Assembly: GCA_008632985.1 (NCBI GenBank)
Contig: QPGO01000106.1
Span: forward strand, 1 to 64,000
Source of the DNA: Psammoneis japonica
Taxonomy: Eukaryota
Length of the DNA stretch: 64,000 nt
Reading direction: 5' to 3'
Shown here: piece after piece, positions 1 through 64,000 of the stretch
Layout of the letters: each line of letters opens with the position of its first letter
How positions within the stretch are numbered: the first letter of the stretch is position 1
Translations under genes and position numbers: made by a program
Notes under the pieces: generated by a model
Told to the model about the DNA's origin: nothing
What the model saw: the letters and a program-made list of their open reading frames with translations, nothing else
Database searches by the model: none

Positions 1-3000
1 TTGCGTTCACTCTCAAGTTCGAATGACCGATTAGCGTCCATGTGTGACTGCAATCGCCAAACGTTGTTACTAGCAATTGTTCTTCCGGATCTGGAAGGAA
101 GATTTTACCCTGTACCAATTGCTGGAATGTAACAGAGTTCGGACCAGCCAAAACCTGCGTTCCTCCGACCAACACAGAAGCCATGAGGGCCGCACCGCTG
201 GATGAATAGTCCAGCTCGAGTACGTTCAAGTCGAAGCTAAATGCGGCTGGCGACTGAACGCCCCGGAGTTTAACATTCTTGCCATCTGCGAGCCTTCTGC
301 CAGATGAAACCGTATCAACGAGATCTCCAATCTGTTTCACATTGGAGAAAGAGCTGTACGCGCTGCCAGAGACGCATTCAATCACTTCATTTCCAACACT
401 TCCTGATAGACTCGTACAGTCCAGCTCTCCGCTGTCACTCGCCGGGAGTTCAAGTATGCCACTTGACACATCATAGGAAGCAAGTGGCCCGGGTAGCTCT
501 GGTGTGAAAACGAGGGGGTCAATCAGATCCGTCGTGAATGTCTTTTTGTAGGAGAAGAGGGTTATCTTCCCAAAGAATAAATCGATAATGATTCTGATAT
601 AAATGCTGAGAAAGACATTGATTCGCAGACCGAATTCAAACCATTTTAATGCGGTGATAAACCCGATGTAAGCAATTCGTAAGGGCGCACAAGGCCCCCA
701 GATTGCTGGGGATTTGGGTCGAACAAGTCAATGGTGGCAATAAACTTGATGCCGCCCGACACACCGATCTCAATGAAACCTGCGCTTACACTAACCATGA
801 CAGCCACAATGCCCGTAAGGGTAATCATCGGCTTGTCTACACCATCGAATACATCAATCAAACCAAAGCTATTGAGGGCCTTCTCAGGCTTGTCCTGCTC
901 AATGGCCTCGCGGATGCCTTTGGAATCCAGGGCAAAACCAACTTCGAGTGTTGCAACGAATTCAAACGCAATCCCAAGCCTTGCTGTGGGGGGAGTGTAC
1001 CTGGACAATCATACGAAAATAATTCTGAGGTATATCCAAACAAGGGATATCTTGTTGGGGGATGCATGGTCGTGGAAACTTACACAGTTGTCTGGAACTC
1101 GCACTCGAATGCAAAGTTTGCGTTGGGTGGCTCAAATGCAATCAATTTCTGACAGCAAAACAAACGCAACAACTTTGAGTGAGTTTCTCAAACACGCGAA
1201 TCTATGAGACACTCTTGTTCCCTGCATCAACTCACAATGTCTTGGCCTTGGAGCAGGCCGAGGGCATCAGTTGGTCTGGAGAGTGCGGGGAATTCAAGCC
1301 CCGACACCGAGTTGGCTTGGCATGAAAGCCTTTTTGATTGGCACACGAAGTCAGCTGTTGAACAGTCTTGAGCGAGGACACTTGTACAATTCTCATCGGC
1401 TTGACCCTCGAAAATTGGATCAGAAAGCGCTCCTGCACAGTTGAATCTGTCCAGGAGATCGCGTTTGTCTGCCAAGCGAAGTCCACCGCTGTCGCCAAAA
1501 GATTCGAATGACGAAATGACTGACTCGCAGATCTTGGCAATTTCACGAACAGTCTTTGCTCCCGAACGCTTTCCGATGAAAATTTTGGCAATGTCCAGTG
1601 CAGTGATGTCTCTCCCAGCAATATCTGAAATGCCCGGAATCCGTTTGCCGAGAGGCACAAGTGGCCCCACAACATTGTCCAACATGCCATCTGAACCGTC
1701 TGCTGCTTTCCCAAGGACAGACTTGACGAAATCCTTGAGCGCCTCTAAATTGAGTTCTACTTTGGTGAGCTGAGCAACTGTCTCAGAGCACTCGTTGTCA
1801 AGAAAATCGACAGCCACTCGATCTGCGTTGTTCAACGAGCCGGTCTCAATTCGGCACCGAACTTCAATCCCGAAATCTAGTGTCGGGATCCAGGATTTGA
1901 TTTCGTCAAGCCCCTCTCCTCCGATCGACAGTTTGACATCTGATTCAAGAGCTGCACCAGCAAGGGCTCCAACCTTGAACAAGTCACTCTTGTCACGTGT
2001 CCTTCGAAAGTCCGTTCGAGTCAGAGACCCACCCTCTCCCGTGGACATGTCCACGAAGACACCCGCACCAACCGTCAAATTCGCACGTTTCATTTCCGCC
2101 AACAAAAAGAACAATGAAGCAGTTGTGTCTTGGTCCTTGACTTTGAGTGTTGCATTGACAGCCAGCTCTGACTCATCCGGAACGGCAGAGAGAAAGAACC
2201 CTTCTTCGTCGTCGAAGCCAAGTGCCAGTTGAAAACGCCACGAGATTCCAAGAGAAGGCGATGTGTCACCAGTCTCTGACGACATTTCCAGTGGAAAGTC
2301 AATGCCATCACCCAGGCCAAAGTCAAGAGGAAACTCTTGCTCAAATTGCTGGCCAAGGGGCATCTGCCAGACAACAGACGTTGGGTCGCCAGTGGTGCAG
2401 CTCACGACGCCTTCCACACCACGAGCAAAACATTCGTCAGACACGGTGTTTTCAAATGGAAGGAGATCAGCCTCCTGCAGCACATCCTCAAGGAGGTCAC
2501 GAACGACATCAGCAACATTCTCTGCTGATTCAATCCTGTTCAAGGTTTCCCTGAGCTTCGGCACAACATCTCGGCGTGCTTGCGCCAAAATGTTGTTGTC
2601 TGCATTTGAACCGATGGTGCTTCCAAGTCCATTTCAAATGAAGGGGATTCAAAAATTGTCACCCCACCGTTTGTCCCAAAAATGGCATCTTTGACGGTTC
2701 TCAATGCATCGTCCAAGGCATCAACAAACTCATCTCGCAACTGAAGCAGGAGTGTCAACAGATCAGGAATCTCGTCAGGCCCACTAAAGTTGACTGTCGG
2801 GTCCAAGCTTGCAGGGTTGTCAATGAATTCATCCACGTTGTCAATGCCGAAGCTGATGTCTGCGCTAAAGTTAACAAGGGGCACTTCAAGATTAATGTCG
2901 GCACCAATGGATCCTGAGAATGATGCACCAAGTTGACTGACAAGAGCAACTGGATCAATGAGCTGGCACCTTCCATTGGCAAGTCCGACTTCCAGTTTTA

Positions 3001-6000
3001 GAGGATCTGCTCCATCCCCGATGAAAAATCCTGCATCCACCTTTGCGCTTGGAGGTCCTGTGGAGGGCTCGAAATCCAATGTTCCGTTCGCGACAAACGA
3101 CGCGGTGAAAATCGGCCCCCCAATGATGTGAGTCTCCACTTCGAGAGTGTCGGGGTTGCAACTCACTTTCACATCTAGTCAAAAGACCAGCTCGCCATCG
3201 ATTTTGATTGTCGCATCACCATTGGATGGCAAGAGCGTCTTGGCAAAGAACTGTGGAAAATTTGAATTCGCCGTAATTTTGGAAAGGTCGACATCCAGCG
3301 ACTCCACCTCTTTGAATGTCCATCCGAGCTCAATCTCAAGCGAAAGCTCCAAATTGGTTGCAGCCATTTTGACAAGTGGTGCTCTGCCAATGCCGTCGGC
3401 AAGCAACGTCTCCAGCTTTGCTTCAAATGATGACAATGAGTTCTTGATGCTGACTCTCGTCACGTCTTCCGCAAGGAGGTCGACGATTTCATCGTTCTCA
3501 AGGGCTTTGATTTCGTCTTCCCTGAGGACGTTGACAGCATCGATGAGGACTTGCAAAAAGCTTGCTGCATCGCAAACCCTGATTCCAACAACTTGACAGT
3601 TGAGAACGAGCAGCGGAGAACACACACAGAAGACAAATGAAATGTGAGTCTGAGTCTGTTCTTGTCCTCTGTGTGGAGGGCTCCTTCTTTTTCTCTGCTT
3701 GCGTGGAATCTGACACCGGACAAAATTGTTCCCCAGCAGACCTCCAGCACACGACTTCACCGCCTCCGGTGTGAGATCTCCGACAACAAATTCCACTGCT
3801 CTCGAAAAGCCTTCAAGAACATTGGCACAGGACAAGCCTGGAATGCCTTGAGGGAGACTGACATTGAAGAGAACCGGTGGAGCACTTAATTTGCTGAGAA
3901 AGTCGACTGTGAACGGCTCGAAAATGCCATCATGCGTCTGTTCTTCAAAGTCATCGAAAGGAGGCGCTAGTCTGACAGCCCCAGAAAAGCTGTCTGCAGC
4001 AAATGCAGATGAGGCACCAAGAAATCCATCAACACACCCTTCACTTTCTGGTTGAAAGATGGATGCCACTGCCATCAGCCAGTCACAGCAAAGCAGGCAC
4101 CCGCCGGAACCAAGTGAGACGCTCACGTCTCCCACCAGCGATGCACTCAAATCTGTTCCGACCTCAACAAGACCTGGTCCAACAGTTGCGACAAGATCCT
4201 CACGCCCTTCAATCTGACAATCCGCGTCAATCAACGACTTTCGGACTGTGATGTGGCACGGCCTTCGGGACAAATCCTGGTCTTGCAGGCCGCAAACATC
4301 AGCAATGTGCTCCATCCTTCAGTCTTGTGGGCAGTCAAGCACATCCTCAAGAGTTGCAACTTTGGTTTCAGGATCCACACAGTCTTTTTTTCGCACCCAG
4401 AGTCTAACATCATTGATGGATGGATCGAATCTGATGCTCACCAAAGACTTGCCGCACTTCTTGACTGTGGCAATGCCGTCAAAGACCCTCCCAAGCCCTT
4501 CCGTGACCAAGCCACCGGCTTCGAAATCCAGCGGAATGGTGTTTCTGCTTTCCATGATTGTGCATTGAAGTCTCAGCCTGACGGCCTCTGAAGTGCACTC
4601 GTCAAAGCCCATCCCAGAGCAGGCACATCCTAAAATGACAATGTCTTCACTCAAGTTCGGTGCCAAGATGACCGTGAAATCTGCCGTGTAATCTGCTCTT
4701 TTTACAGCCACTGTGATTGAGCTCACTTCTTTTGGAGCCACTCGTCGCACGTTTTGGAGGTCACCCACGCCACCGGACATGTCAAATCGAACATTGTACG
4801 ACGAGGCACCCCTTTCAAAGGCCAAACTGACTTCGAAACAGCTCACCTGCTTTCCTGTCATTTCTGGGGTGCAGGAGAAAGGAACATTCACACATTCGCA
4901 TCCAAGGCCCATCACAGTGTCTTCAACTGTGGTGAAAGAAAGAAGGGCAACAGGTTTTGAAGTTGTTGGGAATGGTTCTCGCAAAAGAAGTGGCGCCGCA
5001 CGCGCGTGTCTCCAGCGTCACTCACTGCGAGTCACAAGATCATGAAAGGAACAGAAACGAGGAACCAAAGCCGGCATGACAGGCTGATTCAATGGAAACT
5101 CAAACATCGACGTCGGACCTTGTAGCTCGTCCAAGTCTTTGTAAAGCCCAACAAGGTGAACGTCCTTTGGTCCTGCCAGCGACCGAAGCAATGAAGACGT
5201 GGCCATCATTTTCATTTACATTTGGAGGGTGAACATCAATGACAACGTCACAATCTTGGTCAAAGCAGCCGAAATGTTCCCCCGCATCGTCATCAAATTG
5301 GCAGAAACAAGAGCCGGGCAGCTGAGGGTTGCATTCTAGCGCACAAACCGCAACACTGCAGTCTGAAGCGTTGATTCCATCAAAGAGAATCTTTCTGAAT
5401 GCAAAACTGTTCTCTGGAGGGCTCATGGGCAGTTGAAAGGCACACACACCGTCTGTTTCTTTCGCCAGTTCCCGAACAGACACAGGATCGTCTGGATCAA
5501 CTGCCAATTTGGTTTCCACAAAGTGGAGCTCCAATGTCTTGCCAGGAGCAAAGGTCCTTCCGCTGCTTTCATTAAATGCAAGCAAAGAATTAAGGAACAG
5601 ACTTCGACTGGGGCGGAGGTCGAAATCCTCAACCTTTGAGAACCACGGGAAAAACTGATCAATGAGTGGGGAGCCTGTTCTGAGAGTTTCGCCAAACGAG
5701 ATGTTCGACAAAGGCAAACTAAGCTGCGTCGCTTCGTTCACCTGGGTCCGAGTGAAAGTGCTGTCCATTGTGCGAAGAAGTGAAAAGGCGTTCTCCGGGC
5801 AAAATGCCAAGAAGTCATCGATGTTCGTCAAGTCCGGAACGTCGAGTTCCGCAGTTGCCGAATGGATGTCGTCCTCAATGACACTGAACGCAGCAGTCTC
5901 GTCTGATCCAGTGAGCTCTGCACCCAGAAAGGGGTCGCCAATGGCACAAGTTCCCTCAACACTGTGCTCTCCAATGGCATTGAGGTGGAAGGATGTGCCT

Positions 6001-7206
6001 GTCTTGATGGGCCGTCCGATGACATCCTCGTCACAGTCATCGCCACCACACTCAGTGAGATTGAATTCAGCCGACGCAGTTGCATTGTCAGCCGTGCAAG
6101 CCAAGTTCAACATTCCCAAAAACAAATCCAGATCCGGCATTCCGCCAAGCTTCAGTGATGCTTCAATGGGGGCAAGCAGGACAAGGTCTGGAATGAAGAA
6201 CAAATCAGCGACGAGGCAAGCGCCAAAATTGAGGTTTGAAGACACAACTTTGATTGCGTCCATCTCAAGGACAATGCACTCCCCAACAGCATGGAAAAGC
6301 CTGGCACCATCCAGACTGGCAGTTCGATCAAAATCAATCGAAGAGCAAAAATTGACAATGGCACCGGCGCCGGGACCATTGGGTCACCGTCACGGGTCCT
6401 TTGGTCCCATCGCAGCCAACTGCCAATGGATGAGAGTCAACAACCCCATCTCTTGTCAGGCAATTGGCCAGTCGCTCTTCCAATGCCCTGCAGGTGATTT
6501 CAGCATCCCCTGTTTCCTGTGTTGTCTCCTGGACAAAATTCCTTAAATCAACCACAGCATCTGTGCTGCTGTTCTGTCCTCCAATTACGGCATTGATCGA
6601 TGATCCTACAAAGGGGATTTTCCGGTTCAGGATTTCATTGTCTCGAAAGACCTCCACCCTTTCGCAGAGCTGGTTGAAAACTGGGTCGAGTGCAATGAGA
6701 TCCACAACACAGGCGTCCGCCACAGCACTGGGTGAAGATGAAGGAGAAGATGACACACTCGGTGGTGGTGAAGGAGCGGGTGTGACAGTGGGTGCTGTTG
6801 AGGGGGCCGATGTGTCAGTGGGCGAAGTTGAAGGAGACTTTGACACACTCGGTGGAGGTGAAGGAGCCGGTGTCACGGTGGGTGCAGTTGAAGGAGCCGA
6901 TGTGTCAGTGGGCGAAGTTGAAGGAGCAGATGACGCACTGGGTGGAGGTGAAGGAGGTGATGTCACCACGGTGGGTGCACTGGTGGAGGCTGGTGCTCCT
7001 CCGTCGAGGAGGCGAGACCAGTGCTCAGCATCTTCCGTTTCCAACAAAGCCTTTTCGTTCTTGTCATCCTCTCTGGATTCTTCTTGCCCTGCTCTTCTGA
7101 AAAAGCGAGACAAGTGATCAGCAGCCGATGCGACGTGAACAAACGACGCCACCGCCACCACGACAAGGATGACACAGGAAAACGCACTGAACTGTGAGAG
7201 CCTCAT
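1..7206 (-). pseudogene. Disrupted gene for a giant secreted protein (>2000 aa; signal peptide, Pro/Ser/Thr repeats, acidic beta-rich body resembling RTX/hemolysin-associated giant proteins); continues off the window
   Basis: ATG 7206 with hydrophobic leader MRLSQFSAFSCVILVVVAVA. Consecutive minus-strand ORFs 6334-7206, 5100-6263, 4319-4984, 3179-4315, 2540-3172, 1227-2588 and 646-1008 are broken by frameshifts/stops. Introns 1149-1235 (GTGAGT..CAG), 1001-1083 (GTAAGT..CAG) and 3592-3702 (GCAAG..AAG). Family assignment is recalled from the GVSGGI..IDLFDP..GLVR motif, not searched. Confidence 0.7.
6739..6957 (-). repeat. 90-bp coding tandem repeat (~2.4 copies; PSTSPTDTSAPSTAPTVTPAPSPPPSVS)
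   Basis: TGAC(A/G)CACT..GGTGG recurs at 6751, 6841 and 6931. Confidence 0.9.
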
Positions 7207-7918
7207 GGTGTCACAGCCTGTCTGTCAGAGAGCGGTGTTGCAGAGAAGTTCGCAAGCAAGCAGCAACGATGAACGTTCAGAAATGCAAATGATCTGTGAT
7301 CTTCTGTTGACAGTTGATTGACGCTTTTGTGAAAGGATGAAAAACTGCGTGTGCGTGGACTCCACGCAAGATAAAATTTCAAACTTGGGATCCACATGTC
7401 ATTTGTTGAGGAAGATTCAAAGATGCTCAGGAAATCTTTCTTCAACAAACAAGACTTGCGAACAGCAATGATCTCCAATGCAATTTCAAAACTTGATCAA
7501 GCATGCCCGTCGGACTTCCAAATTCGGCCCGTCATGTGTGTGTGCAACGCGGCCATCAGTGGTTGGTGATTGCACGCAGTGGATGCCAAAAAGGGTGGTT
7601 GTTTCTAGGTCGACACCTTTGCCATGGAGAGGTGATGAGAGGTTGGATGCGGGTGTGTTGGCGAAAACCCATTTTGGTTTCCAAAGCAAAAACCCATTTT
7701 GGTTTCCAAACATGGCCAACCACTGCATTGTGACAGGCTGAACTTCCGTCCATGGGCATTGCCAAACCTTCGTGGAAAATTCACATTGCTCCCGTTGCCA
7801 GTCATGGGGTTGGTGGCTGTCATGGATGCACAGTGTGCATGTGAGTGAGCGTGGTTTGAGTGACTGGAAGTTGGGGATTTCAAGTGGGAATTGTTGCATC
7901 TGCATGAGTTGCCAATCT

Positions 7919-8178
7919 GGCCTGTCCCAGCTCCAGGTGCTCCGCGCGGGTTCGATTCCCATCATTTGGAAATTTGTGCATTTAGCGCAATTAACTTTTT
8001 CCAAATCCGTTTTTTGCCAAATCGAAGGGCAAGTGTGCACTTTGCATGCATTTTCGGGTGTACACTCACCTTTCGATTTTCGAAACGATCAAAATTGAAG
8101 GAGTTAATTGCGCTAAACTGCGCAGAAAATCGGCCTCTCGCGTGATGAAAAGCAGAGCACCTGGAGCTGGAACAGGCC
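7919..8178. mobile_element. 260-bp MITE with 24-bp TIRs and a 4-bp TSD (ATCT)
   Basis: TIR GGCCTGTCCCAGCTCCAGGTGCTC (7919-7942) vs GAGCACCTGGAGCTGGAACAGGCC (8155-8178), 1 mismatch. ATCT at 7915-7918 and 8179-8182. Inner inverted repeat TTTAGCGCAATTAACT/AGTTAATTGCGCTAAA. Absent from duplicate copy B (empty site ~9455). Confidence 0.9.
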
Positions 8179-8488
8179 ATCTGTCATTTTGCACGTCATC
8201 GGGAAGAATGTGGCACAGCATGAGATTTGCTTTTTTCTGTTTCAGAATGCCATCGGTCATGTCAGGCTTGCGCTCTCATGTTCAGAAGAAAGCAAAATGA
8301 GCCACACTCAACAGGTGCATGACATGTTGCGGATCCTCACAGCACAACAGCAAGCCTTGCAGCAAGTCGCTCCTCTCTCCAATCTCAACCCTCACATGGA
8401 AGACTGTCAGTGATGCCCTCATCCTGCATGTCAGGCAAAACTTGCAGGACACATTGCTCTGTGAGATGTGCAAGGAGGTCACCGTGTG

Positions 8489-8962
8489 TTGTCCACTCTC
8501 TCGAACTGCTCCCCGGCGCTGTTCTCCACAATCAAAACACAATTCTTCTCCTGCATCAATGTCTCGTTTGGCACAAAAGCACATTTTGCCATCTCCAAAC
8601 CATTGCTTTTTCCACACTGCACATTTGCATCTATTTTGGAATTCATCCATCGTGCCAACCCGGATTTGTCAGCGTCCATGCCATCATGGTGCACTGGTTC
8701 GCCCCGCTGCACTGCCACAGACATTTCAGCAACATGACGACCTCAACCGTTGGGATGCCGTTCAAAGCACTTGTTTTCATCAAGTTGCTCACCCTTGTGC
8801 TTGAACAGACAGGATCCAGATTCTGTGTTGCAAAGTGCAAAAACAGCCCACCATTCCCGCTCCGTCAATTTTAGATTCTTGAGTTGCAAATTCGGACTGG
8901 GGAAATGGATCTCGAATCTCATTAAATGACATGCAATGTGAGACAAGAGCAATGCCAACAAG
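8489..8962 (-). pseudogene. Hypermutated partial copy of the SET-domain gene
   Basis: KMCFCAKRDIDAGEELCFDCGEQ and SCLFKHKGEQLDENKCFERHPNG align to KMYFYAKRDIDAGEELCFDYGEQ and SYLFEYKGERLDENEYFQRYPDG; frameshifted. Confidence 0.92.
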
Positions 8963-9745
8963 CAAAAAACACAAGAAATGGAGGCCAAGATTTTTTTCAT
9001 TTCTCTCTGTGGCCATGACATGTGCAGAGTGGCTTCAGGGTGCAGTGTTGAGGTTTTAGATGCTGAATTTGGCATTCCATTGAACTGTGCCACCTTGTGA
9101 TGTGAGTGAATTGCGGGGCCATGAGAAAATTATCCAGTGTTCAGTGGATGCCAAAAAGGGTGGTTGTTTCCAAGTCAACACCTTTGCCATGGAGAGGTGC
9201 TGAGGTTGGATGCGGGTGTGTTGGCGAAAAAACCCATTTTGGTTTCCAAACACGGCCAACCGCTGCATTGCGACAGGTTGAATTTCCGTCCATGGGCATT
9301 ACCAAACCCGCGTGGAACATTCACGTCGCTCCCCGTTGCTCGTCATGGGGTTGGTGGCCGTCATGGATGCGCAGTCTGTATATAAGTAAGCGTGGTTTGA
9401 GTGACTGGAAGTTGGGGATTTCAAGTAGGAATTGTTGTATCTGTATTAGTCGTTATACTGTCATTTTGCGTGTTATCGGGAAGAATGCAGCACGGTATGA
9501 GATTCGCCTTTTCTGTTTCAGAATGCCGTCGGTTAGGCTTACGCTCTCATGTTCAGAAGAAAGCAAAAGCACCACTCGACACTCGACGTGTCGCGGATCC
9601 TTACAACACAACAGCAAGCCTTACGAGTCCTCTCTCCGCTCTCGACCCTCGCATGGAATACTATCAGTGATACTCTTGTCCTGTATGTCGGGTGAAACTT
9701 ACAGGACACACTGCTCTGTAAGATATGTGAGGAGGTTACCATGCG

Positions 9746-10447
9746 TTATTCACTCTCTCGAACCGCTCCCCAATACTGTTCTCCATAATCAAAACACAAT
9801 TCTTCTCCTGCATCAATATCTCGTTTGGCATAAAAGTACATTTTGCCGTCTCCAAACCGTTGTTTTTTCCACACTACATTTGCATCTAGTTTGGAATTCA
9901 TCCACCGTGCCAATCCCGATTTCCTAGCGTCCATGCCATCAATATACACTGGTTCGCCCCACGGTACTGCTGCCGGTATTTCAGCAACATAACGACCTTG
10001 ACCGTCGGGATAACGTTGAAAGTACTCGTTTTCATCAAGTCGTTCGCCCTTGTACTCGAACAGATAGGATCCAGAGTCAATGTTGCAAAGCGCGAACAGT
10101 CCCATGCCCGCTCCGTCAATTATAGATTCTTGAATTGCAAATTCGGATTCGGGCAATGGATCTCGATTCTCATTAAAAGACATGCTATGTAAAACAAGAG
10201 CAGTGCCAACAAGAGTGGTAGAACTCAAAATGAAAAGTGGATCAAACATGTCGGTGGCAATTCCAACCGTCAGCGCGGCAACCGCCATTCCTCCACCCGC
10301 AATCAATCCGGTTTGTTCCAAACGACGAGATGCAGATACTTCGAGTTGAAGAGGCTTCTTCTTACTGCCATCGTGTAGATGCTGTGGTGGTGGTAGGGCC
10401 AACAGACAAAGGATGCCGCTAGTAGCAGCAGCACAGAACGGCGCCAT
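9746..10447 (-). CDS. SET-domain protein lysine methyltransferase-like, with N-terminal hydrophobic segments
   Basis: GAGMGLFA, ARWMNS and ELCFDYG SET motifs; ATG at 10447. Confidence 0.88.
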   Translation of the reverse strand: MAPFCAAATSGILCLLALPPPQHLHDGSKKKPLQLEVSASRRLEQTGLIAGGGMAVAALTVGIATDMFDPLFILSSTTLVGTALVLHSMSFNENRDPLPESEFAIQESIIDGAGMGLFALCNIDSGSYLFEYKGERLDENEYFQRYPDGQGRYVAEIPAAVPWGEPVYIDGMDARKSGLARWMNSKLDANVVWKKQRFGDGKMYFYAKRDIDAGEELCFDYGEQYWGAVRESE

Positions 10448-11528
10448 TGTCGACTTCACCGTATCATACAGTACCGCCGCCCGGTATGATGTGTGACTAA
10501 CGCGTATTCCACTTTTCGAAATTATGCTTACCTACGTGTACGAAGACACCATTTTCTCAACATTTAAAGAAAAAAGCTTTTTTCCGATTTCAATTGACCT
10601 GGTAATTCAATAATGAGTAAGAAAAATGCAAAATAGCAAGAAAGTGTCGTTAGTTGCTTGCGTTCGAGGTGAATGTCATCATTTTTCGCGGCAGCAAGTT
10701 GTGAGCTCCACAAATCATACACTTACTGTTGTCTACCATCAAATAACGCACACCATAATCCATATTATCAATGAAATGGACCATCCGTTGCTTGGCTTGA
10801 TGCAAAAGACAGTGTATGACACGCAACAGCCCCATTTCGATTGATGCAGAAATGTCGGCCGCAGACAAATGGTTCAAATGTCGACATGAAACTAAGAGCC
10901 GGTGTTCCTCGTCAGGGCTTTTAACATGGTCGAAATGCTCCCTATATAAGTGTATGAAACGAGCGTATCAAATAAAAAGAACGAGTCAGTGACACGAAAG
11001 CGCAATACGATTGTATCGCGACAGCACACGAAAAAGAGCAGCGGATGGTGATGCAATTACAAAATCCATTTTTGACCTTTCGATTGAGCAATTACCTTCA
11101 AACAAGCGATGAAAATAGTTTCTATATGATGGTAGAAACTATTCTAAAGCACTGATGTTGTTGAAAGGGTTTGGCAATAGCATGAAATGCCGTTCCGATT
11201 CTCATGGTGAGTGGCGTTCGGAGGGTGTGTGCGCATACGTGACTGAATGAGTCCCGCCTAACTTCATGCAGCCGCCGCGCGCTCGCCTCAGTCCTTATGA
11301 TACAGTAATTTTAATTTTAAGATATATTACTGTATTTATAAAATCATTCACTTCCAACGGACACCTAGTTTCCTAACAAGACTGGATCAAATGGTCGCGG
11401 TTAGCATAGAATAGAGTCAGTCGTGTATGCGTACTGCGGTTTTGCATTACACGGTATTTTGGGTTAGGTTTTCGTTTTTGGAGATGCCGCTGCTGCGAGT
11501 TACCTAATATATCGTCATCTCTCTCGTT

Positions 11529-11552
11529 CACAACAACAACAACAACAACAAC
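11529..11552 (+). repeat. (CAA)n microsatellite directly before the ATG
   Basis: caacaacaac... run ending at ACATG. Confidence 0.9.
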
Positions 11553-13982
11553 ATGCTTTTGAGAAAAAAGGAATTGTCTTGTACTGTGATTTTATGCTTT
11601 TATGCGCTTGTCAGAAAAACGAGGGCTCAGCTCTTTCAAAGGCTAAGACCAAAACCACTCTCGAAACGTTTGCTACCTAATTTGATCAAATCTCTTTTGG
11701 ACAATGGCGAAACGTGTCCATCCTATCAGGATATGGCTTATATCATTAATGGCTTACAGTTCCTTTCCGAAGGCTACGAGGGTTTTTTCGAATCGCGATT
11801 GGCAGCCGACGGAGAATCGGTAGACGAATTGGGCACCTGCAGCACGTCCCAAGTCCGGTACGAGGCCATTGTCTCCCATATGGAAGCCATGCCGCAACTG
11901 GTGGAAGATGGATTGGTAGTACGCGACAATGCCCTTGGCTTGTTGCGCCTAAACGACGTTCTCTGGCCCCATTGTCAAGGTCAGGAATACTGTGGAATTA
12001 CTGTGGTGAGTGGCTCTTTTTGTTTGTTTTGTTTTTGCTCTGACTTATGTTCAAACACGTTGGCCTCACGTTCAGATACTGTCTTGTACGCTTGTTTTGC
12101 AGGGAGCCCGAAAGGATGTGCATGAAAGAGTGCGACCCCTTGTTGAGGAAGTATTCGGCGACGGATCGGTCGGAGGAGATTTGGACCAAACCAGCACTAA
12201 GTTCTGGAATCGGGCCACGCTGGTGGAGTCGGCGAAAGATTTTTTAAGTGATAAAAACAGAATTTCGATTGTCACCGATGCAAAGGTTTGGGTTGCAATG
12301 CAGTTGCATCAGATTGCCTTGGGAATTTCCTTGAGTGAAGACGAAGCAAGGAACTTTGTCGATATACAGGGTCGATCACTCACGCTGGCACTTTTGCCAG
12401 GAAAGTTGGTCAAGTTTTTTCGTATTTTTCTTGGCGTAGACGATGTGATTGCCGGTAGAGAGGCCTTTGTTGCCAGGTATGAGGATACTTTGCGGCAAGG
12501 CATATCCAGCGGCCGCATTCAGACTCTTAAAGATCAAGACGACAATGTCGAACTGGCGGCCTGGTCATTTTTTGATGCGTTTCAGTTTGCAGGAGGTTTG
12601 TCTGTTCCAAGCGTCATTCAAGGTGGCTTGGGCGCATACTTTACCGGGCTTGCCGGCAATGACTTCAATATCAACGACAGCTCGCAGGCTTCTCTGTTGG
12701 CCCTGGAGAGCATTCGCATGTACCCACCTGTACTCGGTTTTCCGTACATTGAACTCAGCACAGGTCATCGTTTTGCACCTCTGGTGGGGTACAGTGGAAT
12801 GGACAAGTCCGTTTTCGGTGAGGACGCAAATGAATTTCGTATTCGCGGAGACTTGAACTACTACAAGAAGAATCTTATCAATTGGGCTGACCGGGCACTA
12901 CCGGTCGACGGAGTTCCGACCAGGTAAGGGAGGCAAACTGTCGTTCGAAGCGTGGTACACATTACACTCACTGAAACGCTTCTGTGCCATTTAACTCAAT
13001 TTGCACACATTTCCCTTGCAACGTACAATAAAGCAACTTCGTCTGCCCGGCAAAATCGCTAAGCTACAATATGATACTCGCTTTTTGGGAAGCCATGTCT
13101 GTCACAGAGTGGTGTCCAGACCCCACCGACAAGGAAGGCATCACTGTAGGTAATGGACCTAACTTTTGGTCGGATTTTAAGTTAATCCGAAGCGGTGACC
13201 CCAGCAAGAACGGACAATTGAGGGCAGTCAACAGTGGCTCTCACCTGGAGAAATGCCCCAAAGTTTCTGATTCCAACAAGTGTGGGCCCGAAGGTCCACG
13301 TTGTTCGCGTGAGCATTACGAACTCAAAACTGTCAACGTTGACGACCTTGTAGATGCGAACAAGAAGTATCACTCCGACCTTGGCCCGCGTGTTGCGACG
13401 TCGAGCAGTGGCCTTCCATCTCAACTCTTGGGCGTCTTTTGGCTTTCCTTCAACGGTGGCGATTCGGCTCTCGTGTCCTTTGCAAAAAGCAATGATGGAG
13501 GTGGTTTGAGCTCTGGTAGTCTACAAGACGCCCAGGGATTGTACCCCATATCATGCAGTGGCGACCGCACGTGGTCATTTTCGGGCCAAGGAATTTCTTT
13601 TAATTTTTGCCGTGGGGCTGATTTGGTTTACAATTTTCGATTCGATTCCGCAAAGGACCCGAAGGTTGCTGGAATTGAACCTCATGTACGTGCTCTCGAC
13701 CTTGTTGTTCCCACCAACCCAGCGTTAATATTAGACATGACTCTCTTGAGTGAAGAGGAAGCTTCCCAAGCTGGGTACGAGGGAAGTGTCGTATGGGAGC
13801 GCAACAGCCGTGTTCTTGGCTTTGACTTGGACTATCTTGCAGTGCAAGTGGTAGATGGCGACTCCAACATACTTCCCGCGTTTTCCAAGTTCTTGGAGTT
13901 CGCCAATGAATCCGGTGGGAGCCCTGGGTTTATCCACTACTTTGAAACAAAGAAAGAGAATGTCAGCCCGCTTGGCGTCTAA
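11553..13982 (+). CDS. CYP74-like cytochrome P450 (allene oxide synthase/hydroperoxide lyase-like) fused to an unknown C-terminal domain, ~740 aa
   Basis: Exons 11553-12005, 12103-12923 and 13034-13982 join in frame (GTGAG..CAG; GTAAG..AAG). ExxR motif ESIRMYPPV, I-helix FAGGLS, and heme-Cys region INW..SNFVCPAKSLS resembling the CYP74 NKQCxGK motif. Confidence 0.7.
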
Positions 13983-14189
13983 ACATGGGACAGAAACACG
14001 TCTTCTTTTCCACTTAATTACATGTAATCCACGAAACTAATGCATGACATAACGAACATGATAATCCCTTATTCTGAAGGCAGTTCTGTTTCTTGGCTGG
14101 AGGGACTACAGACTGCCGGTATAACGTTAGCAACGTTTCTTTCTTGCAACAATCAGCTGTAGTTGTACCGGCATCTTGAACCGTGCTCA

Positions 14190-16170
14190 ATGCGATTAAG
14201 GTTTGTGAGTTCTCGCAGTCTTCCACAGGTCAAGAGTGTCATTGGCGTCTTCAACTTTGCTCATTCGGAATGTCAACTGGCTGGCGCGTCGAGAGGGTGG
14301 AGGGAGAAAGAAGAGAGAAAGCGAAGAGTGCTTTTGTGCTGGCCGAGAGATCCTGTCTTTTCAAGCATCGCCAGGTGGGAACAAAAAACCATTGATGTCT
14401 GTCTTTCAAGTTTCCAGCAGAGAGCACAAAAATTGACAACAAAATTCAAGAACATGGGGATTGCCGGAAACCACTTTGAAGGGTCCATTGTCATTGCGCT
14501 CATCAACATCATCTGCAACAATCTTGAGCTCATCCTGCAGTGCTTTGCAGTTGGCACGTTCCTCACCCGATTTCCAAAAATTGGCAAATTCACTCATGAG
14601 CAATGGTGTGTGAACAGAGGTCAAGGCCATGAGAACAGAAATGCCAACACAAAGGATTGCTTGTCGGCACGAGTGGATTTGGGGTGGTGTCAAATTGCAC
14701 CATGATGTGGAGTTTGAATGTGTTTTGTGACAGAACCCACATGTTTGTTTCCCAATGTGACATGGTGGAAAAATGCTTGGCAACTGAGAGCATTGGGCAA
14801 ATCATCAGCATGCATGTGCTGTTTGAGTGGCGATGAAAACTGGGCCAATTCTCTGTCCTCGGTCATGCCACTGCCACCAAGAACCTTGTCGTGACTCCAG
14901 CCATCTTCAAATGAGTGAAGCTTTCCATTTTGAATCAACTCATTAACTTTGAGTCCCTTGCTCTTGACAAGTTCTGGCAATTTTTTCCATTTTGGTTCTT
15001 TTTGGCGCATGCTTGCCACCGCTGCTTTGAAAGAATCTCACACAAAGCTGGTGGTGGTGTGATGCACAATGCTGGCTCAATTGTTGATGAGCACCATGCA
15101 CATGACAAAGGGTTGCAGCACTCAATGAATGGCATGGTCCTCTTGCAGAGCACAGTGCTGGCTTGCAATGTTTGAGCCGAAACCCAAAAGTGATGTTGAA
15201 ACAAATGATCTGCCGCTGTCATGAGACAAAAGAGTGAGGATCTCCCCATGCAAACTTGGCATGATGTGTTCCCACTGGCTTCCATCACTGGGAGTGACCA
15301 AACTGTCAGATGTGCCTGTCACGAGAACCTTTCCTTTTGGTCCTCATTGAAGTGGGCACATGCTCCGCACCTGCCAAAGCCTTTTTGTGCCTCAAAATCC
15401 TTCACAAAGAGCGTGTCCACTTCAAAGACCTTTCTTTTCTGATTTGCTCCAGCGGTGGAAAAATGAACAATGGCCAACAGAAAAAGATCCACTTTTTTGA
15501 CAAGACAGTGGAGAGCTTCCACACCTCTGCTCTCAAGTGACACAGAAAGCATGTGTGTTGTTCAGAAAAAAATGTTGAACCCTCACACTGCCGCTGATGC
15601 TGAAAAAAAGAGGGTTGAGAAAAAACACATTGTGATGCACAGCCATGGTGCAAGTTGCCAAGAGCTGGAGTTTGTGTGACATCTTGGGAGGCACCAGCTT
15701 GAAATGAGTTTTTTGCACCCCACTTCAAACAAGCCCACTTTTCTGGGCCTGAGCACTTTGACCCATGATGCCGGGTTGCCCTGGCCCTCAACAGGTTCAT
15801 GAAGAAGCAAAGTTGCCACTTCTGGCAGAGCTGGTGTGCTGAGCACCAGCACAATGTTCTCAGGTACAGTGCACAGAATGTGCCCCAGCTCTGCTGGGTG
15901 GGATGCCTCATGCATTGTGGCACTGTGTGGTGCTGACATCGCGTGGGCCTCACAACATCAAGCACACGTGTTTCTGCACACAACTTTGGCTGCATTTTTT
16001 GCACTGTTTTACCGCACAGCCCAGTTGTCATGCTGTCCACTTGACAACTTTTAATTTTTCCACAAAGCAGCTCTCAAATGTGCCTGTGGCATGATGCTCC
16101 AGCCCCAGTTGTTGCTCCACAGAGCATTGGCCTGCCCACGCAAACTCTGCCCGCAGCTCTCACTCTGGTT
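14190..16170. other. TpA- and CpG-depleted degenerate island, origin unrecognised
   Basis: Only a handful of TA sites in ~2 kb; overlapping Cys/His-rich, near Tyr-free ORFs in all frames. Confidence 0.8.
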
Positions 16171-16416
16171 GATAAGTGAAATACAACTTTTGATTATGAA
16201 AATTGATGGGCATTTCCTATTACAGTATTATTTTTTCCCGCCAAGCAGTTTTGGATCTTGCGTGATGCGGCATAACTCGCGACCAACCTGAGCTGTTCTC
16301 GTCGTCGCGCCACATTCCTCATTCATTCAACTCACGTGTGCTGCATCTGTCTCATTAAAATATAAGTTTACACCTTTATTGGCATTCACTTGATCTGACT
16401 TGCAACAAACATATTC

Positions 16417-17734
16417 ATGATTTTACTCGAAACATTCCAACGACTCCGCGACATTGCTCTCGACGAGAATGCCACGGCAAACGAGCTGTTCTTCTTGGCG
16501 TTGGCCTTTGCCGTGGTTTGGGCCGTCTTTTTTGCAATATCGGGTGCCCTCATTCGTCCCCTCATTTACAACAAACCCTGGCTCATTCAGGCGGGACGAC
16601 GTGATTATCATCGTAATGGTAAGGAATTGTACGAAAAAGTCGGTGTGCTGCTGACGGAGGACGAGTATGTTGTCAAATTCATGTCGCTGTGGCCGTGGAA
16701 TGTCAATGTATGCATTCAACACGCCATGGGTGGACTGCTCTGTGTGCCGTCTATCATGGGTTGGTTTACACCCGAACTCTCGGCGAGTTTGGCCTGTCTG
16801 GGCATTATTAGTGAGATGGGATGGGAAATTCAAGATTTGCTCACGTGGGTCATCAAGCGATACACGCACCCCAATGGCTATTTTGAAGTACCAATGGCAG
16901 TGAGTAGATGATCTGTTTTTACGTTCAATATATGATTGGCGCTGTTGAATTCTAATCCCATGCTCTTGTCTCTTGCTCGTTTATATATAGTTTATTATTG
17001 TCTTGGGGATTCATCATTCTCTCACATGCTCGCTGGGCATTCCCATTGTATTAAACTTTCGTGCCTTGAAATTGGTACATTGGATGTGTCTTGATCTACA
17101 ATTTGCCGGCGCGTCCACCATTGTCATTACCGAATACACAAAGACACTCCAAGTGACGGTACCCAACGAGTTGCGTCAATTCCAAGCGTGGACGCTTTTT
17201 GGTTTAGTCGTGGCGTGTTGGACACGGGGTATTCATTGGTTGTATCTTTGTTACAAAATCATTGTTGCCATCCGTCAAGCCAATTCGCCACTGGCACTAA
17301 CGTTGTTGGCAAGCTTGATTGCGGTCATTTTTACGCTCTTTAATTGGGTCTTTGTCATTCAACCCTACTTTCGACGCTTTCAAAAATTCCAACAAGCATC
17401 GGCCGAGTACACGGCCCTGCCTGCCACGGCGGACAAGCAACAACGACGCTCTTCCATTATGGAATTGGAACAAGCTGCGGCATCCGTGGCACAAACGGCT
17501 CTTGTTCTTCAGGACGAAATGCTTTCGGCCGCGTTGCAATTCAACTCATACAACAATAACAAGGCGACAAGGCGAAGCACCATGCCGCCATCCATGTTTG
17601 GTTCGCAACCACAACAGTCAATCAGCAGACGACGACTTAGCTCCATTGCCATGCTGGGATCCTCTACTTCGATTGACGTGTCGAGTCTAATCTCGTCGTC
17701 AAAACTTGAAGACGAGCTCAAGAAGGACGATTAA
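16417..17734 (+). CDS. Multi-pass membrane protein, TLC-domain-like, ~408 aa
   Basis: Exons 16417-16899 and 16991-17734 (GTGAGT..TAG, phase 0); several TM helices; IHH motif. Confidence 0.7.
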
Positions 17735-18290
17735 GGTGCTTCTGCTGATCACTACTGAACAATCATAATCAGCACTAGACAACCATAGATAACTACAAGT
17801 TTGCGTTGATTCTAATACCGATATAGTCGTTTGAAGCAACGGTGTCATGAAGTTTCTCCTTACGAATGCGTTGTATGTTGAAAGATACAAGATACCATTC
17901 GTCTCGAATTCGCCCGCAAAACGTGTCTGTAATCAAGACGGACGAGACGAACCACCATGAGTCATCTATACTACAGCAACTATTTCTTCTTGTCGAGTCT
18001 AATCTCGTCGTCACAATTTCGAGACGAGCTCAAGAAGGACGATTAAGGTGCTTCTGCTGTTGAACGAGAATTATACTCTTTTTGATTGTATTGACCACTA
18101 CTGAACAATCATAATCAACACTAGAAACCATAGAACAGCAAGATTGCGTTGATCCTAATACCGCATAATCGTTTGAACCTACAGCTTCGTGAAGCTTCTC
18201 CGTAGGATTGTGTGGTATGTTGAATGATAATTCGTCTCGAATTCAATCGAACAACGTGCTCACCATCATCTATAGTGCTACATCAACTCT
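17679..18290 (+). repeat. Diverged ~310-bp tandem duplication of the gene 3' end and UTR
   Basis: TGTCGAGTCTAATCTCGTCGTCA...GAGCTCAAGAAGGACGATTAAGGTGCTTCTGCTG at 17679 and 17991. Confidence 0.9.
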
Positions 18291-18295
18291 TTTTA

Positions 18296-18859
18296 TTATT
18301 CTTGTTTCTTTTGTGCTTGTTGAATCTTGTGCGCCGCCAATCGGACCGTTTTCCACCACAAAAGCGCATTGATCACGTGAGTCGTCCAGCACAAGATACA
18401 AAGCTCCTTTAGCACTGTCAATTGGTACGCCAAGAACAAGGACGCCGTCAAGGCAAGACTAGAAGCCACTTGAGTCAATTGAACGGGGAGTGAATCGGCA
18501 AAGAGCAACATGTAGGCGTAATAAAGGCAACCAATCAAGGCATTCGGTACGTCGAGGGTGTGTCCTTTTGGTACAATACCAAAATACGACATCATGCGGC
18601 CTTCGGGTAATTGAAATACAGCACTATATAACAGTATAACAAACATGGAGGAGAGTTTAGACAACTGAAGAAAGTCAAATCCCATACTTTTCGTGTCTCG
18701 ACAATGCTATTCTTACCTGCAAGATGCACCGATTTGTTCAATGTCACAAAAGGCTGTAAAATCTTCTTCTGGATCTTTCTGTTCAATTTTATGCTCCACA
18801 TAAACGGCATAGAGTGAAAGGACAAGTCCAAGGGAAGCTAGAGTTGAAGAAGAAGGCAT
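18296..18859 (-). CDS. VKORC1: Vitamin K epoxide reductase (VKORC1-like), ~156 aa
   Basis: Exons 18859-18717 and 18623-18296 (GTAAGA..TAG); SLYAVYVE, FCD..ASCS, PNALIG and CILC redox motifs. Confidence 0.88.
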
Positions 18860-19361
18860 GATGATGCGATAATAAGGAGTGATGCTTGCAACTAAGAGAG
18901 TGCGAAAATATTACAGTATGAAAGCCAATGCAATACTACAGTAACGCCATTGCAGGCCGTCGTCCGTTGGACCGTTGGCTCTAGCTATACTAGAGTACGA
19001 AGTAGCTACGTAGCTACTCTAGCGAGAAGTAGAGAGTGCACAGCACATCGCACGAGCTCTCGTTCGATCACTTGCGAGGTCGGGGATTAACGTAGGTCAA
19101 CGATAGAAGCCCCCGCAAAGGTCATCTTTCACTCTCTACTCGAGAGTATCCCGTATCCTCATCAAAGCTAAACGGTTTTGAAACTACTAGTAGAGCAAGT
19201 TATCTGACAGCCTAGAGAGAGAGAGAGAGAGAGAGCTCCTACAAGAACTCAACATAAAACACGCATTCAATCTAAAACGGCGTCTCTAATTGCTTCAAAA
19301 CTTTCAAATCACTCGGTTTCGTGCGGTGCTTTCAACCATCCACCAACACTGTAACTTTCAA

Positions 19362-20452
19362 TTATATTTTCAATCCATTCCTGGTGGGAGCTCCCTTGGT
19401 ATAATCCCAAAAGGGCCCTCGATAGTCCGCCACGCTCGGCCAGTCCTCGACCGACACAAACCCATAACGAGCCTTTAACTCACTAAACCCATCCGATCCA
19501 CTGGGACCCAAATCCACTACATTTATTCCATCCGCATCAATGGCTCGTTCCACTAAACTCTTTACAGAATCAAACCACACGTACTGTTTGGACGCTTGAT
19601 TGGTGGCATAGAACCATTGTCCACGAATGGTACCGCCCTTGCGTATTTCGTGTGCAAAGGCTATAATTTTGTTGTCCGAGTCACGGTATTCTCGAATTTC
19701 ACCCGCCATGCGAGTCGTTCCAAAAAAGCGAGACACGGCTTCGGCCAGTGCATCAAAAAAGTCATATCCTCCCGAATACGCCAAGAGCCGCACTTCATGC
19801 TCCATGACGCAACGAAAATGTGCCAGTGACGAGTGCGGTGCCGGCTTGTTATTTTCAATGGGTCGAGCCGTGACTGTAAAATTCTGTGCGGCGGCACGTT
19901 TCAGCGTTCTGCGACACCCGCGTGGCAAACTGGATTCCCATTCATCGACCGAGGAAATGTTGTGCAAATCCAACAGTGCATGTGGACGAGTACGCCATTG
20001 ACCCGTCCATTGCGCGGCACCCATGGCTCCGAGCGAGGCTCGTTCTCGATCCAATAACGATACGGGAGCTCCGCAGGGCTTGTCTTCATTCTTGGGTAAT
20101 TTCTGGAGTGCCTTTTCCAGCATTTGCATGGGCGGCGAGTCCTTGGGTAAATCACCATAGACGGTGGCAATGGCCAGCATTAAATTGTCGTACTGCGAGT
20201 CTCCAGCATAAGCACGAGACACCCAAGCAAAGAGTTGTGTCACTTTTTCATCATCCATGTCGGCTCGTATTTGAACCGTTTGTTGTTCTTGTTCCTTGGA
20301 CGACGTGAATAAACACGTGGTCTTGTGGGGGTGAGAAAATTCTCATTCGTAATAACGACAGCTCTGCCTCTGCTACTACATCTTTTTGGAGCAACTACAA
20401 AGGAATAAGATGATGCCAAGAGGCACGTCAGTAACAATAGTAATCGTGTCAT
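19362..20452 (-). CDS. GNAT-fold acyltransferase-like protein with probable bipartite plastid-targeting peptide (short 5' intron likely)
   Basis: ORF 19362-20258 (RRTLKRA, IIAFAH, GQWFY, VVDLGP, LKARYGF). Upstream MTRLLLLLTCLLASSYSF is in another frame, with a CTCAC..CAAG acceptor near 20322; donor uncertain. Confidence 0.6.
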
Positions 20453-20556
20453 GGTGCAAACGACGCAGCAGGATGAGTTTTGTTTTGCGTTGGAGGTTTT
20501 TCTTATCATCGGCTTTCTCACTTCGTTGGCTCTCTTCATATTTTTGTACTGATTCC

Positions 20557-20605
20557 TACGTAGATTTCTACAGAGAAAAATTCCGCGAAAAAATGAGCTT
20601 GACGT
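20557..20605. promoter_or_regulatory. Shared upstream motif TACGTAGATTTCTAC..AAA.TTCCGCGAAAAAATGAG
   Basis: Near-identical copy at 21979-22027; core also at 33077-33098 and 58728-58745. Confidence 0.5.
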
Positions 20606-21063
20606 CATGCACAACACGCGATTGTATTTTGTGCCAAAATTGTTGTAGTAGTGTACTGTATCGATCTTGAGATACAGTAGTGTAATGGCTGTTACGACGA
20701 TTTGTTGCTTGGCATGCAATGGGACAAACGGCGATGCGACGATACTCTTCAAGGAAGGGATTATTATTAGAGTGCGGTATCAATATCCTGTTAACTATTG
20801 ATCGCACAAATCCTAAACTCGCACGGAGTGACTTGGAGCACGGTGCGAGGAGTGAGATAACACTTTTGGTAGCGTAGTCGTAGATACTACTACTGTGACG
20901 AACGGATGCCAGAAAGATATACACACAATTTTTTTAATATCAAACAAAGAATGACACAGGTCCTGGCTCCTCTGTGACAAGCAACGTGCATTGCCCTTGT
21001 ACATTCGTACTGAACAGGAACTGGTGTTAGTGGAAGTACATTTCCTACTAGCACACGCAGTCC

Positions 21064-21810
21064 TTACAAATCAGTGAACTCGTCCTTGATGTACGAACGC
21101 ACGAGCTTGTCCACGATGGCTTCATAGGGGCTGCGTAAGGCGGACGACTCCTCCGGCGTGTTCTCCTTGACCACAGTGCGGAAGTTTTCAGACTTGATCA
21201 GCTGTTCCGCCGTAAAAGTGGCGACACGCTCATCAGCCGGAATATCCAACTTGGCCATCATGTTGAGCACGAAGGAGGCACAGTTGTTGGTCCACAAGTC
21301 GTAGTCCTTCTGCATTCCCTCCCCAAAACGGGTGGGTTTTGCTTCAGTAAGCGCCGAGGCAATCTTGGAGAGCTCCCTGGTAGCCAAGATGAGACGGGGC
21401 TGCACTGCGGCCAGGTCTTCCACGATGTCGTTCAAGACGTGAACCGTCTTCTCCCCCGCATCGTCGTGGAACTCGAAGTCAAAGGTAAGAATAGGGCAGT
21501 CCTTCTCCTCGTCCTTCTTTAGGGGCTCTGCCATGAGGAAGATGTGACTGTTGACAAACAAGGAAACCTCGTAAAGGTCGGACGCGCACTCACCATCCAC
21601 CATCAAAGCCGTCGACTCTTCGAGAGAAAGAAGACGGCGATCACCATCTTCCTCGCTACTTTCATCCTCACTACTTTCAAAAAGACTACAAAAATTAATC
21701 CCAAACGGCTTGCATCTATCCTCGAAGGTCAAGCCTCCCTCAACAGAAGAAGGAAAGATGGCAAGGCTGACAAGCCCAGTTAGAATGGCAAATGCAGAAG
21801 CAAACTTCAT
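21064..21810 (-). CDS. Secreted protein with a permuted papain-like (PPPDE/LRAT-like) motif, 248 aa
   Basis: Signal peptide MKFASAFAILTGLVSLA; NSH plus YDLWTNNCASFV. Confidence 0.6.
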   Translation of the reverse strand: MKFASAFAILTGLVSLAIFPSSVEGGLTFEDRCKPFGINFCSLFESSEDESSEEDGDRRLLSLEESTALMVDGECASDLYEVSLFVNSHIFLMAEPLKKDEEKDCPILTFDFEFHDDAGEKTVHVLNDIVEDLAAVQPRLILATRELSKIASALTEAKPTRFGEGMQKDYDLWTNNCASFVLNMMAKLDIPADERVATFTAEQLIKSENFRTVVKENTPEESSALRSPYEAIVDKLVRSYIKDEFTDL

Positions 21811-22589
21811 GATTGCGTGATTTATGGCAGAGGAGAGAGCTTTTCAGAGAACAAGGTCTTTCTTTGAAATATGATTACTTCGGCAAAGATACGCTTTCAT
21901 CAGTTGGTTCCATGTTCCATCGGCCATCGGCAGCATCTTCCCGTCAAACCAAAACCTGATTCCTCCTCGTACGATACGTACGTAGATTTCTACGAAGAAA
22001 GTTCCGCGAAAAAATGAGGTTGAGCGTTCAGGATTGCGCATCCCCTGCGCGAAACGAACTCACTTGGCTGCCGTCGAAAAAATTGAAGTTTCGCGCGTCA
22101 GCGCGAAACTTTCGCGGCGGCGAAAGATTCCTGATGCCGCCAGCGGCGGCAATGTGCTTACATTCAAGTTTGGATCTAAGAAACTCGCGAGAGTTCGGCC
22201 TTGCATCCGAAGGAATCTTCAACTCGACCATGAACTTTTCACGAAAATGAGCGGTGAGCGGTGACGCCTCACCCACACTGACACCTTCATCGAGTTGACG
22301 ACTTTATCGAGCAGACGACATGTTCATCAATGCGAGATGGAGCTGCAGCATGTTGACCAACAACTGGGTTGTTCCAAGGTCAAACACATCACTGTGATGA
22401 TGAGTGCTGTGTCACGGGACTTTGAAGAGGTGGTGTCATCAAGTGTCATTGTGGCTGAAAGCAGCAACAAGCCTTCGGTTGCTGTTGCCTCAGTTTCAAG
22501 ACCCACTGGGAAGAAAAAGCAGCGGTTGTTGCAGAAGAAAAAGAAGAAACCAGCTTTTTCTTCTGAAGCATCCGATCCATTCACAGCAG

Positions 22590-22925
22590 GCCAGAACAGC
22601 ATGAGCTTCTGCATCCGTGGCAGGCCACGCTCACAGCAACGTGACAGGGCTGGTTGGAATGTGACCAGCAGGTGCAACCCATCAAAAAAGCTGCAGGCAG
22701 AGTTTGCCAAACTCGTGCACAACCTTTGTGCTTGCCACGAAGTGTCTCTGCCCTGCTTTTGCGCCAATGCAAGTCTGTTGGTGACTGCATCTTTTTTGTT
22801 TCCTCCACCAAAACGAGGCAGAGGAAACATTTTTAGAGTTGCAGACATTGACAACCTTTGCAAGTTTCTGCTTGATTCACTCAACAAGCTTGTGTGTGAT
22901 GATGATTGTAAAGTCGTGGGGTGCA
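22590..22925 (+). pseudogene. rusA: RusA-family Holliday junction resolvase remnant
   Basis: FCIRGRPRSQQR..CNPS..FLFPPPK..ADIDNLCKFLLDSLNKLVCDDDCKVV matches the RusA DxDNxxKxxxDxL..YxDDxQV pattern with Tyr->Cys. Confidence 0.75.
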
Positions 22926-23459
22926 CGAGAGTTTGTGTGGAATCAGCAAAAGAACAGCAATTGCTGTTGTGCACCTCTGCACAATGTGTCATTCAGTGCT
23001 TGTGCCACATTTCTTCCCTTTCTTTGTTCGATGAGGATTGTGGTGGAGAGGGGGGGGTGCACGACAGCTTGCGCAGCAGCAGAATTAAAACAACAGTGAC
23101 TGGAAGCACCACAATGAGAGGGGATGCACGAGAGTTGGTGTGCAAGCAGAACAATGACCATGAGGATTGTGGTGGTGAGGGACACACAAGAGTTCCTGCA
23201 ATTGAAAGAACAAAACATGCTGCGCCTGAAGCACATCCACCCAATGCACCATTCAATGCGCAACAGCTCACCATCATTCAGCACTTGTGCAGCATTTCTT
23301 CACTTGCACACTGGCGACACTGCGTTCTTCATTCTTGAGAAGAACAAAGTCAAGACACCTGTTCCTCCCTCTGCTGACATCTCCACAGGACTCCTCTTCC
23401 TGCCTTTGTGGCGGATGCACCCGTTGGCTTCACAACACTTGTTGCACCTGCCACCAACA

Positions 23460-24940
23460 CCAGTCATTGTCTTCCACAGGCTGGAGCTCGTCTTTTTGTT
23501 GAGTTCACCCATTTTGGTGAATGCTGCATGCTCCATTTCACATGCAACTGCAGCCAGGACACTGTCAAAATCTTCGATTGCCTCCCATTCAGATGCTTTG
23601 TCTTGAGCAACAGTCTTTGCTCATCAGCAAGAACAGACTCCACAAGCTCCACAGCCCCCCAACAGAAATGTGTGTCTTTCTGAGGCACCGAATCAGGCAT
23701 GGCATCATGCAGCTTGCGCCCAGCAAACAGCTTGTTTTTGTCGACCAATTGAACAATGAGCTCCTTTGTGGTGATCCCTTTGCTTGTGGCTGTCAAATCC
23801 AAATTTTGTCGCCATTGCATTGATGTCAATGCTTTCTTGTCGTGCTGCTGCTTGGCCTCACACAGTGTCTCATTGACAGATTCAATGAATCTCAGAAGTT
23901 CTTGCGGGATTCCGGGATTGCATCCCTTCTGTCGGGTGTTGTGTCGGCAGTGGCCGTGGTTTCAACAGTTTCAATCATGTCAGCTCTGGCATTGTGAGTG
24001 AATTCCTGTTTTGCAATGGGTTCTTCTGTGTTGTTGTTTGTTTCTGGCTCCTCCGCTGCCCGCCCACGGAACGCCGCCTTCAGCGCAGCAACAATGGATG
24101 ACAAGAACGTGGTTGTTGTCAACATCTTCAGTCCAGACACTTCAGATCCAATGAGATTTTGCTTCTGCTGCAGCTCCAAATTCAACTGCACAAGCTTTTG
24201 GATGACACGTGACTGCTTGTTGATTGCATCTGTCAAAGTTGTGGCCGCTGCATCTGGCACCCGACTGTTTTCCAATTCGTGGGCCTTGTCAATGATGCCC
24301 ACCAATGTGACCAATTTGCGGTGTGCCTCCCCTGGAGACATTGCCAACCTGGCTTTCTCAACAGAGGACACCAATTTGCACACCAATTGATTCCCAGGGC
24401 CAAACTCCTCGTGCACAACAGGGCACTTCATTGCAGTTGAAATAAAGAAACCAACACAAGGCACAGACATGACACAAGCCGGTCCATTTCTTCTGCTGTG
24501 ACATGGCTCACAAGAGCATCCAGACTTGCTGGGTGCACCATGTCTCATGGATGCTCAAATCCCACAAGCGCATTGGCCGGTGCCATTCCAGCCAAAGGAT
24601 TCATTCTGGTGTGTGGCTCACTGTTGTTGCCAGCTGAGAAGCCACCAGCAACTCCTCTGGTGTGACATCTGGATGAATTGAAAGCTCAGTGTTGGAGCCA
24701 ACGTGAATGCTCCAAGACAAATTGAACACAAGCATCTGGGCGTCTGAGTTTTTCTTTGTTGATTTTGCAAGTTGCGCAGCTGCAGCTGCATCAGAAATCT
24801 GCCAAAGATCCGGGAACACTGCCTTGTTTGCCAGCTTTGTTTTCTCATCCAAGCTGTCACACCGGCACAAGCCATCTTCCACAGCAAAGAACGCTCTGGT
24901 GACAGCAATGCTTGCCATGCTTGGTGTTTCACATCTCACT
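23460..24940 (-). mobile_element. Degenerate coding remnant, possibly tyrosine-recombinase (Crypton-like) element-derived
   Basis: SWSIHVGSNTELSIHPDV resembles the YR S-x-R-x-G..T..H motif after CGC->CAC decay; weak. Confidence 0.25.
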
Positions 24941-25938
24941 CAGTGGTGCCACCACGTCTGTTGACACCCAGTGGTTGGGCAATGCAACAGAGTCTTGGTG
25001 GCTCCGAGCCGTGTTGAACAGTGCTGATGATGTGATCATGACTTTAATGGTGTGTGATGTGTGCTGACTGAGCACTGGTGCTGTGCTCAGTGCTCATTTT
25101 GCGCGCAGCACCAGTGCTCATTTTCTTCACGCATCAATGGACGGACCAAGTTTTGCACGATTCGCATCTCTTGCAGTCCTGAGTTGCAAAAGTTGGCTGC
25201 TTCCTTCTGAAAAACAGGGAGTTGCCTCAAATCTGTTGAATCTCGAACAATGAACATCACATCAGTGAATGCACAAAAATGTGTTGTCTGCAACATGCAT
25301 CATGCACGTGTTGAAAATGTGCACAGATGTTTGTCAGGCCAGTTGTCAACGTTCATGCACGAATGACACATGGTGATTCTGTTCGTGTGAGCACACGCAG
25401 TCAACATTGTTGATTAAAAAGAGTCATTTTTGCCAAAAAATTGGCGACAGTTTCAACAAGTCGGAAAAAGTTTCAACAGATTTTTTGTTGAAACTGTCTG
25501 ACGTCACCACAGTGTCATCGTAGAAAATGCCAAAGAAGACGCTGTCACCGCTTTTTGGACCACAAGGACTGCCAAAGCTTGGCACATCGGGACCTGCCTG
25601 CAGCAGAAGCTAAGAGCAAAAAATGAGACTGCTGCAAACTCTGAAACCACTAAATTGACCATCAACTGAGCCATTTTCAATCCGCTCTTGGCAACAGTGG
25701 CAAGACAATCATCACTCCAGCTGTTGTGACTGCCCTTCACTGCCATGTTGCCCAACTCTAGAGCTGACACACGCTGCTGGCACAACATCAACGCAAGCAA
25801 AAAGCAAGGCCAGTGAGGTGAAATCTGTGGCAACATGTGACAGCTCGTGCAAATCCAGCACAAGTGACTGGGTCCCACGAACGTTTAAGAAACCACATGG
25901 GCACAAAAAACGCGCAAGACTCCTCTGCCTTCATTTGA

Positions 25939-26630
25939 TTGTTGCTTTCCCACATCTTGCCGAGTGCTGTTTTGAAAACATCATCCACTGACATGCTCCA
26001 CAGGGGTCTGGCTCTCTGTGGCACCAACTCTTGTCACCAGAAACAGTCTGGAAAGGATCGTTGCGTCCGCCGATTCAAAAAGCTGCTTGGATCCACTCCC
26101 AGAGTTTTCAAGCATGTGTTTCACAATCCCCAAATGACTGAGATTGACAAAGCTCATGTCGCTCCTGATGACATCTGCTTGGATTGTTTCTTGATGGCGC
26201 TTCTTAACTTCTTGAAACTCTGCAAGACGGAGGAGGTCTGATCGGCCATTTTTGCTGTCTGTGAGAACCCGGCAGGCAAGTGGGTTTGGTTTTCCATTAA
26301 AAAGACACAAGCACTCAAGAAACAAAAAATTGTGTGGCCAGAAGAGGAGTCAGTTGAGCCGCTCCTGACGCACCTGTTCCTCATTTCGGTCGACGTTGTC
26401 CACTGCCTGGTGAACGGACCACAGCACCCATTCGTTGCATGGCAAAAACAAGAAACAACATTGCTCCCACAAAGCCAATCAAGCCGGCTTGACCTGCTGC
26501 ACAAACTTGCCCTCTCAATCCATGAGAACCGCCTTGTGTGGATGAGAGGGCCAGCCAACCGGCCAAGGCCTTGCTCCAAGCACGACATTTTGATGTTCCG
26601 TGAGAAGCTCAACATCATGTGGCCCAATGT
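25939..26630 (+). mobile_element. PIF/Harbinger-ISL2EU-like DDE transposase pseudogene
   Basis: RRFK..G, FLMAL.FLK, KIVWP, FLISVDVVHC..P.HP, SHK, LALSIHENRLVWMRGP, HDILMFR across broken frames. Confidence 0.7.
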
Positions 26631-26639
26631 AGAGTCTGA

Positions 26640-26790
26640 AAGTTCCAACAGTTTGTGTGAATTTTTGTTGAAAGCATTTTTGTTGAAACTCAAACTTTCA
26701 ACAACAAAACTGTTGAAACTTTGAAGTTTCAACAACTCGAACAAAGTTTCAACAGTTTTTTGTTGAAACTTCCAAGTTTCAACAGATTTT
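26640..26790. repeat. Array of AGTTTCAACA/TGTTGAAACT motifs (second cluster at 25449-25495)
   Basis: About 9 motif copies in alternating orientation here and 3 in the left cluster, flanking the transposase remnant. Confidence 0.8.
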
Positions 26791-28759
26791 TGACGTCCAT
26801 TGAGTTTTTTAATCTTGTGTGTCTGTGCCTGCATGGATGCAAAACGCAAAGGGCAATGAAAAATTTCACAGCGGATCTACAACGGACGTCGCATGATTGG
26901 AAATGTCTGTCCCTGCTTGGCTGTTTTACGCACGATCAGGTGTTGCATGCAAGCGTGCGAGCGACTTCCGACAACGTGCTTTCAACAGATTTGAGGTGAC
27001 TCCCAGTGTGACACTCCTGCGCACGCGCTGTGACACACCAATTTCAAATTCTGGATGACCAATTGCCCCGGTGTTGTCACTTGCAATGGGCCGAATGTCT
27101 TTGCTGCGTCACGTGCAGTGCAGCTTGCCACATTTTGCACCAGCAAATTTGAGATTTGAGAACACGCGATGGATTTCTTTTGACGCAAATCAAAAGTCTT
27201 GTCATTGTCACAAAGACAGGAAGCACTGCCATGTTGCGTGTTTCGATGGTTGCTGTCCTGCATGTCATGTTGCATGCTTGTCCAAAGAGCACCTCAAGCT
27301 TTTCACACCAAACTCCACAACAAGGGCATCACAGCAGTCGTTTGTCCAATTTGTGGTTTGCAATGTGAGCCATCATCATCGCCCATCACATGGACAAGTC
27401 GATGAGGCATGTTGTCAAGCATTGCATCCGCAGCTGTTGGGTTGTCAATTGTTGAGCATCATTGGGGGGGTTGGCCAGTCAGAGTGTCTGCTGGTGGTGA
27501 AATTTGTTTCCGTGTGGACGATGCACAAATGCAACAAAGGACAGCCGCTCCAATCAATTTGAGCATGGATTTGGAATGAGCTTGATGAGCTGGTTCCAGA
27601 TCCAATTGCTGCAATGGTTTGGAGCTCCCGTCCATTGCACTTCTGGTTTCATGCACTGTCCCATGACAAAGCACACCACGTGCTGCATCATGCAGCCAAG
27701 CTGCATTGACACTGCCATGGAGTCAAAATGAGCAAAATGTCATGATTGCTGCTGTTGCTTTGACAGGGAAGCAAAAAAATTCCAAACAAGGTGCGCCAGC
27801 AATTGTTTGCAGCGTCCAATGACTGTGTTTGCTGCACAAATTGCTGCAGCTCTTCTTCTCTCTTTGAAAAAATGCTCCATTGTTCCTTTTCTGTGTCACA
27901 CACGGTGCATTGTTGACGCTGGAAATCAGAATGTCATTTTCTGCATCTGCCATGGGAAACTGGCAGAAACAAAAATGACGCCACACGTGTGCATTCCTTG
28001 GACACCAACAATTGCATCTGCATCAGAAATCAACCCAGCAAATGCAGACTTGTTGGCACAGCTGTTGTGAGAGCCCTGCAGAAAAAAGTCAGCAAACACA
28101 CTGCTTGTTGGCATGTCCAAATGTAGCACAATGGTCAATGGTGCTAAGAAATCCAGCACAGCCATCAAAATGAGCACTGTTTTACAGTGGTGTGACTGCA
28201 CTCTCATCTTGATCGATGTTGCGGCCATCGATCTACAAACGAACAAGTCCCATGGTGGGAGATGCGGTGTTTTTTGTTGTTCTGAAGCGCTGCATGGGAT
28301 GCAACTTCAAAATGCCATGTCATGTGCCGTGATGACACTCAGGTGACATGTCACACATGGGGTGAACCTCAAGCAACCAGGAGGTGGTGGCTGTCCAACC
28401 CGCCCAAAGCAACCCGGATGTGGGATTCTCAATTTGCCAAAATCAGGTGACTTTGCTGCATCCAACCAGCCATCCACCCGGGGTCAATGCTGCTGCTGCT
28501 GCTGCTGCTGCTGCTGAAGAAGAAGAAGAAGCCAACAAGCCATGGATGGCTCCCACGGGAGCAGCCTTTGCCAAGACACAAGAACAATTGGCCAAGGAAG
28601 CAAGCCAAGCATCTCAACTTGTGACTCGGGGGAAATGCAAGACACAAGTGCAATCAAGATGGCATCACAGTGGTCCACAATGCCATCAGTCAGCAACAGA
28701 TCCAAGCACTGGGAGAGGGATGCAAACAAGCTCAAGACGAGGCGGGTCCACATGGTGAG

Positions 28760-29408
28760 CATTCACAAAAACCAATGGATGGTGGCATTTTTTTGTCAAT
28801 TTGGAGTTGACACAATCACTGCCAGTCTTTTCTCTTTTTTCTCAATTTGGACCATGTGCACAGCCATTGCCGGGGCCGTCATGGGGAGCTCACAGAGGTG
28901 TGGCACCTTTGCAATCAACTCTTCAACAAGGAAACCGGTGTCTCCACAAGAACTCCATGGCACCAAGATGGAGAACATTGGAGAGTGCAAGGACAGAGCA
29001 AGTGGATTTGGTGTTTGCATCATTGGATGCAGCAGAGTTGGGCAATGGACTCAATTTTGTTGCAGGAAGCCATGTTGATTGCAAGCTCCACAGTCCTCAA
29101 CACCTTGTGCTGGTGCCTCACTTCCTCCAATGCTGGATGTTGACAAAATGGCAAAAGAAAACAAAATTCAGCTCAAAGTGGGGAGCTTGGAGCCGGGTGA
29201 TGTGTTGGATTTCTTGTCAAGAACCATTCATGGTGGACCTGGCAATTGGGGTTGTGCTCTCAGCACGAGATGGTCGGGAGATGATTCCACATTTTGGGCA
29301 AGACCTGGTGAGGGTGCAGTGCCGATGGGGGATGGGAGCCTTGCCGATGGAGAGCTGTTGGCTCACAATGGCACTGCCTTTCCACAGGTTTGGTCCGCCG
29401 CTGCATGA
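28760..29408 (+). pseudogene. Phytanoyl-CoA dioxygenase (PhyH)-family pseudogene
   Basis: QLFNKE..TPWHQDGEHW, LEPGDVL..IHGGPGN..ALSTRW.GDD, FPQVW in shifted frames. Confidence 0.75.
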
Positions 29409-30199
29409 AACACACAAGAATGAGACAATGGTGTTGCGTTGCATTGCACGGCACTTCCATTGTGCTTTCCATGCAAAATCTCTGCAGAATCTGCACTGCA
29501 CAAATGTGGCATTTTGTCCTTTTGTGCATCTGGCCAACATCACAGGGCAATGGCATCTGCGCAGTTGGTGTCAACTTCAAGCTTGCAAAGAGGTGATGAA
29601 GAACATGGCAAATGTTGCACTCTTGACTGCAGTGCCAGAATTCTTGCAAAGGATCCTCCTGGATGTGTTTGCCATGGCTTTGATGAAAGGTGCACTTGCA
29701 CTGATCCATTGAGTTTTAGAATTTTTTTTTAACATTTTTGAACTCTCCAAATTTATGGCCTGTCATTTCTTCTGTTGATGCTGTGAGTTTTAAAGATGTT
29801 TTTGCCACTGTGCATGCCAAATGTCACTCCGACAAAACCTTGCACAGCATTTTTGAGTTTGTTTGAAATGTTGTTAGAATTTGTCAATGATTTTGTTTCA
29901 ACACAAGGTCCTTGTTTCCATTTTGCTCCAGTCATTTTTTAATGAGAACAAGGGCCAAAAAGCCAACCAGACTCTCGCGTTGCATCAGGGAGAGATTGAA
30001 GATGCAGGTTTTGCAAAAAGCCAGCAGGTGTCCAGTGATGCAGAGTTGATGGTTGAGAAGTGTCGCAGTTGCAAAAGCCTTGTCATTCCTGGCATGGGAG
30101 CTTTGGACAAGCAAGAGGCTGTTCCAGCCTCAACGACCATGCTGTTGGTGTTGGGACCACTTTCTGAATGGCTTTGTCTAATGAGTGGCATCCTCAAAG

Positions 30200-30860
30200 A
30201 ATGGGGATGAAATCATTCCATCCTTGTGGCCGGGACAACCAGCTCATCTGACACTGATTGTTGCCTTGGAAAGTGGCTTGTTTGGGGCACTAAACGGAGA
30301 AAAACTTTCAAAGAATGAGTTGGGAGCAAAACTCAAACCACCACTGCCAGGAGACAGCCATGCTGTTGAAGCCTTTGCGCTGGTTCTCTTGTCTCTTGGG
30401 CTGCTTGACATGGTCGAATGGGGAAGAGCTTCGTTGGCTGAGCCCACAAAGTTGGTCCTTCTCAAATTCAAATGCTTTTGGGGACCTCAATTGTTGGCCG
30501 CAGATGGGTTGACAGCATCTTTGTGGCGTGCAATCAAGCTTGAGTCTCTTGGTTCACCTCCATCTGCAAAAACTGCATTTCACAGGAACACTCAGATGTC
30601 TTCACCAAGTCCTTCATTCAATCCATGCAAGCTCACTCTGGAACAATGGCAGAGATGGTGCTGGTGTTGCCCTTGAAGATGTTGTTCGTCCTGCAAAAGT
30701 CCCAGTCCTGCCCACCACATTCTCAACATGGGCCAGTGGTTCTGGTTGTTTCTCAAAAGCACTTGCACGGAACATGCCAAACCTTCACGTCACACCACCC
30801 GATTTGCTGTCCATTGTTGCATTGTGGCAACGTGAGAATGGTGGCGTGTTGGCTCAATGG
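30200..30860 (+). pseudogene. O-methyltransferase pseudogene
   Basis: VALESGLFGAL..ELGAKL..LSLGLL dimerisation segment; SGSGCFSKALARNMPNL..DL SAM-binding motif. Confidence 0.6.
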
Positions 30861-30899
30861 GGCAGACAACAGAGACGTCACACTCTCTGCCACTGCAGA

Positions 30900-32895
30900 T
30901 GTGGGTGGGGACGCCGCAGAAATCACGCAGGTGCTGTTTTTTTAGAAAAATCAACCTCGCCACCCAAACAGACCATGGCGGTCGTCAACCACCTCACACA
31001 AAAAAAGTGTCATCACCACGATTCATGAGACTCAACGTGCGGTCACAACACGCAAGGCCATCCTTCCAACTCCAGCCACAATGTCACAGCCATGCGACCA
31101 CCAAGTCAACCTGCCGTTTCTCACCAAATCACTCTCGTGCCCTCAGGATCATTGCAAAAAGTTGTGCTTTCGACACCATCGTGTCCGCCGTGATCAAATT
31201 GGGCGGGGTGCACCGAAGTGCAACTTTTGGCGGCAGTTTCATCAAGTGGTTTTGAAATGTCTGCCAATGTCAACATCTCTCGTTTGAACAACATGTCGTC
31301 ATCAAAATGGCACGTTCGAGGCAGAACTGAGCCACCTGACAGCAACAAAGTCAAAAGATGGCCTGTCGGCACACACTCAAGTTGGACATCTGCTCACTGC
31401 ATTGCAAAAGGGACATTTTGGCAATGTCAGGAAGGGCACGTGCGGGACCATGGGATTTCCCGTGTCGGATCTACGAAGCACTCAGAAAATTGTTTTAAGA
31501 TCCATTGCTTCAATCATGGACACACAGAAGATTGCAAAACAAATCGTTGACAGGAGGAAGTCACTGTCTCAAGAATGCCAAGATGCGTTACGATCGGGCA
31601 TGACATGGAGAACAGATGGATAAAACTCTTCAGATTCAAACGAACAACAATGACAAGAAACGCAAGCGAACCCACTTTCATTCCAGAATTTCAACAAAGG
31701 TGAGACTCCGACAATGTGGGCATTCTCCATGTGGAGTTGTGTTGAAAATTGAAATGAACATCGCCTTTCATCACTGATTTGCCTCACTTTTTTTAAAGTC
31801 ATGTCCGACAGTCAAATGCCAGAAACTGATTTTGTCTTGTCATGGCATGGCTTTGTGATGCCAAAAGGCATGTTTGATTTTCTGTGTTTCTTGCGGAGAC
31901 GCATCGCTTCTGTGACGACACCAAAGCAACCCCTTCTTTTCTTTTTTTTCTGCTGCAAGCACTTTGACGACAATTGCGTCGTGACGGAGGCAACGACAAT
32001 GAAATGACTCATGGCTTGCAAACACAAGATGAATCAGAGAATGTGGATGTTGACAAACCTTTGGAAGAGGACTCAAGGATGACCGAGCAGAAGGATGCAA
32101 ATGTGAGAACGGAGGAGACAACGAGTGAGCGTGACCTTGTGAGAGAGGGGCGAATTGAATTGCTGCTCCAAGGGTGACGGGGAATTCCAAACATGGAACA
32201 GACACACAGAAAGAACAAAAAAGGCAGAGTTCATTGTGCTTGAAATTGTGACCTTAGAAGCAGTTTCACTGTGAAACAAGCGAGTGTTTGCTTGGCCAAT
32301 TTTCATTTTTTATGCGGTGAAGTGCGGCAAAATCTAGAAAGATGCTGCTTCATGTTCTCTGCAACTAGAGAGTCAGGCGACACAGCAGACACATCACTGG
32401 AGACTTGAGAGCCTCTACTTTCAACATTGGCCACCATTGGCATCACAAAGGCTGCCAGAACATTCCAAAAGGTGTGCACTTGTTCGGTTGATTTTTACAC
32501 GGTGAAGTGCGGCAAACGCGACAAAAGCACCATTTCAGGTTCTCTCCAACTACGGAGTCAGGTGACTTGGCAGATGCATTTTTAGAGACGCAAGAGCCTC
32601 TGCTGTTGATGTTGGCCAGCATTGGCATGATGAAAGCTGCAGCAACATTCCAAAACTGCAAACAAGTGACGGCAGGATTTTCGAAAAATCAAAATGTTTT
32701 CAGTCGTGATCACACGGCAAAGTGCGGGAAAATGGCGGTCACTTCATCGCCATCACTGTCGACAAAAACAAGGCCAATGAAAAAGTTGCCCCCCCATTCC
32801 AAGCACCTCTGAACACCCTCTGTCGACTGAGGCAACTCTCGTTTCGATCCAAGAAAATTTGTCTCTGCGTGATTTGTGCGGCGTCCCCACCCACA
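30900..32895. mobile_element. ~2.0-kb non-autonomous TIR element
   Basis: 31-bp TIR TGTGGGTGGGGACGCCGCA(G/C)AAATCACGCAG at 30900-30930 and 32865-32895 (1 mismatch); internal ~185-bp diverged tandem repeat (32315, 32500); no perfect TSD seen. Confidence 0.8.
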
Positions 32896-33208
32896 GCAGC
32901 AGAGGGCTGCTTGGGGAGTGGGCAGGAGGGCTGTGGACTGTGGAATGACACAGCAGGGCCCTGCCGCCAAATGCTCTCTACTAGAGGCAGGGTGAGGATG
33001 CGGGAAGCAAAAACTTCCTTCTTGTTGTTGTCTCGTCGCGTCGCTGTCTTACAATTATGATGCTGATTCCCACGCCACGTAAAATTCTACGAAGAAAGCG
33101 ATGGCGGGAAAAGATAAATGAACATGACGTCATCTCTTCTAAAAGACAATAACATCCTTTTTTGGTTGCATCGTTTGCAGTGGCCATGACGACGAAGGCC
33201 GCAAGACG

Positions 33209-34312
33209 ATGGCAGCTACTCCTTCCCCGCTGTCAGGACGATGGAGACTGTCGTTACGCAAACTGCTACCACTCCTACTCCTTGTGTTGGTGCTGCTGAA
33301 TTTCAATTATTGGAATCACTACCCCACTTGGACCAGCCTCTTCGAGTACGACGACGAAAATTACTACAATTTTCGTCTGTGCTTTGGAGAAAGATATGGT
33401 TGTTCCAGCTCTTTTCCACAGCCCATTCAAATGTGCAATCTGTCGGCTTTACATTTCCAGAATAACAAAATGCACAAGACGTCCTTTCCACTCATGTTTA
33501 CCAGCACGGCTCTTCATCATCCGGTTGCCTATGGACCCTTTCTCACCAAATGTGGAAGTTCGTCAACAATCGGTATACTAAAGTATTTGGCGAATGAAAC
33601 GACTCCTCTCAATACTCCCAACAGCTACAATAACAACATGACGTTTATTTCACAAAACTTTGTGGACCATTACAAGTTCTTGTCCTTTGTACGTCATCCA
33701 CTCGAACGAGCCTTGGCGGGGTATTCGCAGATTGAAATCTTTTTGCGATTGGGTTGGATCAATCCGTTAATTGCCGACTTTGACTTGAAATGGTGGAATA
33801 CATCCTGTATCGATTCAGCCTTTGGACGACCCGATAATCACGACTATCCATGTACAGGATCGGCACCGTCACGAACGAACGAGGCAAAATTGAAACGACT
33901 GCATGCCTTTCTCGTGGATTTGGAAACGGCTGGTTTTTACGATCAACACATTACGCCACAAACCTATCTACTCGTGACCAATCCTATTTATCAACTGCAA
34001 GAGCAATATCCACAGAATCAATCCATCTTTTACTTTTATCTCGAACACATGGATCAAGTTCATCGAGCGCTCTGTCGCGTCTTTGACAAGCCCGTGGTGC
34101 ATGCTCACTTGAAGAACCGAAAAAATCTTCAAGTGGACGACAAGAATGAAGATCCCAAGGGACATTATTGGCAAGTCAAATGGGACGAACTAAAAAGTTG
34201 GTCCAGTGAAAATGTTACGTTGGCACAAGACATTATCGATAAGCTATGTAGCTTGTATCGACACGATGTTGAATGCTTACCCTATGAGGTTCCCGAGTGC
34301 AAATACGATTGA
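33209..34312 (+). CDS. Type II membrane sulfotransferase (Sulfotransfer_2-like), 367 aa
   Basis: N-terminal TM; TKCGSSS (5'PSB), SFVRHPLERALAGY (3'PB), DQHITPQ, LYRHD. Confidence 0.8.
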   Translation: MAATPSPLSGRWRLSLRKLLPLLLLVLVLLNFNYWNHYPTWTSLFEYDDENYYNFRLCFGERYGCSSSFPQPIQMCNLSALHFQNNKMHKTSFPLMFTSTALHHPVAYGPFLTKCGSSSTIGILKYLANETTPLNTPNSYNNNMTFISQNFVDHYKFLSFVRHPLERALAGYSQIEIFLRLGWINPLIADFDLKWWNTSCIDSAFGRPDNHDYPCTGSAPSRTNEAKLKRLHAFLVDLETAGFYDQHITPQTYLLVTNPIYQLQEQYPQNQSIFYFYLEHMDQVHRALCRVFDKPVVHAHLKNRKNLQVDDKNEDPKGHYWQVKWDELKSWSSENVTLAQDIIDKLCSLYRHDVECLPYEVPECKYD

Positions 34313-35008
34313 ATATGTTGTGGTATTGCACCTCTGCTGTAGTGACTGTTCGAAAAAGCTGTGTGTCCTGATTCTCCTAATCTGGAACGCATCTTGGAAA
34401 GAGTCTCGATGATTGCTTTGAGTAAACAACACAAGCCAGACTCAGTTTTTCCACCCACTTCTGTAATGATGGAAATCACGGATATATGGTGTACTATTCA
34501 AAAGCGAGGAAACGCCCCATTTGTGGATCGACGGACTGTATTATGTCTAATGTACCATCGATAGTCTCGAGAGTTGGGACATACGAAATGTATGTAATGT
34601 TGGATACGTGACTCGTGGATATCGCCCAGGAGACGATCGCCGTGGCAGAAAGGGCCTCGGGAGCCAAGATTGTTAATTTGACTCTAGTTATTGACAATGC
34701 CCTGTCCTGAAAGCAACACCAGTAGCGGTGCCAGTCGTAGTATAGTACTATAGTGTCGTTGGGATGCTGCGGCTCTCGACCGCTGCTCTGTTGGTTCCCC
34801 CTCGTTTCTTCAGAGGCATGTTAGAAGAGTCTCTAACAGTTGGTAGCTTTACGTGTTTAGAGGCTATACGTATTACCCGTCGCCTATGTAAGGTTGTTGT
34901 AGGAGCTATTCGACTGATCGGGGTGCTTGACCTTGATCTAAACAAGCTAGCAACGGCCTGCATAATAAATATGTATACTCAGTTTTGAATCGACAGAATA
35001 CTTGCAAA

Positions 35009-36133
35009 CTACTCTCTCTTGCGCTTTTTGTTTGATTCTTTCGTTTCCAGTTGTGGTTCGATATCAAAGAAACAAAGAAGTTCCTCGTCACCAAAGGCCG
35101 AGGGGTCAATGTTCCACGGACCAGCACTTGAAGATTTCCGAAAGGCGCGTGCCAGACCCCGCCTTTCCAGACGGCCCATGATGACCTCATTCGATTCGTG
35201 TTGTTCTCTTCCACCACGCACAACAGAAAAGGCCTTTCGAGTCAAATGCCGATGTTGTCGAAAGGGAAACTTGTTTGCTGCCATTGAATGAGGTCTCTGC
35301 ACAGTCTTTCCGCTACCGTAAAGGTGGGCACGAGATCCCTTGCAGAAGTCGTACACAATGGCATCGAGGGCGGTAAAGCCCGTTTGATGCCCCTCAGGAT
35401 CGTCATTGGCGGACTTCAGTTCTCCACGTCGCAAGCGCTCCAGGTGATGATTGACTTTTCCCAGGTATTCTAGAAAGAAGTCTCGAGAAACGGCTCCAAC
35501 AAACCAACCCGCGCACCTGCCCCCTCGTGGAATTCCGTGGTAGGAGCCCTGATCAATCAGAATCCAACCCAGCACACCTGTCTGGCACTTTGCAGTCAAG
35601 ACTTCCACTTGCTCGTCTTTGGATCGAGTCCACTGTGGGAAATCCTTGTGAACTGTCAATTTCTCCGGTGTCTTCTTGGAGTCGGTCGTCAGGTCCGCGT
35701 CACGGTAATTTCCCCCTGTCGGGTAACAGTCGACAGTCATTCCCATAAGCTTCCTTGAGAATCCTACTTGCGATGGGATTACGAATCAGGGAGCTCATAG
35801 CCACCCGGTTGCCGTGCAAGTCGTCAATCATTCCTGCGTTTTCCGAATGCGGGCGACCGGCCGTTCCGGTTTGAAACCCGTTCTCTTCTGTAATGTAAGA
35901 TTCAGAACCTTTCAAAGGAAAGGGAAAGTTTACAGGCAGCTTTGTTGTGCACATGACTGCACCGTTATAGGCCACGTTTCGAGTGGCTTCTTCAGCGCCT
36001 TCTTGGCACATGAAGAGGAGCACGGCTGGTCGCCCACCTCGTATATTTGTGGCCTCGATGGATGCAATGAACTCTTCTACTGTCACCGGTTCGAGAACAC
36101 GGGGAAGTTTCTTTGCTTTTGCGTGTCGCTCAT
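35009..36133 (-). CDS. Hypothetical protein split by apparent frameshifts
   Basis: ORFs 35700-36086 and 35009-35746 overlap at a G5 run; normal composition; no recognised domain. Confidence 0.4.
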
Positions 36134-36666
36134 TATGGGAGACAAGACTTTGTGGTTTGGATCAGAGCAATGATGGGAACAACAAATGGCAAGCCACAAC
36201 ACGACGACGCTTCTTTGTTCCGAGCGGTGCCTATTATCTCAGTCGTGCGTGCGGCAAATCTTCAAGGTCCGACTTGCTCGACTCGATCGAAGAACATCGT
36301 GCAAAACTCAACACTCAACTGGCTTAATTTTGCTGCTCCATGTCACACAGGTGGCCAGCCAGTTACTGTAGCTGCTCTGGGGGTGAATGAACCTGTCCAG
36401 CTTAGAGTAGCACAGTCATCAGCCAGCCGTCTGTCAGGACCTCATGGTCAGGGGATGATGCCGTCCTCGGCCTCCCTCGGCTTTCGATGTACTCTAAGAA
36501 TAGCTACTCTCTCTAGAGTAGCGGCAATCAATCTACCGCGTACTACGAGTATTTGAGAATGGCCCTAGTAGAGAGAGCTAAGATGGCCTTATCCACTCCT
36601 CTAGAGCTCTAGAGTAGTACTTACAGAGCGTGAAGTTAGTCGAAGCGCATATTAAAAATACAATGA

Positions 36667-37725
36667 CTATGGTAAACCTCCTTCACTTTCCTTTGTACCC
36701 GCCACAGAGGAGCAGTTCGAGATGACAAATTTCGGAAACGGTCGTTGTTCCATTGGTGGTCCCGGGCGCTCATGCAGCAATTCGAAGAGAGCGTCGTTTT
36801 CGGCAGACAAGACGTTTAAAATCTTCTCTTGCTCCTTGCAAGGAGGTAACGCTACCTTTTCCTTGCTGTTGTGTTGGTTTGCATGCCGAAGCTGTAGGTC
36901 TTGCATTCCCTCGTTGAGTCCAAAGAATTCACGTAATCGTGTCAACAGCTTATTTGGGTTGTCCTTGAGCTCGTCATAGCTCAGAACAAGAATCTGGCCA
37001 CGGTCAAACGCTGCCATCCACCTGCGCAAATTGTGCGCATATAGAGATACTGACGTTTCAGACTTGATCTCCGCCATGGTGACTTTGCTCACATATTCCG
37101 AGAAATCCATAATTGATCCATCATCTTTGATCACGAGCCGCCACCAACCATCAGCACCCCTCGTTCGAGCAAGGTCAGCCATATGATTGTAGATGGATAA
37201 CTCACGGGCGGCAGGATCCCGAACAGTGACTACGATCTTGAGATTTTTCGCATGCATGCCGCCAGCGTCATCATATATTTTCCGAACTCGATCAGGAAAC
37301 AGATAGTTACTTGGGGTTGCATCCAGCACCAGGGAACTCTGATTACAGCTGGAGTACAGAGAATGATAGGCGCTAACGCCCTGTTGATATCTTTCCGGGT
37401 GATCAAAGAAATGCACTTCTTTTGTATACTCTGGGGGGCTTCCAGCACCGCACACACCGTCGTGGCGAAAAATCCACTTCGCCAGTGACGTGGATCCACT
37501 TTTCTGCGTCCCAATCAAGAGTATGTTTGGTAACGTCACATTCTTGGACTCTCTGTCAACATGCGCACCAACATGACCGGGCGAGACGGCATCCTTCTTG
37601 ACCACTCCAGCTGGCTTTTCGACAACGCCTCTGAAGTTACGACGACACAATATCACCAATGTGGCAACAAAGAGAAGCAACCCCGGTCTCCAGAGGCGTC
37701 CGAAATACTCATACATGTTCGCCAT
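36667..37725 (-). CDS. Heparan-sulfate 3-O-sulfotransferase-like protein, ~352 aa
   Basis: LPNILLIGTQKSGSTSL, KEVHFFD, DATPSNY, VRDPAARELSIY; N-terminal TM. Confidence 0.85.
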   Translation of the reverse strand: MANMYEYFGRLWRPGLLLFVATLVILCRRNFRGVVEKPAGVVKKDAVSPGHVGAHVDRESKNVTLPNILLIGTQKSGSTSLAKWIFRHDGVCGAGSPPEYTKEVHFFDHPERYQQGVSAYHSLYSSCNQSSLVLDATPSNYLFPDRVRKIYDDAGGMHAKNLKIVVTVRDPAARELSIYNHMADLARTRGADGWWRLVIKDDGSIMDFSEYVSKVTMAEIKSETSVSLYAHNLRRWMAAFDRGQILVLSYDELKDNPNKLLTRLREFFGLNEGMQDLQLRHANQHNSKEKVALPPCKEQEKILNVLSAENDALFELLHERPGPPMEQRPFPKFVISNCSSVAGTKESEGGLP

Positions 37726-39309
37726 GGCTGTTCGAAGTATCCATGGAAAATGATCAACGTCGATTACGTCGAAATGGCGGGAAAGGACCGCGGGGCGATT
37801 TATTACCGCCTGTAGTGCAGGAACGCAAGGACATGTCATTATTCTTTGGGACTTGTGTGCTTCTGTCCGGCACTCGTATGTGATAATAGAGTGACAGCTC
37901 ACAAGGTAACGCCCGCGTTCGACGTTCGCCGCACGTCATGCTCGCGTGCGCTTTTCCGTCATGACGTCGCCGAGGCAATCGTCCAGCTACGTGAACTGTG
38001 TGCTTCCCTGGGGTTTCTTCAAATGTGATCTGCTTGAAGCACAAAAGCTCAAGTTGGTGTGGCAAATCTGGTGCACATTGTGCCACAAAACAAAAGAGGA
38101 AAGCCTCTTTGTTTCCTTCATTCAACAAGCCAATGAGGGGGGAAATCAACATGTGAGCATGAGTGGGAGAGAAAATTTCCCACACTTGTTTGGCGCCAGT
38201 TGTGACCAACATCTTGCAGCCGACATCATGGTCCTTTTATCTCTGTTGGATGGCTGGCACAGAGCACAGCCGCTGCAGTGCTTCAAGCAATCCTGCCGCC
38301 ACAGGAAGCTTGGCTGCTGCTTGTTGTGTCTCTTGTGCTGCAGATGGCTCCTTTTCTTTTGCAAGCATTTTTTCATGCAGAGCTGACAGAAATGCCATTG
38401 GACTGCAGTGTCACAGCTGCATGATTTTCCCAATGCTAACATCATGAGAGGAGGCCAGCCCCTGCTGTGACGTTGGCTTGGCGTGGCTGTGCCCCACAGC
38501 TGATCTTGCCAGCACAGCACTCACAAACAAGCACATTTCCTTTGACACCAAATCATGGAAAAATGCACTCTTGATTGCTTGTCTCTTGTGTTGCAGCAGG
38601 CAGATCCTTTCCTTTTGCAACCATTTTCTTTCACAGAGAGCTGGCTGCTGGGACGCTGCCAAGCAGCCCTTGGCGCCGCCGCTCAAAGGCGCGGCGTGAC
38701 AGCAGAACCTGACACCTGATTGCTGAGAGTCAGTCTTCAATCTGTCAAGTGTAAACTTGGATTGAAGTGCACAATTTGTGAGAGCTGAGAGCCTGAGTCT
38801 TGTGGCAAAGCCATGCAAAGGGCCTTTGTGTTTGCCCCGCTTGCTTGAGCTTTTTCTCCTGGCGGCATGCTGGTGCCTCTCTTTTCACTGCCATGCTTGC
38901 CAAAGAGAAACATCACAGTGTGCTGCTCATCAGCAGTTTTGGCAGCAAAAACAGAACATTGGCTGTGCAAGTTGTGAAAATCTGGAGTCTGGGCAGCAGC
39001 GCAGCTGCGGCAGGAAGGAGCTTTTGTGTTGCCCATTTTTGGGTGTTTTCTCTCACATCTCTTGCCATTGACACACTTGCAACAGCAGATCGTGGATGTC
39101 ATGCATTGGCATTTTTGGCAGGAAAAGGTTTGGTGGCAAGATCAAGCATTGGTTGTTGCCGCATCATGGTTGGTTTGTTGTTTCCGTCTTTTCTCGCAGT
39201 CGCAAACGTCTGGCCGTCGTACGTGAGGATCGAACGTATGGCGTTTTCTGCTCCTCTCCTCCTCCTTTTCCTCTTCTTTTTTTTCGTGACCTTGTGCCCA
39301 GCCGTGTCC

Positions 39310-41526
39310 CACCCCTGTGGCAGGGGAGCTGTGTGTGTGCGTGGTTGTGCGCGCACGGCTTCGCCGTGCGTTGAGTTTTAATGTCAGTGTCCACACGAGT
39401 GTGTGTGTTCCACAAGCAAAAATTCCTGTTCCACAGCTCCCCTGAAACTCTAACCACCAAAAACCGAGGGGTCGGAAGCGCACTTTCGGGAGCTCTTTTT
39501 CTCTGCACAAAAAACACGCATTTCGTCGACTCGACCATGATGATGCCTCGTGGTTCTTCCCCATCGCCTTCCCAGGACGCCGATCCTGCTGACGCCGTTG
39601 CCAATGACACTGATGCAACAGGCAATGTCATTGTTCCGGTTCTCATGTGTGTGATGCGTGCAAAATAAGATGCCACAAACTCACACTGTTGTTTGCATGC
39701 TCCACCACCTCCCACAGATGCTGTCACAAATTCCAACGCCGTGCCTGCGTTTCGGGCCCCTGGCATGCCCGATGCTGTCACTCCCACCCTTGCTGCCGCA
39801 GGCACTGTTGATTCTGTCATTGCATTTTGCCAATGACGTCCACAATGAAATGCCCACAACTCACACTTCTTTCATTCTCGCCCCACCGCCTCCCACAGAT
39901 GCCATCACAAATTCCAACGCCGCACCTGCGTTTCGGCCCCCTGGCATGCCCGACACTGTTGCTCCCACCCTTGCTGCCGCAGGTGCTGTTGATGCTGTCA
40001 TTGTCTTTTGCCAATGACGCCCACAACGAAATGCTTGTAACTCACACTTCTTTCATTCTCGCCCCACCGCCTCCCACAGATGCTGTCATGAATTCCAACG
40101 CCGTGCCTGCGTTTCGGCCCCCTGGCGTGCCCGACACTGTCAATCCTGCCCTTGCTGCTGCAGTTGCTGTTGACACTGTCATTGTTTTTGCTTTGGAAGG
40201 AACACAATGGATGATGGATGATGGCGGACCAGGAAACCCACGCAACCACGGCCTGCTGATGGACGACACATCAATGGACATGAATGGTGCCTCTTGGTTG
40301 GCTCTCGAGTGCAGTCTGATCTTTAGAACATGCAGGCACATTGTGCAGCTCTCTGTAAATTAGAAACCTGACAACAATTGGATGGCAGGCATGCTTTCAC
40401 AGTTTTTTAGTTTCAAGTTGGAGAGGTCAGCGCATTGGCATTTGTTTGCAGGCGACTTGGCAAGGTTTCAAATGGTGCATGTGACTTGGACACTGCTCCA
40501 TTTTCCAGGACTGGGCCATTGTGTGCAGTTCCACAAGAGGCCACTCTCGCCGTTTGAATTCCACATGTGATGTGCAACACACTGTTTTTGCATGTTGCCA
40601 AAATGGAGGCAGGCAGCAACGTGCTTTTGGCAAATGCTCGCTGTGTTTGTCACTGTTGGACCTTCAAAACCAGTGCCTTGTCGACAGCCATGCTGCCACT
40701 TTGCATGCCGGCACCTTCTCTGCCCGCATTCCATTGGCTGCGTCCTCCTTCACATGTTGCTGTGGTTCATCTTGACACTTGTTGTTGGCTCCGATTGGTT
40801 CCACTGGGCTCTGGGTGAGTCTCAATCACCTCCAGACAGACAAGGTTCTGCTTGGGAACAATCATCCTGAGAAAGGTTGTCACCGTGCCTCCTGTCATAG
40901 ATGCTCCTCTGCCAACGCCCACTGAACCTTGACGTCGGTTTGTTGCTTTTGTTTTTTGACCTGGTTTCGGAGCTGCACCCCAGACCATTTGAGAGAAGGC
41001 TCATCAGTGCCTTCCACAACACGGCGATGCGAACGAGAATCCAGTTTCTCCGGGGACGCAATGACAGGAGCAGACCAATCACGGCGCTGTGTTTGTGTTT
41101 CAGGCACAGGATCCGGCAAACAGAAGCCCAAATCCTTCGGATGGCAATTTGGCTGTGTTTGGGTAACGACAGCGGGTGCAACGGCACAGGCCAATGCAGG
41201 AGGGACTGCCGCATCAGATGTGGCAGGCGGGGATGCGTCAGGTGGTGTGGGGGACGAAGAACGGGAGGTCGTCATGGTCGAGTCGACGAAACGCGTGTTT
41301 TTTGTGCGGAGAAAAAGAGCTCCCAAAAGTGCGCTTCCGACCCCTCGGTTTTTGGTGGTTGGAGTTTTAGGGGAGAACATGGTTCAGGATTTTTCCTGCT
41401 GCCATTTTAGCATTTGTGTACAAATGCATAAATAAATGTGAGGACATTTATATAAAAATATAATGAATAAGATATAAACTGCCACGTAACCATGACATCA
41501 CCATATTCTCCCCTACCACAGGGGTG
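39310..41526. mobile_element. 2217-bp non-autonomous Mutator(MULE)-like element with a 9-bp TSD
   Basis: TSD GCCGTGTCC at 39301-39309 and 41527-41535. Terminal IR CACCCCTGTGG(C/T)AGGGGAG at 39310-39328 and 41508-41526. ~105-bp subterminal IR at 39438-39542 and 41269-41372. Confidence 0.9.
39600..40190 (+). repeat. 181-bp tandem repeat, ~3 copies, inside the MULE-like element
   Basis: CCCACAGATG at 39711, 39892 and 40073. Confidence 0.9.
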
Positions 41527-41677
41527 GCCGTGTCCCAAACGTGTCCCAAAATCCGGGTTTTTCTCTGATATATTTCTACGTAAATTTGTCGTAGACCAGT
41601 GTCCTGGCTCGAGGTACGCGCAGAGCAAATGTGTGAGGTTATAAGTAATTTCGTAAAAGAAAAAATCGGGAGCTATC

Positions 41678-42726
41678 TTGCGTCATGCGACGGTCTTGCA
41701 ACACGATGAATCTACTTGGAACACGCTGCTCTCTCGTGTGGATCCCCTTGGATTCCACACGCTTTTAGAGGAGATTGCGCCCATCCAACTTGTTTGTGAC
41801 CGAAACTTCATGATGGGCATATGCAAGCGCTACGCAGCGGCTGTTTCGGTGGCGAACTGTTCCTTCGCGACACATGTGGAGTTTTTTAAGGAGATTCTCC
41901 CCGATAATGCACGCATGCTCACGTTCATGAGCCACAAACTTCAATTGTCATGCTTACCTCTAGGCTTTGACGCATTACCTGCTCTTGGGCGTCTTGGCAA
42001 ATTATCAAAAACTGAAGTCGCCGAAAGGATTTTGCCATCCCTTTGGGACAATTTGGAATTTGCCAGAGCCTGGATGAAGGCCGGTCTCAATTTCCCAGCC
42101 GTAATTGGACTCGATGGATTTCGAGAATGGGTGGAGGATCGTGAAATTTGTCTTGCAAATGCTACGGTGTATGCGACTTTCGACTTCGCGCCGAGAAAAT
42201 GGCTTCCTAACGAAGGTTTCATGCTTGATGTCATTGACAACTGCAAATGCAAGAGACTACTAGAAGAAGTTTATCATATGGCTCGCACGCCCCGGTTAGC
42301 TATCGTTGTGTTGGCTGCCTCACGGGAGCTTGCAGCAAAGAAGATGTTGGAATATCATATTGCGGGAGAGGACAAGAAGATCTATGGGCTTCTAGATTAT
42401 GTACGTCGGGAGCTTCGCGTGTTTGACACTTTTTTCGGAGTGCATTCTCTGCAGTATTCTCTCGACCAATACCTTCTGAGTCCACAAGAACACCGTGAGC
42501 CTTCTCAATCAAGGACATGATACTTCTCTTATTTACAAGCTCAAAATTGCCGAGTACGTTGGTGTGCCAACTGGAAAATGGCTGCGAAAGCTTGGTCAGG
42601 CCGAAGAAAACATTCGTCATGGGGTTGCCCCATGGGAGCCTGCTCTCTGAGATCACTATCCTTTATTATCGAGCATCCTCTATGTTTGCGAGGTTCGTCA
42701 CAATGTCGGAGCTTGTCGGCTCGTAG
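41678..42726 (+). pseudogene. DUF4116-like repeat protein, 5'-truncated or frameshifted
   Basis: DRNFMMGIC, PSLWDNLEF, DREICL repeats; no clear ATG start; frame break near 42440-42520. Confidence 0.4.
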
Positions 42727-43031
42727 ATTGTTTCCGTTGTAGGTGTTACTTTACGATTATTACTGACAGTCTCTATCGTCTGTTCCACCATTCTACTCTG
42801 AGTGCCCCTTCGTCGTTAGTTCACGCAGACCAAGGACGCTAAATTATGGGACCAGCGCAATGTCGCATCCATGGATGATAACCTTCACTCTAGTTGCACA
42901 AACAAACCAAAATGACACATGCCCTACTTCTTGCGTAAAAAATATAGCATCTAAGATTAGTATTCATATCATTAATCATCATGCAAGTGAATGCAAACCA
43001 CAATTTCCCCATGGACTATGCTTGTTGGTTA

Positions 43032-44220
43032 CTACCGCCGGCTGTAGGGACTCATCTTTTCTCTCTTGGACATGAAACCACGATCTTGTCCACCACTCAT
43101 GACGGGTTTGGATCCATCGTCACGAGGACCCACCATGTAGGGTTCGAGCCACGCCGTCATGGGAAACTCGACTGTCGCCGAGTTGATGATTCGAATGACA
43201 TTGCCACTACCCGGTGTCTCAATCAGCAAAAAGAAGGGACGCTCAATACCATCTTCGGAATAGAGCTCCACCACTTGCCGATTGTTGCTGGGTCCCTGCA
43301 ACACCTCGAGTCGAGCATTCAGCGGACGACCATCGGTCGTGAGCATGACGCGGACATTTTGAACGGATGGATCAAAAGGATACGTTCGGATCGCTCCACC
43401 CTGAATGATAATCGGCGCTGGCATTTCCGATTCAAAGGCTGCCGCCAGAGGATCACCGCGGTCACTCTCGTCCGCCTCCTCTGTGACTCGCGCTTGCATG
43501 GGAAACTCGAGTGGTCCCGTGTTGCGAATGGCAACCGTGTTTGGTCCTCGCGGCGTTTCAATGACAACCTTGAGAGGACGGACACTGCCATCGTCCGAAT
43601 AACACCGCAGCTTGGCGGGACTATTGTCGGGTCCGTGCCAGAGTTCAATCTCAGCCTCGTAGGGACGAAACTCGGTGCCGAGTACCACTTGAACACGCTC
43701 AATGGCGGGATTGCCAAAGGACCAGGTTTTCAGGGAACCACCCTGCACCGTGTGTGTGTCCATTTCTCGAGAAAGAAGGGAGACTCGTGGTGAATCGCAC
43801 CTCTGTACGTGTTGGGCATGGTGCTTCCGCTGTAGGGAGCCTTATTGTTTTTGTAAATGCCCTTGCCGGGAGCATTTCGTTGAATGCCTCTGCTGCTGCG
43901 AGGCTTGGGTTGCGTCTTGGGGAGTGTATCGAGTCGAGACTGCAATTTCTGTTCATAATCTCTCTGAATATCAAAAACAAAGAACAAATGAGTGAGAAAG
44001 GTGGCCCTGCGCAGTCTTGAGGAAACAGCTAGTAGCCCAGAAGTCAACTTACAAGCTCTAACTTTTCCCGATCAGTCACCCCCCTTTCGTACGTGTCGCG
44101 AGTATACCGATCACGATACGAGCCCATGGCGCTCGTTGTGGCTGTTGGTTTAGAAGGTGCGATAAAGGCCGCACCATTCGAGACGCAAAGCGCAAGGATT
44201 GCGGCTCCGTAAGTCTTCAT
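43032..44220 (-). CDS. Diatom-type two-repeat protein (TVQGGSLKTW / IQGGAIRTY family) with an ASAF-like targeting peptide
   Basis: ATG 44220 MKTYGAAILALCVSNGAAF; intron 43964-44052; internally duplicated domain in ORF 43032-43763; one frame slip at (AC)n near 43755. Confidence 0.72.
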
Positions 44221-44846
44221 GGTTGTTCCAATTGAGCAGGATCGAGGACGAAAGTTATGAAGGTGGTTGACAAGGCGGACAAGTTGTATTTCCAGTCCTG
44301 CTTCCGTTGAAATATTGATTGGTACGTAGCACTTTCTCTGTTGTTGAAACAGCTGAATGCTTTCTCGTGTTGTTTGCACGAGACCTTCTTTCTCTTTTGC
44401 AGATGTCGGGTGTCGAAAATTTCGAATTTGCTGCCGACAATTTTCGTGGAATTGTACTGGGTTCTACGAACGGCATTTTCAGTCGTAGATTCAATACCGC
44501 CAGATCAGTTACTTTTCGACACGTCACTCATTCTCCGACGGCAATTTGATGACGACGACATTGCATCAAACTCCGGGTTTCTTAAAACGGAAGGTCGGAT
44601 TTTCTCTTTTTGTTGTCAATTCCATTCAAATGATGATATTTCAAAATTGAATGTCCGTTTTTGAAATTCGTATGATATTCGTATTTTTGAATCAATTTTC
44701 GATTTTCCGCAAGATCCAAGACCGACATCGCCACTCCTCACTCTTCTCACACATCACACAACATCACATCACTTCTCTATTGACATCACCCAAACGATCT
44801 TTTCTCTTCGTTTTGATTTGTACTATTAGCACGCTGAATCTGTCCA

Positions 44847-45914
44847 ATGTTTCATAAGCCAACAATGATATTCATAGATGTGCTTGTTTTTCTATGTTTC
44901 GCTTTCGTTGTATCGGCAAAAAAGCAAACACAACCTGTTACTACAGAAACTTGTACATCAACAACATCTCGGGCAGACGCTCTTCTCAAATCGGCGGGCT
45001 TTACCGACAAGGAAATCCAAAAAGTCCACGACGGCGAGATTGTGCGACAAATGGTCGAATCGTCGGATGACCGAGACTTGGCGGTTCGATTTGCCTACCT
45101 TGTCAAGGAGCCGATTCAAGACTTTCATGACTCGTTCGTGTCGTCGTCTGACAAGAAGCAAATCGATCCAACCCTAACGTCGTTTGGATCCATTAATCAA
45201 GCATCGCTCAAGGAGTTTAAAAAGTTAAGGCTGGAGCCGCATACCAAAGAAATAACTGAATTGTATCTAAACGCCGCTCCAGGTGCTGATCTCAACTTAT
45301 CGCAAGATGAGATTGACGTGTTTGCGGCTCTCAAGGCCAGTGGCAAGACAAGCACCAAAGACGTGGAAGAGTGCTTATACAATGTATTACGCAATCGATA
45401 TATGAGCTATCGCCGGAAAGGACTGGATGGGATTTTGCCCTACGCCCGTGCCAAGAACAAGTCCTTTGAACCCTCCAGGGCACTACGCCACAAGACGGAA
45501 CTGGCCAAACTCCTTAAAACGAATGCTCCCTCGTTTTACCGGGGACTGCTTGATTATCCAAAAAACAAACCAAAGTCACTCGAAGAACAGTTTTCATGGA
45601 ACAACTTTTGCATTGACAACCTTCCAACGATTTCTCTCATTCATCGCATGTGCGTCTTGGAAAAGGATTCCTTTGTGTTTTCCGAGCGACAGTTTTATGT
45701 GAGTCGGAGTCACAATAGCGTCCAAAGCATTGGTGGGGCCTTTCCCGTTCAAGAAGGGACCATTGTGCTGTACTTGATGAGAACGGGAACTGACCAAGTT
45801 GCTGGCTTTGGTGGATCGACAAAGCGTTCCGTGGGACAGCGAGTCATGGGGGGCAGAGTGGCCGCAAACCTTGAACGGTTCTGCAAAATTGAAGCCAAAA
45901 AGATGATGCGGTAA
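44847..45914 (+). CDS. Secreted hypothetical protein, ~350 aa
   Basis: Intact ORF, signal peptide MIFIDVLVFLCFAFVVSA, normal composition. Confidence 0.75.
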   Translation: MFHKPTMIFIDVLVFLCFAFVVSAKKQTQPVTTETCTSTTSRADALLKSAGFTDKEIQKVHDGEIVRQMVESSDDRDLAVRFAYLVKEPIQDFHDSFVSSSDKKQIDPTLTSFGSINQASLKEFKKLRLEPHTKEITELYLNAAPGADLNLSQDEIDVFAALKASGKTSTKDVEECLYNVLRNRYMSYRRKGLDGILPYARAKNKSFEPSRALRHKTELAKLLKTNAPSFYRGLLDYPKNKPKSLEEQFSWNNFCIDNLPTISLIHRMCVLEKDSFVFSERQFYVSRSHNSVQSIGGAFPVQEGTIVLYLMRTGTDQVAGFGGSTKRSVGQRVMGGRVAANLERFCKIEAKKMMR

Positions 45915-46486
45915 CATTGTCATTGATCAATCATTTTCATTATGGTGAGCTATTAAAAAACGAGTAGCGCTTGACATGAAAGCGTCGAACACCGCAACCC
46001 GTCGCGGAATAATTGACAACGGACCGTATGCTCGATTTGTTTGGGAAGATTTCGCCATAAAAGAGCATATAATAGCATTCCAACCTGGAAAGTTCTTTTC
46101 CATCAGAGATATAGTATCAGTAGGAATGACTTGTACGCCTAAAAATGACATCAAACAAAATAATGCTTCACTTTCTCCCAGTAGCAAGTACCGTCGAGCC
46201 TAGTCGTAGTTGACTCGAACGAGTGCAGTCACTGCAGCGCACTTGCAATTCGAATTGTCTTCATGAGTTTTGTATCAGAAACAGCAGTCTTTCTTTGTAT
46301 TTTTCGTTACTTGAGTTCCAATGGAAATGCTAAAGTTGGCGCTCTAGCTGGTGCAGGAGTAATAAGTCGACTCATCCCACTGGATTGTGACGAGATTTTC
46401 ATGGCTTAATACTTTTAGAGGTGCTATTCTCTGTCATCAGATAGCCGGAGGTTCGAGGCTTACGACTACTTTCTGAACGTTCTATC

Positions 46487-47239
46487 TTATTTGCAGTTGA
46501 GATTGCAAATAACGCAAGCTTTGTCGGTGCTTGCATCGGTACAGGCCAACTTTTTGCACTCCTTGCATTCTTCGTGATGATCCTTTCGTTCTGCCCTCGC
46601 GGCATCAGTGACAGCCTTCTCGGCAGCCTTCTTGACGGCCTTCTTCATGGCCTTGCCCTTCTTGACGCTCTTCTTGGTGGCCTTGCCCTTCTTGACGACC
46701 TTCTTGATGGGCTTCTTGACTGCCTCTTCCTTTGTGGCGGACTTGCCGGCCTCCTTTGTGGCGGACTTGCCGGCCTCCTTCGAGGCGTACTTCGAGGCGT
46801 ACTTCGAGGCATACTTTGTGGCGGACTGCAAGCCCTCCTTTGTGGCAGACTTCAAGGCCTCCTTTGTGGCGCTCTTTGCTTTATCGGCTGGCTTTGAGCC
46901 CCGAACGCCCTTCGGCTTCTTTTCGCCCTTCTCGCCCCATCCTGGGCCACTCGAGACTTCGGTGCCTTCGTTCTGAAGTATTTCGGGCGAAGGAGCAGCC
47001 TCACCTGTAGGAGCTTCCACGGCCTCTGCAGGAGATCCCAAGGACTCCAGGGTCTCTGTGGCGTACAAGAAAGAATTCACACAATTGTTAGAGTCGCGTG
47101 ATGGGTCATCCACACACAAGTTGCTGTGGCTGCCGCAGCTACGCGTACAAGGGTCAAAAGAACTCTACTCACCTCTAGCCTGTGCGACAGCAACTGCGCC
47201 AAGCAAGGTGAAGAGAATCTTGGAAAAAGAGAGCTTCAT
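46487..47239 (-). CDS. Secreted Lys/Ala-rich repeat protein with Cys-rich ends (5' structure uncertain)
   Basis: Leader MKLSFSKILFTLLGAVAVAQA at 47239, then a GTGAGT donor; KSATKE/KYASK and KKAVKK repeats; C-terminal CxxC..C..CxxCxxxC. Confidence 0.65.
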
Positions 47240-50200
47240 GGTGTCGTTCAAAACAAATAGACGGATCGATCCGACGCAAACGCTCGAATTGTGAGGGCAA
47301 ACCACAATGGGTGCTGGTGGACATCGATTTTGGATGACCATTGGACATTAAGTAAACGGCATTGCAGGCATTTCCCTCTCTAGTCATTCTAAGGGCTTAT
47401 ATAAAGAACAGGCAAAAGAAGCGTTGAACACAGGATACGTCATAGATCTCAAAGTCTTTGTGTGTGGGAGCCGACAGGAACAAGGTGCAAGGGCTGTTTT
47501 AATTTTTTTATGCCCCAGGGAGTCATCGAAACCAGGGGTCATGGGACTATGAAAAATAAAGCGAACGAAATGAAATAAATAAAGTGGACGCACGGATTTC
47601 CAGCCCATCCGCCCAAAGTCAATCGCTGTCCCATTGCGCAGTGCACCTTCTGGCAGACTGCGGGTCAGCCTGCACCGGCCTCTGTCTGCTCTTTAGCTGG
47701 ATGCAATGCTTGGCAATGGAATGGCAGCACTGCACAAACCAGATCTGTTTTGTTTTTTTCAACAACACACGTGATGAGCGAGTTGTGAATCATCTGTCGA
47801 TCAATTTCTGCTTTGTGTCAGTCAGTCTGTCCTTGTGGAATCTTCCCGCCACGTTGGATCACATTGTTGGAGCTCACGGCTCAACAACAGTCATGTGCTG
47901 CAAATGTCACAAGGCCCAACTCAGGTCTTGTTGATGCAGAATTGATTGTTGAGAACTTGGCAACTCCGCCGATGTGCCAAACAGAGAAGAGCGTGGATTT
48001 CCACCCTGTGAGCTGCCCAGCCGCACTCGCCAGATTTTGGCCCAGACAGCTCACATTTTCAGTCAGTTGTGTTTCTGCAAAAAGCTTTTGACCAAATGCC
48101 ACATTGCTGCCAGATGGTGAAGAGTTGCTGCTTGCCCTTTGGTCCATCTTGGAGTGGACACCCCCAAGTGGCGCGCTGGAAGCAAGACTGCCTGCGAAGC
48201 GCGCGTGTGCGCGCTGGTTGGCGAGCCCAGCTGGGGTGACTTGGCACATTCTGCACTTCCATTTGGGAATGCCCAGGCTGCAGCTGCCACCTCCGGCTCT
48301 GATGCCATCAGAGCACCGCCAAGACCATGCTCCGTGCTTGTTTGTTTGTTGGCGTGTTCCAGCCCCAGGTGACACACAAAATGACAATCGACTTTGAACA
48401 CAAATTGTGTGCACATGAGTGCATGGAGCATTTTCACATGAAACACTCAAGCGGATTGGCTTTTGCAGGTGTCTGGAGCATGAACAATTGTGAAGAATTA
48501 AATGGTTTTTTGTGGGGCATTGAAGTCCTCATGGGATGTGTGTCACAAACTTCCTCAGTGGACTCAATGCTGATCGTACGTCACTGGTCTTTGTGCTGAG
48601 ATTTCTTTGCAGGTAGAAAACATGCCAAGAAGCATCGTAGAAAGACACACTTGGTTGACATCCAAATGACGGCAACAATTTTGCCGAAAATCATCCACTG
48701 TGTTGCGACTCGTTTGGTGCAATGAAAAACATTGATGGCACAATGACAATGATTTTGCAACACTCACACGAGTCTTGTCAGTGTTGCAAAACAATGGAAT
48801 TTGAACAAGTCTGTGCTTTTGGTGGTGAAAAACCGTTCGCAAGTCAGAGACCGTGCAAAAATTGCGCAAATGTTGTTTTTGTGCATGATTTGGGTCACGT
48901 GCGGCTGGAACACGTCTGTTGGTTGTCAGATCGTTGGATCTCCAACAGCATGTGCCACCATCTCATGTGCTGCCTCACTCCATGGACCTCCTGAAACCCA
49001 AGACAGCTCTCTGAGCTCACACTCTCTGGTGGAGAATGTCCCAGATGATTGGTTGGCACCAACAGCTTTTTGAGCGACCTGGATCATCCCATGGCAGATG
49101 ACCCTGATCCCTTCATGGACCTGCCTCCTCAGTTTAGTTTTGCCATGTTTTTGAACAAATTTCCCCTGGATTGCCACCTTTGCCCTGTTTTTCTACAGAA
49201 AGGGTGAATTCCTGGGGAATCACCATGAGTTGCCCTTTGTCACATGTGTGCTGAACACACGAACAAAAAATTTGAAAAAATCTAATTTTAAGTGCCATCG
49301 CACCTTTGCCCAGCAACACCGGTGCCGGCTGGCCCACACTTCCAGCGCACCCTGCAAGGGTTGCGGCAGAAGATCGTGTGGTCAGTTGGTCAATGCGCTG
49401 CTTTGCAGCAATGCGCACCAGAGACAAAAGGTCAAGGAAAAATTGCACCAGAATGAGATCATTGCTTTCTTTTGGAGAGGCTTTAATGCACCCAAACCAC
49501 CACAGCAAAGGACAGTCAAGTTAAGCAGAGAATTCAAAGTCAGCGCAAACTCTGAGAGAAAATCTTTGCCTCTGAGGGAGAATCGTGTCTTCAACAAAGA
49601 CTGACTGAGTTTCACAATTGCACGGACCAGAACAACAGTGTGCAGTTCACTGCTTGGAACAGTGATCTTGGCAGGCCAGCAAGCAGAAAAGGGGATGTTC
49701 TCGGGGGACTTGCAAGGATGAAACAGGAAGTCTTGGTGATGTGACGAGAAGGTTGTCAGAAGAAACATCATTCACACACAGAATTGATGCTGAATCTTGT
49801 GCAGAAAAGCCGATCTGCACAGCAAATGGACAGTCGTCAGGTGATGCCAATGGTTTGTCCACGCAAACACTTGCAGGTGCCACAACAGGGACAGCACTTT
49901 CACCACATGAGGTGAAGAACTTGAGCAGCCAGCAGGAGAAAAAAAATTGTTGGGGGCTTTTGGGTGTGGAAGGAAGTTGATCACATCGGAGATGCAATGA
50001 CTGTTGGTGTGCATTTCTGAAGCGCGCAGAATTTGCACTGGATTCTGTGCAGAAATTGCACCAAATCCACAAAAAATTGCCAAGTGAGGCAACAAGCATG
50101 CAAACCACAAGGTTTCAACGTCAGTCATTTTCCACTGAAAACCATTGCACATCATGGAGATAAAAGGGTGTGCCAATGGCAGAAGGGGCCAAAAGGTTGA

Positions 50201-51277
50201 CGGGTGACCCAGCGAAATGCCGTCTGAAAAGGGCGACATTGGTGCGAGCGCACGTGCAGAAACACACGTGGGGGCTGCCAGAGTGGGTGCTCACACAGAA
50301 AAGTTTAAAAAAATGATGTGCGTTGGCAATTCCCCATGCTTCCCTCTTGCACATTTCTGTGTGTTCCACATGACGGCAGGCACGGAACCACACATCAGAT
50401 GTGCAAAACAACAATCAACAATCGACCGACTGCAACAAAAATGGGCAAAACACCATGGCGCATTCGCGCCCCATTTGTGATGGCTTTTGTCAAGCAATGA
50501 TGACACCAGTCAACCTCATGAACAACATTGTGATCTACAGCACAAAGGAGACAAAATGAAACAGAAGTGTGACAGATGATGTTGAGCAGAAAACCAGTGC
50601 ATTGATCGTTGCACTTGTTCTTTTGTCGTGTGGTCACAAATGCAAGCCATGTGGCGTTCATTGTAAAGTCCAAGGGGCAAAAGTGGAGCAGCACGTGGCC
50701 AACAAAAATGTGCTGGATTGAACAGTCATGCTCATTCTTCCAATTGATGCATTTTGTGTGCAGAATGAAGTGAGTCATTTGGAATCACTTTGTTGTCGTG
50801 AAGCTGCAAATGCAAACCACCAGGCGTCTAGAACAAAGGTCAAGGCAACAGTGGAACCTCACAAGGCTGACAAAAACATGGCGGATTGAGTGGTCATGAT
50901 CATTCTTTCCTTTGACCCAACTCATGCGCAGAACACAGTGCATCATGTGTTCCTTCTTGTGTCGCTTGGTCACAAATGCAAACCACAAGGGCTCCAGAGC
51001 AAAGGACAAGGCAAAAACAGAACCTTGCACAAGCAACATTGACGTGCTTTGTGTTGATGTGTCGATGCATTGCACAGCGCCCACACAGTCATGAGGACAA
51101 AAGCACACCCGCCTGACCACAGTCACCATGCATTGCCTGCATTCCATTCGTATTTTTGTTCCCCTCCCCTGAGCCCTTTCAGGCATTCCTTCCTGCAAAA
51201 TTGCCCTCATTTCCCGGGATTCCCCCAAAAGGGCAAGGTGACTCCCCCTTGCCCTGGCCATTTTGGGGAATCCCCAA

Positions 51278-52200
51278 ATGGGTGAAACCAAACTGAGCCT
51301 GCCTCAAGATGAGCCTCCACCTCCTCCCCAGGATGCAAAGGACCCTTCTCCTCCAGAAGAGAACAATGATGACAAACCCCCATCCCTGTTGCATCAGGAT
51401 GAATCTGATGATGAGTCCCCTGCACCCAAGAAACTGTGGATCAGAGGTTGTTGGATCCAATGAGTGTGTGGCTTTGACAGGAGGCAAGCCCAAGGCCATC
51501 TTTGCCCAACCAGTGCTGCTCCCATCATGTTGGTGTGGCTCAGAAGAGCAAGGCAGGTCACACCATGGGTCTCTCCACCTGCTTCGCCAGGCAAGGAGAC
51601 CTCCCAGCCTTTGAGCGAAATGTCATGAAGCACATGGAGGACTGTGGTGTGGATCCATTGCTTGCCTTCCCAACCCCAAGCATCCCATGAGACTGTGCAA
51701 CAGCTGTGCTGTCACAGGTCACTTGCAAGGCAAGCACCATGACCTTGATCACCCCCAAGCTTTGCAAATGTGACCCTGCAATCAGGCCAATGACAGAGAT
51801 GCAGCTGCTTTCTGAAGAAGTTGTTGGACATGGATCTCATCAGCAAGCTGGATTTTGAGGTTGAAAACACCAACTCATTCCCTTGAGACTGGATGGCATT
51901 CATCATTGCCCTCCACAGTCCATCCATTGAACATTTCAACAAGCACAAGAAGGAGATCGAGCAACTCAGTGCACCCAAGCACCCCGGCCAGGACTTGTTT
52001 GAGCTCTCAAAGGCCTGCAAGACCAACACAAAGGAGCCAGACTGGCCCCAAATGCCAACAACTGGTGATTGACCAGCTGCAGCAGACAAGCCGGAGGACA
52101 TCCTTGCACATGGTCAAACCATTGTCCATGCATTCCATGATGTCTCAGGAACAGACAAAGTTTGATCTGTTGCCAGAACATTGTTTTGGTCAATGCGTGT
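51278..52200 (+). mobile_element. Ty1/copia (CoDi-like) gag remnant
   Basis: FERNVMKHMEDCGVDPLLAFP; WMAFIIAL.SPSIEHF..K..I..L..PKHPGQD (YPGQ->HPGQ); from recall of diatom copia gag. Confidence 0.5.
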
Positions 52201-52895
52201 TGCATTTCAGTGCAGTGGGCATGCATCTGGGATTTTTCAAAAAATGATGGCAATGCACAAACACCCACCCTCACTCCCACAGATCCATCCTTGAGCTGAG
52301 CCACAAATTTGGCATTTCCCCACACTTTTTCTTGCTGTTTTGTGCTTCATCATGATTTCAGCCTCCTGACAGAAGTGGGGGCATGTTTGTGCTCTGCAGC
52401 ATTTGGGTCACTTTTGCATGTGTGACCTCATGTCAGGCAAGAAGCTTGAGCCTCCATCCTTTGCTTTCATTGTCAGTGCCATGCTGGCATTGATGAAAGG
52501 ATGCAGCAACTGTGAGCTTTCTCTGGCCCTTTTGAAGCAATCACGTGAGTGAAAGAGAAGCCAAAGAAAGATGGAAATGGCGCCATTTTGATTTGATGCG
52601 TTGTCATTTGTCATCTGGTGTCAACACATTGCAAGTGCCATGCACTCTGTTTTCCATGCAGTGTGGTGGAAATGTGCGTGGGGGGCTGGCACAGTTTCTG
52701 TCCGCACCAGGTGATCTCCAGACTGCCCACTTGAGCACTTGAGGACACCTGTGCCAAAGCATCAACAGAGTTGCAACTGGGCTGGCAGGTGGAGTTTGAG
52801 GTCACAAACCTGCAATTGGCAGAATTGCATTTCACCACACAACACACAGCACAGCACATGCAAACTGCAACATGCGTTGAGATGTGCGTGCCACA

Positions 52896-53803
52896 GACTT
52901 GCTCCAGACTCAGGTGCGCTCACGCATGAAAAAATGACCCTTTTCGCATGAAACGCGTGGCCCACACTTGCGGCGCCATTTTCGACAGCAAAAACATGAC
53001 AATTTTCAAATGTGTTGTTGTGGGCACACACAGAAAGGTCTTGTGCGTGCACCCATGCATTCGAAACTGTGGATGGACTCAGTTGTCAGTCGCTAAATTG
53101 TGCCGTGAGTTGAGAGCTCTGTTTTCCGAGGAGCAATTTGTGGATGTCTCAATGTGTGAAGAAACGTGTAAAATGTCATTCTTGTGTGTAAATTGACCCT
53201 TTAACATGACACAATCAATCTTTGGTTAAAATGCGCGATGCAACTGTCGTTCAACAGATCGAATGAAACATGCGTTGATTGACAAGTTTCTGATGATGTG
53301 AGAAGAAGGGCAGCTCAGCCCACGCAGTGGCATCGACTTCGGACCATTTTTCACTGTTTAAAAGGCACAAACGATTGACGCACTTCAATCAGTTGAACAC
53401 CTTGAGGAAATGCACATGGCGATGGCAAAGAAATGGTCCTCAGAGGCAAATTGTGAGTGAGTTGAGGCTCAATTGTTGTTGCTGACAGATTTGGCATTGT
53501 TGTGCCATGCTGCAGCCTGCAACAAGCATTTTCACTGTTGTTGTTGATGCGTCAGACTACATCAAATGCGGAGGTCCTCGTCATGACACTGAATTTTCCA
53601 TGAGGCTGAAAAAAGTGGGCCGTCATGGTCACTGAAAGCCATGGCCAGTTTGGCTGTTTGTTTGTTCGAGTTCATTCTGTTCATTTTGCTTGCAAGCAAT
53701 TAACGGTCAATGTGATGAAACATGTGCAATGTTGAATAAGCATTGAATGTCATTTTTTCTGCGAAAAGGGGCATGTGCGCACCACCTGAGTCTGGAACAA
53801 GTC
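52896..53803. repeat. Diverged inverted-repeat pair, probable old TIR element
   Basis: GACTTGCTCCAGACTCAGGTG (52896) vs CACCTGAGTCTGGAACAAGTC (53783-53803); CCCTTTTCGCA / TGCGAAAAGGG inside. Confidence 0.55.
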
Positions 53804-56800
53804 CACACATGTGTGTCCACACATCAACCAAAATTGTGCTCCAATCGTGCGTCAATCATGGGTTCGCACGAAGGGCAGATCGATCACACAGAAGTGGTCG
53901 GATGTCGAGAATCGCAAATGCAATCATGCGATGATGTTGACATCTTGTGTGTCAACATCAATCACATCTGGACAATCTGTTGTCATGATCATGTTCTCCG
54001 AAAGGCCTTTTGTCTGTGGGAGCAGTGCAAAAGGCTCAGGCCATTGAGAGCCCGTTCGGAGAAACCCAAAATGATTGCGCAGAAACAATTCTCATGATTT
54101 TCACTTTTCAAACTTCATTCTGCTTTTGTTTGCACTCATTCTTTGAGCACAGTGCAAAACAACTCCACTCTTTCATCAAGCACAAGAAGCTGCAAGAACA
54201 GCCACCAGGTCAGTTGAGTCAATGTCCCCATCAGTGTCCAAATCAAAGATGGCACAGCATGGATTCTTGCAAAGCACAATGGGACAGACTCCATTTGAAC
54301 ACTTTCCTGTCCAGCACTTTTGAAAGTCAGATGGGCGGAGACATGTCCATCACCATTCATGTCCTCAGGGGTGCTGTCACACTCAAAACTGTTGGAAATT
54401 TGAGTCAGTTCCCACCCTCCTTCTCCAGCTCCTTGTCAGTTGGATCTGTCATGAGAGTTGCAGCATTGGCCACACCAAAATTGAGAGCTTTGTCCATTGC
54501 AACCATGGTGCACGTTCTGCAGCTTCCACAGTTGCGCAAACCACCCTTTTCTGCTGGAACAGCTTCACTTTTGCTGCCGGGAAAGAAGACATGCCAGACC
54601 GTCTGTCAGTGGCAGTGATGTTTTTTTTTTTCTGTTCAAAAATCTTGACACCAAAAAGGACAGCAGCAAAGTCCAGAAACAAGGTGTCCCTTGAGCAATT
54701 TGCAACAGCACCCAATCTGTTTGAGCTTTCTAAGCTCCCGATTGAATGACACACATGTTGCATGACTGATCTTTGAACACAAACATAAAAAAAAACAATC
54801 AGGGACAGTTGAACAAAACAGTTTTTTTTTAACAACTGCCAAGTTTTCAATGCCAAACATTCACTTTCCACTCACCCCAACTGGCACCAGCAACAAACTG
54901 AATTGAGTCCTTGCGACTGAACTGAGCCCTCCTCGTCAGACCCATGTGTTGAGTTGATCACTGCTCAGAGCTTGAGAGAGGCTGCCGATGAAGCCTCCTC
55001 TGTCATGTTTGGTGTGTGACAAGCTGATGGCGCAGGTGAATTGTCAGAGGTCCACAAAATTGAGTTTCCTGTTCAAACAGTTTTCCCTCGTGGTGTGCTC
55101 GTGCACACACACACAAGGAGCGCACTCACACTCAGGGGAAAAATTGTGGTCATTTTCTCAGGGTGGCCAGCAAAATGACTTGCTGCAATTTTCAGTCAGC
55201 TCTCCAAAATCTGACAGCCTTGAGGGTGTCAATGCAAACCAGCCCTGTTTCCAGACATTCTCAATGATGCACATGTCCAGTGTCCAGTGCCCCAGCTGCA
55301 AGCAAGCAAAGGAGGAGCCAGCCATCAATTGTGTGGAGCTGTTCAAGCAAAAAAATTTGCACACTCCTGTGGTGTGATTTTTTTCATTTTCAGGCATTTT
55401 TGGCTTTTGCGGTGGTGTGAAAGCCACCAACTGCACACTTGTGGCTCATTTGAGCCTCAAAACCACTTGCAATCATTGGTGATTTTTTTTCAAAAAGACA
55501 TGCATGGAATCTTCAACAAAAAAAACCTTGGCCTTTCTCACAACACAATGTTTTGAAACAAGGTCATTTGTGTCGGCAGGCAGATGAGTTTTCAAGCTGC
55601 TCTTGCTCACTTGGTTGGCCACTTCATTGTTTTTTCTCCAGCACTGCTGCACACAGTGGATTGTTGGCCAGACTCTGTGCTGCTTTTGGCAAGCACCAAA
55701 GCTTTGCACAGAACCACTGCTGTGCAACAAAAAGAGCAGCCACGCCTTTCTCATAAGAAGCAAGGCAGTGCACAAGGCAGCACAAGAGCAGCTTCTCCAA
55801 GAATGGGGAAAACATGCCGGTCCAAGTTGTGGGCAAGGTTTGCACCAAACAGCTGCACCCAGAGACCAGCACTGTGTGACAAGTGCAATGCCAACTTGTT
55901 TGAGAGGAAAAAGCAGACCAGCTGATGCTTCTTGTCAACAACAAGATGTTGAGTGCATTGACAGCATCTGTTTGTGTGGCACATGTGCCAATTTGGAGCA
56001 CACCAGTGCAGCAAATTTTGCCACATTGGTGCGATGTTGTTGCTTCAACTTGGACACGCTGAAAATTCTGCACATCCAAATTTGCCAATGGCGGTGATGA
56101 TTGTGGTGATCATGTTGAATGCAACAGTGATGCTTGCACAGACTGTGTTTGTGTTGTTCTTTCAAATGCATGGCACAAAGGGAGAGCAACCAGATTTTGT
56201 GTCTTGGATGAGCGCTGGTGAGATGTGACAACAGTCAGTGCAAAACCACACTAGAGGCTGCCAGTGCAGCTTTGCCAAAAGACAGTTTTAAATGAGTGTT
56301 TTTGGATCAAAAGCAACAAACAAAACAATGTTTCCTTCAGCTTTCACATGGAGTTTTGAAAATGAAGAATCTCATGGAAGCTTTTGCATGCACACATCAA
56401 GTTTGCATCCTGCATTCGTTGCATGTTTTCTGCTTCTTTGAGTGCAATGGGCATTTCTGAAATTGTTCTCTGACACTGGCTCTAACTGACACATTGGCAG
56501 TTTAAAAGGGCACGTCCCCGTTGCCACAAGAGTGTTGTTTTTGCAGACTCTCTCGGCACCATACTTTCAACGTCCTCGTCCCGTTTTCTGCTGCTCCATG
56601 GTACGATTGCAGAGAAAGCAACTCTCAGCAAAAAAAATTGAGAACACAGCGGCAAAGCAACAGCAATGCCAAAAGTCTACTAAAAATCGTCTCATTCAAA
56701 AAGTATGTTTTACGATACGAAAATGTGTATCCAAACTACCTATATATTCTTTTCTGCAGCGTATTCACCGGCTGCTGCAGGCTCTCGTTGGGTTGCCTCC

Positions 56801-57009
56801 AGCGTGCATGTACATATTCTTCTTTTTTTTTTCAGTTCTTTCGTTTTATCGGCAACCAAATCATTGTAAAAAAAAGCCAAACTACAAAGGCATATATAAT
56901 AGACAGATCTCGAGAGAGAGAGAGAGAGAGCCCCTCAATACCCAAAAAGAGAAATAATCTCAATCGAATCGAGGCGGGGGGAGGGAGGGTATAACTTCTG
57001 TACGAGTCA

Positions 57010-58279
57010 TTACGCCTCTGGCTGTTGCTGCTGTTGTGGTGCCCCTTCTTGTTGTTGCAATGCACTAGTAGTCTCTTGCTGTGCAGCAACAGCAGCAGCA
57101 TCTTCAAGGCACGGTACAACTCCTTGTGGTGTCAGGGCACAACAGAAAAACTTGGGACGGCCTTGAGGACTTCGTACCAATGTAATGTTCATTTGAAGCT
57201 GTGTCGTATGGATTGAAAGAAAAAGAGAGAGAGAGAGAGTATTAGCAAGAGAATCCAAAGCACAGAGAGAATCACAACACATTACATAAACAGAGAGTAT
57301 AATAGATAACGTACATGTTTGTAATGAGTCTTTCGCGTTTGTCGTACACTGCCACTCCAATAATCCTTGCAATGCAAACCATTCTGCTCTTCTTCGGGTG
57401 AAGCATCTGCACGAAAGGGCCGTTTGAGCATATCACTCATGGCCACAAACAATTGTTCCATATCTTGTCTTGAAAATAGATTAAAGAGACTCAAATTGTG
57501 TTGCTGTGGTGGCCAACTCTGTTGTTGTTGTTCTTGTTGAGAGGAGGATGGCAAAAGTTCTTGTCTGGAATAACCCGAAGTGCGTTCAAACTCGGCATTG
57601 GCATCCATGAATCGACCATCAATGCTGGCGACCGCCAGCGCAATACCACAATTCATAAAGACACGCTTGTAATTCAATCCACGAACAAACGATTTGAAAT
57701 CATAATGTTGAGCAGCGTCGGTAATGCTTGTTGTGGCTGCTGCAACAGCGACAGGAATGGAATCATCACTGCTGCCGCTCGTCACTTGCTGCGGTATTGC
57801 TGCTGCTGTTGCTACTTCACCACTTCCGCCGTGTTCTTGCTGTTGCACAATCTGTCCCGTTTGAGAAATGGTGTTCAACAGAGTTTCGTGTTGTGCATCG
57901 AGTGCTTGGGATCGTTGTTGCAATTGCTTGATATATTCCACAACGGAAACCAACGTCGAATACTTGTCGGGTTTGAATTGACCCGTGCACTCTCCAAAAC
58001 AGTGCGTAAATGGTCAATTTGTTGTGTGATTTTATGCGATCGTTGTTGTTCCCGCATGTTGCGATCGTGACGTTTCCGTCGTTTGCGTTCTTGATCATTT
58101 TCCGAAATCACAAAATCGGGTCTTTTGAGGGGTAGTATTGTATTGTTGTTGCTGTTAGCAGTAGTCTGCATGCCTGGAGCGAGTCGTCTCGTGAGCATGG
58201 ATGTACTACTACTCGTGTTGTTGTTGTTGTTGGGTAGAGACGACTGCGGTGGTGCTGTTGCTACCGTGGCATTGTATAC

Positions 58280-58314
<35 letters not shown>

Positions 58315-58441
58315 AAGTATTGTTTGCTCCATGCTCACTACTCTCACTCGGTATCGCCATGTTTTGTTGTTCAAAATCTAAAAAGGCATCGAGTGAGTTA
58401 TTGAATTGCTGATCATCCATCTCGGGCATATACGTCATCAT
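57010..58441 (-). CDS. bHLH-PAS transcription factor
   Basis: Basic helix RHDRNMREQQRSHKITQQIDHLR; helix 2 KYSTLVSVVEYIKQLQ after a 1-nt frame slip near 57978; PAS AVASIDGRFMDANAEFERTSGYSRQELL; intron 57199-57314. Confidence 0.82.
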
Positions 58442-59123
58442 GGACTGATCATTGAGCGAAGCCGTTTGTATCGCTCGCTGGTTGTTGTTGCGTACTTATT
58501 GTATTGTTATTCATGGCAGCCGCTGCGGCTTGACCTGCGGTTGCGGCGTTGCGTATTATTTTGTGGTTGTTGTTGATTCATCATGGTCACTTTCTCGTTT
58601 CTCGTTTTTTTTTGTGCGTCTTGTTTGCGAACTCCCAAGTCTACATTACTTAACGATTTCGTGACGTGGAACAGATGGCATCGTTTCGCAAGTTCATGCT
58701 TCTCCCTCCGTCTGCATGTACCAGACTCATGTAGAAATCTACATGAAAGAATCCAACAGCTGCTCTGACGTGGTAAGTGCAATTTTGCGAAAAAAATAGT
58801 CAATCGTGTTGGCGACGTGTCAAGCAAAGTTGCAGTTGGGAGCGCGTGCATGACAAATGCGAGTTTACACAGACAAACAAACACGCAACAACGCAAGAGG
58901 TGAGGCCTCCATGGGTTATCTGTCGGCTACCCAACCTTTGTTCTTGATCACAAAAAGCCACACATGGATGAAAACCAATCGAACTTTGGGTACCACATTA
59001 CAACATTGTAGAATGTGTGCTGCACTGGTGCTCTACTCTCGATGCTAGAGACGCGTTCTCAAATTCGTTTCATATTACTCACAATATTACTATACACTAT
59101 ATTAGGCTCTAAACACTACACAT

Positions 59124-60431
59124 TTACCGCCTAGTATTTTTCTTTCGCAAGGCGGCTGCTTTTTTGCGAGATTCGATTTTCGCATTGTGCTCTTCCATTT
59201 TTTCCTTTTCCGAAAGTGCCTTGCCTTGTGCCTTGGCAATGGCATGTTGAATGGAATCGGTAATGCTTTGCGCATTGTTACTTCCCGGAACGGGTTTGGG
59301 TGGATCCCAAATATCCAGTGCTCTCCTCACATTTTTGTTTCGAAACGCCACACTTTGCAAGAGGGAAAAGGTATTGTTGGTGACCCAATAACACAGCACG
59401 GCACTGGAAAATTGCAATGCCACGGGAATCATGACCAACGTCATGCCCCGAAAGACGTTGAGCATGACTTGTCCCTGTTGTGGATTGGTGGCCATCATTT
59501 GATCCTTGCCCAATTCAATCATGACCAAAAACGATAGGGCAGAACCAATGGGTAAAATGTAGAGTGGATCCGCCAGAGTCAAATCGGGAAACCACAACAT
59601 GCCTCCCGTGGACAGTTCGGTACCAAAGTAGGTTGGCATTTTGCGCAATCCCATAAACATGGACATGAATACCGGTGCCTGTACGAGGGGCAACATCATG
59701 GCCGAGAGGGGATTGCAATTGTATTTCTGGAACAATGCCTTCATTTGTAAGCCGTACTTGACTTGAGTTTCTTGATTGGGATTGGGACCGAGTGCTTCCA
59801 ATTTATCTTTTAGGGCTTGCATTTCCGGTTGCATGTGTGCCATGCGAGATGTGTTGCGTTGACCCTTGACAAAGACGGGAATCATGACGACGCGCAATGC
59901 CGTTGTGAGTGCGATAATGGATACACCATAGTCCAGACCCGTCGTGTCGTGGACCCAATTGACTGCCTGAATGGCTTGATCGGCTAAATTGTACCATGTC
60001 GGATCAAACGGGAGATCCGTAGTAGACGTAGTAGATGTAACCACCACGTCGGACGCCGTAGCGGTGGCTGTATCGATTGTTGTGCTTGTAGTAGTAGCAG
60101 CATCGTCTTGGTTATCAGAGAACAACTTTGTCATGGTGTCGTCAAAGGACGGAGTAGTCGGTGTGGTCGTATCCGTATCGGTTGGCTCTGTTTCAATTGT
60201 CGATACTGTAACTTCTTCCACCGTATCATTGTTGGTGTCTTGTGGATTTTTGTGTCGTGAAAACCCAAAGAGACCCCGTTTCGTGTTGACAAATACTGGG
60301 GGCGTCGTCGTTGTGTTTATGCTACCTTCACTTGCAAAAGGACCATCATCATTCCATGACGAAAAGGAGGATGGAATACGTCTTGATAAAAAAAGACGTG
60401 ATCCAGCTCGACTTGATGCAATACGAAGCAT
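59124..60431 (-). CDS. OXA1: Mitochondrial inner-membrane insertase Oxa1 (YidC family), ~435 aa
   Basis: Arg/Ser-rich presequence from ATG 60431; VHDTTGL, LVQAPVFMSMFMGLR, GGMLWFPDLTLADPLYILP, YWVTNN. Confidence 0.92.
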   Translation of the reverse strand: MLRIASSRAGSRLFLSRRIPSSFSSWNDDGPFASEGSINTTTTPPVFVNTKRGLFGFSRHKNPQDTNNDTVEEVTVSTIETEPTDTDTTTPTTPSFDDTMTKLFSDNQDDAATTTSTTIDTATATASDVVVTSTTSTTDLPFDPTWYNLADQAIQAVNWVHDTTGLDYGVSIIALTTALRVVMIPVFVKGQRNTSRMAHMQPEMQALKDKLEALGPNPNQETQVKYGLQMKALFQKYNCNPLSAMMLPLVQAPVFMSMFMGLRKMPTYFGTELSTGGMLWFPDLTLADPLYILPIGSALSFLVMIELGKDQMMATNPQQGQVMLNVFRGMTLVMIPVALQFSSAVLCYWVTNNTFSLLQSVAFRNKNVRRALDIWDPPKPVPGSNNAQSITDSIQHAIAKAQGKALSEKEKMEEHNAKIESRKKAAALRKKNTRR

Positions 60432-62879
60432 GTTATATTCTTTAGCTAGTATGTACTCGATAATTCTCGTGTGTTGTTGTTGTTGTTGTTGCGAAGCGAG
60501 AAAGGGAAGAAAAATGAGGCTGACATTCATCGGAGGGTGGCGCACGCATGGGTTGGTTTTTCGCGCCCAAAAATCAGAAACGGAATCTGGAATCTCCATT
60601 CACAGACATTGGAGAGAGCACATCATGGTCCATCGTTCATTCTTGTCCGAAACTGTACGAGCAGTGAGGCGTTAGAGCACCTGAGAGCGCTTTCTCCTTG
60701 ATGAATGTGTAACTCACATTAACCACATCATTCCTGTGTTCCCTTTGCGCATTGCAACAGGGTTTGTTCTTTTGCCTGCTGCTCTTCTTTGTCAGAGAGC
60801 TGCGCTGCGCCCCGTGCAGTGTGTGGCAAGAATGAGAGCAGCGTGCAAGGTGGTGCCAGCTCTTGTTGTTGTGTGCCACAAGAAACATGTTGAAATCTTG
60901 CTTTTTTGCTTTTTTTAGGGAGATGAAATGAAAACGTTCACAGCCATGTTGCGTCCCCTGGTGCTTGCTCCCTGTTCTGACTGTGTGTGTTCTTCTTGAT
61001 TGGCCACAGCCCAAAACCACTCTGCACCACTTTGTGCTCCAAGGCAGTTCTTTCATTGTGACTTTTGACAACTCCTTTTGGAGCCACAAAAGAATGTTGT
61101 CTTGTGTGTTGCAGCCACAGCTGTTGTGCTTTTTTTGTTGGTCGTGTGCGCAACATGTTGCAGGCACTTGAGGTGCCTCCCGAGCTGGGTGTCTCAACAA
61201 GCAAGAAGCGGAGCTCACAAATGTCCACTGGTCAGTTTTTGCCAACTGCTTGCAGCCCTCAAATTTGCTTTGATGAGGTGGACAACAAACAAGAGCCTTG
61301 TCATCTCAGAGATGCCCTGACAAAAAATCAAGTTGGCAGCTGCTGCCATGCTTCTGGGGCTGGGCAGCATTTTACAAACAAATTGAGAGCACCAAGGTTG
61401 TGGGGAAAAATGAGTGAAAAAACACCAAAAATCCATTGCAGCTGCCCGCACGGAGTGGCGGGCCATGTTGTTGCAGGCCAGAGCACAAAAAGCATGTTCT
61501 TGCACCTCATTGGAGCAGCTGCATTTTTCATCTGTGGCAATGAGGTGCTGTGCCTGCACTGCTGGAGAGATGTTCTTGTGACTGGTCAACAACCAGCTGG
61601 AGCAGCAGCACCCACTCAAAATTTGTTGCACTTGAGCTGGTGCACAGCGCTGCACTTGGTGCACACATCTTGATGCTCGTTCTTCTTGGGCAACTTGTTC
61701 CCGCCGCAGCTTGCCAGCAGCAGCAGTTTGCAACAGCGGCACTTTGGCTGTGCAGCTCACACTTTTCACCTCCTTGCACAGTCGCCATCTTGCTTTGAGC
61801 TGCGCAGCTTTGCAAGGTGCACCAGGAAGAACAGCTGCTGCTGTTAAAGCAAGGGCTCTGCCCCAGGGACCTCTCCATGGCAAAGCATTTTGTTTTTTGG
61901 GAAACACGACAGGAGAGAAACTGTGCCACACATTGGAGAGGGCACAACATCAACCAAGAGGCCACGTGGTTGGGAAATCTGCACCTGGTGCAATTGGTGT
62001 TGGGCACAGGCAGAATCCCACAGGTTGTTGCAGTCAGCACTTCATTGTGAATTGCTGATGACTCCATTTGACAAAACATTCAAAATGGCCCTTTGTGTCT
62101 TGTCATTCCATTGCCTGGCCATGCGCGCACCTGCCACGCAAAGACTTTGAGGATTTTATGATGCCTTCTTTTTGCTGCAGCACAACAACGCTTCATGTTT
62201 GTGCCCTTTGCACAAGCCCTTGCAATGACTGAAGGCGCGGTTCCAATTGCAACATTGTCACACCACTGCAGCCGCATCTCTGCTGCAGCAGATGGAAAGC
62301 AGTCGCACAGCACAGCACAGCACAGCAGTTGGTTGTGAGTGCCTGCCGCAGCCCCGTTTGTTGTCCAACGGTCATCCAAAAATCGACATCCACCAACACC
62401 CATCACCTCACAATTTCGAATTTGAGTCAGATCGAACTATCCATTTGTTTTGGTTTGAACGAACAATGAAGCTCTCCTCTTTCAAGACTCTGTTTGACGG
62501 GCTCCAGTCCTGGGCGGGACTTTTTGTGACATTGGGCCCGCAGAATTCTACGTGCGAGCTCCGCATTGCGGGAATTTAACCAATGGATGTTTTTGTCTTC
62601 AACATCAAACAAACGACCAAGTTTGTGGTGCAATTGTGACCATTGCCACTTGGTGTTTTTGCAAACACGCCTGCCCTGCGCCATTCTTAAGACATTTGCG
62701 AATGGCGCAGAAGAAAAAAATGTCAAAAGTTGTTGGACGGATCGCTCAACAAGTGTGCCACAAAATGATGCAAAATTTCACAAAAGTCATGTGCCTTTCT
62801 GCGTGCGCAACATGCGGTGCGATCCAAAAAACTGTCGATGTTGCAGTTCAGCAGCACGAGGTCCCACCCAGAGCTGGAA

Positions 62880-63510
62880 CGCGTCATTCACCTTGCTCAG
62901 TGCGGTTGCTTTCGCACAGGCCAATGGTGAGCAGACTTCTTTTGATCCCTTGTGCGCGTTCCCAACCCATGGCTGCGGCAGCCACGGTGACTTGTGATGA
63001 CCCATCATGTGGCTCATGCACTTGTGTGGATTCTTTCTTGCATGCCATGGAGATCCTGATGAGTGCTCCAGTGGTCCAAGATGCCCCATTGCCCGCGGCA
63101 ACTCCTGCAGGCGCGGCAGCTCCTGCAGAGGCAGTGGAAGCTCCTCCGGAGGCCGTGGAATGTCAGACGGCAGGCACCAAAGTCATGAGCGCTGGTGGCG
63201 GCAGCCCAGAAGGGATTGAGGAAGGAGCAGGAAAAACAAAGGGTGCTCGGGACAAGCCAGCCAAAAAGGCGGAAAAGAAGGGCGGCAAAGAGGAGAGAAA
63301 AAAGAAGAAGGCCGTCAAGAAAACCATCAAGAAGGCAGTCAAGAAGGCTGTCGCAAAGGTTGCCAAAGTGGCACCCACCACAACAGATGCTGCTGCCAAG
63401 AGGACAGAATGAAAGGAGCATCGCAAAGAACGCAGGAAGTGCAAAAGGTTGGGCTGCACCAAAGCAAGCACCGACGAGGCTTGCATTGCATGCAATCTCA
63501 AATGCTTGAA
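62880..63510 (+). pseudogene. Hypermutated paralogue of the Lys-rich gene at 46487-47239
   Basis: CDDPS..CVDSFLHA..PAEAVEAP..KKAVKK..TDAAA then CGA->TGA stop, followed by CKRLGCTKASTDEACIACNLKC. Confidence 0.85.
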
Positions 63511-64000
63511 CCGCCAGCTGTCTGTGTTCACAGAGAACAGCGTCTCTAAAAGCACAAAGCTGTGAAAATCTTGTCACAATGAAGTGTGATGAGTGGACTC
63601 ACTCCTGCACCAGCTGGAGCATCAACTCCAGCCTTTCCTTTGTAACTCGAGATGTTCAAGACATGCAGAGGAAAACTGCGGTCTCTCACACAGTTCAGCT
63701 GGACAATTTCAATGATTGCTGCGAGGCAGGCTCGAATTGCCAGTTCGCTGCGGTGACTGCACTCCTTCGAGTTGAGATCAATTGTGTTCTCTTCTCTCGA
63801 AACTGGGGCTGCGGCAGTGGGCTCGACTGCACTTGCTGCTGGGAGGAGCTGAGGCAGCATTTTGTTTGCTGCCCTGTTCAGTTGCACATGTCATCCCTGC
63901 TGACGCTGCGTGCCCAATGGAAACAACTTTGCACGTTGGGAACAACATTGCATTGTGCTCTTCTGTGGCGAACTCTCCACACAAACAAATCGCACGGTGC

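Follow-up and report, generated by a model that had tools for sequence, protein, structure and literature searches.

In ascomycetes, RIP is premeiotic and depends on RID/DIM-2; it changes C to T chiefly at CpA, which raises TpA, and hits both copies of a duplication. In animals, ADAR and APOBEC edit nucleic acids of viruses or retroelements; their targets are RNA or reverse-transcription intermediates, and the resulting changes cluster by strand. A natural A:T>G:C process acting at a defined dinucleotide in chromosomal DNA has one prior report, a 2026 preprint on a chlorarachniophyte. The preprint text describes mutation-accumulation lines of Bigelowiella natans in which two integrated viral regions gathered 231 mutations, all but one of them (230) A>G or T>C, with the GC-biased mutations all on TpA and with a de novo rate in the region that was raised about 1000-fold and was episodic (bioRxiv 10.64898/2026.01.13.699255). 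The same text reports 124 TpA-poor, CpA+TpG-rich clusters genome-wide, discusses ADAR/APOBEC editing and presents an ADAT2-like candidate, an ADAT2/TadA-like DNA adenine deaminase being the proposed agent there too (bioRxiv 10.64898/2026.01.13.699255). CpG, context, boundaries, diatoms and stramenopiles gave no hits in a term search of the preprint text (bioRxiv 10.64898/2026.01.13.699255). For diatoms, the text of PMC9998398 describes repeats methylated via DNMT5a and mentions RIP, and a literature search found no diatom report of TpA hypermutation. The present analysis concerns one 64-kb stretch of the genome of the diatom Psammoneis japonica (64,000 bp), termed the window, to which all counts refer.

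Results

Two-State TA Mosaic

Islands were called with a two-state HMM on TA positions, giving six low-TA segments that together cover 37,160 of 64,000 bp (58% of the window). The segments, to which no strand is assigned, and a tandem array within one of them are as follows.

1082..9378, island 1, TA o/e 0.08, CG o/e 0.71 (HMM, TA/CG positions, pair alignment)
14198..16172, island 2, TA o/e 0.03, CG o/e 0.30 (HMM; single-copy by read depth)
21992..32978, island 3, TA o/e 0.06, CG o/e 0.49 (HMM; TA/CG positions)
37908..41367, island 4, TA o/e 0.08, CG o/e 0.62 (HMM)
39702-40191, 181-bp tandem array within island 4
47581..56482, island 5, TA o/e 0.05, CG o/e 0.36 (HMM)
60462..64000, island 6, TA o/e 0.07, CG o/e 0.51 (HMM), continuing past the window end

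A preliminary description of the window had proposed a mosaic of six sharply bounded islands, and the HMM segments agree with these within tens of bases in most cases, with poorer agreement at the left edges of islands 1 and 6. The left edge of island 6 is ambiguous, with a small TA cluster at 60656-60720, and TA/CG positions together with the pair alignment place the true right edge of island 1 between about 9180 and 9300. The initial ~350 bp of island 3 are without TA yet rich in CpG. TA occurs 155 times in the 37,160 bp of the islands compared with 1,168 times in the 26,840 bp outside, a 10.4-fold difference in density. The islands have TA o/e of 0.03-0.08 compared with 0.55-0.66 outside, CG o/e of 0.30-0.71 compared with 0.87-1.06, TG and CA o/e of 1.46-1.82 compared with 1.11-1.36, and a GC content of 0.48-0.52 compared with 0.45-0.48, with the gain in TG+CA o/e in the islands equal to the loss in TA+CG o/e.

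The distribution of TA o/e over 128 non-overlapping 500-bp windows is bimodal, with 71 below 0.2, two at 0.2-0.3 and 55 at 0.3 or above. Among 100 first-order Markov simulations of the window no more than 22 such windows fell below 0.2, and the longest TA-free gap reached at most 571 bp compared with 1,943 bp observed. The two-state mosaic of six islands is confirmed by the HMM, the TA density, the bimodality and this Markov control. The borders are step-like, and their sharpness is borne out by the TA positions themselves, for example at the left edge of island 2, where a TA is found every 10-40 bp as far as 14197 and the next is at 14944.

Reads and an Independent Metagenome Contig

Read contigs from run X1, which is one sample of one study and may be the sample behind the assembly, have a depth of about 60 and match positions 11246-15123 and 15110-17000 with 0 differences, crossing both borders of island 2; the island parts examined are single-copy at this depth. 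The same kind of island occurs in L007, a metagenome contig for which blastn finds no match in the window; it occupies a segment at about 301-3019 (TA o/e 0.09, CG 0.29, TG 1.69, CA 1.87) with a sharp edge at 3020, and 10 of its 19 residual TAs are YTAR, the same sparing as in the window (see below). L007 is the only one with an island among 15 loci (110,895 bp), and no paralogues of its island were found among these loci or in the window.

These data bear on a sequencing or assembly artefact, in which modified bases would be miscalled and TA read as TG or CA. The pattern is limited to DNA that is likely modified, and the library type of X1 is not on record, both of which are compatible with miscalling. 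The signature is nevertheless not attributed to base calling because the k-mer contigs agree base for base across borders and the unrelated metagenome assembly shows the same signature. Per-position miscalls should also turn CG into TA, which is not seen, and the island copy of the SET gene described below bears transversions, indels and a MITE insertion besides the TA changes. An artefact of this kind is close to refuted.

Paralogue Pairs and the Direction of Change

Two island segments copy nearby normal genes, and the direction of change can therefore be read from the following pairs.

7577..8962, minus strand, pseudogene, a mutated tandem duplicate of the SET gene's 3' part and of downstream DNA (pair alignment; SET fragment in Pfam)
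9142..10531, minus strand, unmutated parent, a SET-domain gene (ORF 9746-10531) and downstream DNA with normal TA (Pfam SET, E 3.1e-17)
62362..63992, plus strand, older mutated copy, in island 6, of the Lys-rich gene region 46033-47347 (64% identity)
46033..47347, minus strand, unmutated partner of the island-6 copy, a Lys-rich gene region with normal TA

Pair 1 aligns 9142-10213 of normal DNA with 7577-8962 of island 1 at 86% identity. The normal copy has 47 TAs, of which 19 read TG and 18 read CA in the island copy (37/47) and three are retained, with about 94% of TAs altered compared with 3.3% transversions (35 of 1,071 aligned sites). Of its 60 CGs, 15 read TG and 17 read CA in the island copy (32/60), with 22 retained. 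TG is unchanged at 69 of 77 sites and CA at 74 of 85, indicating that CA and TG are the products and not the substrates. None of the 10 Tyr codons of the SET gene survives in the island copy, where they read Cys in five cases, His in four and Arg in one. Pair 2 (46033-47347 and 62362-63992) likewise has 47 TAs in the normal copy, with 17 changed to CA and 16 to TG (33/47). The parent copies at 9142-10213 and 46033-47347 are normal in both TA and CG. The initial ~40 bp of the SET parent copy may be hit as well, and judged from the alignment the mutated zone may leak by a few tens of bases.

Sequence Context and Strand

The TpA context of the changes is near-exclusive, with A>G in pair 1 at 40 of 92 As that follow T (0.43) compared with 12 of 166 after A and 5 of 136 after G. 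A dependence on the tetranucleotide is seen in the TAs that remain in the islands: 85 of 155 are YTAR compared with 171 of 1,162 in normal DNA (odds ratio 7.0, p = 2.6e-26), and 10 of 155 are RTAY compared with 378 of 1,162. RTAY is thus nearly erased and YTAR largely spared, with a 3' preference of T >= C > G > A, which does not fit what is known of ADAR or ADAT substrates. A context model predicting which base pair is changed held for YTAY (TG 13, CA 6) and failed for RTAR (TG 8, CA 6). The two strands are hit roughly equally and there are no same-strand runs, with 21 runs compared with 19.5 +/- 3.0 in shuffled data, and 18 compared with 17.5 +/- 2.8.

Repeats and the Targeting of the Changes

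Two multi-copy repeats were recognised by read depth, one of them in normal DNA; neither has an assigned strand.

7918..8179, 262-bp MITE with 28-nt terminal inverted repeats, high-copy family (inverted repeats, depth, parent alignment gap)
10606..11300, multi-copy repeat in normal DNA with TAs retained (depth 223-1,072; TA o/e 0.61-0.84)

The MITE is inserted in the island SET copy and absent from the parent. Its word depth is 8,689-21,097, where single-copy DNA has about 60, and it has loose ends at 7919 and 8178/8179. The MITE may have escaped mutation by inserting later, but of its five TAs four are YTAR, which is spared anyway, leaving GTAC at 8061 as the only one in the preferred context. 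Other genomic copies of the repeat at 10606-11300 differ from it mainly by TA>TG or TA>CA, and among the variants in other genomic copies of the two repeats (X1) 17 of 20 are A>G or T>C, 14 of these 17 being at TpA.

A process like RIP, in which duplicated DNA is sensed by pairing and then mutated by a chemistry other than that of fungal RIP, would account for the fact that both traceable island pieces are duplicates of nearby genes and for the apparent leakage of a few tens of bases into the SET parent. It is nonetheless quite unlikely, given that the partners are unmutated over about 1 kb each, one of them at a distance of just some 180 bp from the copy. The change from TA to TG or CA removes TpA where RIP creates it, and same-strand runs are lacking. 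The text of PMC9998398 describes enzymes of the DNMT4 type, related to fungal RID, in diatoms, which is in favour of such a process. Targeting by domain is preferred to targeting by homology because the partners are unmutated, the island parts examined are single-copy at depth 60 and the repeat at 10606-11300 keeps its TAs in genic DNA.

Gene Content of the Islands and Intervening DNA

Pfam families above cut-off were found in five ORFs, namely SET, two sulfotransferases, a diatom pyrenoid shell protein and 60KD_IMP, and all five fall outside the islands, in keeping with the preliminary placement of the intact genes in normal DNA. The closest hit to the pyrenoid shell protein (PyShell) has 65% identity. 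Stop-to-stop island ORFs of at least 70 amino acids (n = 268) were scanned against Pfam and none matches a transposase, reverse transcriptase or integrase family, so that the transposon remnants previously assigned to the islands are not upheld. F-box_4 and ThrE matches among the island ORFs were below threshold and were set aside. Most island ORFs are without a Pfam match, and the identifiable content is limited to the two copies of neighbouring host genes, one nearly open gene of a host family that is almost without Tyr and one RusA-like ORF. The Pfam ORF scans found no deaminase gene within the 64-kb window. The latter two island features are as follows.

1227..7224, minus strand, nearly open gene of about 2,000 codons, almost Tyr-less, of an unnamed family (translations, homologues)
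22265..23338, plus strand, RusA-like Holliday-junction resolvase ORF with no Tyr, in island 3 (Pfam RusA E 1.4e-6; phrog_140 E 5.8e-11)

A signal peptide, a P/S/T repeat and an extensive acidic region mark the gene at 1227..7224, which has 2 Tyr in about 2,020 residues and 121 homologues (best E 3.5e-105, 51% identity). At all three family columns with a Tyr majority (blastp) the residue is changed, reading C, C and H, with other aromatic columns largely kept (Phe in 22 of 30, Trp in 4 of 4). A MAFFT alignment of the ORF at 1230-2633 has only two Tyr columns, which read M and C. Other members of the family, at 15 loci, have normal TA. A word-based homology search with the island ORF at 5100-6383 found nothing.

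Run X2 resembles RNA in its behaviour: it shows a GT..AG joint at 12004>12102, and its contigs fall on 9430-10518, 11503-14041 and 16528-16899. None of the island parts within 7001-17000 is covered by X2, a blank that is not evidence of silence.

Foreign origin, with the islands being an integrated virus or horizontally acquired DNA that is intrinsically poor in TA, is suggested by the RusA-like ORF, whose family is common in phages, by the many island ORFs without a Pfam match and by the viral targets described in the B. natans preprint text (bioRxiv 10.64898/2026.01.13.699255). Against PHROGs, 15 island ORFs yielded nothing beyond the RusA-like match and a weak hit to one family whose function is unknown. 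Against a foreign source, two pieces of the islands were copied from host genes close by and have demonstrably converted TA sites, the family of the island-1 gene has its normal-TA members at 15 loci, and the viral contigs scanned have no relatives of the island-1 family or of the RusA ORF. This origin is very improbable.

Border Profile and CpG Decay

The first 100 bp inward from the borders take TA o/e from 0.75 down to 0.11, a step that is partly built in because the borders are defined by TA. CG o/e declines through 0.98, 0.93, 0.63, 0.55, 0.50 and 0.38 over about 400-600 bp, placing the CpG gradient 100-400 bp inward of the TA step. The two signals also separate between islands, with island 1 being TA-free though its CG o/e is still 0.71. 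CpG depletion is accompanied by a gain of TG and CA, as seen both in the island CG o/e of 0.30-0.71 and in the 32 of 60 CGs changed to TG or CA in pair 1. Most simply, this profile would reflect a second, spatially graded process in the island cores, namely CG>TG/CA through deamination of 5-methylcytosine in methylated DNA. CpG decay accounts for the smaller half of the signal only.

The presence of ordinary CpG decay alongside the TA loss raises the alternative of slow passive decay without a dedicated mutator, with silent chromatin carrying a base modification, or being deficient in repair, so that TpA becomes a spontaneous hotspot as 5mCpG is, and the islands simply being old. Candidates for such a modification are oxidised thymine (5-hydroxymethyl- or 5-formyluracil) or N6-methyladenine. 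The random strand hits are as expected for many independent events, and the base-pair change alone is silent on whether the A or the T was damaged. Several features nevertheless make passive decay unlikely. All six islands are saturated for TA loss (o/e 0.03-0.08), against a CG o/e that spans 0.30-0.71, about 94% of TAs in pair 1 are changed compared with 3.3% transversions, and only 2 of the 128 windows are at 0.2-0.3, leaving no intermediate state. The island-1 gene is TA-free yet almost open and has near-normal CpG. In B. natans, moreover, the same signature arises, according to the preprint text, within a 378-day experiment and in some lines only (bioRxiv 10.64898/2026.01.13.699255).

Discussion

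The reading that probably holds is that the islands are the product of domain-restricted, TpA-specific A:T>G:C hypermutation, with a separate graded CpG decay. The islands would be non-functional nuclear DNA, made up of dead gene copies and other DNA between gene clusters, on which a region-restricted mutator would have run nearly to completion, changing A:T to G:C at TpA so that TA becomes TG or CA. The two processes would jointly leave CA/TG as the sink state. Targeting is probably set by the chromosomal domain or the chromatin state and not by homology between sequences, and the chemistry may be one in which an enzyme deaminates adenine in DNA to hypoxanthine. A candidate agent would be an ADAT2/TadA-type enzyme resembling tRNA adenosine deaminases, or another enzyme of the deaminase fold, as proposed for B. 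natans, and the role would be the inactivation of silenced or invading DNA. The preliminary description had seen in the mosaic a genome-defence footprint on heterochromatic domains, with the recognised transposon remnants lying in the islands. A defence-like process is a fair reading because the pattern is a mutational footprint whose direction is known from the paralogue pairs; the transposon part of that description is not supported.

A wider proposal, which is tentative, is that diatoms have a natural, domain-programmable 5'-TAY DNA adenine mutator that permanently erases TpA in whatever DNA comes to lie in a silent domain and is shared with Bigelowiella. The presence of the same system in the rhizarian Bigelowiella would make it an ancient genome defence of the SAR supergroup, and the island edges would mark a chromatin boundary at near-nucleosome resolution that is distinct from the cytosine-methylation boundary. 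Were this so, over half of the local chromosome would already be dead DNA free of TA and of Tyr codons.

Occurrence of this footprint in a diatom, where it is at saturation, would widen the range of the system to a major group of marine primary producers. As diatom model species are transformable and CRISPR-editable, the enzyme and the targeting signal would be open to direct tests. TA o/e taken together with CA+TG o/e would provide a simple marker, read from sequence, of silent or dead DNA in such genomes. Two layers of silencing could likewise be told apart from sequence alone, by the distance at which the CpG gradient follows the TA step. TpA erasure would also explain the failure of homology-based annotation of repeats and pseudogenes in these genomes. 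A natural DNA adenine deaminase, if it is the agent, would be of interest to base-editing research.

Among the known systems, RIP resembles the present case in that hypermutation by transitions in a particular context inactivates duplicated or invading DNA, and in that the mutated DNA forms blocks of deviant composition next to normal genes, with the mutation spilling somewhat over the edge. It differs in that here TpA is erased by A:T>G:C, the partners are untouched and strand runs are absent. Decay by 5-methylcytosine deamination is matched by the CG>TG/CA changes in the island cores, with CG o/e down to 0.30, but its profile is graded and inset 100-400 bp from the TA step, and it represents the smaller half of the signal. 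ADAR and APOBEC share the use of deamination against selfish nucleic acids, and ADAR also favours a 5' U. In contrast to these, the changes here affect a contiguous chromosomal block including a tandem gene copy and intergenic DNA, fall on both strands at random and reach about 94% of TpA compared with 4-7% of A after A or G, with no reverse-transcriptase domain in the 268 island ORFs.

The closest likeness is to B. natans, where the preprint text of Mettrop et al. describes integrated NCLDV and virophage DNA with A>G/T>C at TpA only, yielding TpG and CpA, in bounded regions of an otherwise ordinary nuclear genome and in TpA-poor, CpA+TpG-rich clusters. Many of the affected ORFs are unannotated there as well, and an adenine-deaminase mechanism is proposed. 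The host is a rhizarian (chlorarachniophyte) in that case and a diatom (Stramenopila) in this one. As given in the preprint text, de novo rates were measured in B. natans, whereas the diatom footprint is read from sequence, and the targets there are viral, whereas those that could be identified here are host gene copies, with no viral relatives found among the viral contigs scanned. The preprint text gives a Rho of 0.45 for the NCLDV region, compared with a TA o/e of 0.03-0.08 here, which is saturated over 58% of the window. The diatom islands further differ in showing graded CpG decay and the rule by which RTAY is hit and YTAR is spared.

Extent, Composition, and Authenticity of the Islands

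The six TA-poor islands proposed in the preliminary description were recovered both in sliding windows and by segmenting TA positions with a two-state HMM over the whole 64,000-bp window, and together they occupy 37,160 of the 64,000 bp.

Low-TA segments (HMM)
1082-9378, island 1
14198-16172, island 2
21992-32978, island 3
37908-41367, island 4
47581-56482, island 5
60462-64000, island 6

The islands hold 155 TAs in 37,160 bp compared with 1,168 in 26,840 bp outside, with observed/expected (o/e) ratios of 0.03-0.08 and 0.55-0.66, respectively. CG is also lower (0.30-0.71 compared with 0.87-1.06), and TG and CA are higher (1.46-1.82 compared with 1.11-1.36); with the strands pooled, the gain in TG + CA o/e equals the loss in TA + CG o/e, and the remaining twelve dinucleotides shift much less (≤0.16 o/e). 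The two-state character and sharp transitions described earlier were borne out, with TA o/e being bimodal rather than unimodal (<0.2 in 71, 0.2-0.3 in 2, and ≥0.3 in 55 of 128 windows of 500 bp) and the island edges forming steps as sharp as TA spacing can resolve. The pattern is confirmed as real and far above chance expectation: the longest TA-free gap is 1,943 bp and 71 windows fall below 0.2, compared with at most 571 bp and at most 22 windows in 100 Markov simulations. Normal segment 56483-60461 has TG/CA o/e of 1.36/1.32, compared with about 1.13 in the other normal segments, and a TA o/e of 0.32 at 57501-58000; it may contain short or partial islands under the HMM resolution.

Contigs from sequencing run X1 (about 60-fold depth, a single sample from one study, possibly the source sample of the assembly, library type unrecorded) show no differences from the window over 11246-15123 and 15110-17000, each crossing island borders. 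Noisy long reads do not yield agreement this exact at such depth, and the islands are not an artefact.

Gene Content

The window is diatom nuclear DNA because of the following ORFs in the normal segments.

Genes found by ORF scan
Normal segment, diatom pyrenoid-shell protein PF25192 (E 5.8e-82)
Normal segment, SET-domain protein
Normal segments, two sulfotransferases
Normal segment, 60KD_IMP insertase

A gene at about 11508-13982 (+) has an intron seen as a 97-base GT..AG joint at 12004-12102 in run X2, which is listed as "DNA?" and behaves RNA-like. The Lys-rich gene carries short coding tandem repeats (46627-46878, units of 24-30 bp).

The transposon remnants reported earlier in the islands found no counterpart, as the 268 island-overlapping ORFs of at least 70 aa gave no match to transposase, reverse transcriptase, or integrase families, and a SET fragment and a RusA-like resolvase were the sole matches above cut-off. 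The RusA-like Holliday-junction resolvase ORF (22265-23338 (+), island 3; Pfam E 1.4e-6, phrog_140 E 5.8e-11) has 357 open codons with zero Tyr and is Cys- and His-rich; it may be of host, organellar, or viral origin. Island 4 contains a 181-bp tandem array at 39702-40191 (2.7 copies, 87% matches), and 41250-41375 matches 39437-39562 over a short inverted stretch.

Direction of Change

Self-comparison of the window shows two island pieces to be copies of nearby normal DNA.

Paralogous pairs
Pair 1 (SET gene region), island 7577-8962 and normal 9142-10213, tandem copy, 86% identical
Pair 2 (Lys-rich gene region), island 62362-63992 and normal 47347-46033, 64% identical

The islands are a mutational footprint with an established direction, TA to TG or CA. 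In pair 1, 19 of the 47 TAs in the normal copy became TG, 18 became CA, and three were kept; the 60 CGs gave 15 TG and 17 CA with 22 kept, and TG and CA were themselves unchanged at 69/77 and 74/85 sites. The 47 normal-copy TAs of pair 2 gave 17 CA and 16 TG. All 10 Tyr codons of the SET gene are replaced in the island copy (Cys 5, His 4, Arg 1), which also has an in-frame stop. A>G change per adenine is 40/92 after T, 12/166 after A, and 5/136 after G, and hits on the top and bottom strands follow each other in random order (21 runs compared with 19.5 +/- 3.0 and 18 compared with 17.5 +/- 2.8 in shuffles).

Multi-copy repeats seen in X1
7918-8179, island 1, MITE of 262 bp with 28-nt terminal inverted repeats 93% complementary
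10606-11300, normal DNA, moderately repeated, between the SET gene and the next gene

The X1 copies from elsewhere in the genome depart from the window copies of these repeats at 20 positions; 17 of these changes are A>G or T>C, and TpA is the site of 14 of the 17. The repeat in normal DNA retains TA (o/e 0.61-0.84), and therefore the state tracks location and not repeat family. The MITE, with roughly 150-350 genomic copies by read depth, has an inner 60-nt inverted pair (7981-8040 and 8058-8117), and the window copy has A at 7984 and 7993, two positions at which G is found in most of the others. Some genomic copies of the second repeat have two internal skips of 88-90 bp (joints 10764>10855 and 11141>11230). 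The islands have undergone a regional, TpA-specific A:T>G:C conversion, about 94% complete and random between strands, leaving the paralogous partners and the repeat in genic DNA untouched.

Flanking Context and Chemistry

TA loss depends on the flanking bases; with the strands pooled, the attacked base of the pair is indistinguishable in these values.

Tetranucleotide frequency, island as fraction of normal
ATAT, 0.01
ATAC/GTAT, 0.01
CTAT/ATAG, 0.03
GTAC, 0.05
ATAA/TTAT, 0.06
CTAC/GTAG, 0.08
GTAA/TTAC, 0.11
CTAG, 0.20
CTAA/TTAG, 0.30
TTAA, 0.61

YTAR (Y, pyrimidine; R, purine) accounts for 85/155 residual island TAs compared with 171/1,162 in normal DNA (odds ratio 7.0, p = 2.6e-26), and RTAY for 10/155 compared with 378/1,162. 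The loss of RTAY and sparing of YTAR thus give a minimal motif of 5'-TAY (RTA on the opposite strand). The changed base pair predicted from the flanks is right for YTAY (TG 13, CA 6) and fails for RTAR (TG 8, CA 6).

The chemistry would be adenine deamination in DNA; a thymine-side or 6mA-based route would be a possible alternative. The target of tRNA adenosine deaminases, A34, always has U33 before it, an arrangement that would fit the 5' T. The 3' preference seen here (T ≥ C > G > A) is not known from these enzymes. Targeting may proceed via domain or chromatin state, and the role may be defence.

The Tyr-less Gene of Island 1 and an Island in a Metagenome

Island 1 carries a succession of long minus-strand frames at 1227-7224. 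They encode a signal peptide, a P/S/T repeat, and an extensive acidic region, and two of their about 2,020 residues are Tyr. The P/S/T-rich stretch is encoded by a 30/90-bp repeat at 6726-6966. ORF 1230-2633 has 121 homologues (E ≤ 0.001), the top one at E 3.5e-105 and 51% identity. The three columns with a Tyr majority have C, C, and H in the window, and Phe and Trp are kept in 22/30 and 4/4 columns. TA is at normal levels in the homologous genes of 15 metagenome loci; the window gene is therefore a converted member of a family that normally contains TA. Island 1 CG o/e is still 0.71, and therefore TA loss was already saturated when CpG loss and frame decay had made little progress.

Among these 15 loci encoding relatives of the island-1 protein (110,895 bp), one, microbial-mat contig L007, bears the island signature, and it has no blastn match to the window. 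About 301-3019 has o/e of 0.09 for TA, 0.29 for CG, 1.69 for TG, and 1.87 for CA, with dense TAs from 3020 on; as in the window islands, its residual TAs are YTAR in 10/19 and RTAY in 0/19. A contig of the same organism from a second metagenome (L006, 99.4% identical) begins past the island. The L007 homologue (6129-10754 (+)) is a single 4.6-kb frame with in-frame TAA/TAG at 7530, 9147, and 9510. Introns, tandem genes, a variant code, or a pseudogene could account for these codons. Downstream, at 17719-18429 and 20155-20703, lie RTX calcium-binding repeats.

Island Borders

Aggregated over 11 borders, TA o/e is 0.75 in the 100 bp just outside an island and 0.11 in the 100 bp just inside it, a step partly built in because TA defined the borders. 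The CG gradient, which does not depend on how the borders were drawn, falls inward over the first 400-600 bp (0.98, 0.93, 0.63, 0.55, 0.50, 0.38), with TA-free, CpG-rich margins at several island starts (e.g. 21993-22333 and 37910-37990). This is read as two processes, a sharp-edged TpA mutator domain and, in the island core, the ordinary loss of methylated CpG.

Comparison with Known Systems

Diatoms methylate their repeats via DNMT5a, and RID-related DNMT4 enzymes occur widely among them (PMC9998398). Fungal RIP is a functional analogue of the islands; identity with it was rejected on two defining features, the chemistry and the mutation of both copies. A full-text literature search returned one matching report and none of TpA erasure in a diatom. 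That report (bioRxiv 10.64898/2026.01.13.699255) describes mutation-accumulation lines of the chlorarachniophyte Bigelowiella natans in which 230/231 mutations in integrated NCLDV and virophage are A>G or T>C, every such GC-biased mutation being at TpA, at about 6e-7 per site per generation and in some lines only; it gives 124 TpA-poor, CpA+TpG-rich clusters in the genome and names an ADAT2-like candidate. Diatoms, stramenopiles, CpG, context, and boundaries did not turn up in a term search of its text. The islands are best filed as TpA-hypermutation of this recently described kind, at saturation and with CpG decay overlaid, the host being a diatom here and a rhizarian alga there.

Follow-up and report, generated by a model that had tools for sequence, protein, structure and literature searches.

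TpA-specific local hypermutation, separable from CpG decay, as a likely process at a dead secreted-protein gene of a diatom

How does a gene come to be almost free of TpA while its CpG remains abundant, and can the two losses be told apart? The question is raised by positions 1230-7300 of a 64,000-nucleotide stretch from Psammoneis japonica (GenBank assembly GCA_008632985.1, contig QPGO01000106.1, positions 1 to 64,000), the whole of which is called the window here. A sequence-only reading of this DNA had described a dead gene in which TpA conversion was faster than, or independent of, the deamination of methylated CpG, and had proposed that the CpG:TpA ratio could date the silencing of a region. 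TpA-specific local hypermutation has been described once so far, in a 2026 chlorarachniophyte preprint (Mettrop et al., bioRxiv 10.64898/2026.01.13.699255). In the Bigelowiella natans lines it reports, two silent viral inserts had gathered 231 mutations, of which 230 were A to G or T to C, all at TpA, and the mutation-accumulation data show a TpA process with almost no G:C-to-A:T change. From the figures in the preprint, 211/(6169 TpA x 3132 generations), the rate is 1.1e-5 per TpA per generation; the targets are integrated giant-virus and virophage DNA, and the authors regard the process as akin to genome defence, its enzyme being given as unknown, in a text not yet peer reviewed (10.64898/2026.01.13.699255). 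Our literature searches for TpA hypermutation in diatoms found no report, and a term search of a DNMT paper (PMC9998398) turned up nothing about TpA, dinucleotides or deamination. The evidence below makes it likely that TpA hypermutation, distinct from ordinary CpG decay, operates in diatoms also.

The gene starts with an ATG at 7204-7206 and ends with a TGA at 1227-1229 on the minus strand; its N-terminus is signal-peptide-like and is followed by a Ser/Pro/Thr-rich repeat. It has 87 homologues (best E = 7e-84), the homology is full-length and collinear in tblastn with P0122, P0124 and P0129, and word depth in read contigs indicates a single copy. A Pfam search of six ORF pieces returned no family; three of four homologues were also without one, and the fourth, the full-length P0129, matched ricin-type lectin just twice (E = 8e-6 and 3e-4), in neither case reaching Pfam's cut-offs. 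The 468-residue C-terminal piece had no match among the proteins of 257-819 residues that the word-index homology search covers, and a 1996-residue homologue had no usable match in the protein atlas. The gene, its lesions and two differences between the window and the read contigs are these:

1227..7206, minus strand: pseudogene of a secreted-protein family of about 2000 residues (ORF chain, homologues, collinear tblastn)
6381: one-base difference between window and read contig; the read contig version restores the reading frame
5170..5178, minus strand: true frameshift, about 6-8 codons lost relative to homologues, with no indel here in the read contigs
5018..5020, minus strand: premature in-frame TGA, inside homology-supported alignments
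4319..4321, minus strand: premature in-frame TGA
3592..3702, minus strand: retained 111-nt intron, where several homologue predictions stop and the alignment breaks at query residues 445-468
3179..3181, minus strand: premature in-frame TGA in a column that is R, K, T or Q in homologues
2650: one-base A-run difference between window and read contig; the read contig version restores the reading frame
2634..2636, minus strand: premature in-frame TGA in an Arg-consensus column (R in 10/18 homologues)

The gene is dead, as had been claimed: it combines full-length homology with four premature TGA codons and one frameshift, all five also present in accurate read contigs, and 9 of 11 conserved Tyr have become Cys or His. 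The TGA at 2634..2636 fits a CGA-to-TGA change, and the intron donor, expected to be of GTAAG type, is GCAAG, a TpA-to-CpA change. The differences at 6381 and 2650 are window assembly errors or alleles, not lesions.

The 6071 bp at 1230-7300 contain 29 TA (observed/expected, o/e, 0.08), where about 257 would be expected from the density of 42.3 per kb in the window's non-island parts (Poisson p = 2e-73); TG and CA stand at o/e 1.41 and 1.38. The earlier counts were sound, with 7 CG and no TA in 1801-1860 and, for a claim of about 2 Tyr in some 1900 ORF codons, 3 Tyr in 1958 codons of homology-supported frame, against 53 in 1996 codons of an intact homologue (binomial p = 3e-19). That homologue carries 219 TA (o/e 0.53), Cys rises from 1.6% in it to 2.96% in the window gene and His from 0.45% to 0.97%, and most homologues contain 1-3% Tyr. 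Intact homologues are thus neither Tyr-free nor TA-poor, so that the objection of a naturally TA-avoiding family, foreseen by the sequence-only reading itself, fails. Its description of CpG as abundant needs tempering: 289 CG remain, but CpG o/e is 0.73-0.74 in the gene region (0.74 over 1230-7300), a mild depletion beside the 0.99-1.13 of eight intact ORFs in the window.

Comparison with the homologue consensus, column by column, places both losses inside one gene. At the 11 Tyr-consensus columns the window gene has TGY (Cys) six times, CAY (His) three times, and Tyr and Met once each; at the 18 Arg-consensus columns it has CGN in 13, TGT in two, TGA in one and other codons in two, CGN being still in place in 13 of the 16 columns of CGN type. 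Control residues are largely kept (Phe 57/68, Cys 20/22, Trp 5/5), and in the Tyr-rich columns of the 45 homologues examined Cys occurs twice and His never. Although the counts are small, with 11 Tyr and 18 Arg columns, loss of TpA at 9/10 against loss of CpG at 3/16 (Fisher p = 0.0008) agrees with the claim that TpA conversion is the faster.

The direction and specificity of the changes can be read from two duplicated units, each with a mutated and a normal copy in the window:

7577..8962, minus strand: partial copy, hypermutated, of the adjacent SET-domain gene with its downstream DNA (self-BLAST, alignment), with a weak SET match at 8285-8668
7910..8180: insert of MITE type, with inverted ends, lying within the mutated copy (alignment, TA positions, word depth)
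9142..10213: the duplicated unit in unmutated form, serving as reference (self-BLAST, alignment)
9749-10531, minus strand: intact SET gene overlapping the unmutated copy (Pfam SET, E = 3e-17)
62362-63772 and 46213-47347: second pair, mutated and normal copy respectively (self-BLAST)

The normal SET copy has a TA o/e of 0.67 and an intact SET ORF. Its 47 TA correspond in the island copy to TG 19 times, CA 18 times, TA three times, CG once and other dinucleotides six times. The change is at TpA and gives either TpG or CpA, two equally frequent and mutually exclusive products, both changes having occurred together at 1 of the 47 sites; where the intact copy retains its Tyr residues, that of the ELCFDY motif among them, tblastn shows Cys or His in the island copy. 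Among 150 substitutions, 69 have A or T in the normal copy and G or C in the island copy (33 A to G, 36 T to C), and 37 of these are TA-to-TG/CA events; A became G at about 5% of ApA and CpA, so that changes of this type are confined almost entirely to TpA. The 60 CG of the normal copy became CA 17 times, TG 15 times and other dinucleotides six times, and 22 stayed CG. Thus 32 of 38 lost CpG gave TG or CA, against 9/56 for GC to AC/GT, and the C-to-T change specific to CpG that marks CpG decay is present here as in the Arg columns (CGN to TGT twice, to TGA once). TG was kept at 69/77 sites and CA at 74/85, so the C-to-T change at CpA that marks RIP (repeat-induced point mutation) is not seen. 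The second pair, whose mutated copy lies in island 6, is similar: 25 TA gave TG 11 times, CA six times, TA once and others seven times. The MITE-like insert keeps 5 TA and has a word depth of about 18,750, single-copy DNA being at about 58; copies of a MITE family differ at their TA sites.

The purge reaches well beyond the gene. Six sharp-edged islands, with borders drawn by eye from TA positions, cover 36.3 of the 64 kb (57% of the window), with TpA o/e of 0.016-0.081 in all six and CpG o/e of 0.30-0.70:

1204..9300 (8.1 kb): island 1, containing the pseudogene; TA o/e 0.081, CpG o/e 0.70, TG/CA 1.46, sharp edges
14198..16009: island 2; TA o/e 0.016, CpG o/e 0.30
21992..32978: island 3; TA o/e 0.062, CpG o/e 0.49
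22265-23335: RusA-like ORF within island 3
37989..41367: island 4; TA o/e 0.079, CpG o/e 0.57
47695..56482: island 5; TA o/e 0.051, CpG o/e 0.35
60721..64000: island 6, which runs off the window; TA o/e 0.051, CpG o/e 0.48

In 500-bp windows the domain structure is clear-cut, TA o/e being at most 0.166 in 67 island windows and at least 0.261 in 50 normal ones. Over all islands the masses balance, with a loss of 63.3 TAN+CGN per kb and a gain of 60.7 TGN+CAN per kb. Islands 2 and 5, earlier said to lack both TA and CG, are indeed depleted in both, although "lack" is too strong for CG, of which 31 and 176 remain. The comparison of CpG with TpA per island, suggested at that time, shows CpG ranking with residual TpA (Spearman rho = 0.99, n = 6 islands; rho = 0.46, p = 8e-5 over the 67 island windows). 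No island ORF fell into a family of reverse transcriptases, integrases or capsids; decayed host-type genes and the RusA-like ORF were found, the latter giving only leads under 0.9 in the protein atlas.

Survival of TpA depends on its flanks, RTAY being the most sensitive context and YTAR refractory. A strand-specific 3'-neighbour rule (T[A]Y favoured) derived from survival by context failed on 52 polarised events (logL -44.5, a coin flip giving -36.0; 2x2 Fisher p = 0.52); the flank effect stands without a strand-specific reading. Error-prone repair by a Pol-eta-like enzyme, for which WA is the hot spot, was also rejected, AA having become AG at just 4 of 78 sites of the SET pair and AA/TT showing no depletion within the islands.

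The explanation that we favour, and hold to be probable, is a TpA-specific local hypermutation combined with a slower CpG-specific process, the gene being a pseudogene within an 8.1-kb tract. The first process would convert TpA to TpG or CpA, an A:T-to-G:C transition on either strand, and a site once converted would be a target no more. It would have removed about 90% of the TpA sites here, destroying the protein through Tyr-to-Cys/His changes and the GT of the intron donor with it; since these conversions are unable to create a stop codon, long open frames survive. The second process would act in the same domains, converting CpG to TpG or CpA, and would have removed about 20-30% of CpG in the gene and 50-70% in the other islands. 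Its CpG specificity suggests deamination of 5-methylcytosine (5mC), and the islands may be linked to silencing or methylation; for the first process an adenine deaminase acting on DNA is our leading guess. The two signatures are separable, TpA loss coming first and CpG loss later. CpG level and the small TpA residue would order the islands along one shared axis, most simply the time since a domain was marked. The residual TpA o/e of 0.016-0.08 is far above what would be left by a constant purge running as fast as in B. natans, and the process is therefore episodic or some sites are refractory. A rate of 1.1e-5 per TpA per generation far exceeds ordinary CpG rates.

What such an axis measures is where the strongest competing explanation enters. 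The TpA purge might be saturated everywhere, with CpG level reflecting past or present density of CpG methylation, and the gene would then be weakly methylated and not recent. We consider this rather unlikely. In all six islands TpA o/e is indeed low and varies little, and within the continuous island 1 CpG loss is heterogeneous, 38/60 in the SET fragment against 3/16 in the gene (p = 0.002). However, the ranking of residual TpA with CpG is not predicted by methylation density, and the gene retains long frames and clear homology with five lesions only. Furthermore, window and read contigs disagree at 10 of about 336 island 1 CpG sites and at 0 of 227 in the covered normal DNA (p = 0.007), and therefore island 1 CpGs behave as modified or fast-mutating. 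The same unevenness bears on dating. Faster and separable TpA loss is upheld, but the CpG:TpA ratio is not established as a clock: uneven CpG loss in one tract is contrary to the uniform clock prediction, so dating remains plausible but unproven, and with TpA near its floor in every island the ratio adds little beyond CpG alone. The sequence would fit the pseudogene as a recent target and as a weakly methylated one alike.

An improbable alternative to two processes is a single RIP-type burst that removes both TpA and CpG, TpA more efficiently, the axis then being dose and the signatures not independent. Both depletions do fall in the same islands with the same end products, no normal-TpA 500-bp window has a CpG o/e below 0.55, so that CpG depletion is never found outside TpA-purged DNA, and rank agreement across islands is near perfect. 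Nevertheless, five TpA-purged 500-bp windows have a CpG o/e of 0.86-1.14, and the C-to-T change is specific to CpG, as for 5mC and not for a TpA-reading enzyme. The B. natans lines likewise show TpA change almost alone (230/231 mutations in the preprint, 10.64898/2026.01.13.699255).

There is very little chance that the signal is an artefact in which modified bases at TpA and CpG were miscalled in long reads, the real DNA still carrying TA and CG. The window assembly does have two homopolymer-type indels (2650 and 6381) that are absent from the read contigs, and of the 13 island 1 substitutions that separate the window from the read contigs, 12 belong to the CpG or TpA class, just two of them, at 4999 and 5177, being TpA changes (allele, strain or error). 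Against this, a 9807-letter read contig with a word depth of about 58 spans 1-6835 with 11 substitutions and 2 indels, and read contigs of that depth, up to 315 kb in length and 99.8% identical to the window, show the TpA-free sequence, which noisy reads could not attain at 31-letter words. Since deep accurate read contigs show the same letters, the TpA loss is not a base-calling artefact; moreover, 35 transversions as well as several indels separate the island SET copy from its partner, which is real divergence. Native or selected avoidance of TA and Tyr by the family, or a retro-copy of ADAR-type hyper-edited RNA, is scarcely credible and is ruled out by the normal Tyr and TA of homologues, by the intron kept at 3592-3702 and the SET pair, by the purge of untranscribed flanks and of the unrelated adjacent SET fragment, and by change nearly confined to TpA with equal TG and CA products, even though ADAR prefers a 5' U, as the preprint also states (10.64898/2026.01.13.699255).

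The combination of a TpA-specific process with slower CpG decay has partial counterparts. B. natans shares with the window TpA-to-TpG/CpA transitions as the sole change, confinement to discrete regions, a long-term trace of TpA depletion with CpA+TpG gain, and many affected ORFs that cannot be annotated. It differs in host (a chlorarachniophyte, Rhizaria, against a diatom, Stramenopila), in targets (viral inserts against a host-type secreted-protein pseudogene and a SET duplicate fragment) and in degree, the window being near saturation at o/e 0.016-0.08 against a Rho of 0.45 for the NCLDV insert reported there. The window is known from a long-term footprint, whereas the preprint gives a de novo rate measured in B. 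natans lines; CpG decay co-localises with the purge in the window, and the preprint text covered by our term search makes no mention of CpG (10.64898/2026.01.13.699255). The window signature matches the TpA hypermutation of B. natans, which does not imply a common enzyme.

Fungal RIP shares dinucleotide-specific transitions, sharp-edged kb-scale domains and the inactivation of genes to pseudogenes, but its polarity is opposite: RIP makes TpA from CpA/TpG, whereas the window loses TpA and gains CpA/TpG. RIP also mutates both duplicates, while here one SET copy only is affected and the main target is single-copy. Decay of CpG through 5mC has the same CpG-to-TpG/CpA specificity and the same confinement to particular domains, but explains the lesser part of the signal and is powerless on TpA. 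ADAR/APOBEC editing of animal retroelements and viruses likewise makes deamination-like transitions on selected sequences; the substrate here, however, behaves as double-stranded genomic DNA in place, with the intron kept and flanks included, and a strict palindromic dinucleotide is hit equally on both strands. Processed pseudogenes lose introns and are limited to the transcript, whereas here the 111-nt intron is kept and flanks and neighbours are purged.

A broader reading, to which we would give a little less than an even chance, is a diatom domain-directed editing of palindromic TpA in duplex DNA to TpG/CpA, that is, RIP with reversed polarity, homologous to the Bigelowiella process. As part of this reading the process would be old within the SAR supergroup, would strike host genes, duplicate fragments and repeats, and would precede CpG methylation decay. 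If this is true, the flank preference (RTAY against YTAR) might be used as a fingerprint in the hunt for the enzyme, which would be searchable by comparative genomics and knock-outs, as diatoms have genetic tools. With its saturated footprint spread across more than half of the 64 kb, the process would then belong to a second major lineage of algae. Single loci with internal controls, such as these, separate the TpA purge from CpG decay and give their order.

Annotation is affected too. As the change is unable to produce stops, purged pseudogenes retain long frames, and such "ghost ORFs" would be predicted as Tyr-poor, Cys/His-rich proteins; purged DNA also inflates TG/CA statistics and shifts local GC content.

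Some side observations concern other genes. Contigs from a second sequencing run span the flanking genes, and one of them has a GT..AG joint at 12004-12102; they leave 1101-8800 and 14301-16500 uncovered, a gap that says nothing about expression. In keeping with its diatom origin, the window also contains a match to a diatom pyrenoid-shell Pfam family (E = 6e-82) and an Oxa1-like ORF whose best named matches are diatom proteins, at no more than 62% identity.

The TA dinucleotide follows a two-state distribution along the window, which is eukaryotic DNA with a GC content of about 0.48. Six sharp-edged islands, amounting together to 36,343 of the 64,000 bases, are poor in TpA.

TpA-poor islands of the window
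1204-9300, TpA-poor island 1
14198-16009, TpA-poor island 2
21992-32978, TpA-poor island 3
37989-41367, TpA-poor island 4
47695-56482, TpA-poor island 5
60721-64000, TpA-poor island 6

The observed to expected ratio (o/e) of TpA is 0.016-0.081 in the six islands and that of TG/CA is 1.46-1.79; the corresponding values for the DNA between them are 0.52-0.65 and 1.13-1.34, with CpG at 0.89-1.04. When TpA o/e was determined per 500-bp window the two classes did not overlap, all 67 island windows lying at or below 0.166 and all 50 normal windows at or above 0.261. The sequence-only reading had noted that TA is lost from 1230-7300 where CG stays abundant, with seven CG and no TA in 1801-1860. The count in that short stretch is borne out, and so is the wider observation, with 29 TA in the region against about 257 expected from the non-island density (p = 2e-73) and 289 CG. 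Summed over all islands, TAN+CGN fall by 63.3 per kb and TGN+CAN rise by 60.7 per kb, so that the two changes balance.

Through island 1 runs a chain of long open frames on the minus strand, from 7224 down to 1227. A Pfam search of this chain returned no family and a word-index homology search restricted by protein length returned no match; when the read-through of 2540-5017 served as query, a full HMMER scan recovered 87 relatives from metagenome or assembly contigs, 50 of them at E <= 1e-10 (best 7e-84, 47% identity). The whole chain is collinear with these relatives: homologue P0122 matches its N-terminal half, its C-terminal half is matched by P0124 and P0126, and P0129, with 1996 residues, matches over the full length. 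A signal-peptide-like sequence and a Ser/Pro/Thr-rich repeat stand at the start of the predicted product, and internal tandem repeats at 6722-6979 (period of about 90 bp, 72-85% identity) code for this Ser/Pro/Thr-rich N-terminal part. The DNA is that of a diatom: there is a match to a diatom pyrenoid-shell family (E = 6e-82), and the top named matches of an Oxa1-like gene in the window are diatoms, at no more than 62% identity.

The gene at 1230-7300 is a non-processed pseudogene; as read in the window, its frame changes three times and TGA codons occur in frame at several places. At 2650 and 6381 the window and the contigs of a deep read set differ by one-base indels, and in each case the contig version restores the reading frame; these indels account for two of the three frame changes and are probably window assembly errors, of the residual long-read kind, or alleles, and not lesions. 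A frameshift remains at 5170-5178, a site without an indel in the read contigs, and premature TGA codons are found at 5018, 4319, 3179 and 2634, the last in an Arg-consensus column (Arg in 10 of 18 homologues). A 111-nt intron at 3592-3702 is kept, at a place where several homologue predictions stop, and its donor is GCAAG where a GTAAG-type donor is expected.

Three independent polarisations of the TA loss, by homologue columns, by the DNA of an intact homologue and by a paralogue pair inside the window, agree. Tyr is present in at least half of four or more homologues in 11 columns, in which the window reads TGY Cys six times, CAY His three times, and Tyr and Met once each; control consensus residues were retained in 57 of 68 columns for Phe, 20 of 22 for Cys and 5 of 5 for Trp. 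Across 45 homologues, each with at least three Tyr-rich columns, Cys occupies such columns twice and His never. The intact homologue (L001:715-6702, 1996 codons without a stop) contains 219 TA (o/e 0.53), with CpG o/e 0.80, and encodes 53 Tyr; among the 1958 codons of the window gene only 3 are for Tyr, and Cys and His are raised. The paralogue pair derives from an intact SET-domain gene at 9749-10531 (Pfam E = 3e-17), whose 3' part and downstream DNA are duplicated alongside, within the island (7577-8962 vs 9142-10213, 86% identity). The 47 TA of the normal copy correspond in the island copy to TG (19), CA (18), TA (3), CG (1) and other dinucleotides (6), and 69 of 77 TG and 74 of 85 CA of the normal copy are retained. 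Tyr residues of the intact copy, including that of ELCFDY, which we take to be a conserved residue of SET domains, have become Cys or His. A second, older pair (62362-63772 vs 46213-47347) behaves similarly, its 25 TA giving TG 11, CA 6, TA 1 and other 7. In the SET pair AT is also replaced by GT or AC at 15 of 74 sites, and ApT is slightly low in all islands (o/e 0.70-0.88 vs 0.91-1.02 elsewhere), which is a weaker A:T to G:C drift beyond TpA.

Since the change of TA to CG is nearly absent, a converted site is no longer a target, and consequently the intact TpA step is the thing recognised. In the genetic code a change of TA to TG or CA has no power to create a stop, TAA to TGA being a stop already before the change; this explains both the long frames on the two strands of purged DNA and the fact that all premature stops here are TGA. 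The TpA-free state enters the normal duplicated copy by about 150 bp (9142-9300), and therefore the island edge differs from the duplication junction, an offset that fits a spreading domain better than an insertion of ready-mutated DNA.

The 140 TA surviving in islands are a non-random sample of contexts compared with the 1171 TA of normal DNA, on the presumption that contexts in the islands were initially mixed as in normal DNA. TTAA accounts for 25% of island TA vs 4% of normal TA, ATAT for 0.7% vs 8.1%, and ATAC/GTAT for 1.4% vs 16.1%; survival by trinucleotide is 0.024 for TAT, 0.054 for TAC, 0.127 for TAG and 0.199 for TAA. The four TA kept in paired alignments lie in CTAG, ATAG, TTAA and TTAG. 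Roughly, RTAY is the most sensitive context and YTAR is refractory. A strand-specific form of this rule failed its test.

CpG loss follows a different course. Among 16 CGN-type Arg-consensus columns of the pseudogene, 13 remain CGN, two have changed to TGT and one to TGA, a loss of about 19%, compared with nine of ten Tyr TA sites lost (Fisher p = 0.0008); CpG o/e is 0.73, the range for eight of the window's intact ORFs being 0.99-1.13. The SET fragment, on the same tract, has lost 38 of 60 CpG, 32 of them to TG or CA, more than the pseudogene (p = 0.002). CpG o/e of the six islands (0.30-0.70) ranks with residual TpA o/e (Spearman 0.99, p = 0.0003), as it does in the 67 island windows (rho 0.46, p = 8e-5). 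In five of the TpA-purged windows CpG o/e reaches 0.86-1.14, and in a single window with normal TpA it falls below 0.65 (0.55). CpG depletion is therefore nested in TpA depletion: TpA is lost first and almost completely, CpG later, slowly and unevenly. The earlier interpretation thus holds as far as TpA loss runs ahead of CpG loss, but its proposal that the CpG:TpA ratio serves as a simple clock meets its main counter-argument in the uneven CpG loss within one tract. That the axis shared by CpG and TpA is time, with 1230-7300 as a recent target, has about an even chance of being right.

We are highly confident that a TpA-reading process, which would act on DNA in place, made these changes. CpG loss is quite probably a separate, slower process, and we somewhat favour 5mC deamination in a methylated, silenced domain as its cause. 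An adenine deaminase of ADAT2/TadA ancestry is a tentative and rather doubtful candidate for the enzyme. The natural substrate of ADAT2/TadA, A34 of tRNA, is always preceded by U33, and a built-in T[A] preference would follow for an enzyme of this type. An alternative would be a TET/JBP-like enzyme oxidising thymine at TpA.

Base-calling artefacts at modified bases were a serious rival to a TpA-reading process, since homopolymer-type errors are present in the window assembly; however, the read contigs, built of 31-letter words at a depth of about 58, reach 315 kb and are 99.8% identical to the purged sequence, which is impossible from noisy reads and in practice rules out the artefact. A 9807-letter read contig spans 1-6835 with 11 substitutions and 2 indels relative to the window. 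Substitutions between window and read contigs were compared for positions 1-9101 against 9397-16500. Island 1 has 13 (ten CpG<->TpG/CpA, two TpA<->CpA, at 4999 and 5177, where the read contig has TA, and one other), and about 5.9 kb of normal DNA plus island 2 has none; CpG sites differ at 10 of about 336 in island 1 vs 0 of 227 (p = 0.007). At eight of the ten CpG-type differences the window letter is TG or CA. The differences may reflect allelic variation, drift of the culture or miscalling of methylated sites, and under each of these readings the CpGs of the island are special. In another sequencing run, X2, one contig lacks 97 bases at 12004-12102 that have GT..AG ends and probably form an intron in a gene located at about 11.5-12.9 kb, which suggests that this run is transcript-derived.

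Fungal RIP was rejected as the process here, because RIP acts with reversed polarity and hits both copies, neither of which is the case in the window. Full-text literature searches for a diatom report of TpA hypermutation found none. In a 2026 preprint on Bigelowiella natans (Mettrop et al., bioRxiv 10.64898/2026.01.13.699255), 231 of 302 nuclear point mutations of mutation-accumulation lines fall within two integrated viral regions, 230 of these 231 being A to G or T to C and all at TpA, at a rate of about 6e-7 per site per generation and in some lines only. The same text describes 124 genomic clusters of TpA-poor, CpA+TpG-rich windows and proposes DNA adenine deamination with an ADAT2-like candidate; in a term search it mentions neither CpG nor diatoms. 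From its numbers we computed a rate of about 1.1e-5 per TpA per generation, at which TpA would be purged within about 1e5-1e6 generations, far faster than ordinary CpG decay, and such a purge time would fit the TpA-first order in the window. The diatom case has the same signature and domain character as the one reported in this text, and differs in lineage, in its saturated degree, in the co-located CpG decay and in its host-gene-like targets. It is a further case of a kind described once before.

Repeats were also observed in the window. A MITE-like insert with inverted ends (7910-8180) within the hypermutated SET copy retains five TA and has a word depth of about 18,750 vs about 58 for single-copy DNA; TG or CA accounts for most of the depth that other copies contribute at 7984, 7993, 8105 and 8114, so that either the insert is a young, unpurged copy or these TA sites are subfamily marks. 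A repeat in normal DNA (10451-11550, word depth 500-800) has TA sites at 10725 and 10735 that carry G in other copies, which suggests purged copies elsewhere in the genome. Part of island 4 is bracketed by a 107-bp inverted repeat of 94% identity (39437-39543 and 41269-41375), and 39654-40191 is a tandem array with a repeat unit of about 180 bp; together these may be end marks of a mobile element. Finally, a 357-residue open frame in island 3 (22265-23335, plus strand) encodes a Holliday-junction resolvase domain of the RusA family (Pfam E = 1.4e-6), with phage RusA clusters as atlas leads (scores below 0.9), and may be a remnant of foreign or viral origin within the purged islands.

Follow-up and report, generated by a model that had tools for sequence, protein, structure and literature searches.

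The question raised by this locus is why TA steps have almost vanished from large blocks of DNA in the diatom Psammoneis japonica, and why the few that survive prefer particular flanking bases. The window, by which we mean the whole stretch of 64,000 nucleotides analysed (contig QPGO01000106.1), was divided by a two-state HMM into TA-poor islands and the remaining DNA (Table 1). The six islands comprise 37,160 bp with 155 TA, and the rest of the window 26,840 bp with 1,162 TA, which corresponds to about 4 versus about 43 TA per kb; TpA inside the islands is at 0.03-0.08 of expectation (o/e). Islands take up 58% of the window, and over the following 200 kb of the contig their share is 44%; their borders are sharp, and MITEs and broken gene copies lie within them. 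GC content hardly differs between islands (0.48-0.52) and the DNA outside (0.46-0.48), and CG is lost simultaneously with TA, so that GC-biased drift is excluded, as the initial annotation of this DNA had argued.

Table 1. Islands, gene copies and elements in the 64,000-nt window; paired counts give the mutated copy versus its partner.
Feature	Position	Strand	TA	CG	Remarks
Island 1	1082..9378		43 (5.2 per kb)	o/e 0.71	
Large broken gene, island 1	1227..7224	-			without close repeat partner
Mutated copy of 9142-9450	7577..7909		1 vs 9		
262-bp inverted-repeat element, inserted	7918..8179				28-nt terminal arms; inner arms 7981-8040 and 8058-8117
Mutated copy of 9458-10213	8181..8962		3 vs 37	23 vs 44	
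SET-domain open frame (PF00856, E 3e-17)	9746..10531	-			unmutated partner of island copy
Island 2	14198..16172		4	o/e 0.30	
Island 3	21992..32978		46	o/e 0.49	includes cited sites 22831, 25757, 26876, 28232, 31470
Island 4	37908..41367		16	o/e 0.62	
Island 5	47581..56482		32	o/e 0.36	includes cited sites 48613, 49192, 50534, 50827
Island 6	60462..64000		14	o/e 0.51	continues to contig position 65188
Mutated inverted copy of 46033-47347	62362..63992		6 vs 66 in longest piece		
Old MITE family 1 copy	62495..62885	-			family ~390 bp, terminal inverted repeats, 4-bp target duplication

All 11 surviving sites cited in the initial annotation were found at their positions, and its central observation, that YTAR is spared, is borne out: between 7900 and 63800, island TA survival is 0.35 for YTAR, 0.071 where one flank only is favourable and 0.016 for RTAY (0.36, 0.07 and 0.02 over the whole window). 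However, survivors are not quite "mostly" TTAA, TTAG, CTAA or CTAG, since these make up just over half of the island TA (67/123, 54%), compared with 163/1,116 (15%) outside (p 1e-21). Over the whole window, survival is 0.61 for TTAA, 0.30 for CTAA/TTAG, 0.20 for CTAG, 0.11 for GTAA, 0.076 for CTAC/GTAG, 0.056 for ATAA, 0.054 for GTAC, 0.029 for ATAG, and 0.008 for both ATAC and ATAT, around a mean of about 0.096. CTAC/GTAG, which had also been listed as spared, therefore falls below the mean as a tetramer, and the sparing belongs to the longer TCTAC/GTAGA (12 in islands versus 45 outside, survival 0.19) rather than to the remaining CTAC (6 versus 126, 0.034). Likewise, RTA and TAY are almost erased only when both flanks are unfavourable, but GTAA and ATAA are partly retained. 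Four of the original examples, at 7981-7995 and 8103-8117, are present but not independent, because they are exact reverse complements within the inner arms of the single 262-bp inverted-repeat element; this element has many copies, judged by depth in run X1, and the other copies there mostly carry G in place of A at 7984 and 7993. Uniform depletion, the outcome that the annotation had set against its own claim, is rejected by counts of NTAN inside and outside islands (chi2 181, 9 df, in the window; chi2 284 in the next 200 kb), and the context dependence holds after normalising to the pool of TA, CA, TG and CG.

The flank rule extends over six bases. Hexamer survival was compared between 417 kb of island DNA (1,830 TA) and 171 kb outside (7,090 TA), and a product model, in which left and right half-sites act multiplicatively on TA loss, gave a deviance of 114-143 (~120 df), versus 201-669 for a sum model with independent strands and 2,137 for uniform survival. 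The protective half-sites TAAA and TAGA have weights of 0.37 and 0.73, at the low end of a scale that reaches 16-20 for the exposing TATT, TATC and TACT. TAC sites keep their TA in 69% of cases after TT, 52% after TC and 49% after GT, whereas the 10 other preceding dinucleotides that occur give 0-18%. An additive two-strand model fitted the ten tetramers of the window (deviance 3.8, 6 df), came under strain over the following 200 kb (deviance 18, 6 df), and failed for hexamers under every exposure shape, also with a floor. In the old MITE copy at 62495..62885, 27 TA sites could be scored, of which 21 had become TG or CA and 3 had changed otherwise; the 3 kept stand in CTTAAG, ATTAAA and CGTAGA, each a low-weight context. 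A simple tetramer motif does not describe this rule, and strand choice obeys a separate TAC rule. Flank preference alone is no proof of an enzyme motif, and its symmetric, two-sided part may be the energy of DNA opening. What stands of the proposed enzyme-like motif is a TpA-specific, flank-dependent mutator, which the copy comparisons below support.

These comparisons show that TA changes to TG or CA and that either strand is affected. Across 21 island-versus-outside pairs with 325 aligned TA, 8% are kept, 140 have become TG and 107 CA. One such sequence, 8181..8962 with 9458-10213, was found in 2 copies in the genome and no more, and the live SET copy, which adjoins its mutated duplicate, is untouched; no RNA data set was listed as containing this gene. 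The duplication involving 46033-47347 and 62362..63992 reaches contig positions 44955 and 65054, respectively. A finer record comes from 129 MITE copies (57 heavy, 72 light) with 57 TA sites, drawn from two families that number 421 and 222 copies in the genome. The sets obtained by similarity search, being biased to the state of the query, were excluded from rate fits, although they did enter the allele counts for calling changes private and the off-target counts. The MITE sites yielded 583 TG and 641 CA. Heavy copies have 73% of TA converted and light copies 8-9%, and in heavy copies the figure at other A sites is about 0.7%, a roughly 100-fold specificity for a 5' T. Private changes other than A>G are equally frequent in heavy (47/13,133) and light copies (55/16,668, p 0.69). 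The process looks switch-like, because copies are converted to either 8% or 73% at equal neutral divergence, with the reservation that equal age is not secure, as this neutral clock may reflect transposition errors. The idea that light copies simply lie outside islands was rejected: TA-poor DNA borders 21/31 light and 22/25 heavy family-1 copies on both sides, and none of these 31 light and 25 heavy copies has TA-rich flanks on both sides.

The same series separates the choice of site from the choice of strand. When each of the 57 TA sites was left out in turn, a symmetric site x strand model scored 1,275-1,298 in heavy copies, against 1,442-1,455 for the own-strand 3' base only and 1,601 for a flat model. 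CTAC gave 235 TG versus 41 CA at 14 sites and GTAA 15 TG versus 107 CA at 8 sites; overall, an A before C is favoured 6.7-fold and an A before T 1.9-fold. A>G at non-TA sites is 3.8-fold higher in heavy copies (56/8,377 versus 19/10,629, p 1e-7) and favours a 3' pyrimidine (12.4 per 1,000 before C and 15.1 before T, 3.9 before A and 5.7 before G). CpG decay in this DNA is separate and flank-blind. CG survival is 0.50-0.65 in 14/16 3' dinucleotides versus 0.02-0.39 for TA, and a common flank rule is rejected (rank correlation -0.12), which strengthens the case for TA loss as a selective process of its own. It resembles 5mCpG deamination in diatom transposons (DNMT5) in leaving TG and CA in the same blocks, whereas TA loss is faster and flank-dependent.

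Taken together, a locally switched-on mutator probably changes T:A to C:G solely at TpA in silenced, presumably CpG-methylated, blocks, and the best reading, to which we assign a probability of roughly 0.55, is an adenine deaminase that is directed by chromatin and attacks TA steps where the duplex is locally open. Heterochromatin or 5mC would mark a block holding transposons and dead gene copies, and at a TA step the duplex would open or a base would flip. Runs of purines in one strand or the other (TAAA, TAGA and their complements) would make opening harder, giving the symmetric product rule. A TadA/ADAT-type deaminase preferring TAC would then make inosine from A, and replication would fix G. 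The first conversion would remove the TA and thereby shield the other strand, making TA>CG doubles rare. Surviving TA would be cold hexamers together with some TA freshly created by ordinary C>T. A PF00383 profile has 9 matches in the genome, including a TadA-like gene on C38 with HAE and PCxxC in frame and an ADAT2-like gene on C26 with HAE, whose exon ends within PCxxC. Such genes are tRNA editors expected in any eukaryote and hence not specific. TadA-derived editors share with the diatom process A>G change and a preference for 5' T and 3' C (TAC; PMC8065034, PMC9126838), but they separate TA from GA just ~3-fold (PMC8065034), versus ~100-fold here, and the single ADAT2 with demonstrated DNA editing, from amphioxus, prefers GAA rather than TAC (PMC10354150). 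The diatom rule is two-sided, whereas TadA/ADAT2 enzymes, which naturally act on tRNA and have weaker 5' selectivity, require DNA that is single-stranded or looped. A deaminase moving along exposed single strands should leave strand-coordinated runs, of which the MITE copies give no clear sign: strand bias per copy is absent in both families (p 0.09 and 0.98), and neighbour covariance in strand is weak (p 0.04 in each). Repeated rounds of mutation would, however, mask such clusters.

From sequence, A>G is indistinguishable from T>C on the opposite strand, and all data here also fit T as the target. A TET/JBP-type dioxygenase might oxidise the TpA thymine in silenced DNA to 5hmU and then 5-formyl-U, which would mispair with G or be mis-repaired, and the rule would become G[T]A. 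The literature lends this some substance: dinoflagellate TET/JBP enzymes make 5hmU that is enriched on transposons, with TA and TC preference in early work (PMC11572971), and phage T-dioxygenases are trinucleotide-selective, one preferring NTG and the next NTA (PMC13229309). We nevertheless consider this route unlikely. TC and GA steps show no depletion here (o/e 1.05 and 1.03), and 5hmU pairs with A, so that thymine oxidation needs one more step. In Breviolum, 5hmU is reported without a motif (PMC11071213), and a PF12851 profile search of the P. japonica genome gave 0 matches, although its controls were silent too. Error-prone copying of TA by a Pol eta-type polymerase, in repair patches begun at deaminated 5mC in methylated blocks, is quite improbable. 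CG loss does accompany TA loss (133 rare CG conversions in the 57 heavy versus 14 in the 72 light copies), a repair process would suit the duplex-symmetric rule and the little strand coordination, and Pol eta is described as mutating WA hotspots within mismatch-repair patches (PMC7884765). However, WA predicts a second hotspot at AA, whereas AA>AG (26/3,991, 0.65%) does not exceed CA (17/2,300) or GA (13/2,086), against 73% at TA; changes at TA other than TG, CA or CG number just 32 versus 1,162 transitions, and TA conversions exceed CG conversions about 9 to 1. Even less credible is a mark placed earlier on adenine, for instance 6mA in the TpA step, that is deaminated or miscopied in silenced DNA much as 5mCpG decays, with the flank rule being that of the methyltransferase. 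Such a mark would yield a palindromic, duplex-level rule like the one seen here, but a passive route hardly reaches rates so far above CpG decay (73% of TA versus 15-18% of CG in heavy copies), and known eukaryotic 6mA lies chiefly at ApT of active genes. Finally, explanations without a special mutator (GC-biased conversion, selection, an assembly artefact, or RIP read backwards with the TA-rich copies as the mutated ones) gain from outside DNA being a mere proxy for the ancestral state, but the MITE series refutes them unless its copies are mis-assembled: some copies have 13-24 converted TA and no private change of another kind, and single sites show both outcomes. In addition, flat GC and CG loss contradict GC-biased conversion, the open SET frame is the TA-rich copy, and the island sequence recurs in independently assembled contigs of run X1. 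One of these contigs, of ordinary depth, spans 1-6835 and differs from the window by 11 substitutions, 9 at CG, 2 at TA and 0 elsewhere.

A TpA mutator has been in print once before, in a preprint on the rhizarian Bigelowiella natans, and a literature search for a diatom case or a flank rule, covering sources other than subscription journals, turned up nothing beyond it. In B. natans, NCLDV and virophage DNA integrated in the genome undergoes A:T>G:C hypermutation at TpA only, which was directly measured and is active in a subset of lines, with a 1000-fold de novo rate; ADAT2 is proposed as the enzyme (Mettrop et al., bioRxiv 10.64898/2026.01.13.699255). The diatom, a stramenopile, shares the confinement to TpA on both strands and the local blocks of silent or foreign DNA, in which single-copy DNA can be affected; its bimodal load is an indirect counterpart of the on/off behaviour in B. 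natans. In contrast to B. natans, where TpA is at ~0.45 o/e in few clusters, depletion in the diatom is far deeper and wider, and the targets are MITEs and host gene copies with accompanying CpG decay. The flank fingerprint is new relative to that preprint, whose main text has 0 occurrences of "flanking", "context", "trinucleotide" or "diatom". Ascomycete RIP likewise targets dinucleotides, brings transposons and duplicated genes close to saturation with transitions and leaves an all-or-little load, but it is premeiotic and depends on RID/DNMT4, changes C to T (at CpA/TpG) and creates TpA, whereas the diatom process loses TpA and gains CA and TG at constant GC. RIP also needs a closely similar duplicate, whereas the broken gene in island 1 has only paralogues of 46-52% protein identity, which look intact and whose TA content, 40 and 33 per kb, is normal; this region is at single-copy depth in run X1, and a partner may have been lost. 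Diatoms can carry a DNMT4 related to RID (PMC9998398). The PF00145 profile has 27 matches in the genome, of any class. If the adenine deaminase reading is right, we would tentatively, and with more doubt than confidence, go further and speculate that a native adenine deaminase defends the genome by editing duplex DNA that carries a chromatin mark ("reverse RIP"), with a switch per locus, a TA step opening easily on both sides and the A of TAC chosen, an activity either shared by stramenopiles and Rhizaria or evolved twice.

The hexamer and strand-choice fingerprint can be used to identify the mutating enzyme, which must select TA ~100-fold, spare TAAA and TAGA, convert TACT, TATC and TATT readily and choose its strand by the TAC rule. 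The fingerprint also allows a test of common origin against the 231 de novo mutations of B. natans. With about half of the contig rewritten, the process bears on transposon dating, on gene prediction, because vanishing TAA and TAG stops produce false open frames, and on genome defence beyond fungi and animals; a native adenine editor of duplex DNA, if true, would be useful for base editing. Sequence is not the sole determinant of the site rate: position or inheritance adds much (among 57 sites only), because rates at family 1 sites 30 and 318 differ up to 30-fold although their 8-mers are identical. Pfam-annotated frames lie mostly outside islands, with one RusA-like frame inside. Run X2, which is recorded as DNA, has contigs that leave the islands in 1-20000 uncovered, which carries no argument; these contigs span 9430-10518 and close two GT..AG gaps, one at 12004-12102 and the other at 16899-16991.

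Flank-dependent loss of TpA in Psammoneis japonica is real, and it is of a kind that has been reported once before, in a Bigelowiella natans preprint describing TpA hypermutation (bioRxiv 10.64898/2026.01.13.699255), whose main text contains neither a diatom nor a flank analysis; our search of the open-access literature found no other report of such a process. It differs from RIP, whose defining substitution is not the one seen here. In the window, the first 64 kb of contig C105, a two-state HMM placed 155 TA in six islands totalling 37,160 bp and 1,162 TA in six outside blocks totalling 26,840 bp. With GC barely changing, the observed/expected ratio of TA switches from about 0.6 to 0.03-0.08 and back, while that of CG is 0.30-0.71 inside islands versus 0.87-1.06 outside. 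The mosaic goes on through the adjoining 200 kb, of which 87,887 bp are islands, in a genome of 91.4 Mb and 597 contigs. Among 30 frames scanned, eight of which gave a family, the diatom pyrenoid shell protein (PF25192, E 6e-82) serves as a diatom marker.

Features of the window with their coordinates
Feature	Position	Strand	Remark
Large gene without Pfam match	1227-7224	-	Two in-frame stops break the frame
SET-domain frame	9746-10531		Decayed copy at 8181-8962
Pyrenoid shell protein	43032-43841		TA-normal block
Sulfotransferase	33143-34312		TA-normal block
Sulfotransferase	36667-37935		TA-normal block
YidC/Oxa1-family protein	59124-60599		TA-normal block
Old MITE family 1 copy	62495-62885		390-bp element, terminal inverted repeats, 4-bp target duplications

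The initial annotation had proposed that surviving TA sites are mostly YTAR and often CTAC/GTAG, and the sites it cited are indeed present. Context-dependent survival is upheld, uniform depletion being rejected both in the window (chi2 181, 9 df) and in the adjoining 200 kb (chi2 284). Survival, the island rate divided by the outside rate, falls from TTAA (0.61) through CTAA (0.30), CTAG (0.20), GTAA (0.11), CTAC (0.076), ATAA (0.056), GTAC (0.054) and ATAG (0.029) to ATAC and ATAT (0.008). YTAR describes only part of the survivors, 67 of 123 in islands between 7900 and 63800 versus 163 of 1,116 outside. Sparing of CTAC/GTAG is confined to TCTAC/GTAGA and does not hold for the tetramer itself (12 in islands versus 45 outside, 0.19; other CTAC 6 versus 126, 0.034; in a large set 0.179 and 0.034), and four of the cited examples are the two arms of a single inverted repeat.

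These preferences are captured by a hexamer rule. Sequence flanking MITE loci was added to the contig (of 149 sequences, 143 remained after overlap removal; MITE family 1 masked). In this pool the islands amount to 417,226 bp and 1,830 TA and the outside DNA to 171,431 bp and 7,090 TA, and every flank pair was normalised to its own TA+CA+TG+CG pool. Survival is nearly full for TTTAAA (0.93) and CTTAAA (0.96), and 22 of the 136 hexamers are lost from islands altogether. A model that multiplies two half-sites, each being TA plus the next two bases read outward, fits all 136 (deviance 114-143, about 120 df), whereas independent hits on the two strands, each A being struck according to its own 3' bases, are rejected (201-669; uniform 2,137); the outcome is the same for the 105 hexamers left when TA and CG flanks are dropped (87 versus 181). 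The half-site weights are AA 0.37, GA 0.73, AG 1.6, AC 1.8, AT 2.3, CG 2.4, GC 4.1, GT 4.1, CA 4.8, GG 5.5, TG 9.2, CC 9.7, TT 16, TC 19 and CT 20, with that of TA (3.2) made unreliable by overlap. The sparing of TCTAC follows from its left side, which is the cold half-site TAGA. Among exposure shapes the best has k about 1.3, which is compatible both with unequal exposure and with newly arising TA balancing the loss.

The direction of change is seen in repeats. The SET-domain frame has 37 TA and its decayed copy 3. Within 264 kb there are 73 repeat pairs, 24 of them with one member in an island and the other outside. The comparison uses 21 of these (three reused one island stretch); 8% of their 325 aligned TA are kept, 140 having become TG and 107 CA, and 37% of their 500 aligned CG are kept. 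Contigs of the public run X1, which may derive from the source sample and so do not stand for an independent strain, give island 1 (1082-9378) as a single piece and differ from window positions 1-6835 by 11 substitutions, 9 on CG and 2 on TA steps. An assembly artefact is therefore excluded for island 1, and both processes went on acting after the two versions split. At 10606-11340 X1 depth is raised, with A>G/T>C differences on the TA steps at 10725, 10735, 10756, 10763 and 11123; this is TA-rich repeat sequence outside the islands, other copies of which are partly converted. Inserted within the decayed SET copy is a 262-bp inverted-repeat element (7918-8179), whose very high summed X1 depth suggests hundreds of copies.

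The rule was carried to two MITE families. Family 1 was found by a degenerate terminal pattern blind to TA and CG state (421 places), and 90 loci from the first 100 listed gave 83 new full-length copies, 56 of a close subfamily, listed copies obtained earlier by similarity being left out; family 2 matched 222 places, 90 loci yielding 88 copies, 85 full-length and 73 close. One real TA-rich copy was the reference per family, and 4 of 31 and 2 of 32 TA sites that were polymorphic or peculiar to the reference were excluded. The distribution of load is bimodal: in families 1 and 2, 72 light copies have 75/807 and 92/1,135 cells hit and 57 heavy copies 453/625 and 604/832, with only two copies in the 30%-50% range. 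Most sites show both TG and CA outcomes, and TA>CG doubles are rare. In this test of 57 sites only, the genome-derived weights correlate with site fates (Spearman 0.75 as product, 0.65 as sum), their likelihood being 637 versus 719-787, and 856 when flat. With one site left out, multiplying a symmetric site term by one for the strand (1,275-1,298) does better than own-strand 3' context alone (1,442-1,455), and a free two-sided model is slightly better still (1,264-1,290). The clearest case is TTTACT, which contains the hottest half-site, TACT, and is nonetheless still present in 24 of 29 heavy copies; the window copy keeps exactly CTTAAG, ATTAAA and CGTAGA. Strand choice is a second rule beside the site rule: relative to A before A, A is chosen 6.7x before C, 1.9x before T and 1.06x before G. 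Two sites with an identical 8-mer differ about 30-fold, so position or inherited changes matter. First conversions in light copies group just within one terminal repeat (family 1 sites 30, 33 and 52; family 2 site 363), and a position effect beyond the hexamer rule, from a cruciform or a transposase-bound end, is possible. TA-rich MITE copies (62-73 TA/kb) also lie inside erased islands of the contig that holds the window, at 108203-108582, 139137-139573 and 219692-220074.

The MITE load fits an on/off state per locus, like the on/off behaviour of B. natans lines. Private changes other than A>G are alike in heavy and light copies (47/13,133 versus 55/16,668, p 0.69), 16 heavy copies carry 13-24 TA conversions and no other private change, and both classes are flanked by TA-poor DNA. 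Alternatively, the clock could be set by transposition copying errors, light copies being later arrivals. In heavy copies A>G at non-TA sites is 3.8-fold commoner and prefers a 3' pyrimidine, a preference that light copies lack, and the rare CG conversions are about 12-fold more per copy (133 in 57 versus 14 in 72). CG loss is flank-blind, as decay of 5mC by spontaneous deamination would be; PF00145 has 27 matches in the genome, and diatom transposons are methylated by DNMT5 (PMC9998398).

We favour, with a probability of roughly 0.55, deamination of adenine where TA steps open in marked chromatin. The symmetric site term would then reflect ease of opening, which purine runs following either A would resist, as general DNA structure leads one to expect. 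For the strand step, the deaminase would prefer the A of TAC, as do TadA-derived editors, whose preference matches the strand rule (PMC8065034, PMC9126838). A review table gives 5'ACG for TadA/ADAT2 and 5'UAG for ADAR (PMC10661471), whereas TAG is not favoured in this diatom. Plain ADAT2 is disfavoured because the amphioxus enzyme, which edits DNA, prefers GAA and hairpin loops (PMC10354150). Nine PF00383 matches include ADAT2-like and TadA-like genes, both in TA-normal DNA, which are candidates by sequence with no tie to the islands. Thymine oxidation (PMC11572971, PMC11071213, PMC13229309) is an unlikely source of the changes, Pol eta-type repair (PMC7884765) is more doubtful again, AA not being a hotspot, and a prior adenine mark at TA is the least probable of the three.

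The large gene lies in island 1 except for its 3' end (1-1081), and its frame breaks near 2650 and 6381 match one-base differences in X1, so that they could reflect errors of the assembly or variation between strains. Its nearest paralogues, frames of 1,660 and 1,986 aa on contigs C8 and C16, are TA-normal and share only 46-52% protein identity (patches of DNA reach about 67%), so TA loss probably does not depend on a near-identical repeat still existing today. Islands have almost no TAA/TAG stops (e.g. 5 in 1,975 bp, counting both strands), which inflates spurious open frames. A RusA-like Holliday junction resolvase domain (PF05866, E 1e-6; 22265-23338, plus strand) within an erased island is probably transposon or viral cargo. 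Cytosine methyltransferase-like genes L281, L282 and L283 (G000 C301, C297) sit in TA-erased DNA (4.5-6.5 TA/kb), two with internal stops, and are probably mobile or dead copies. The near-identical dCMP deaminase-like loci L263 and L264, on two contigs (G000 C41, C317), are possibly uncollapsed haplotypes.

What the first reader, a model, noticed from the sequence alone, without database searches (positions are those of the whole stretch)
8489..10212. 'Reverse-RIP': directional TpA->TpG/CpA hypermutation shown by an intact/mutated gene pair
Seen: aligning intact 9781-10072 to copy 8524-8817 by eye, about 15 of 16 TpA sites are lost, nearly all to TG or CA (ccaTAa>ccaCAa, aaTAtc>aaTGtc, agTAc>agCAc, tgTAc>tgTGc, gaTAg>gaCAg), alongside several CpG>TG/CA changes. 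Known: the Tyr of SET ELxFDY is conserved, so FDY->FDC fixes the direction as TA lost, not gained. Fungal RIP does the opposite (CpA->TpA), and 5mC deamination only explains the CpG part. Inference: a dedicated process mutates A>G 3' of T (equivalently T>C 5' of A) in repeat domains. Candidates are a DNA adenine deaminase, a mispairing modified T/A base, or error-prone repair of methylated chromatin. I do not recall this being described, but could not check the literature.
Basis: partly seen in the sequence, partly recalled or inferred. Interest (0 to 1): 0.95.

Follow-up and report, generated by a model that had tools for sequence, protein, structure and literature searches.

The report
TpA-erasing mutation domains in diatom-like DNA
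More than half of this stretch of diatom-like nuclear DNA lies in sharply bounded blocks where almost every TA step has been rewritten to TG or CA, a real and directional mutation process seen so far in only one other alga and still lacking a known enzyme.

Summary
The mutated SET-gene copy (8181-8962) kept 3 of the 35 TA steps of the intact copy (9458-10213); 27 became TG or CA. All 10 Tyr codons of the intact gene are changed in the copy, and 8 of them are invariant in 13 outgroup proteins, so TA was lost, not gained. A second pair shows the same loss.

The window is a mosaic. 36,250 of 64,000 bp lie in seven blocks with rho(TA) 0.00-0.08, alternating with gene-bearing blocks at about 0.6. 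Edges are sharp to under about 100 bp.

Contigs from an accurate-read public run reproduce the TA-free sequence, so this is not a base-calling artefact.

It is not RIP in reverse. Only one copy is hit, a block edge runs through the repeated unit, and the blocks are single-copy.

The process prefers RTAY and spares TTAA. It hits either strand independently, and CpG decay follows a different flank rule.

The same TpA signature was measured in Bigelowiella natans (bioRxiv 10.64898/2026.01.13.699255). I found no diatom report. Adenine deamination in silent chromatin is the most likely mechanism, but this is inferred.

The parts
9746..10459 (-). Intact SET-domain gene (copy B ORF, 237 aa), ending ...ELCFDYGEQYWGAVRESE
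   Evidence: ORF. 13 homologues with PF00856, best 55% identity, named ones from diatoms. Covered by contig X2 record 9, 9430-10518.
9142..10213 (.). Duplicated unit B (9142-9450 + 9458-10213). Its left 235 bp (9142-9376) are already TA-poor.
   Evidence: Self-BLAST, alignment. 1 TA in 9142-9376 against 10 TA in 9377-9457.
8181..8962 (.). Mutated copy A, main part (SET pseudogene with in-frame stop and 9 indels). Kept 3 of 35 TA.
7577..7909 (.). Mutated copy A, upstream part. Kept 0 of the 9 TA of B 9142-9450 (5 TG, 3 CA, 1 GA).
7910..8180 (.). High-copy repeat inserted into copy A. It is less mutated than its surroundings (rho TA 0.27, rho CG 1.05).
   Evidence: X1 summed depth up to about 10,700 against 58 nearby, loose ends at 7919 and 8178. 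Composition. Copies elsewhere differ at TA<>TG/CA (7984, 7993, 8037, 8114).
1101..9350 (.). TA-depleted block 1 (43 TA, rho TA 0.08, rho CG 0.71, rho TG and CA 1.46)
   Evidence: HMM segmentation. X1 record 1 (depth 58) covers 1-6835 with 11 other letters.
14201..16150 (.). TA-depleted block 2 (4 TA, rho TA 0.03, rho CG 0.29)
   Evidence: X1 records 5 and 6 bridge both of its edges with 0 other letters.
22001..32250 (.). TA-depleted block 3 (38 TA in 10,250 bp, rho TA 0.06, rho CG 0.48). Holds a RusA-like ORF at 22265-23335.
32601..32950 (.). Short TA-depleted block (0 TA in 350 bp)
38001..41350 (.). TA-depleted block (15 TA, rho TA 0.08, rho CG 0.57)
47601..56450 (.). TA-depleted block (32 TA in 8850 bp, rho TA 0.05, rho CG 0.36). 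Contains the longest TA-free run, 51151-53094.
60751..64000 (.). TA-depleted block (10 TA, rho TA 0.05). Runs off the window end.
46033..47347 (+). Second pair, TA-bearing copy, in a normal block. Holds a Lys/Ala-rich repeat ORF at 46487-47164 (-).
62362..63992 (-). Second pair, mutated copy in a depleted block. Of 39 TA in the partner, 1 is kept, 16 became TG and 13 became CA.
1230..7224 (-). Large secreted-type gene remnant inside block 1 (signal peptide, Pro/Ser/Thr repeats, acidic body). Tyr 0-0.2%, 2 in-frame stops.
   Evidence: Homologue P0014 (857 aa, 44% identity, E 1e-104). One stop lies opposite a Gln of P0014.

Best explanation
This diatom-like nuclear genome runs a chromatin-block-restricted mutational process. 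It converts 5'-TA-3' to TG or CA, which is A>G on one strand or the other. The affected blocks also decay at CpG, presumably by 5mC deamination, and so are presumably methylated, silent DNA. The SET pseudogene sits in such a block and its intact twin sits just outside. That is why the pair displays the spectrum so cleanly. Shown: the direction of change; the restriction to blocks with edges sharp to under about 100 bp; independence from copy number; near-saturation (rho TA about 0.06); a flank rule (RTAY nearly extinct, YTAR spared, TTAA almost untouched); independent hits on either strand with no strand-coordinated runs; and the near absence of TA>CG double hits. Inferred: the chemical step is deamination of adenine to hypoxanthine, which pairs with C, at A preceded by T in double-stranded or transiently opened DNA. 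One hit destroys the TpA on both strands, so each site is hit once, and that explains the TG/CA pile-up. Expressed gene blocks are spared either because the activity is recruited by silent-chromatin marks or because transcription-coupled repair removes the lesion. By its signature this is the same kind of process as the TpA-only hypermutation measured in Bigelowiella natans mutation-accumulation lines.
For: Spectrum: summed over three alignments, 83 TA in the TA-bearing copies gave 4 kept, 34 TG, 30 CA, 3 CG and 12 other.

Polarity: all 10 Tyr codons of B are changed in A (5 TGY, 4 CAY, 1 CGC), and 8 of them are invariant in 13 outgroups. Of 37 differing codons the outgroups side with B at 29, with A at 3, and tie at 5.

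Blocks: 142 TA in 36,250 bp against 1181 TA in 27,750 bp. TA spacing changes from about one per 100-250 bp to about one per 12 bp within 80 bp at 9350/9377, and similarly at the other edges.

Not selection: in normal blocks, 3 of 3 introns (21 TA in 281 nt), the SET 3'UTR (rho 0.86) and the intergenic stretch 10460-11500 (rho 0.75) all keep TA.

Not an artefact: X1 contigs (depth 58-60, up to 9.8 kb) match 1-6835 with 11 other letters. They match 11246-17738, which spans a whole depleted block, with 0 other letters.

Flank rule, as length-normalised depleted/normal ratios: ATAT 0.008, ATAC 0.008, ATAG 0.03, GTAC 0.048, ATAA 0.054, CTAC 0.065, GTAA 0.10, CTAG 0.16, CTAA 0.275, TTAA 0.61. By class, R..Y has 9 against 379, and Y..R has 79 against 178.

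The CpG flank rule is different (R..Y 0.70, Y..R 0.53), so two processes share the blocks.

Ongoing or recent activity: the young insert 7910-8180 is only partly depleted. Also, 8 of 9 listed multi-copy variant sites in the two repeat families are TA<>TG/CA.

Precedent: in B. natans, 230 of 231 de novo mutations in two regions are A>G or T>C, and all of these are at TpA. That genome also has 124 clusters of TpA-poor, CpA+TpG-rich windows (Results read).
Against: - No enzyme, lesion or DNA modification was observed. No genome is held, so no deaminase search could be run.
- Outgroup polarity is proven only for pair 1.
- The platform of X1 is not on record. X1 may be the sample the assembly came from. 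Accuracy is inferred from depth and contig length.
- 10 of the 12 CG- or TA-type differences between the window and X1 have the window in the 'mutated' state. This could mean a few consensus errors at modified bases.
- A one-flank deaminase model fails. The strand that was hit is the one with the favoured 3' neighbour in only 21 of 47 informative sites.
- There are no strand-coordinated runs such as processive ssDNA deaminases leave.
- Targets here are not recognisably viral, unlike the two B. natans regions. The only possibly foreign-looking hit is one RusA-like ORF.
- The rate excess is only bounded: at least about 14-fold per A over background in pair 1. It is not measured per generation.
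Confidence: 0.75

Rival explanations
1. Modified-thymine route. A TET/JBP-type or other enzyme modifies T in RTAY within silent chromatin, giving a 5-hydroxymethyl- or formyl-uracil-like base. That base mispairs with G at replication and gives T>C. The blocks and products are the same as in the best explanation, but the chemistry differs.
For: The palindromic RTAY dependence, the random strand choice (21 of 47) and the lack of runs fit a site-by-site mark on duplex DNA as well as deamination does. From memory, not from a call: dinoflagellate 5-hydroxymethyluracil is said to favour TpA and TpC. The review I opened (PMC6313786, passages) says only that it replaces 12-68% of thymidine.
Against: No evidence of such a base here. 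I found no report of 5-hydroxymethyluracil in diatom DNA (listing: all 8 listed hits of 15 are dinoflagellate papers). T>C needs a mispairing derivative, whereas deaminated A pairs with C directly.
Confidence: 0.15
2. Base-calling or assembly artefact. TA and CG are present in the DNA but carry modified bases that the sequencing platform reads as TG/CA.
For: 10 of the 12 CG- or TA-type differences between the window and X1 have the window in the TG/CA state and the reads in the CG or TA state. A small number of consensus errors at modified bases is therefore possible.
Against: X1 contigs at k-mer depth 58-60 reproduce the TA-free sequence. There are 11 other letters in 6835 bp, of which only 2 restore a TA. 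There are 0 other letters across block 14201-16150 and both its edges. Copy A also carries 9 indels and 23 transversions relative to B.
Confidence: 0.03
3. No special process. TA-poor, CpG-poor sequence is the genome-wide neutral equilibrium, and gene blocks keep TA only through selection.
For: Depleted blocks contain almost no recognisable genes, so they are probably old neutral DNA.
Against: Introns, 3'UTR and intergenic DNA inside normal blocks keep TA at rho 0.5-1.1. Edges are sharp to under about 100 bp. One edge cuts through a duplicated non-coding unit.
Confidence: 0.03
4. Reversed polarity. The TA-rich copy B was hit by a RIP-like C>T at CpA, while copy A decayed only at CpG.
For: Every difference would then be a canonical C>T event.
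Against: 8 of the 10 Tyr codons of B that differ in A are invariant Tyr in 13 outgroups. Outgroups side with B at 29 of 37 differing codons. B is an intact, contig-covered gene.
Confidence: 0.01
5. ADAR-like editing of double-stranded RNA followed by reverse transcription and re-insertion (an edited retrocopy).
For: A 5' U preference is known for ADARs (as discussed in the B. natans preprint).
Against: Copy A includes flanking DNA beyond the transcript-like contig end (7577-7909 matches 9142-9450). The depleted state runs on for kilobases through unrelated single-copy sequence. TAG is less depleted than TAT and TAC. This is opposite to ADAR's 3' G preference, which I recall from memory.
Confidence: 0.01

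Closest known systems
TpA-restricted hypermutation of integrated viral DNA in Bigelowiella natans (Mettrop et al., bioRxiv 10.64898/2026.01.13.699255; abstract, Results and Discussion read)
   Same: The products are the same (TpA>TpG/CpA only) and the process is regionally confined. It leaves a long-term footprint of TpA-poor, CpA+TpG-rich clusters that hold mostly unannotated sequence. The mechanism is unknown; the authors propose adenine deamination by an ADAT2-like protein.
   Different: Here the host is diatom-like (a stramenopile by its best protein matches), not a rhizarian. Depletion is near-complete (rho 0.06 against 0.45 for their NCLDV region) and covers 57% of the window. The content is not recognisably viral and includes pseudogenised host paralogues. 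CpG decay accompanies the TA loss. An RTAY flank rule is visible here; the preprint text has 0 occurrences of 'trinucleotide', 'flanking' or 'CpG'. No per-generation rate was measured here.
Fungal repeat-induced point mutation (RIP)
   Same: Dinucleotide-specific transition hypermutation that kills duplicated or silent DNA and leaves a strong dinucleotide skew.
   Different: RIP is C>T at CpA, which makes TpA; here TpA is destroyed. RIP is triggered by duplication and hits both copies. Here one copy is spared, the blocks are single-copy, and an edge cuts through the repeat unit.
5-methylcytosine deamination (CpG decay) in methylated DNA
   Same: It explains the CpG>TpG/CpA component: 23 of 43 CG in pair 1 and 22 of 49 in pair 2. 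It also fits the stronger loss at AT-flanked CpG.
   Different: It cannot produce TA>TG/CA. TA loss is more complete than CpG loss and obeys a different flank rule.
Polynucleotide adenosine deaminases (TadA/ADAT2-3, ADAR)
   Same: A>I reads as A>G. tRNA A34 is preceded by U33, and ADARs prefer a 5' U (the ADAR point is from the preprint's Discussion; the tRNA point is from memory).
   Different: These are RNA enzymes. No such gene could be searched for here. The favoured 3' neighbours (T, C) and -2 purine do not match what I recall of the ADAR (3' G) or tRNA-loop contexts.

Membership tests
TpA-specific regional hypermutation (B. natans type) | Mutations are almost only A:T>G:C and fall on TpA, giving TpG/CpA | tested here: met
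   64 of 83 TA sites became TG or CA and 4 were kept. Polarity from 13 outgroups.
TpA-specific regional hypermutation (B. natans type) | [quoted passage not shown] | tested here: met
   Seven blocks with rho TA 0.00-0.08 against about 0.6 elsewhere. Sharp edges. Introns and UTRs of neighbouring genes are normal.
TpA-specific regional hypermutation (B. natans type) | Per-generation rate raised by orders of magnitude in mutation-accumulation lines | not testable with these tools
   Only a bound: at least about 14-fold per A over background in pair 1. At equilibrium the blocks hold 7549 CA+TG against 142 TA.
TpA-specific regional hypermutation (B. natans type) | Target is integrated viral or foreign DNA | tested here: inconclusive
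   155 ORFs of depleted blocks scanned against Pfam. One hit above cutoff, RusA (also PHROG 140, E 5.8e-11); two sub-threshold hits (Med16_bridge, ThrE). No capsid, polymerase, RT, integrase or transposase. The clear contents are host-type pseudogenes.
Fungal RIP | C>T at CpA, raising TpA | tested here: not met
   The opposite direction is seen.
Fungal RIP | Triggered by sequence duplication; both copies mutated over the repeated length | tested here: not met
   Copy B is spared from 9377 on. The edge lies inside the repeat unit. The blocks have single-copy depth.
5mC-driven CpG decay | CpG>TpG/CpA transitions in the same DNA | tested here: met
   Pair 1: 23 of 43. Pair 2: 22 of 49. Block rho CG 0.29-0.71 against about 1.0.
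5mC-driven CpG decay | Cytosine methylation present in the blocks | not testable with these tools
   No methylation data could be reached.
ADAR/ADAT-type adenosine deamination | A deaminase of the CDA fold encoded by the genome and acting on DNA | not testable with these tools
   No genome is held. No deaminase domain among the 172 window ORFs scanned.

The most novel reading that the evidence does not exclude
Stramenopiles (here) and rhizarians (B. natans) share an old, enzyme-driven DNA-editing arm of heterochromatin. A duplex-DNA adenine deaminase, or a thymine modifier, with RTAY specificity is recruited to silent, CpG-methylated blocks. It irreversibly erases every TA step, including TATA-like elements, TAA/TAG stops and all Tyr codons. 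This permanently disables whatever lies in the block, whether virus, transposon or a silenced host gene. It would be a third kind of eukaryotic genome-defence mutagenesis beside RIP and APOBEC, and a natural double-stranded-DNA A-to-G editor.
Probability: 0.4. Interest if true: 0.92.

Novelty: new member of a known kind. Interest (0 to 1): 0.8.

Why it matters
TpA-only hypermutation has so far been reported once, in a 2026 preprint on one rhizarian alga, and its mechanism is unsolved. This window shows the same signature in a diatom-like genome, at saturation.

The window adds features that constrain the mechanism:
- a palindromic RTAY preference, with TTAA spared;
- one hit per site, on either strand;
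- no processive runs;
- block edges within about 50-350 bp of the ends of transcript-like contigs;
- independence from copy number;
- co-location with CpG decay.

Diatoms have transformable, CRISPR-tractable model species. If those species carry the same blocks, the enzyme becomes findable.

A natural A-to-G activity on duplex DNA would also interest base-editing work. In addition, blocks without TA distort codon usage, gene prediction (only TGA stops remain) and divergence dating in such genomes.

Tried and rejected
- Whole-genome access: none is held. So there was no deaminase, TET/JBP or DNMT search and no genome-wide repeat spectra.
- Relatives' DNA: a metagenome scan with the large-protein alignment found no relative. 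A scan with the SET alignment gave 80 loci, none informative. The three closest (L001, L005, L006) are short with rho TA 0.68-1.33, and the low-TA windows belong to contigs of 55-75% G+C, mostly above 62%, probably bacterial.
- RusA-like ORF origin: a word-based homologue search found none. A viral-contig scan found none. The protein atlas was unreachable and then unavailable for new sequences.
I replaced it with 120 single ORFs.
- 'ThrE' label for pair 2: the hit is below Pfam's cutoff (24.1 against 26.3 bits). The TA-bearing copy does not match it. It is probably the antisense reading of a Lys/Ala-rich repeat ORF. Label dropped.
- One-flank deaminase models (only the 3' or only the -2 neighbour matters): rejected, 21 of 47 for the 3' model and so 26 of 47 for the other.
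- Strand-coordinated clusters: none. Runs were 18 against 14.5 expected and 20 against 15.3 expected.
- Expression: no RNA holder is listed. X2 is on record as 'DNA?', but its contigs skip 91-97-nt GT..AG stretches. No X2 contig lay on depleted blocks within 1-20000.
- Tyr>Cys/His test in the large gene 1230-7224: uninformative, because its only homologue is itself Tyr-poor (0.7%).
- Earlier notes of this scan: nothing on this genome and nothing eukaryotic on TpA loss.
- bioRxiv supplements (Table S2 of the B. natans preprint, the list of de novo sites) are closed. The RTAY rule could therefore not be checked there.
Full report
WHAT IS THERE

The window has about 48% G+C. Its genes are short, with 0-1 introns of about 90 nt. 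The intact SET-domain protein (9746-10459, minus strand) finds 13 homologues. The best has 55% identity, and the four whose listed names show an organism are from diatoms (Ditylum, 'Syned…' (truncated, probably Synedra), Attheya twice). I therefore call the source diatom-like. Its own proteins are not in the protein collection and no whole genome is held.

THE PAIR

Copy A (8181-8962) aligns to copy B (9458-10213) over 782 columns, 644 of them identical. There are 112 substitutions, 89 of them transitions.
- Of 35 TA in B, 3 survive in A. 14 are CA, 13 are TG and 5 are something else.
- Of 43 CG in B, 16 survive. 13 are CA, 10 are TG and 4 are something else.
- Away from TA and CG the copies differ at 47 of 589 sites, or 8%.

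A also includes 7577-7909, which matches B 9142-9450 (334 columns, 280 identical). There, 0 of the 9 TA of B are kept in A. A is split by a 271-bp insert at 7910-8180.

DIRECTION

I aligned B, the codon-by-codon projection of A, and the 13 outgroups.
- All 10 Tyr codons of B in the aligned part are changed in A: 5 to TGY (Cys), 4 to CAY (His) and 1 to CGC.
- 8 of these 10 Tyr are invariant in all 13 outgroups.
- Of 37 differing codons the outgroups side with B at 29, with A at 3, and tie at 5.
- A also has an in-frame TGA where 10 of 13 outgroups and B have Gln.

TA was therefore ancestral and was lost in A. The alternative, RIP-like C>T in B, is refuted.

IT IS A PROPERTY OF BLOCKS, NOT OF THE PAIR

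Sliding windows and a two-state segmentation show seven depleted blocks: 1101-9350, 14201-16150, 22001-32250, 32601-32950, 38001-41350, 47601-56450 and 60751-64000.
- Together they cover 36,250 of 64,000 bp.
- They hold 142 TA (rho TA 0.00-0.08). Rho CG is 0.29-0.71 and rho TG and CA is 1.46-1.82.
- The remaining 27,750 bp hold 1181 TA (rho about 0.6, apart from one 350-bp segment at 0.32), with rho CG about 1.0.
- The longest TA-free run is 1943 bp. Controls reached at most 598-665 bp.
- Edges are abrupt. Left of 9350 the last TAs lie at -478, -427, -293, -219 and -50. To the right they lie at +29, +31, +33, +37, +76 and onward.

A second, older pair behaves the same way. It is 46033-47347 in a normal block against 63992-62362 in a depleted block, with 768 of 1271 columns identical. 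Of 39 TA, 1 is kept, 16 became TG, 13 CA, 2 CG and 7 other. Its polarity rests on analogy only.

NOT AN ARTEFACT

One public run (X1) holds 90% of the sampled words of 5001-15000. I laid it on 1-20000.
- Its contigs have k-mer depth 58-60 and reach 9.8 kb here. That implies accurate reads, although the platform is not on record and X1 may be the assembly's own sample.
- Record 1 covers 1-6835 with 11 other letters and 2 gaps.
- Records 5 and 6 cover 11246-17738, which spans a whole depleted block and both its edges, with 0 other letters.
- Record 3 covers 8531-9101, most of copy A, with 2 other letters.

The TA-free sequence is therefore what the reads say. The equal depth in both compartments also shows that the blocks are single-copy.

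One oddity remains. All 11 differences in record 1 are CG<>TG/CA (9) or TA<>CA (2). Counting record 3 as well, 10 of the 12 differences of these types have the window in the 'mutated' state. There were 13 substitutions in about 9.3 kb of depleted single-copy contigs and 0 in about 8.1 kb of normal ones (table 8). This means either mutation continuing in the lineage that was assembled, or a few consensus errors at modified bases. I cannot tell which.

NOT SELECTION AGAINST A GENOME-WIDE BIAS

Non-coding DNA inside normal blocks keeps its TA.
- The three introns defined by X2 joints hold 21 TA in 281 nt (rho 0.5-1.1).
- The SET 3'UTR-like stretch 9430-9745 has rho 0.86.
- The intergenic stretch 10460-11500 has rho 0.75.

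NOT REPEAT-TRIGGERED

Only copy A is mutated. The block edge lies at 9376/9377, inside unit B. B 9142-9376 holds 1 TA in 235 bp, and B 9377-9457 holds 10 TA in 81 bp.

I scanned 155 ORFs from depleted blocks against Pfam: 35 of at least 150 aa and 120 of at least 90 aa. Thirty-one further ORFs of block 1 were left out.
- None matched reverse transcriptase, integrase or transposase.
- The only hit above cutoff is RusA at 22265-23335, which also matches PHROG 140 with E 5.8e-11.
- Two sub-threshold hits came up (Med16_bridge and ThrE). The 'ThrE' hit is probably spurious.

Block 1 holds the remnant of a large secreted-type gene (1230-7224, minus strand). Its one homologue is P0014 (44% identity over 468 aa). 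One of its two in-frame stops lies opposite a Gln of P0014.

The 271-bp insert in copy A belongs to a high-copy family (summed depth up to about 10,700). It is only partly depleted, with rho TA 0.27 and rho CG 1.05, so it is probably a later arrival still being worked on.

WHERE THE EDGES LIE

X2 is on record as 'DNA?'. Its contigs skip 91-97-nt GT..AG stretches, so it behaves like RNA. Its contigs cover 9430-10518, 11503-11780, 12102-12923, 13032-14041, 16528-17792 and 18163-18968, all inside normal blocks. The nearest block edges (about 9377, 14200 and 16170) lie 53, about 160 and about 355 bp from contig ends.

RULES OF THE PROCESS

(a) Flanks. These are depleted/normal ratios of TA by tetranucleotide, with the two strands pooled.

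| Tetranucleotide | Ratio |
|---|---|
| ATAT | 0.008 |
| ATAC | 0.008 |
| ATAG | 0.03 |
| GTAC | 0.048 |
| ATAA | 0.054 |
| CTAC | 0.065 |
| GTAA | 0.10 |
| CTAG | 0.16 |
| CTAA | 0.275 |
| TTAA | 0.61 |

By class, RTAY has 9 against 379 (0.018), mixed contexts have 54 against 624 (0.066), and YTAR has 79 against 178 (0.34).

(b) Strand choice. A rate model with one neighbour per strand fits the survival figures. It fails to predict which strand was hit, being right at 21 of 47 informative sites. Either both flanks count equally on each strand, or the site is read as a palindrome.

(c) Independence. TG and CA outcomes alternate at random along the copies. Runs were 18 against 14.5 expected and 20 against 15.3 expected. 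Sites are therefore hit one at a time, not in processive single-strand sweeps.

(d) One hit per site. TA>CG occurred at 3 of 83 sites. The first change removes the TpA on both strands.

(e) CpG is separate. CpG loss obeys another rule: AT-flanked CpG is most depleted, GCGC is not depleted, and the class ratios are R..Y 0.70 and Y..R 0.53. It also varies much more between blocks. It is a separate process that shares the blocks, most simply 5mC deamination.

(f) Size of the effect. In pair 1, -ln(3/35) = 2.46 per TA against 0.08 per background site. That is at least about 14-fold per adenine, and it is a lower bound because the loss is saturated. In the blocks, CA+TG outnumber TA by 7549 to 142.

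MECHANISM (INFERRED)

A>G on either strand at A preceded by T is what deamination of adenine to hypoxanthine would give. I think the most likely mechanism is an activity recruited to, or left unrepaired in, silent methylated chromatin. A modified thymine that mispairs with G is the main alternative. Nothing here shows the chemistry.

WHAT IS KNOWN

A 2026 preprint on Bigelowiella natans (10.64898/2026.01.13.699255) reports the following. I read the abstract, Results and Discussion.
- 231 of 302 de novo nuclear mutations fall in two integrated viral regions.
- 230 of these 231 are A>G or T>C, and all of those are at TpA.
- The rate is about 6e-7 per site per generation, and only some lines are affected.
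- The genome also has 124 clusters of TpA-poor, CpA+TpG-rich windows.
- An ADAT2-like candidate enzyme is proposed.

Its text never mentions diatoms, CpG, flanking or trinucleotide context. Eight full-text searches found no other report and none for diatoms. That library lacks most subscription journals.

VERDICT

It is wrong about repeat-dependence, and it has been overtaken on priority.

I file this as a new member of the just-described TpA-hypermutation kind. It occurs in a second eukaryotic supergroup lineage, at saturation, and it adds new mechanistic constraints.

Noticed in passing
window 7910-8180: A 271-bp member of a very high-copy repeat family (X1 summed depth up to about 10,700 against 58). 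It is inserted into the SET pseudogene and is less TA- and CpG-depleted than its surroundings. Other genomic copies differ from it at TA<>TG/CA positions (7984, 7993, 8037, 8114).
   Followed up: partly
window 10606-11270: A second repeat family (X1 depth about 940, with 88-90-bp skips at 10764-10855 and 11141-11230). It sits in a normal block next to the intact SET gene and keeps its TA. Copies elsewhere differ at TA<>TG/CA (10725, 10735, 10913, 11123) and at one CG<>TG site (10727).
   Followed up: partly
window 22265-23335 (+): A RusA-like Holliday-junction resolvase ORF (Pfam PF05866 E 1.4e-6; PHROG 140 E 5.8e-11) in a depleted block of a eukaryote-like genome. It has 0 Tyr and 6.2% Cys. 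Possibly of phage, viral or bacterial origin, but no relatives were found by the searches tried.
   Followed up: partly
window 1-6835 and 8531-9101: Window and X1 contigs differ at 13 sites, all inside the depleted block. 12 are CG<>TG/CA or TA<>CA, and in 10 of these 12 the window carries the TG/CA state. There are no differences in about 8.1 kb of single-copy normal-block contigs. The cause is either ongoing mutation or consensus errors at modified bases.
   Followed up: partly
window 10281: The X2 contig (which behaves like RNA) reads G at depth 131.8 of 131.8, where the window and X1 (0 of 54.5) read A, inside the SET coding region. This is a possible RNA-DNA difference or a strain variant.
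   Followed up: no
window 1230-7224 (-): Remnant of a roughly 2000-aa acidic secreted-type protein with a signal peptide and Pro/Ser/Thr tandem repeats (6726-6979). Its only homologue found (P0014, 857 aa) is itself very poor in Tyr (0.7%), which raises the question whether that gene also lies in TA-poor DNA in another species.
   Followed up: partly
window 39657-40191; 26681-26789; 17679-18258: A tandem repeat of about 180 bp (85% identity) in a depleted block. A 109-bp inverted repeat onto itself. A 270-bp tandem duplication in a normal block.
   Followed up: no
window 33143-34309 (+), 36670-37935 (-), 59127-60599 (-): Ordinary genes in normal blocks: two sulfotransferase-family ORFs (PF03567, PF00685) and an Oxa1/Alb3-type insertase (PF02096, E 2e-30).
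   Followed up: no
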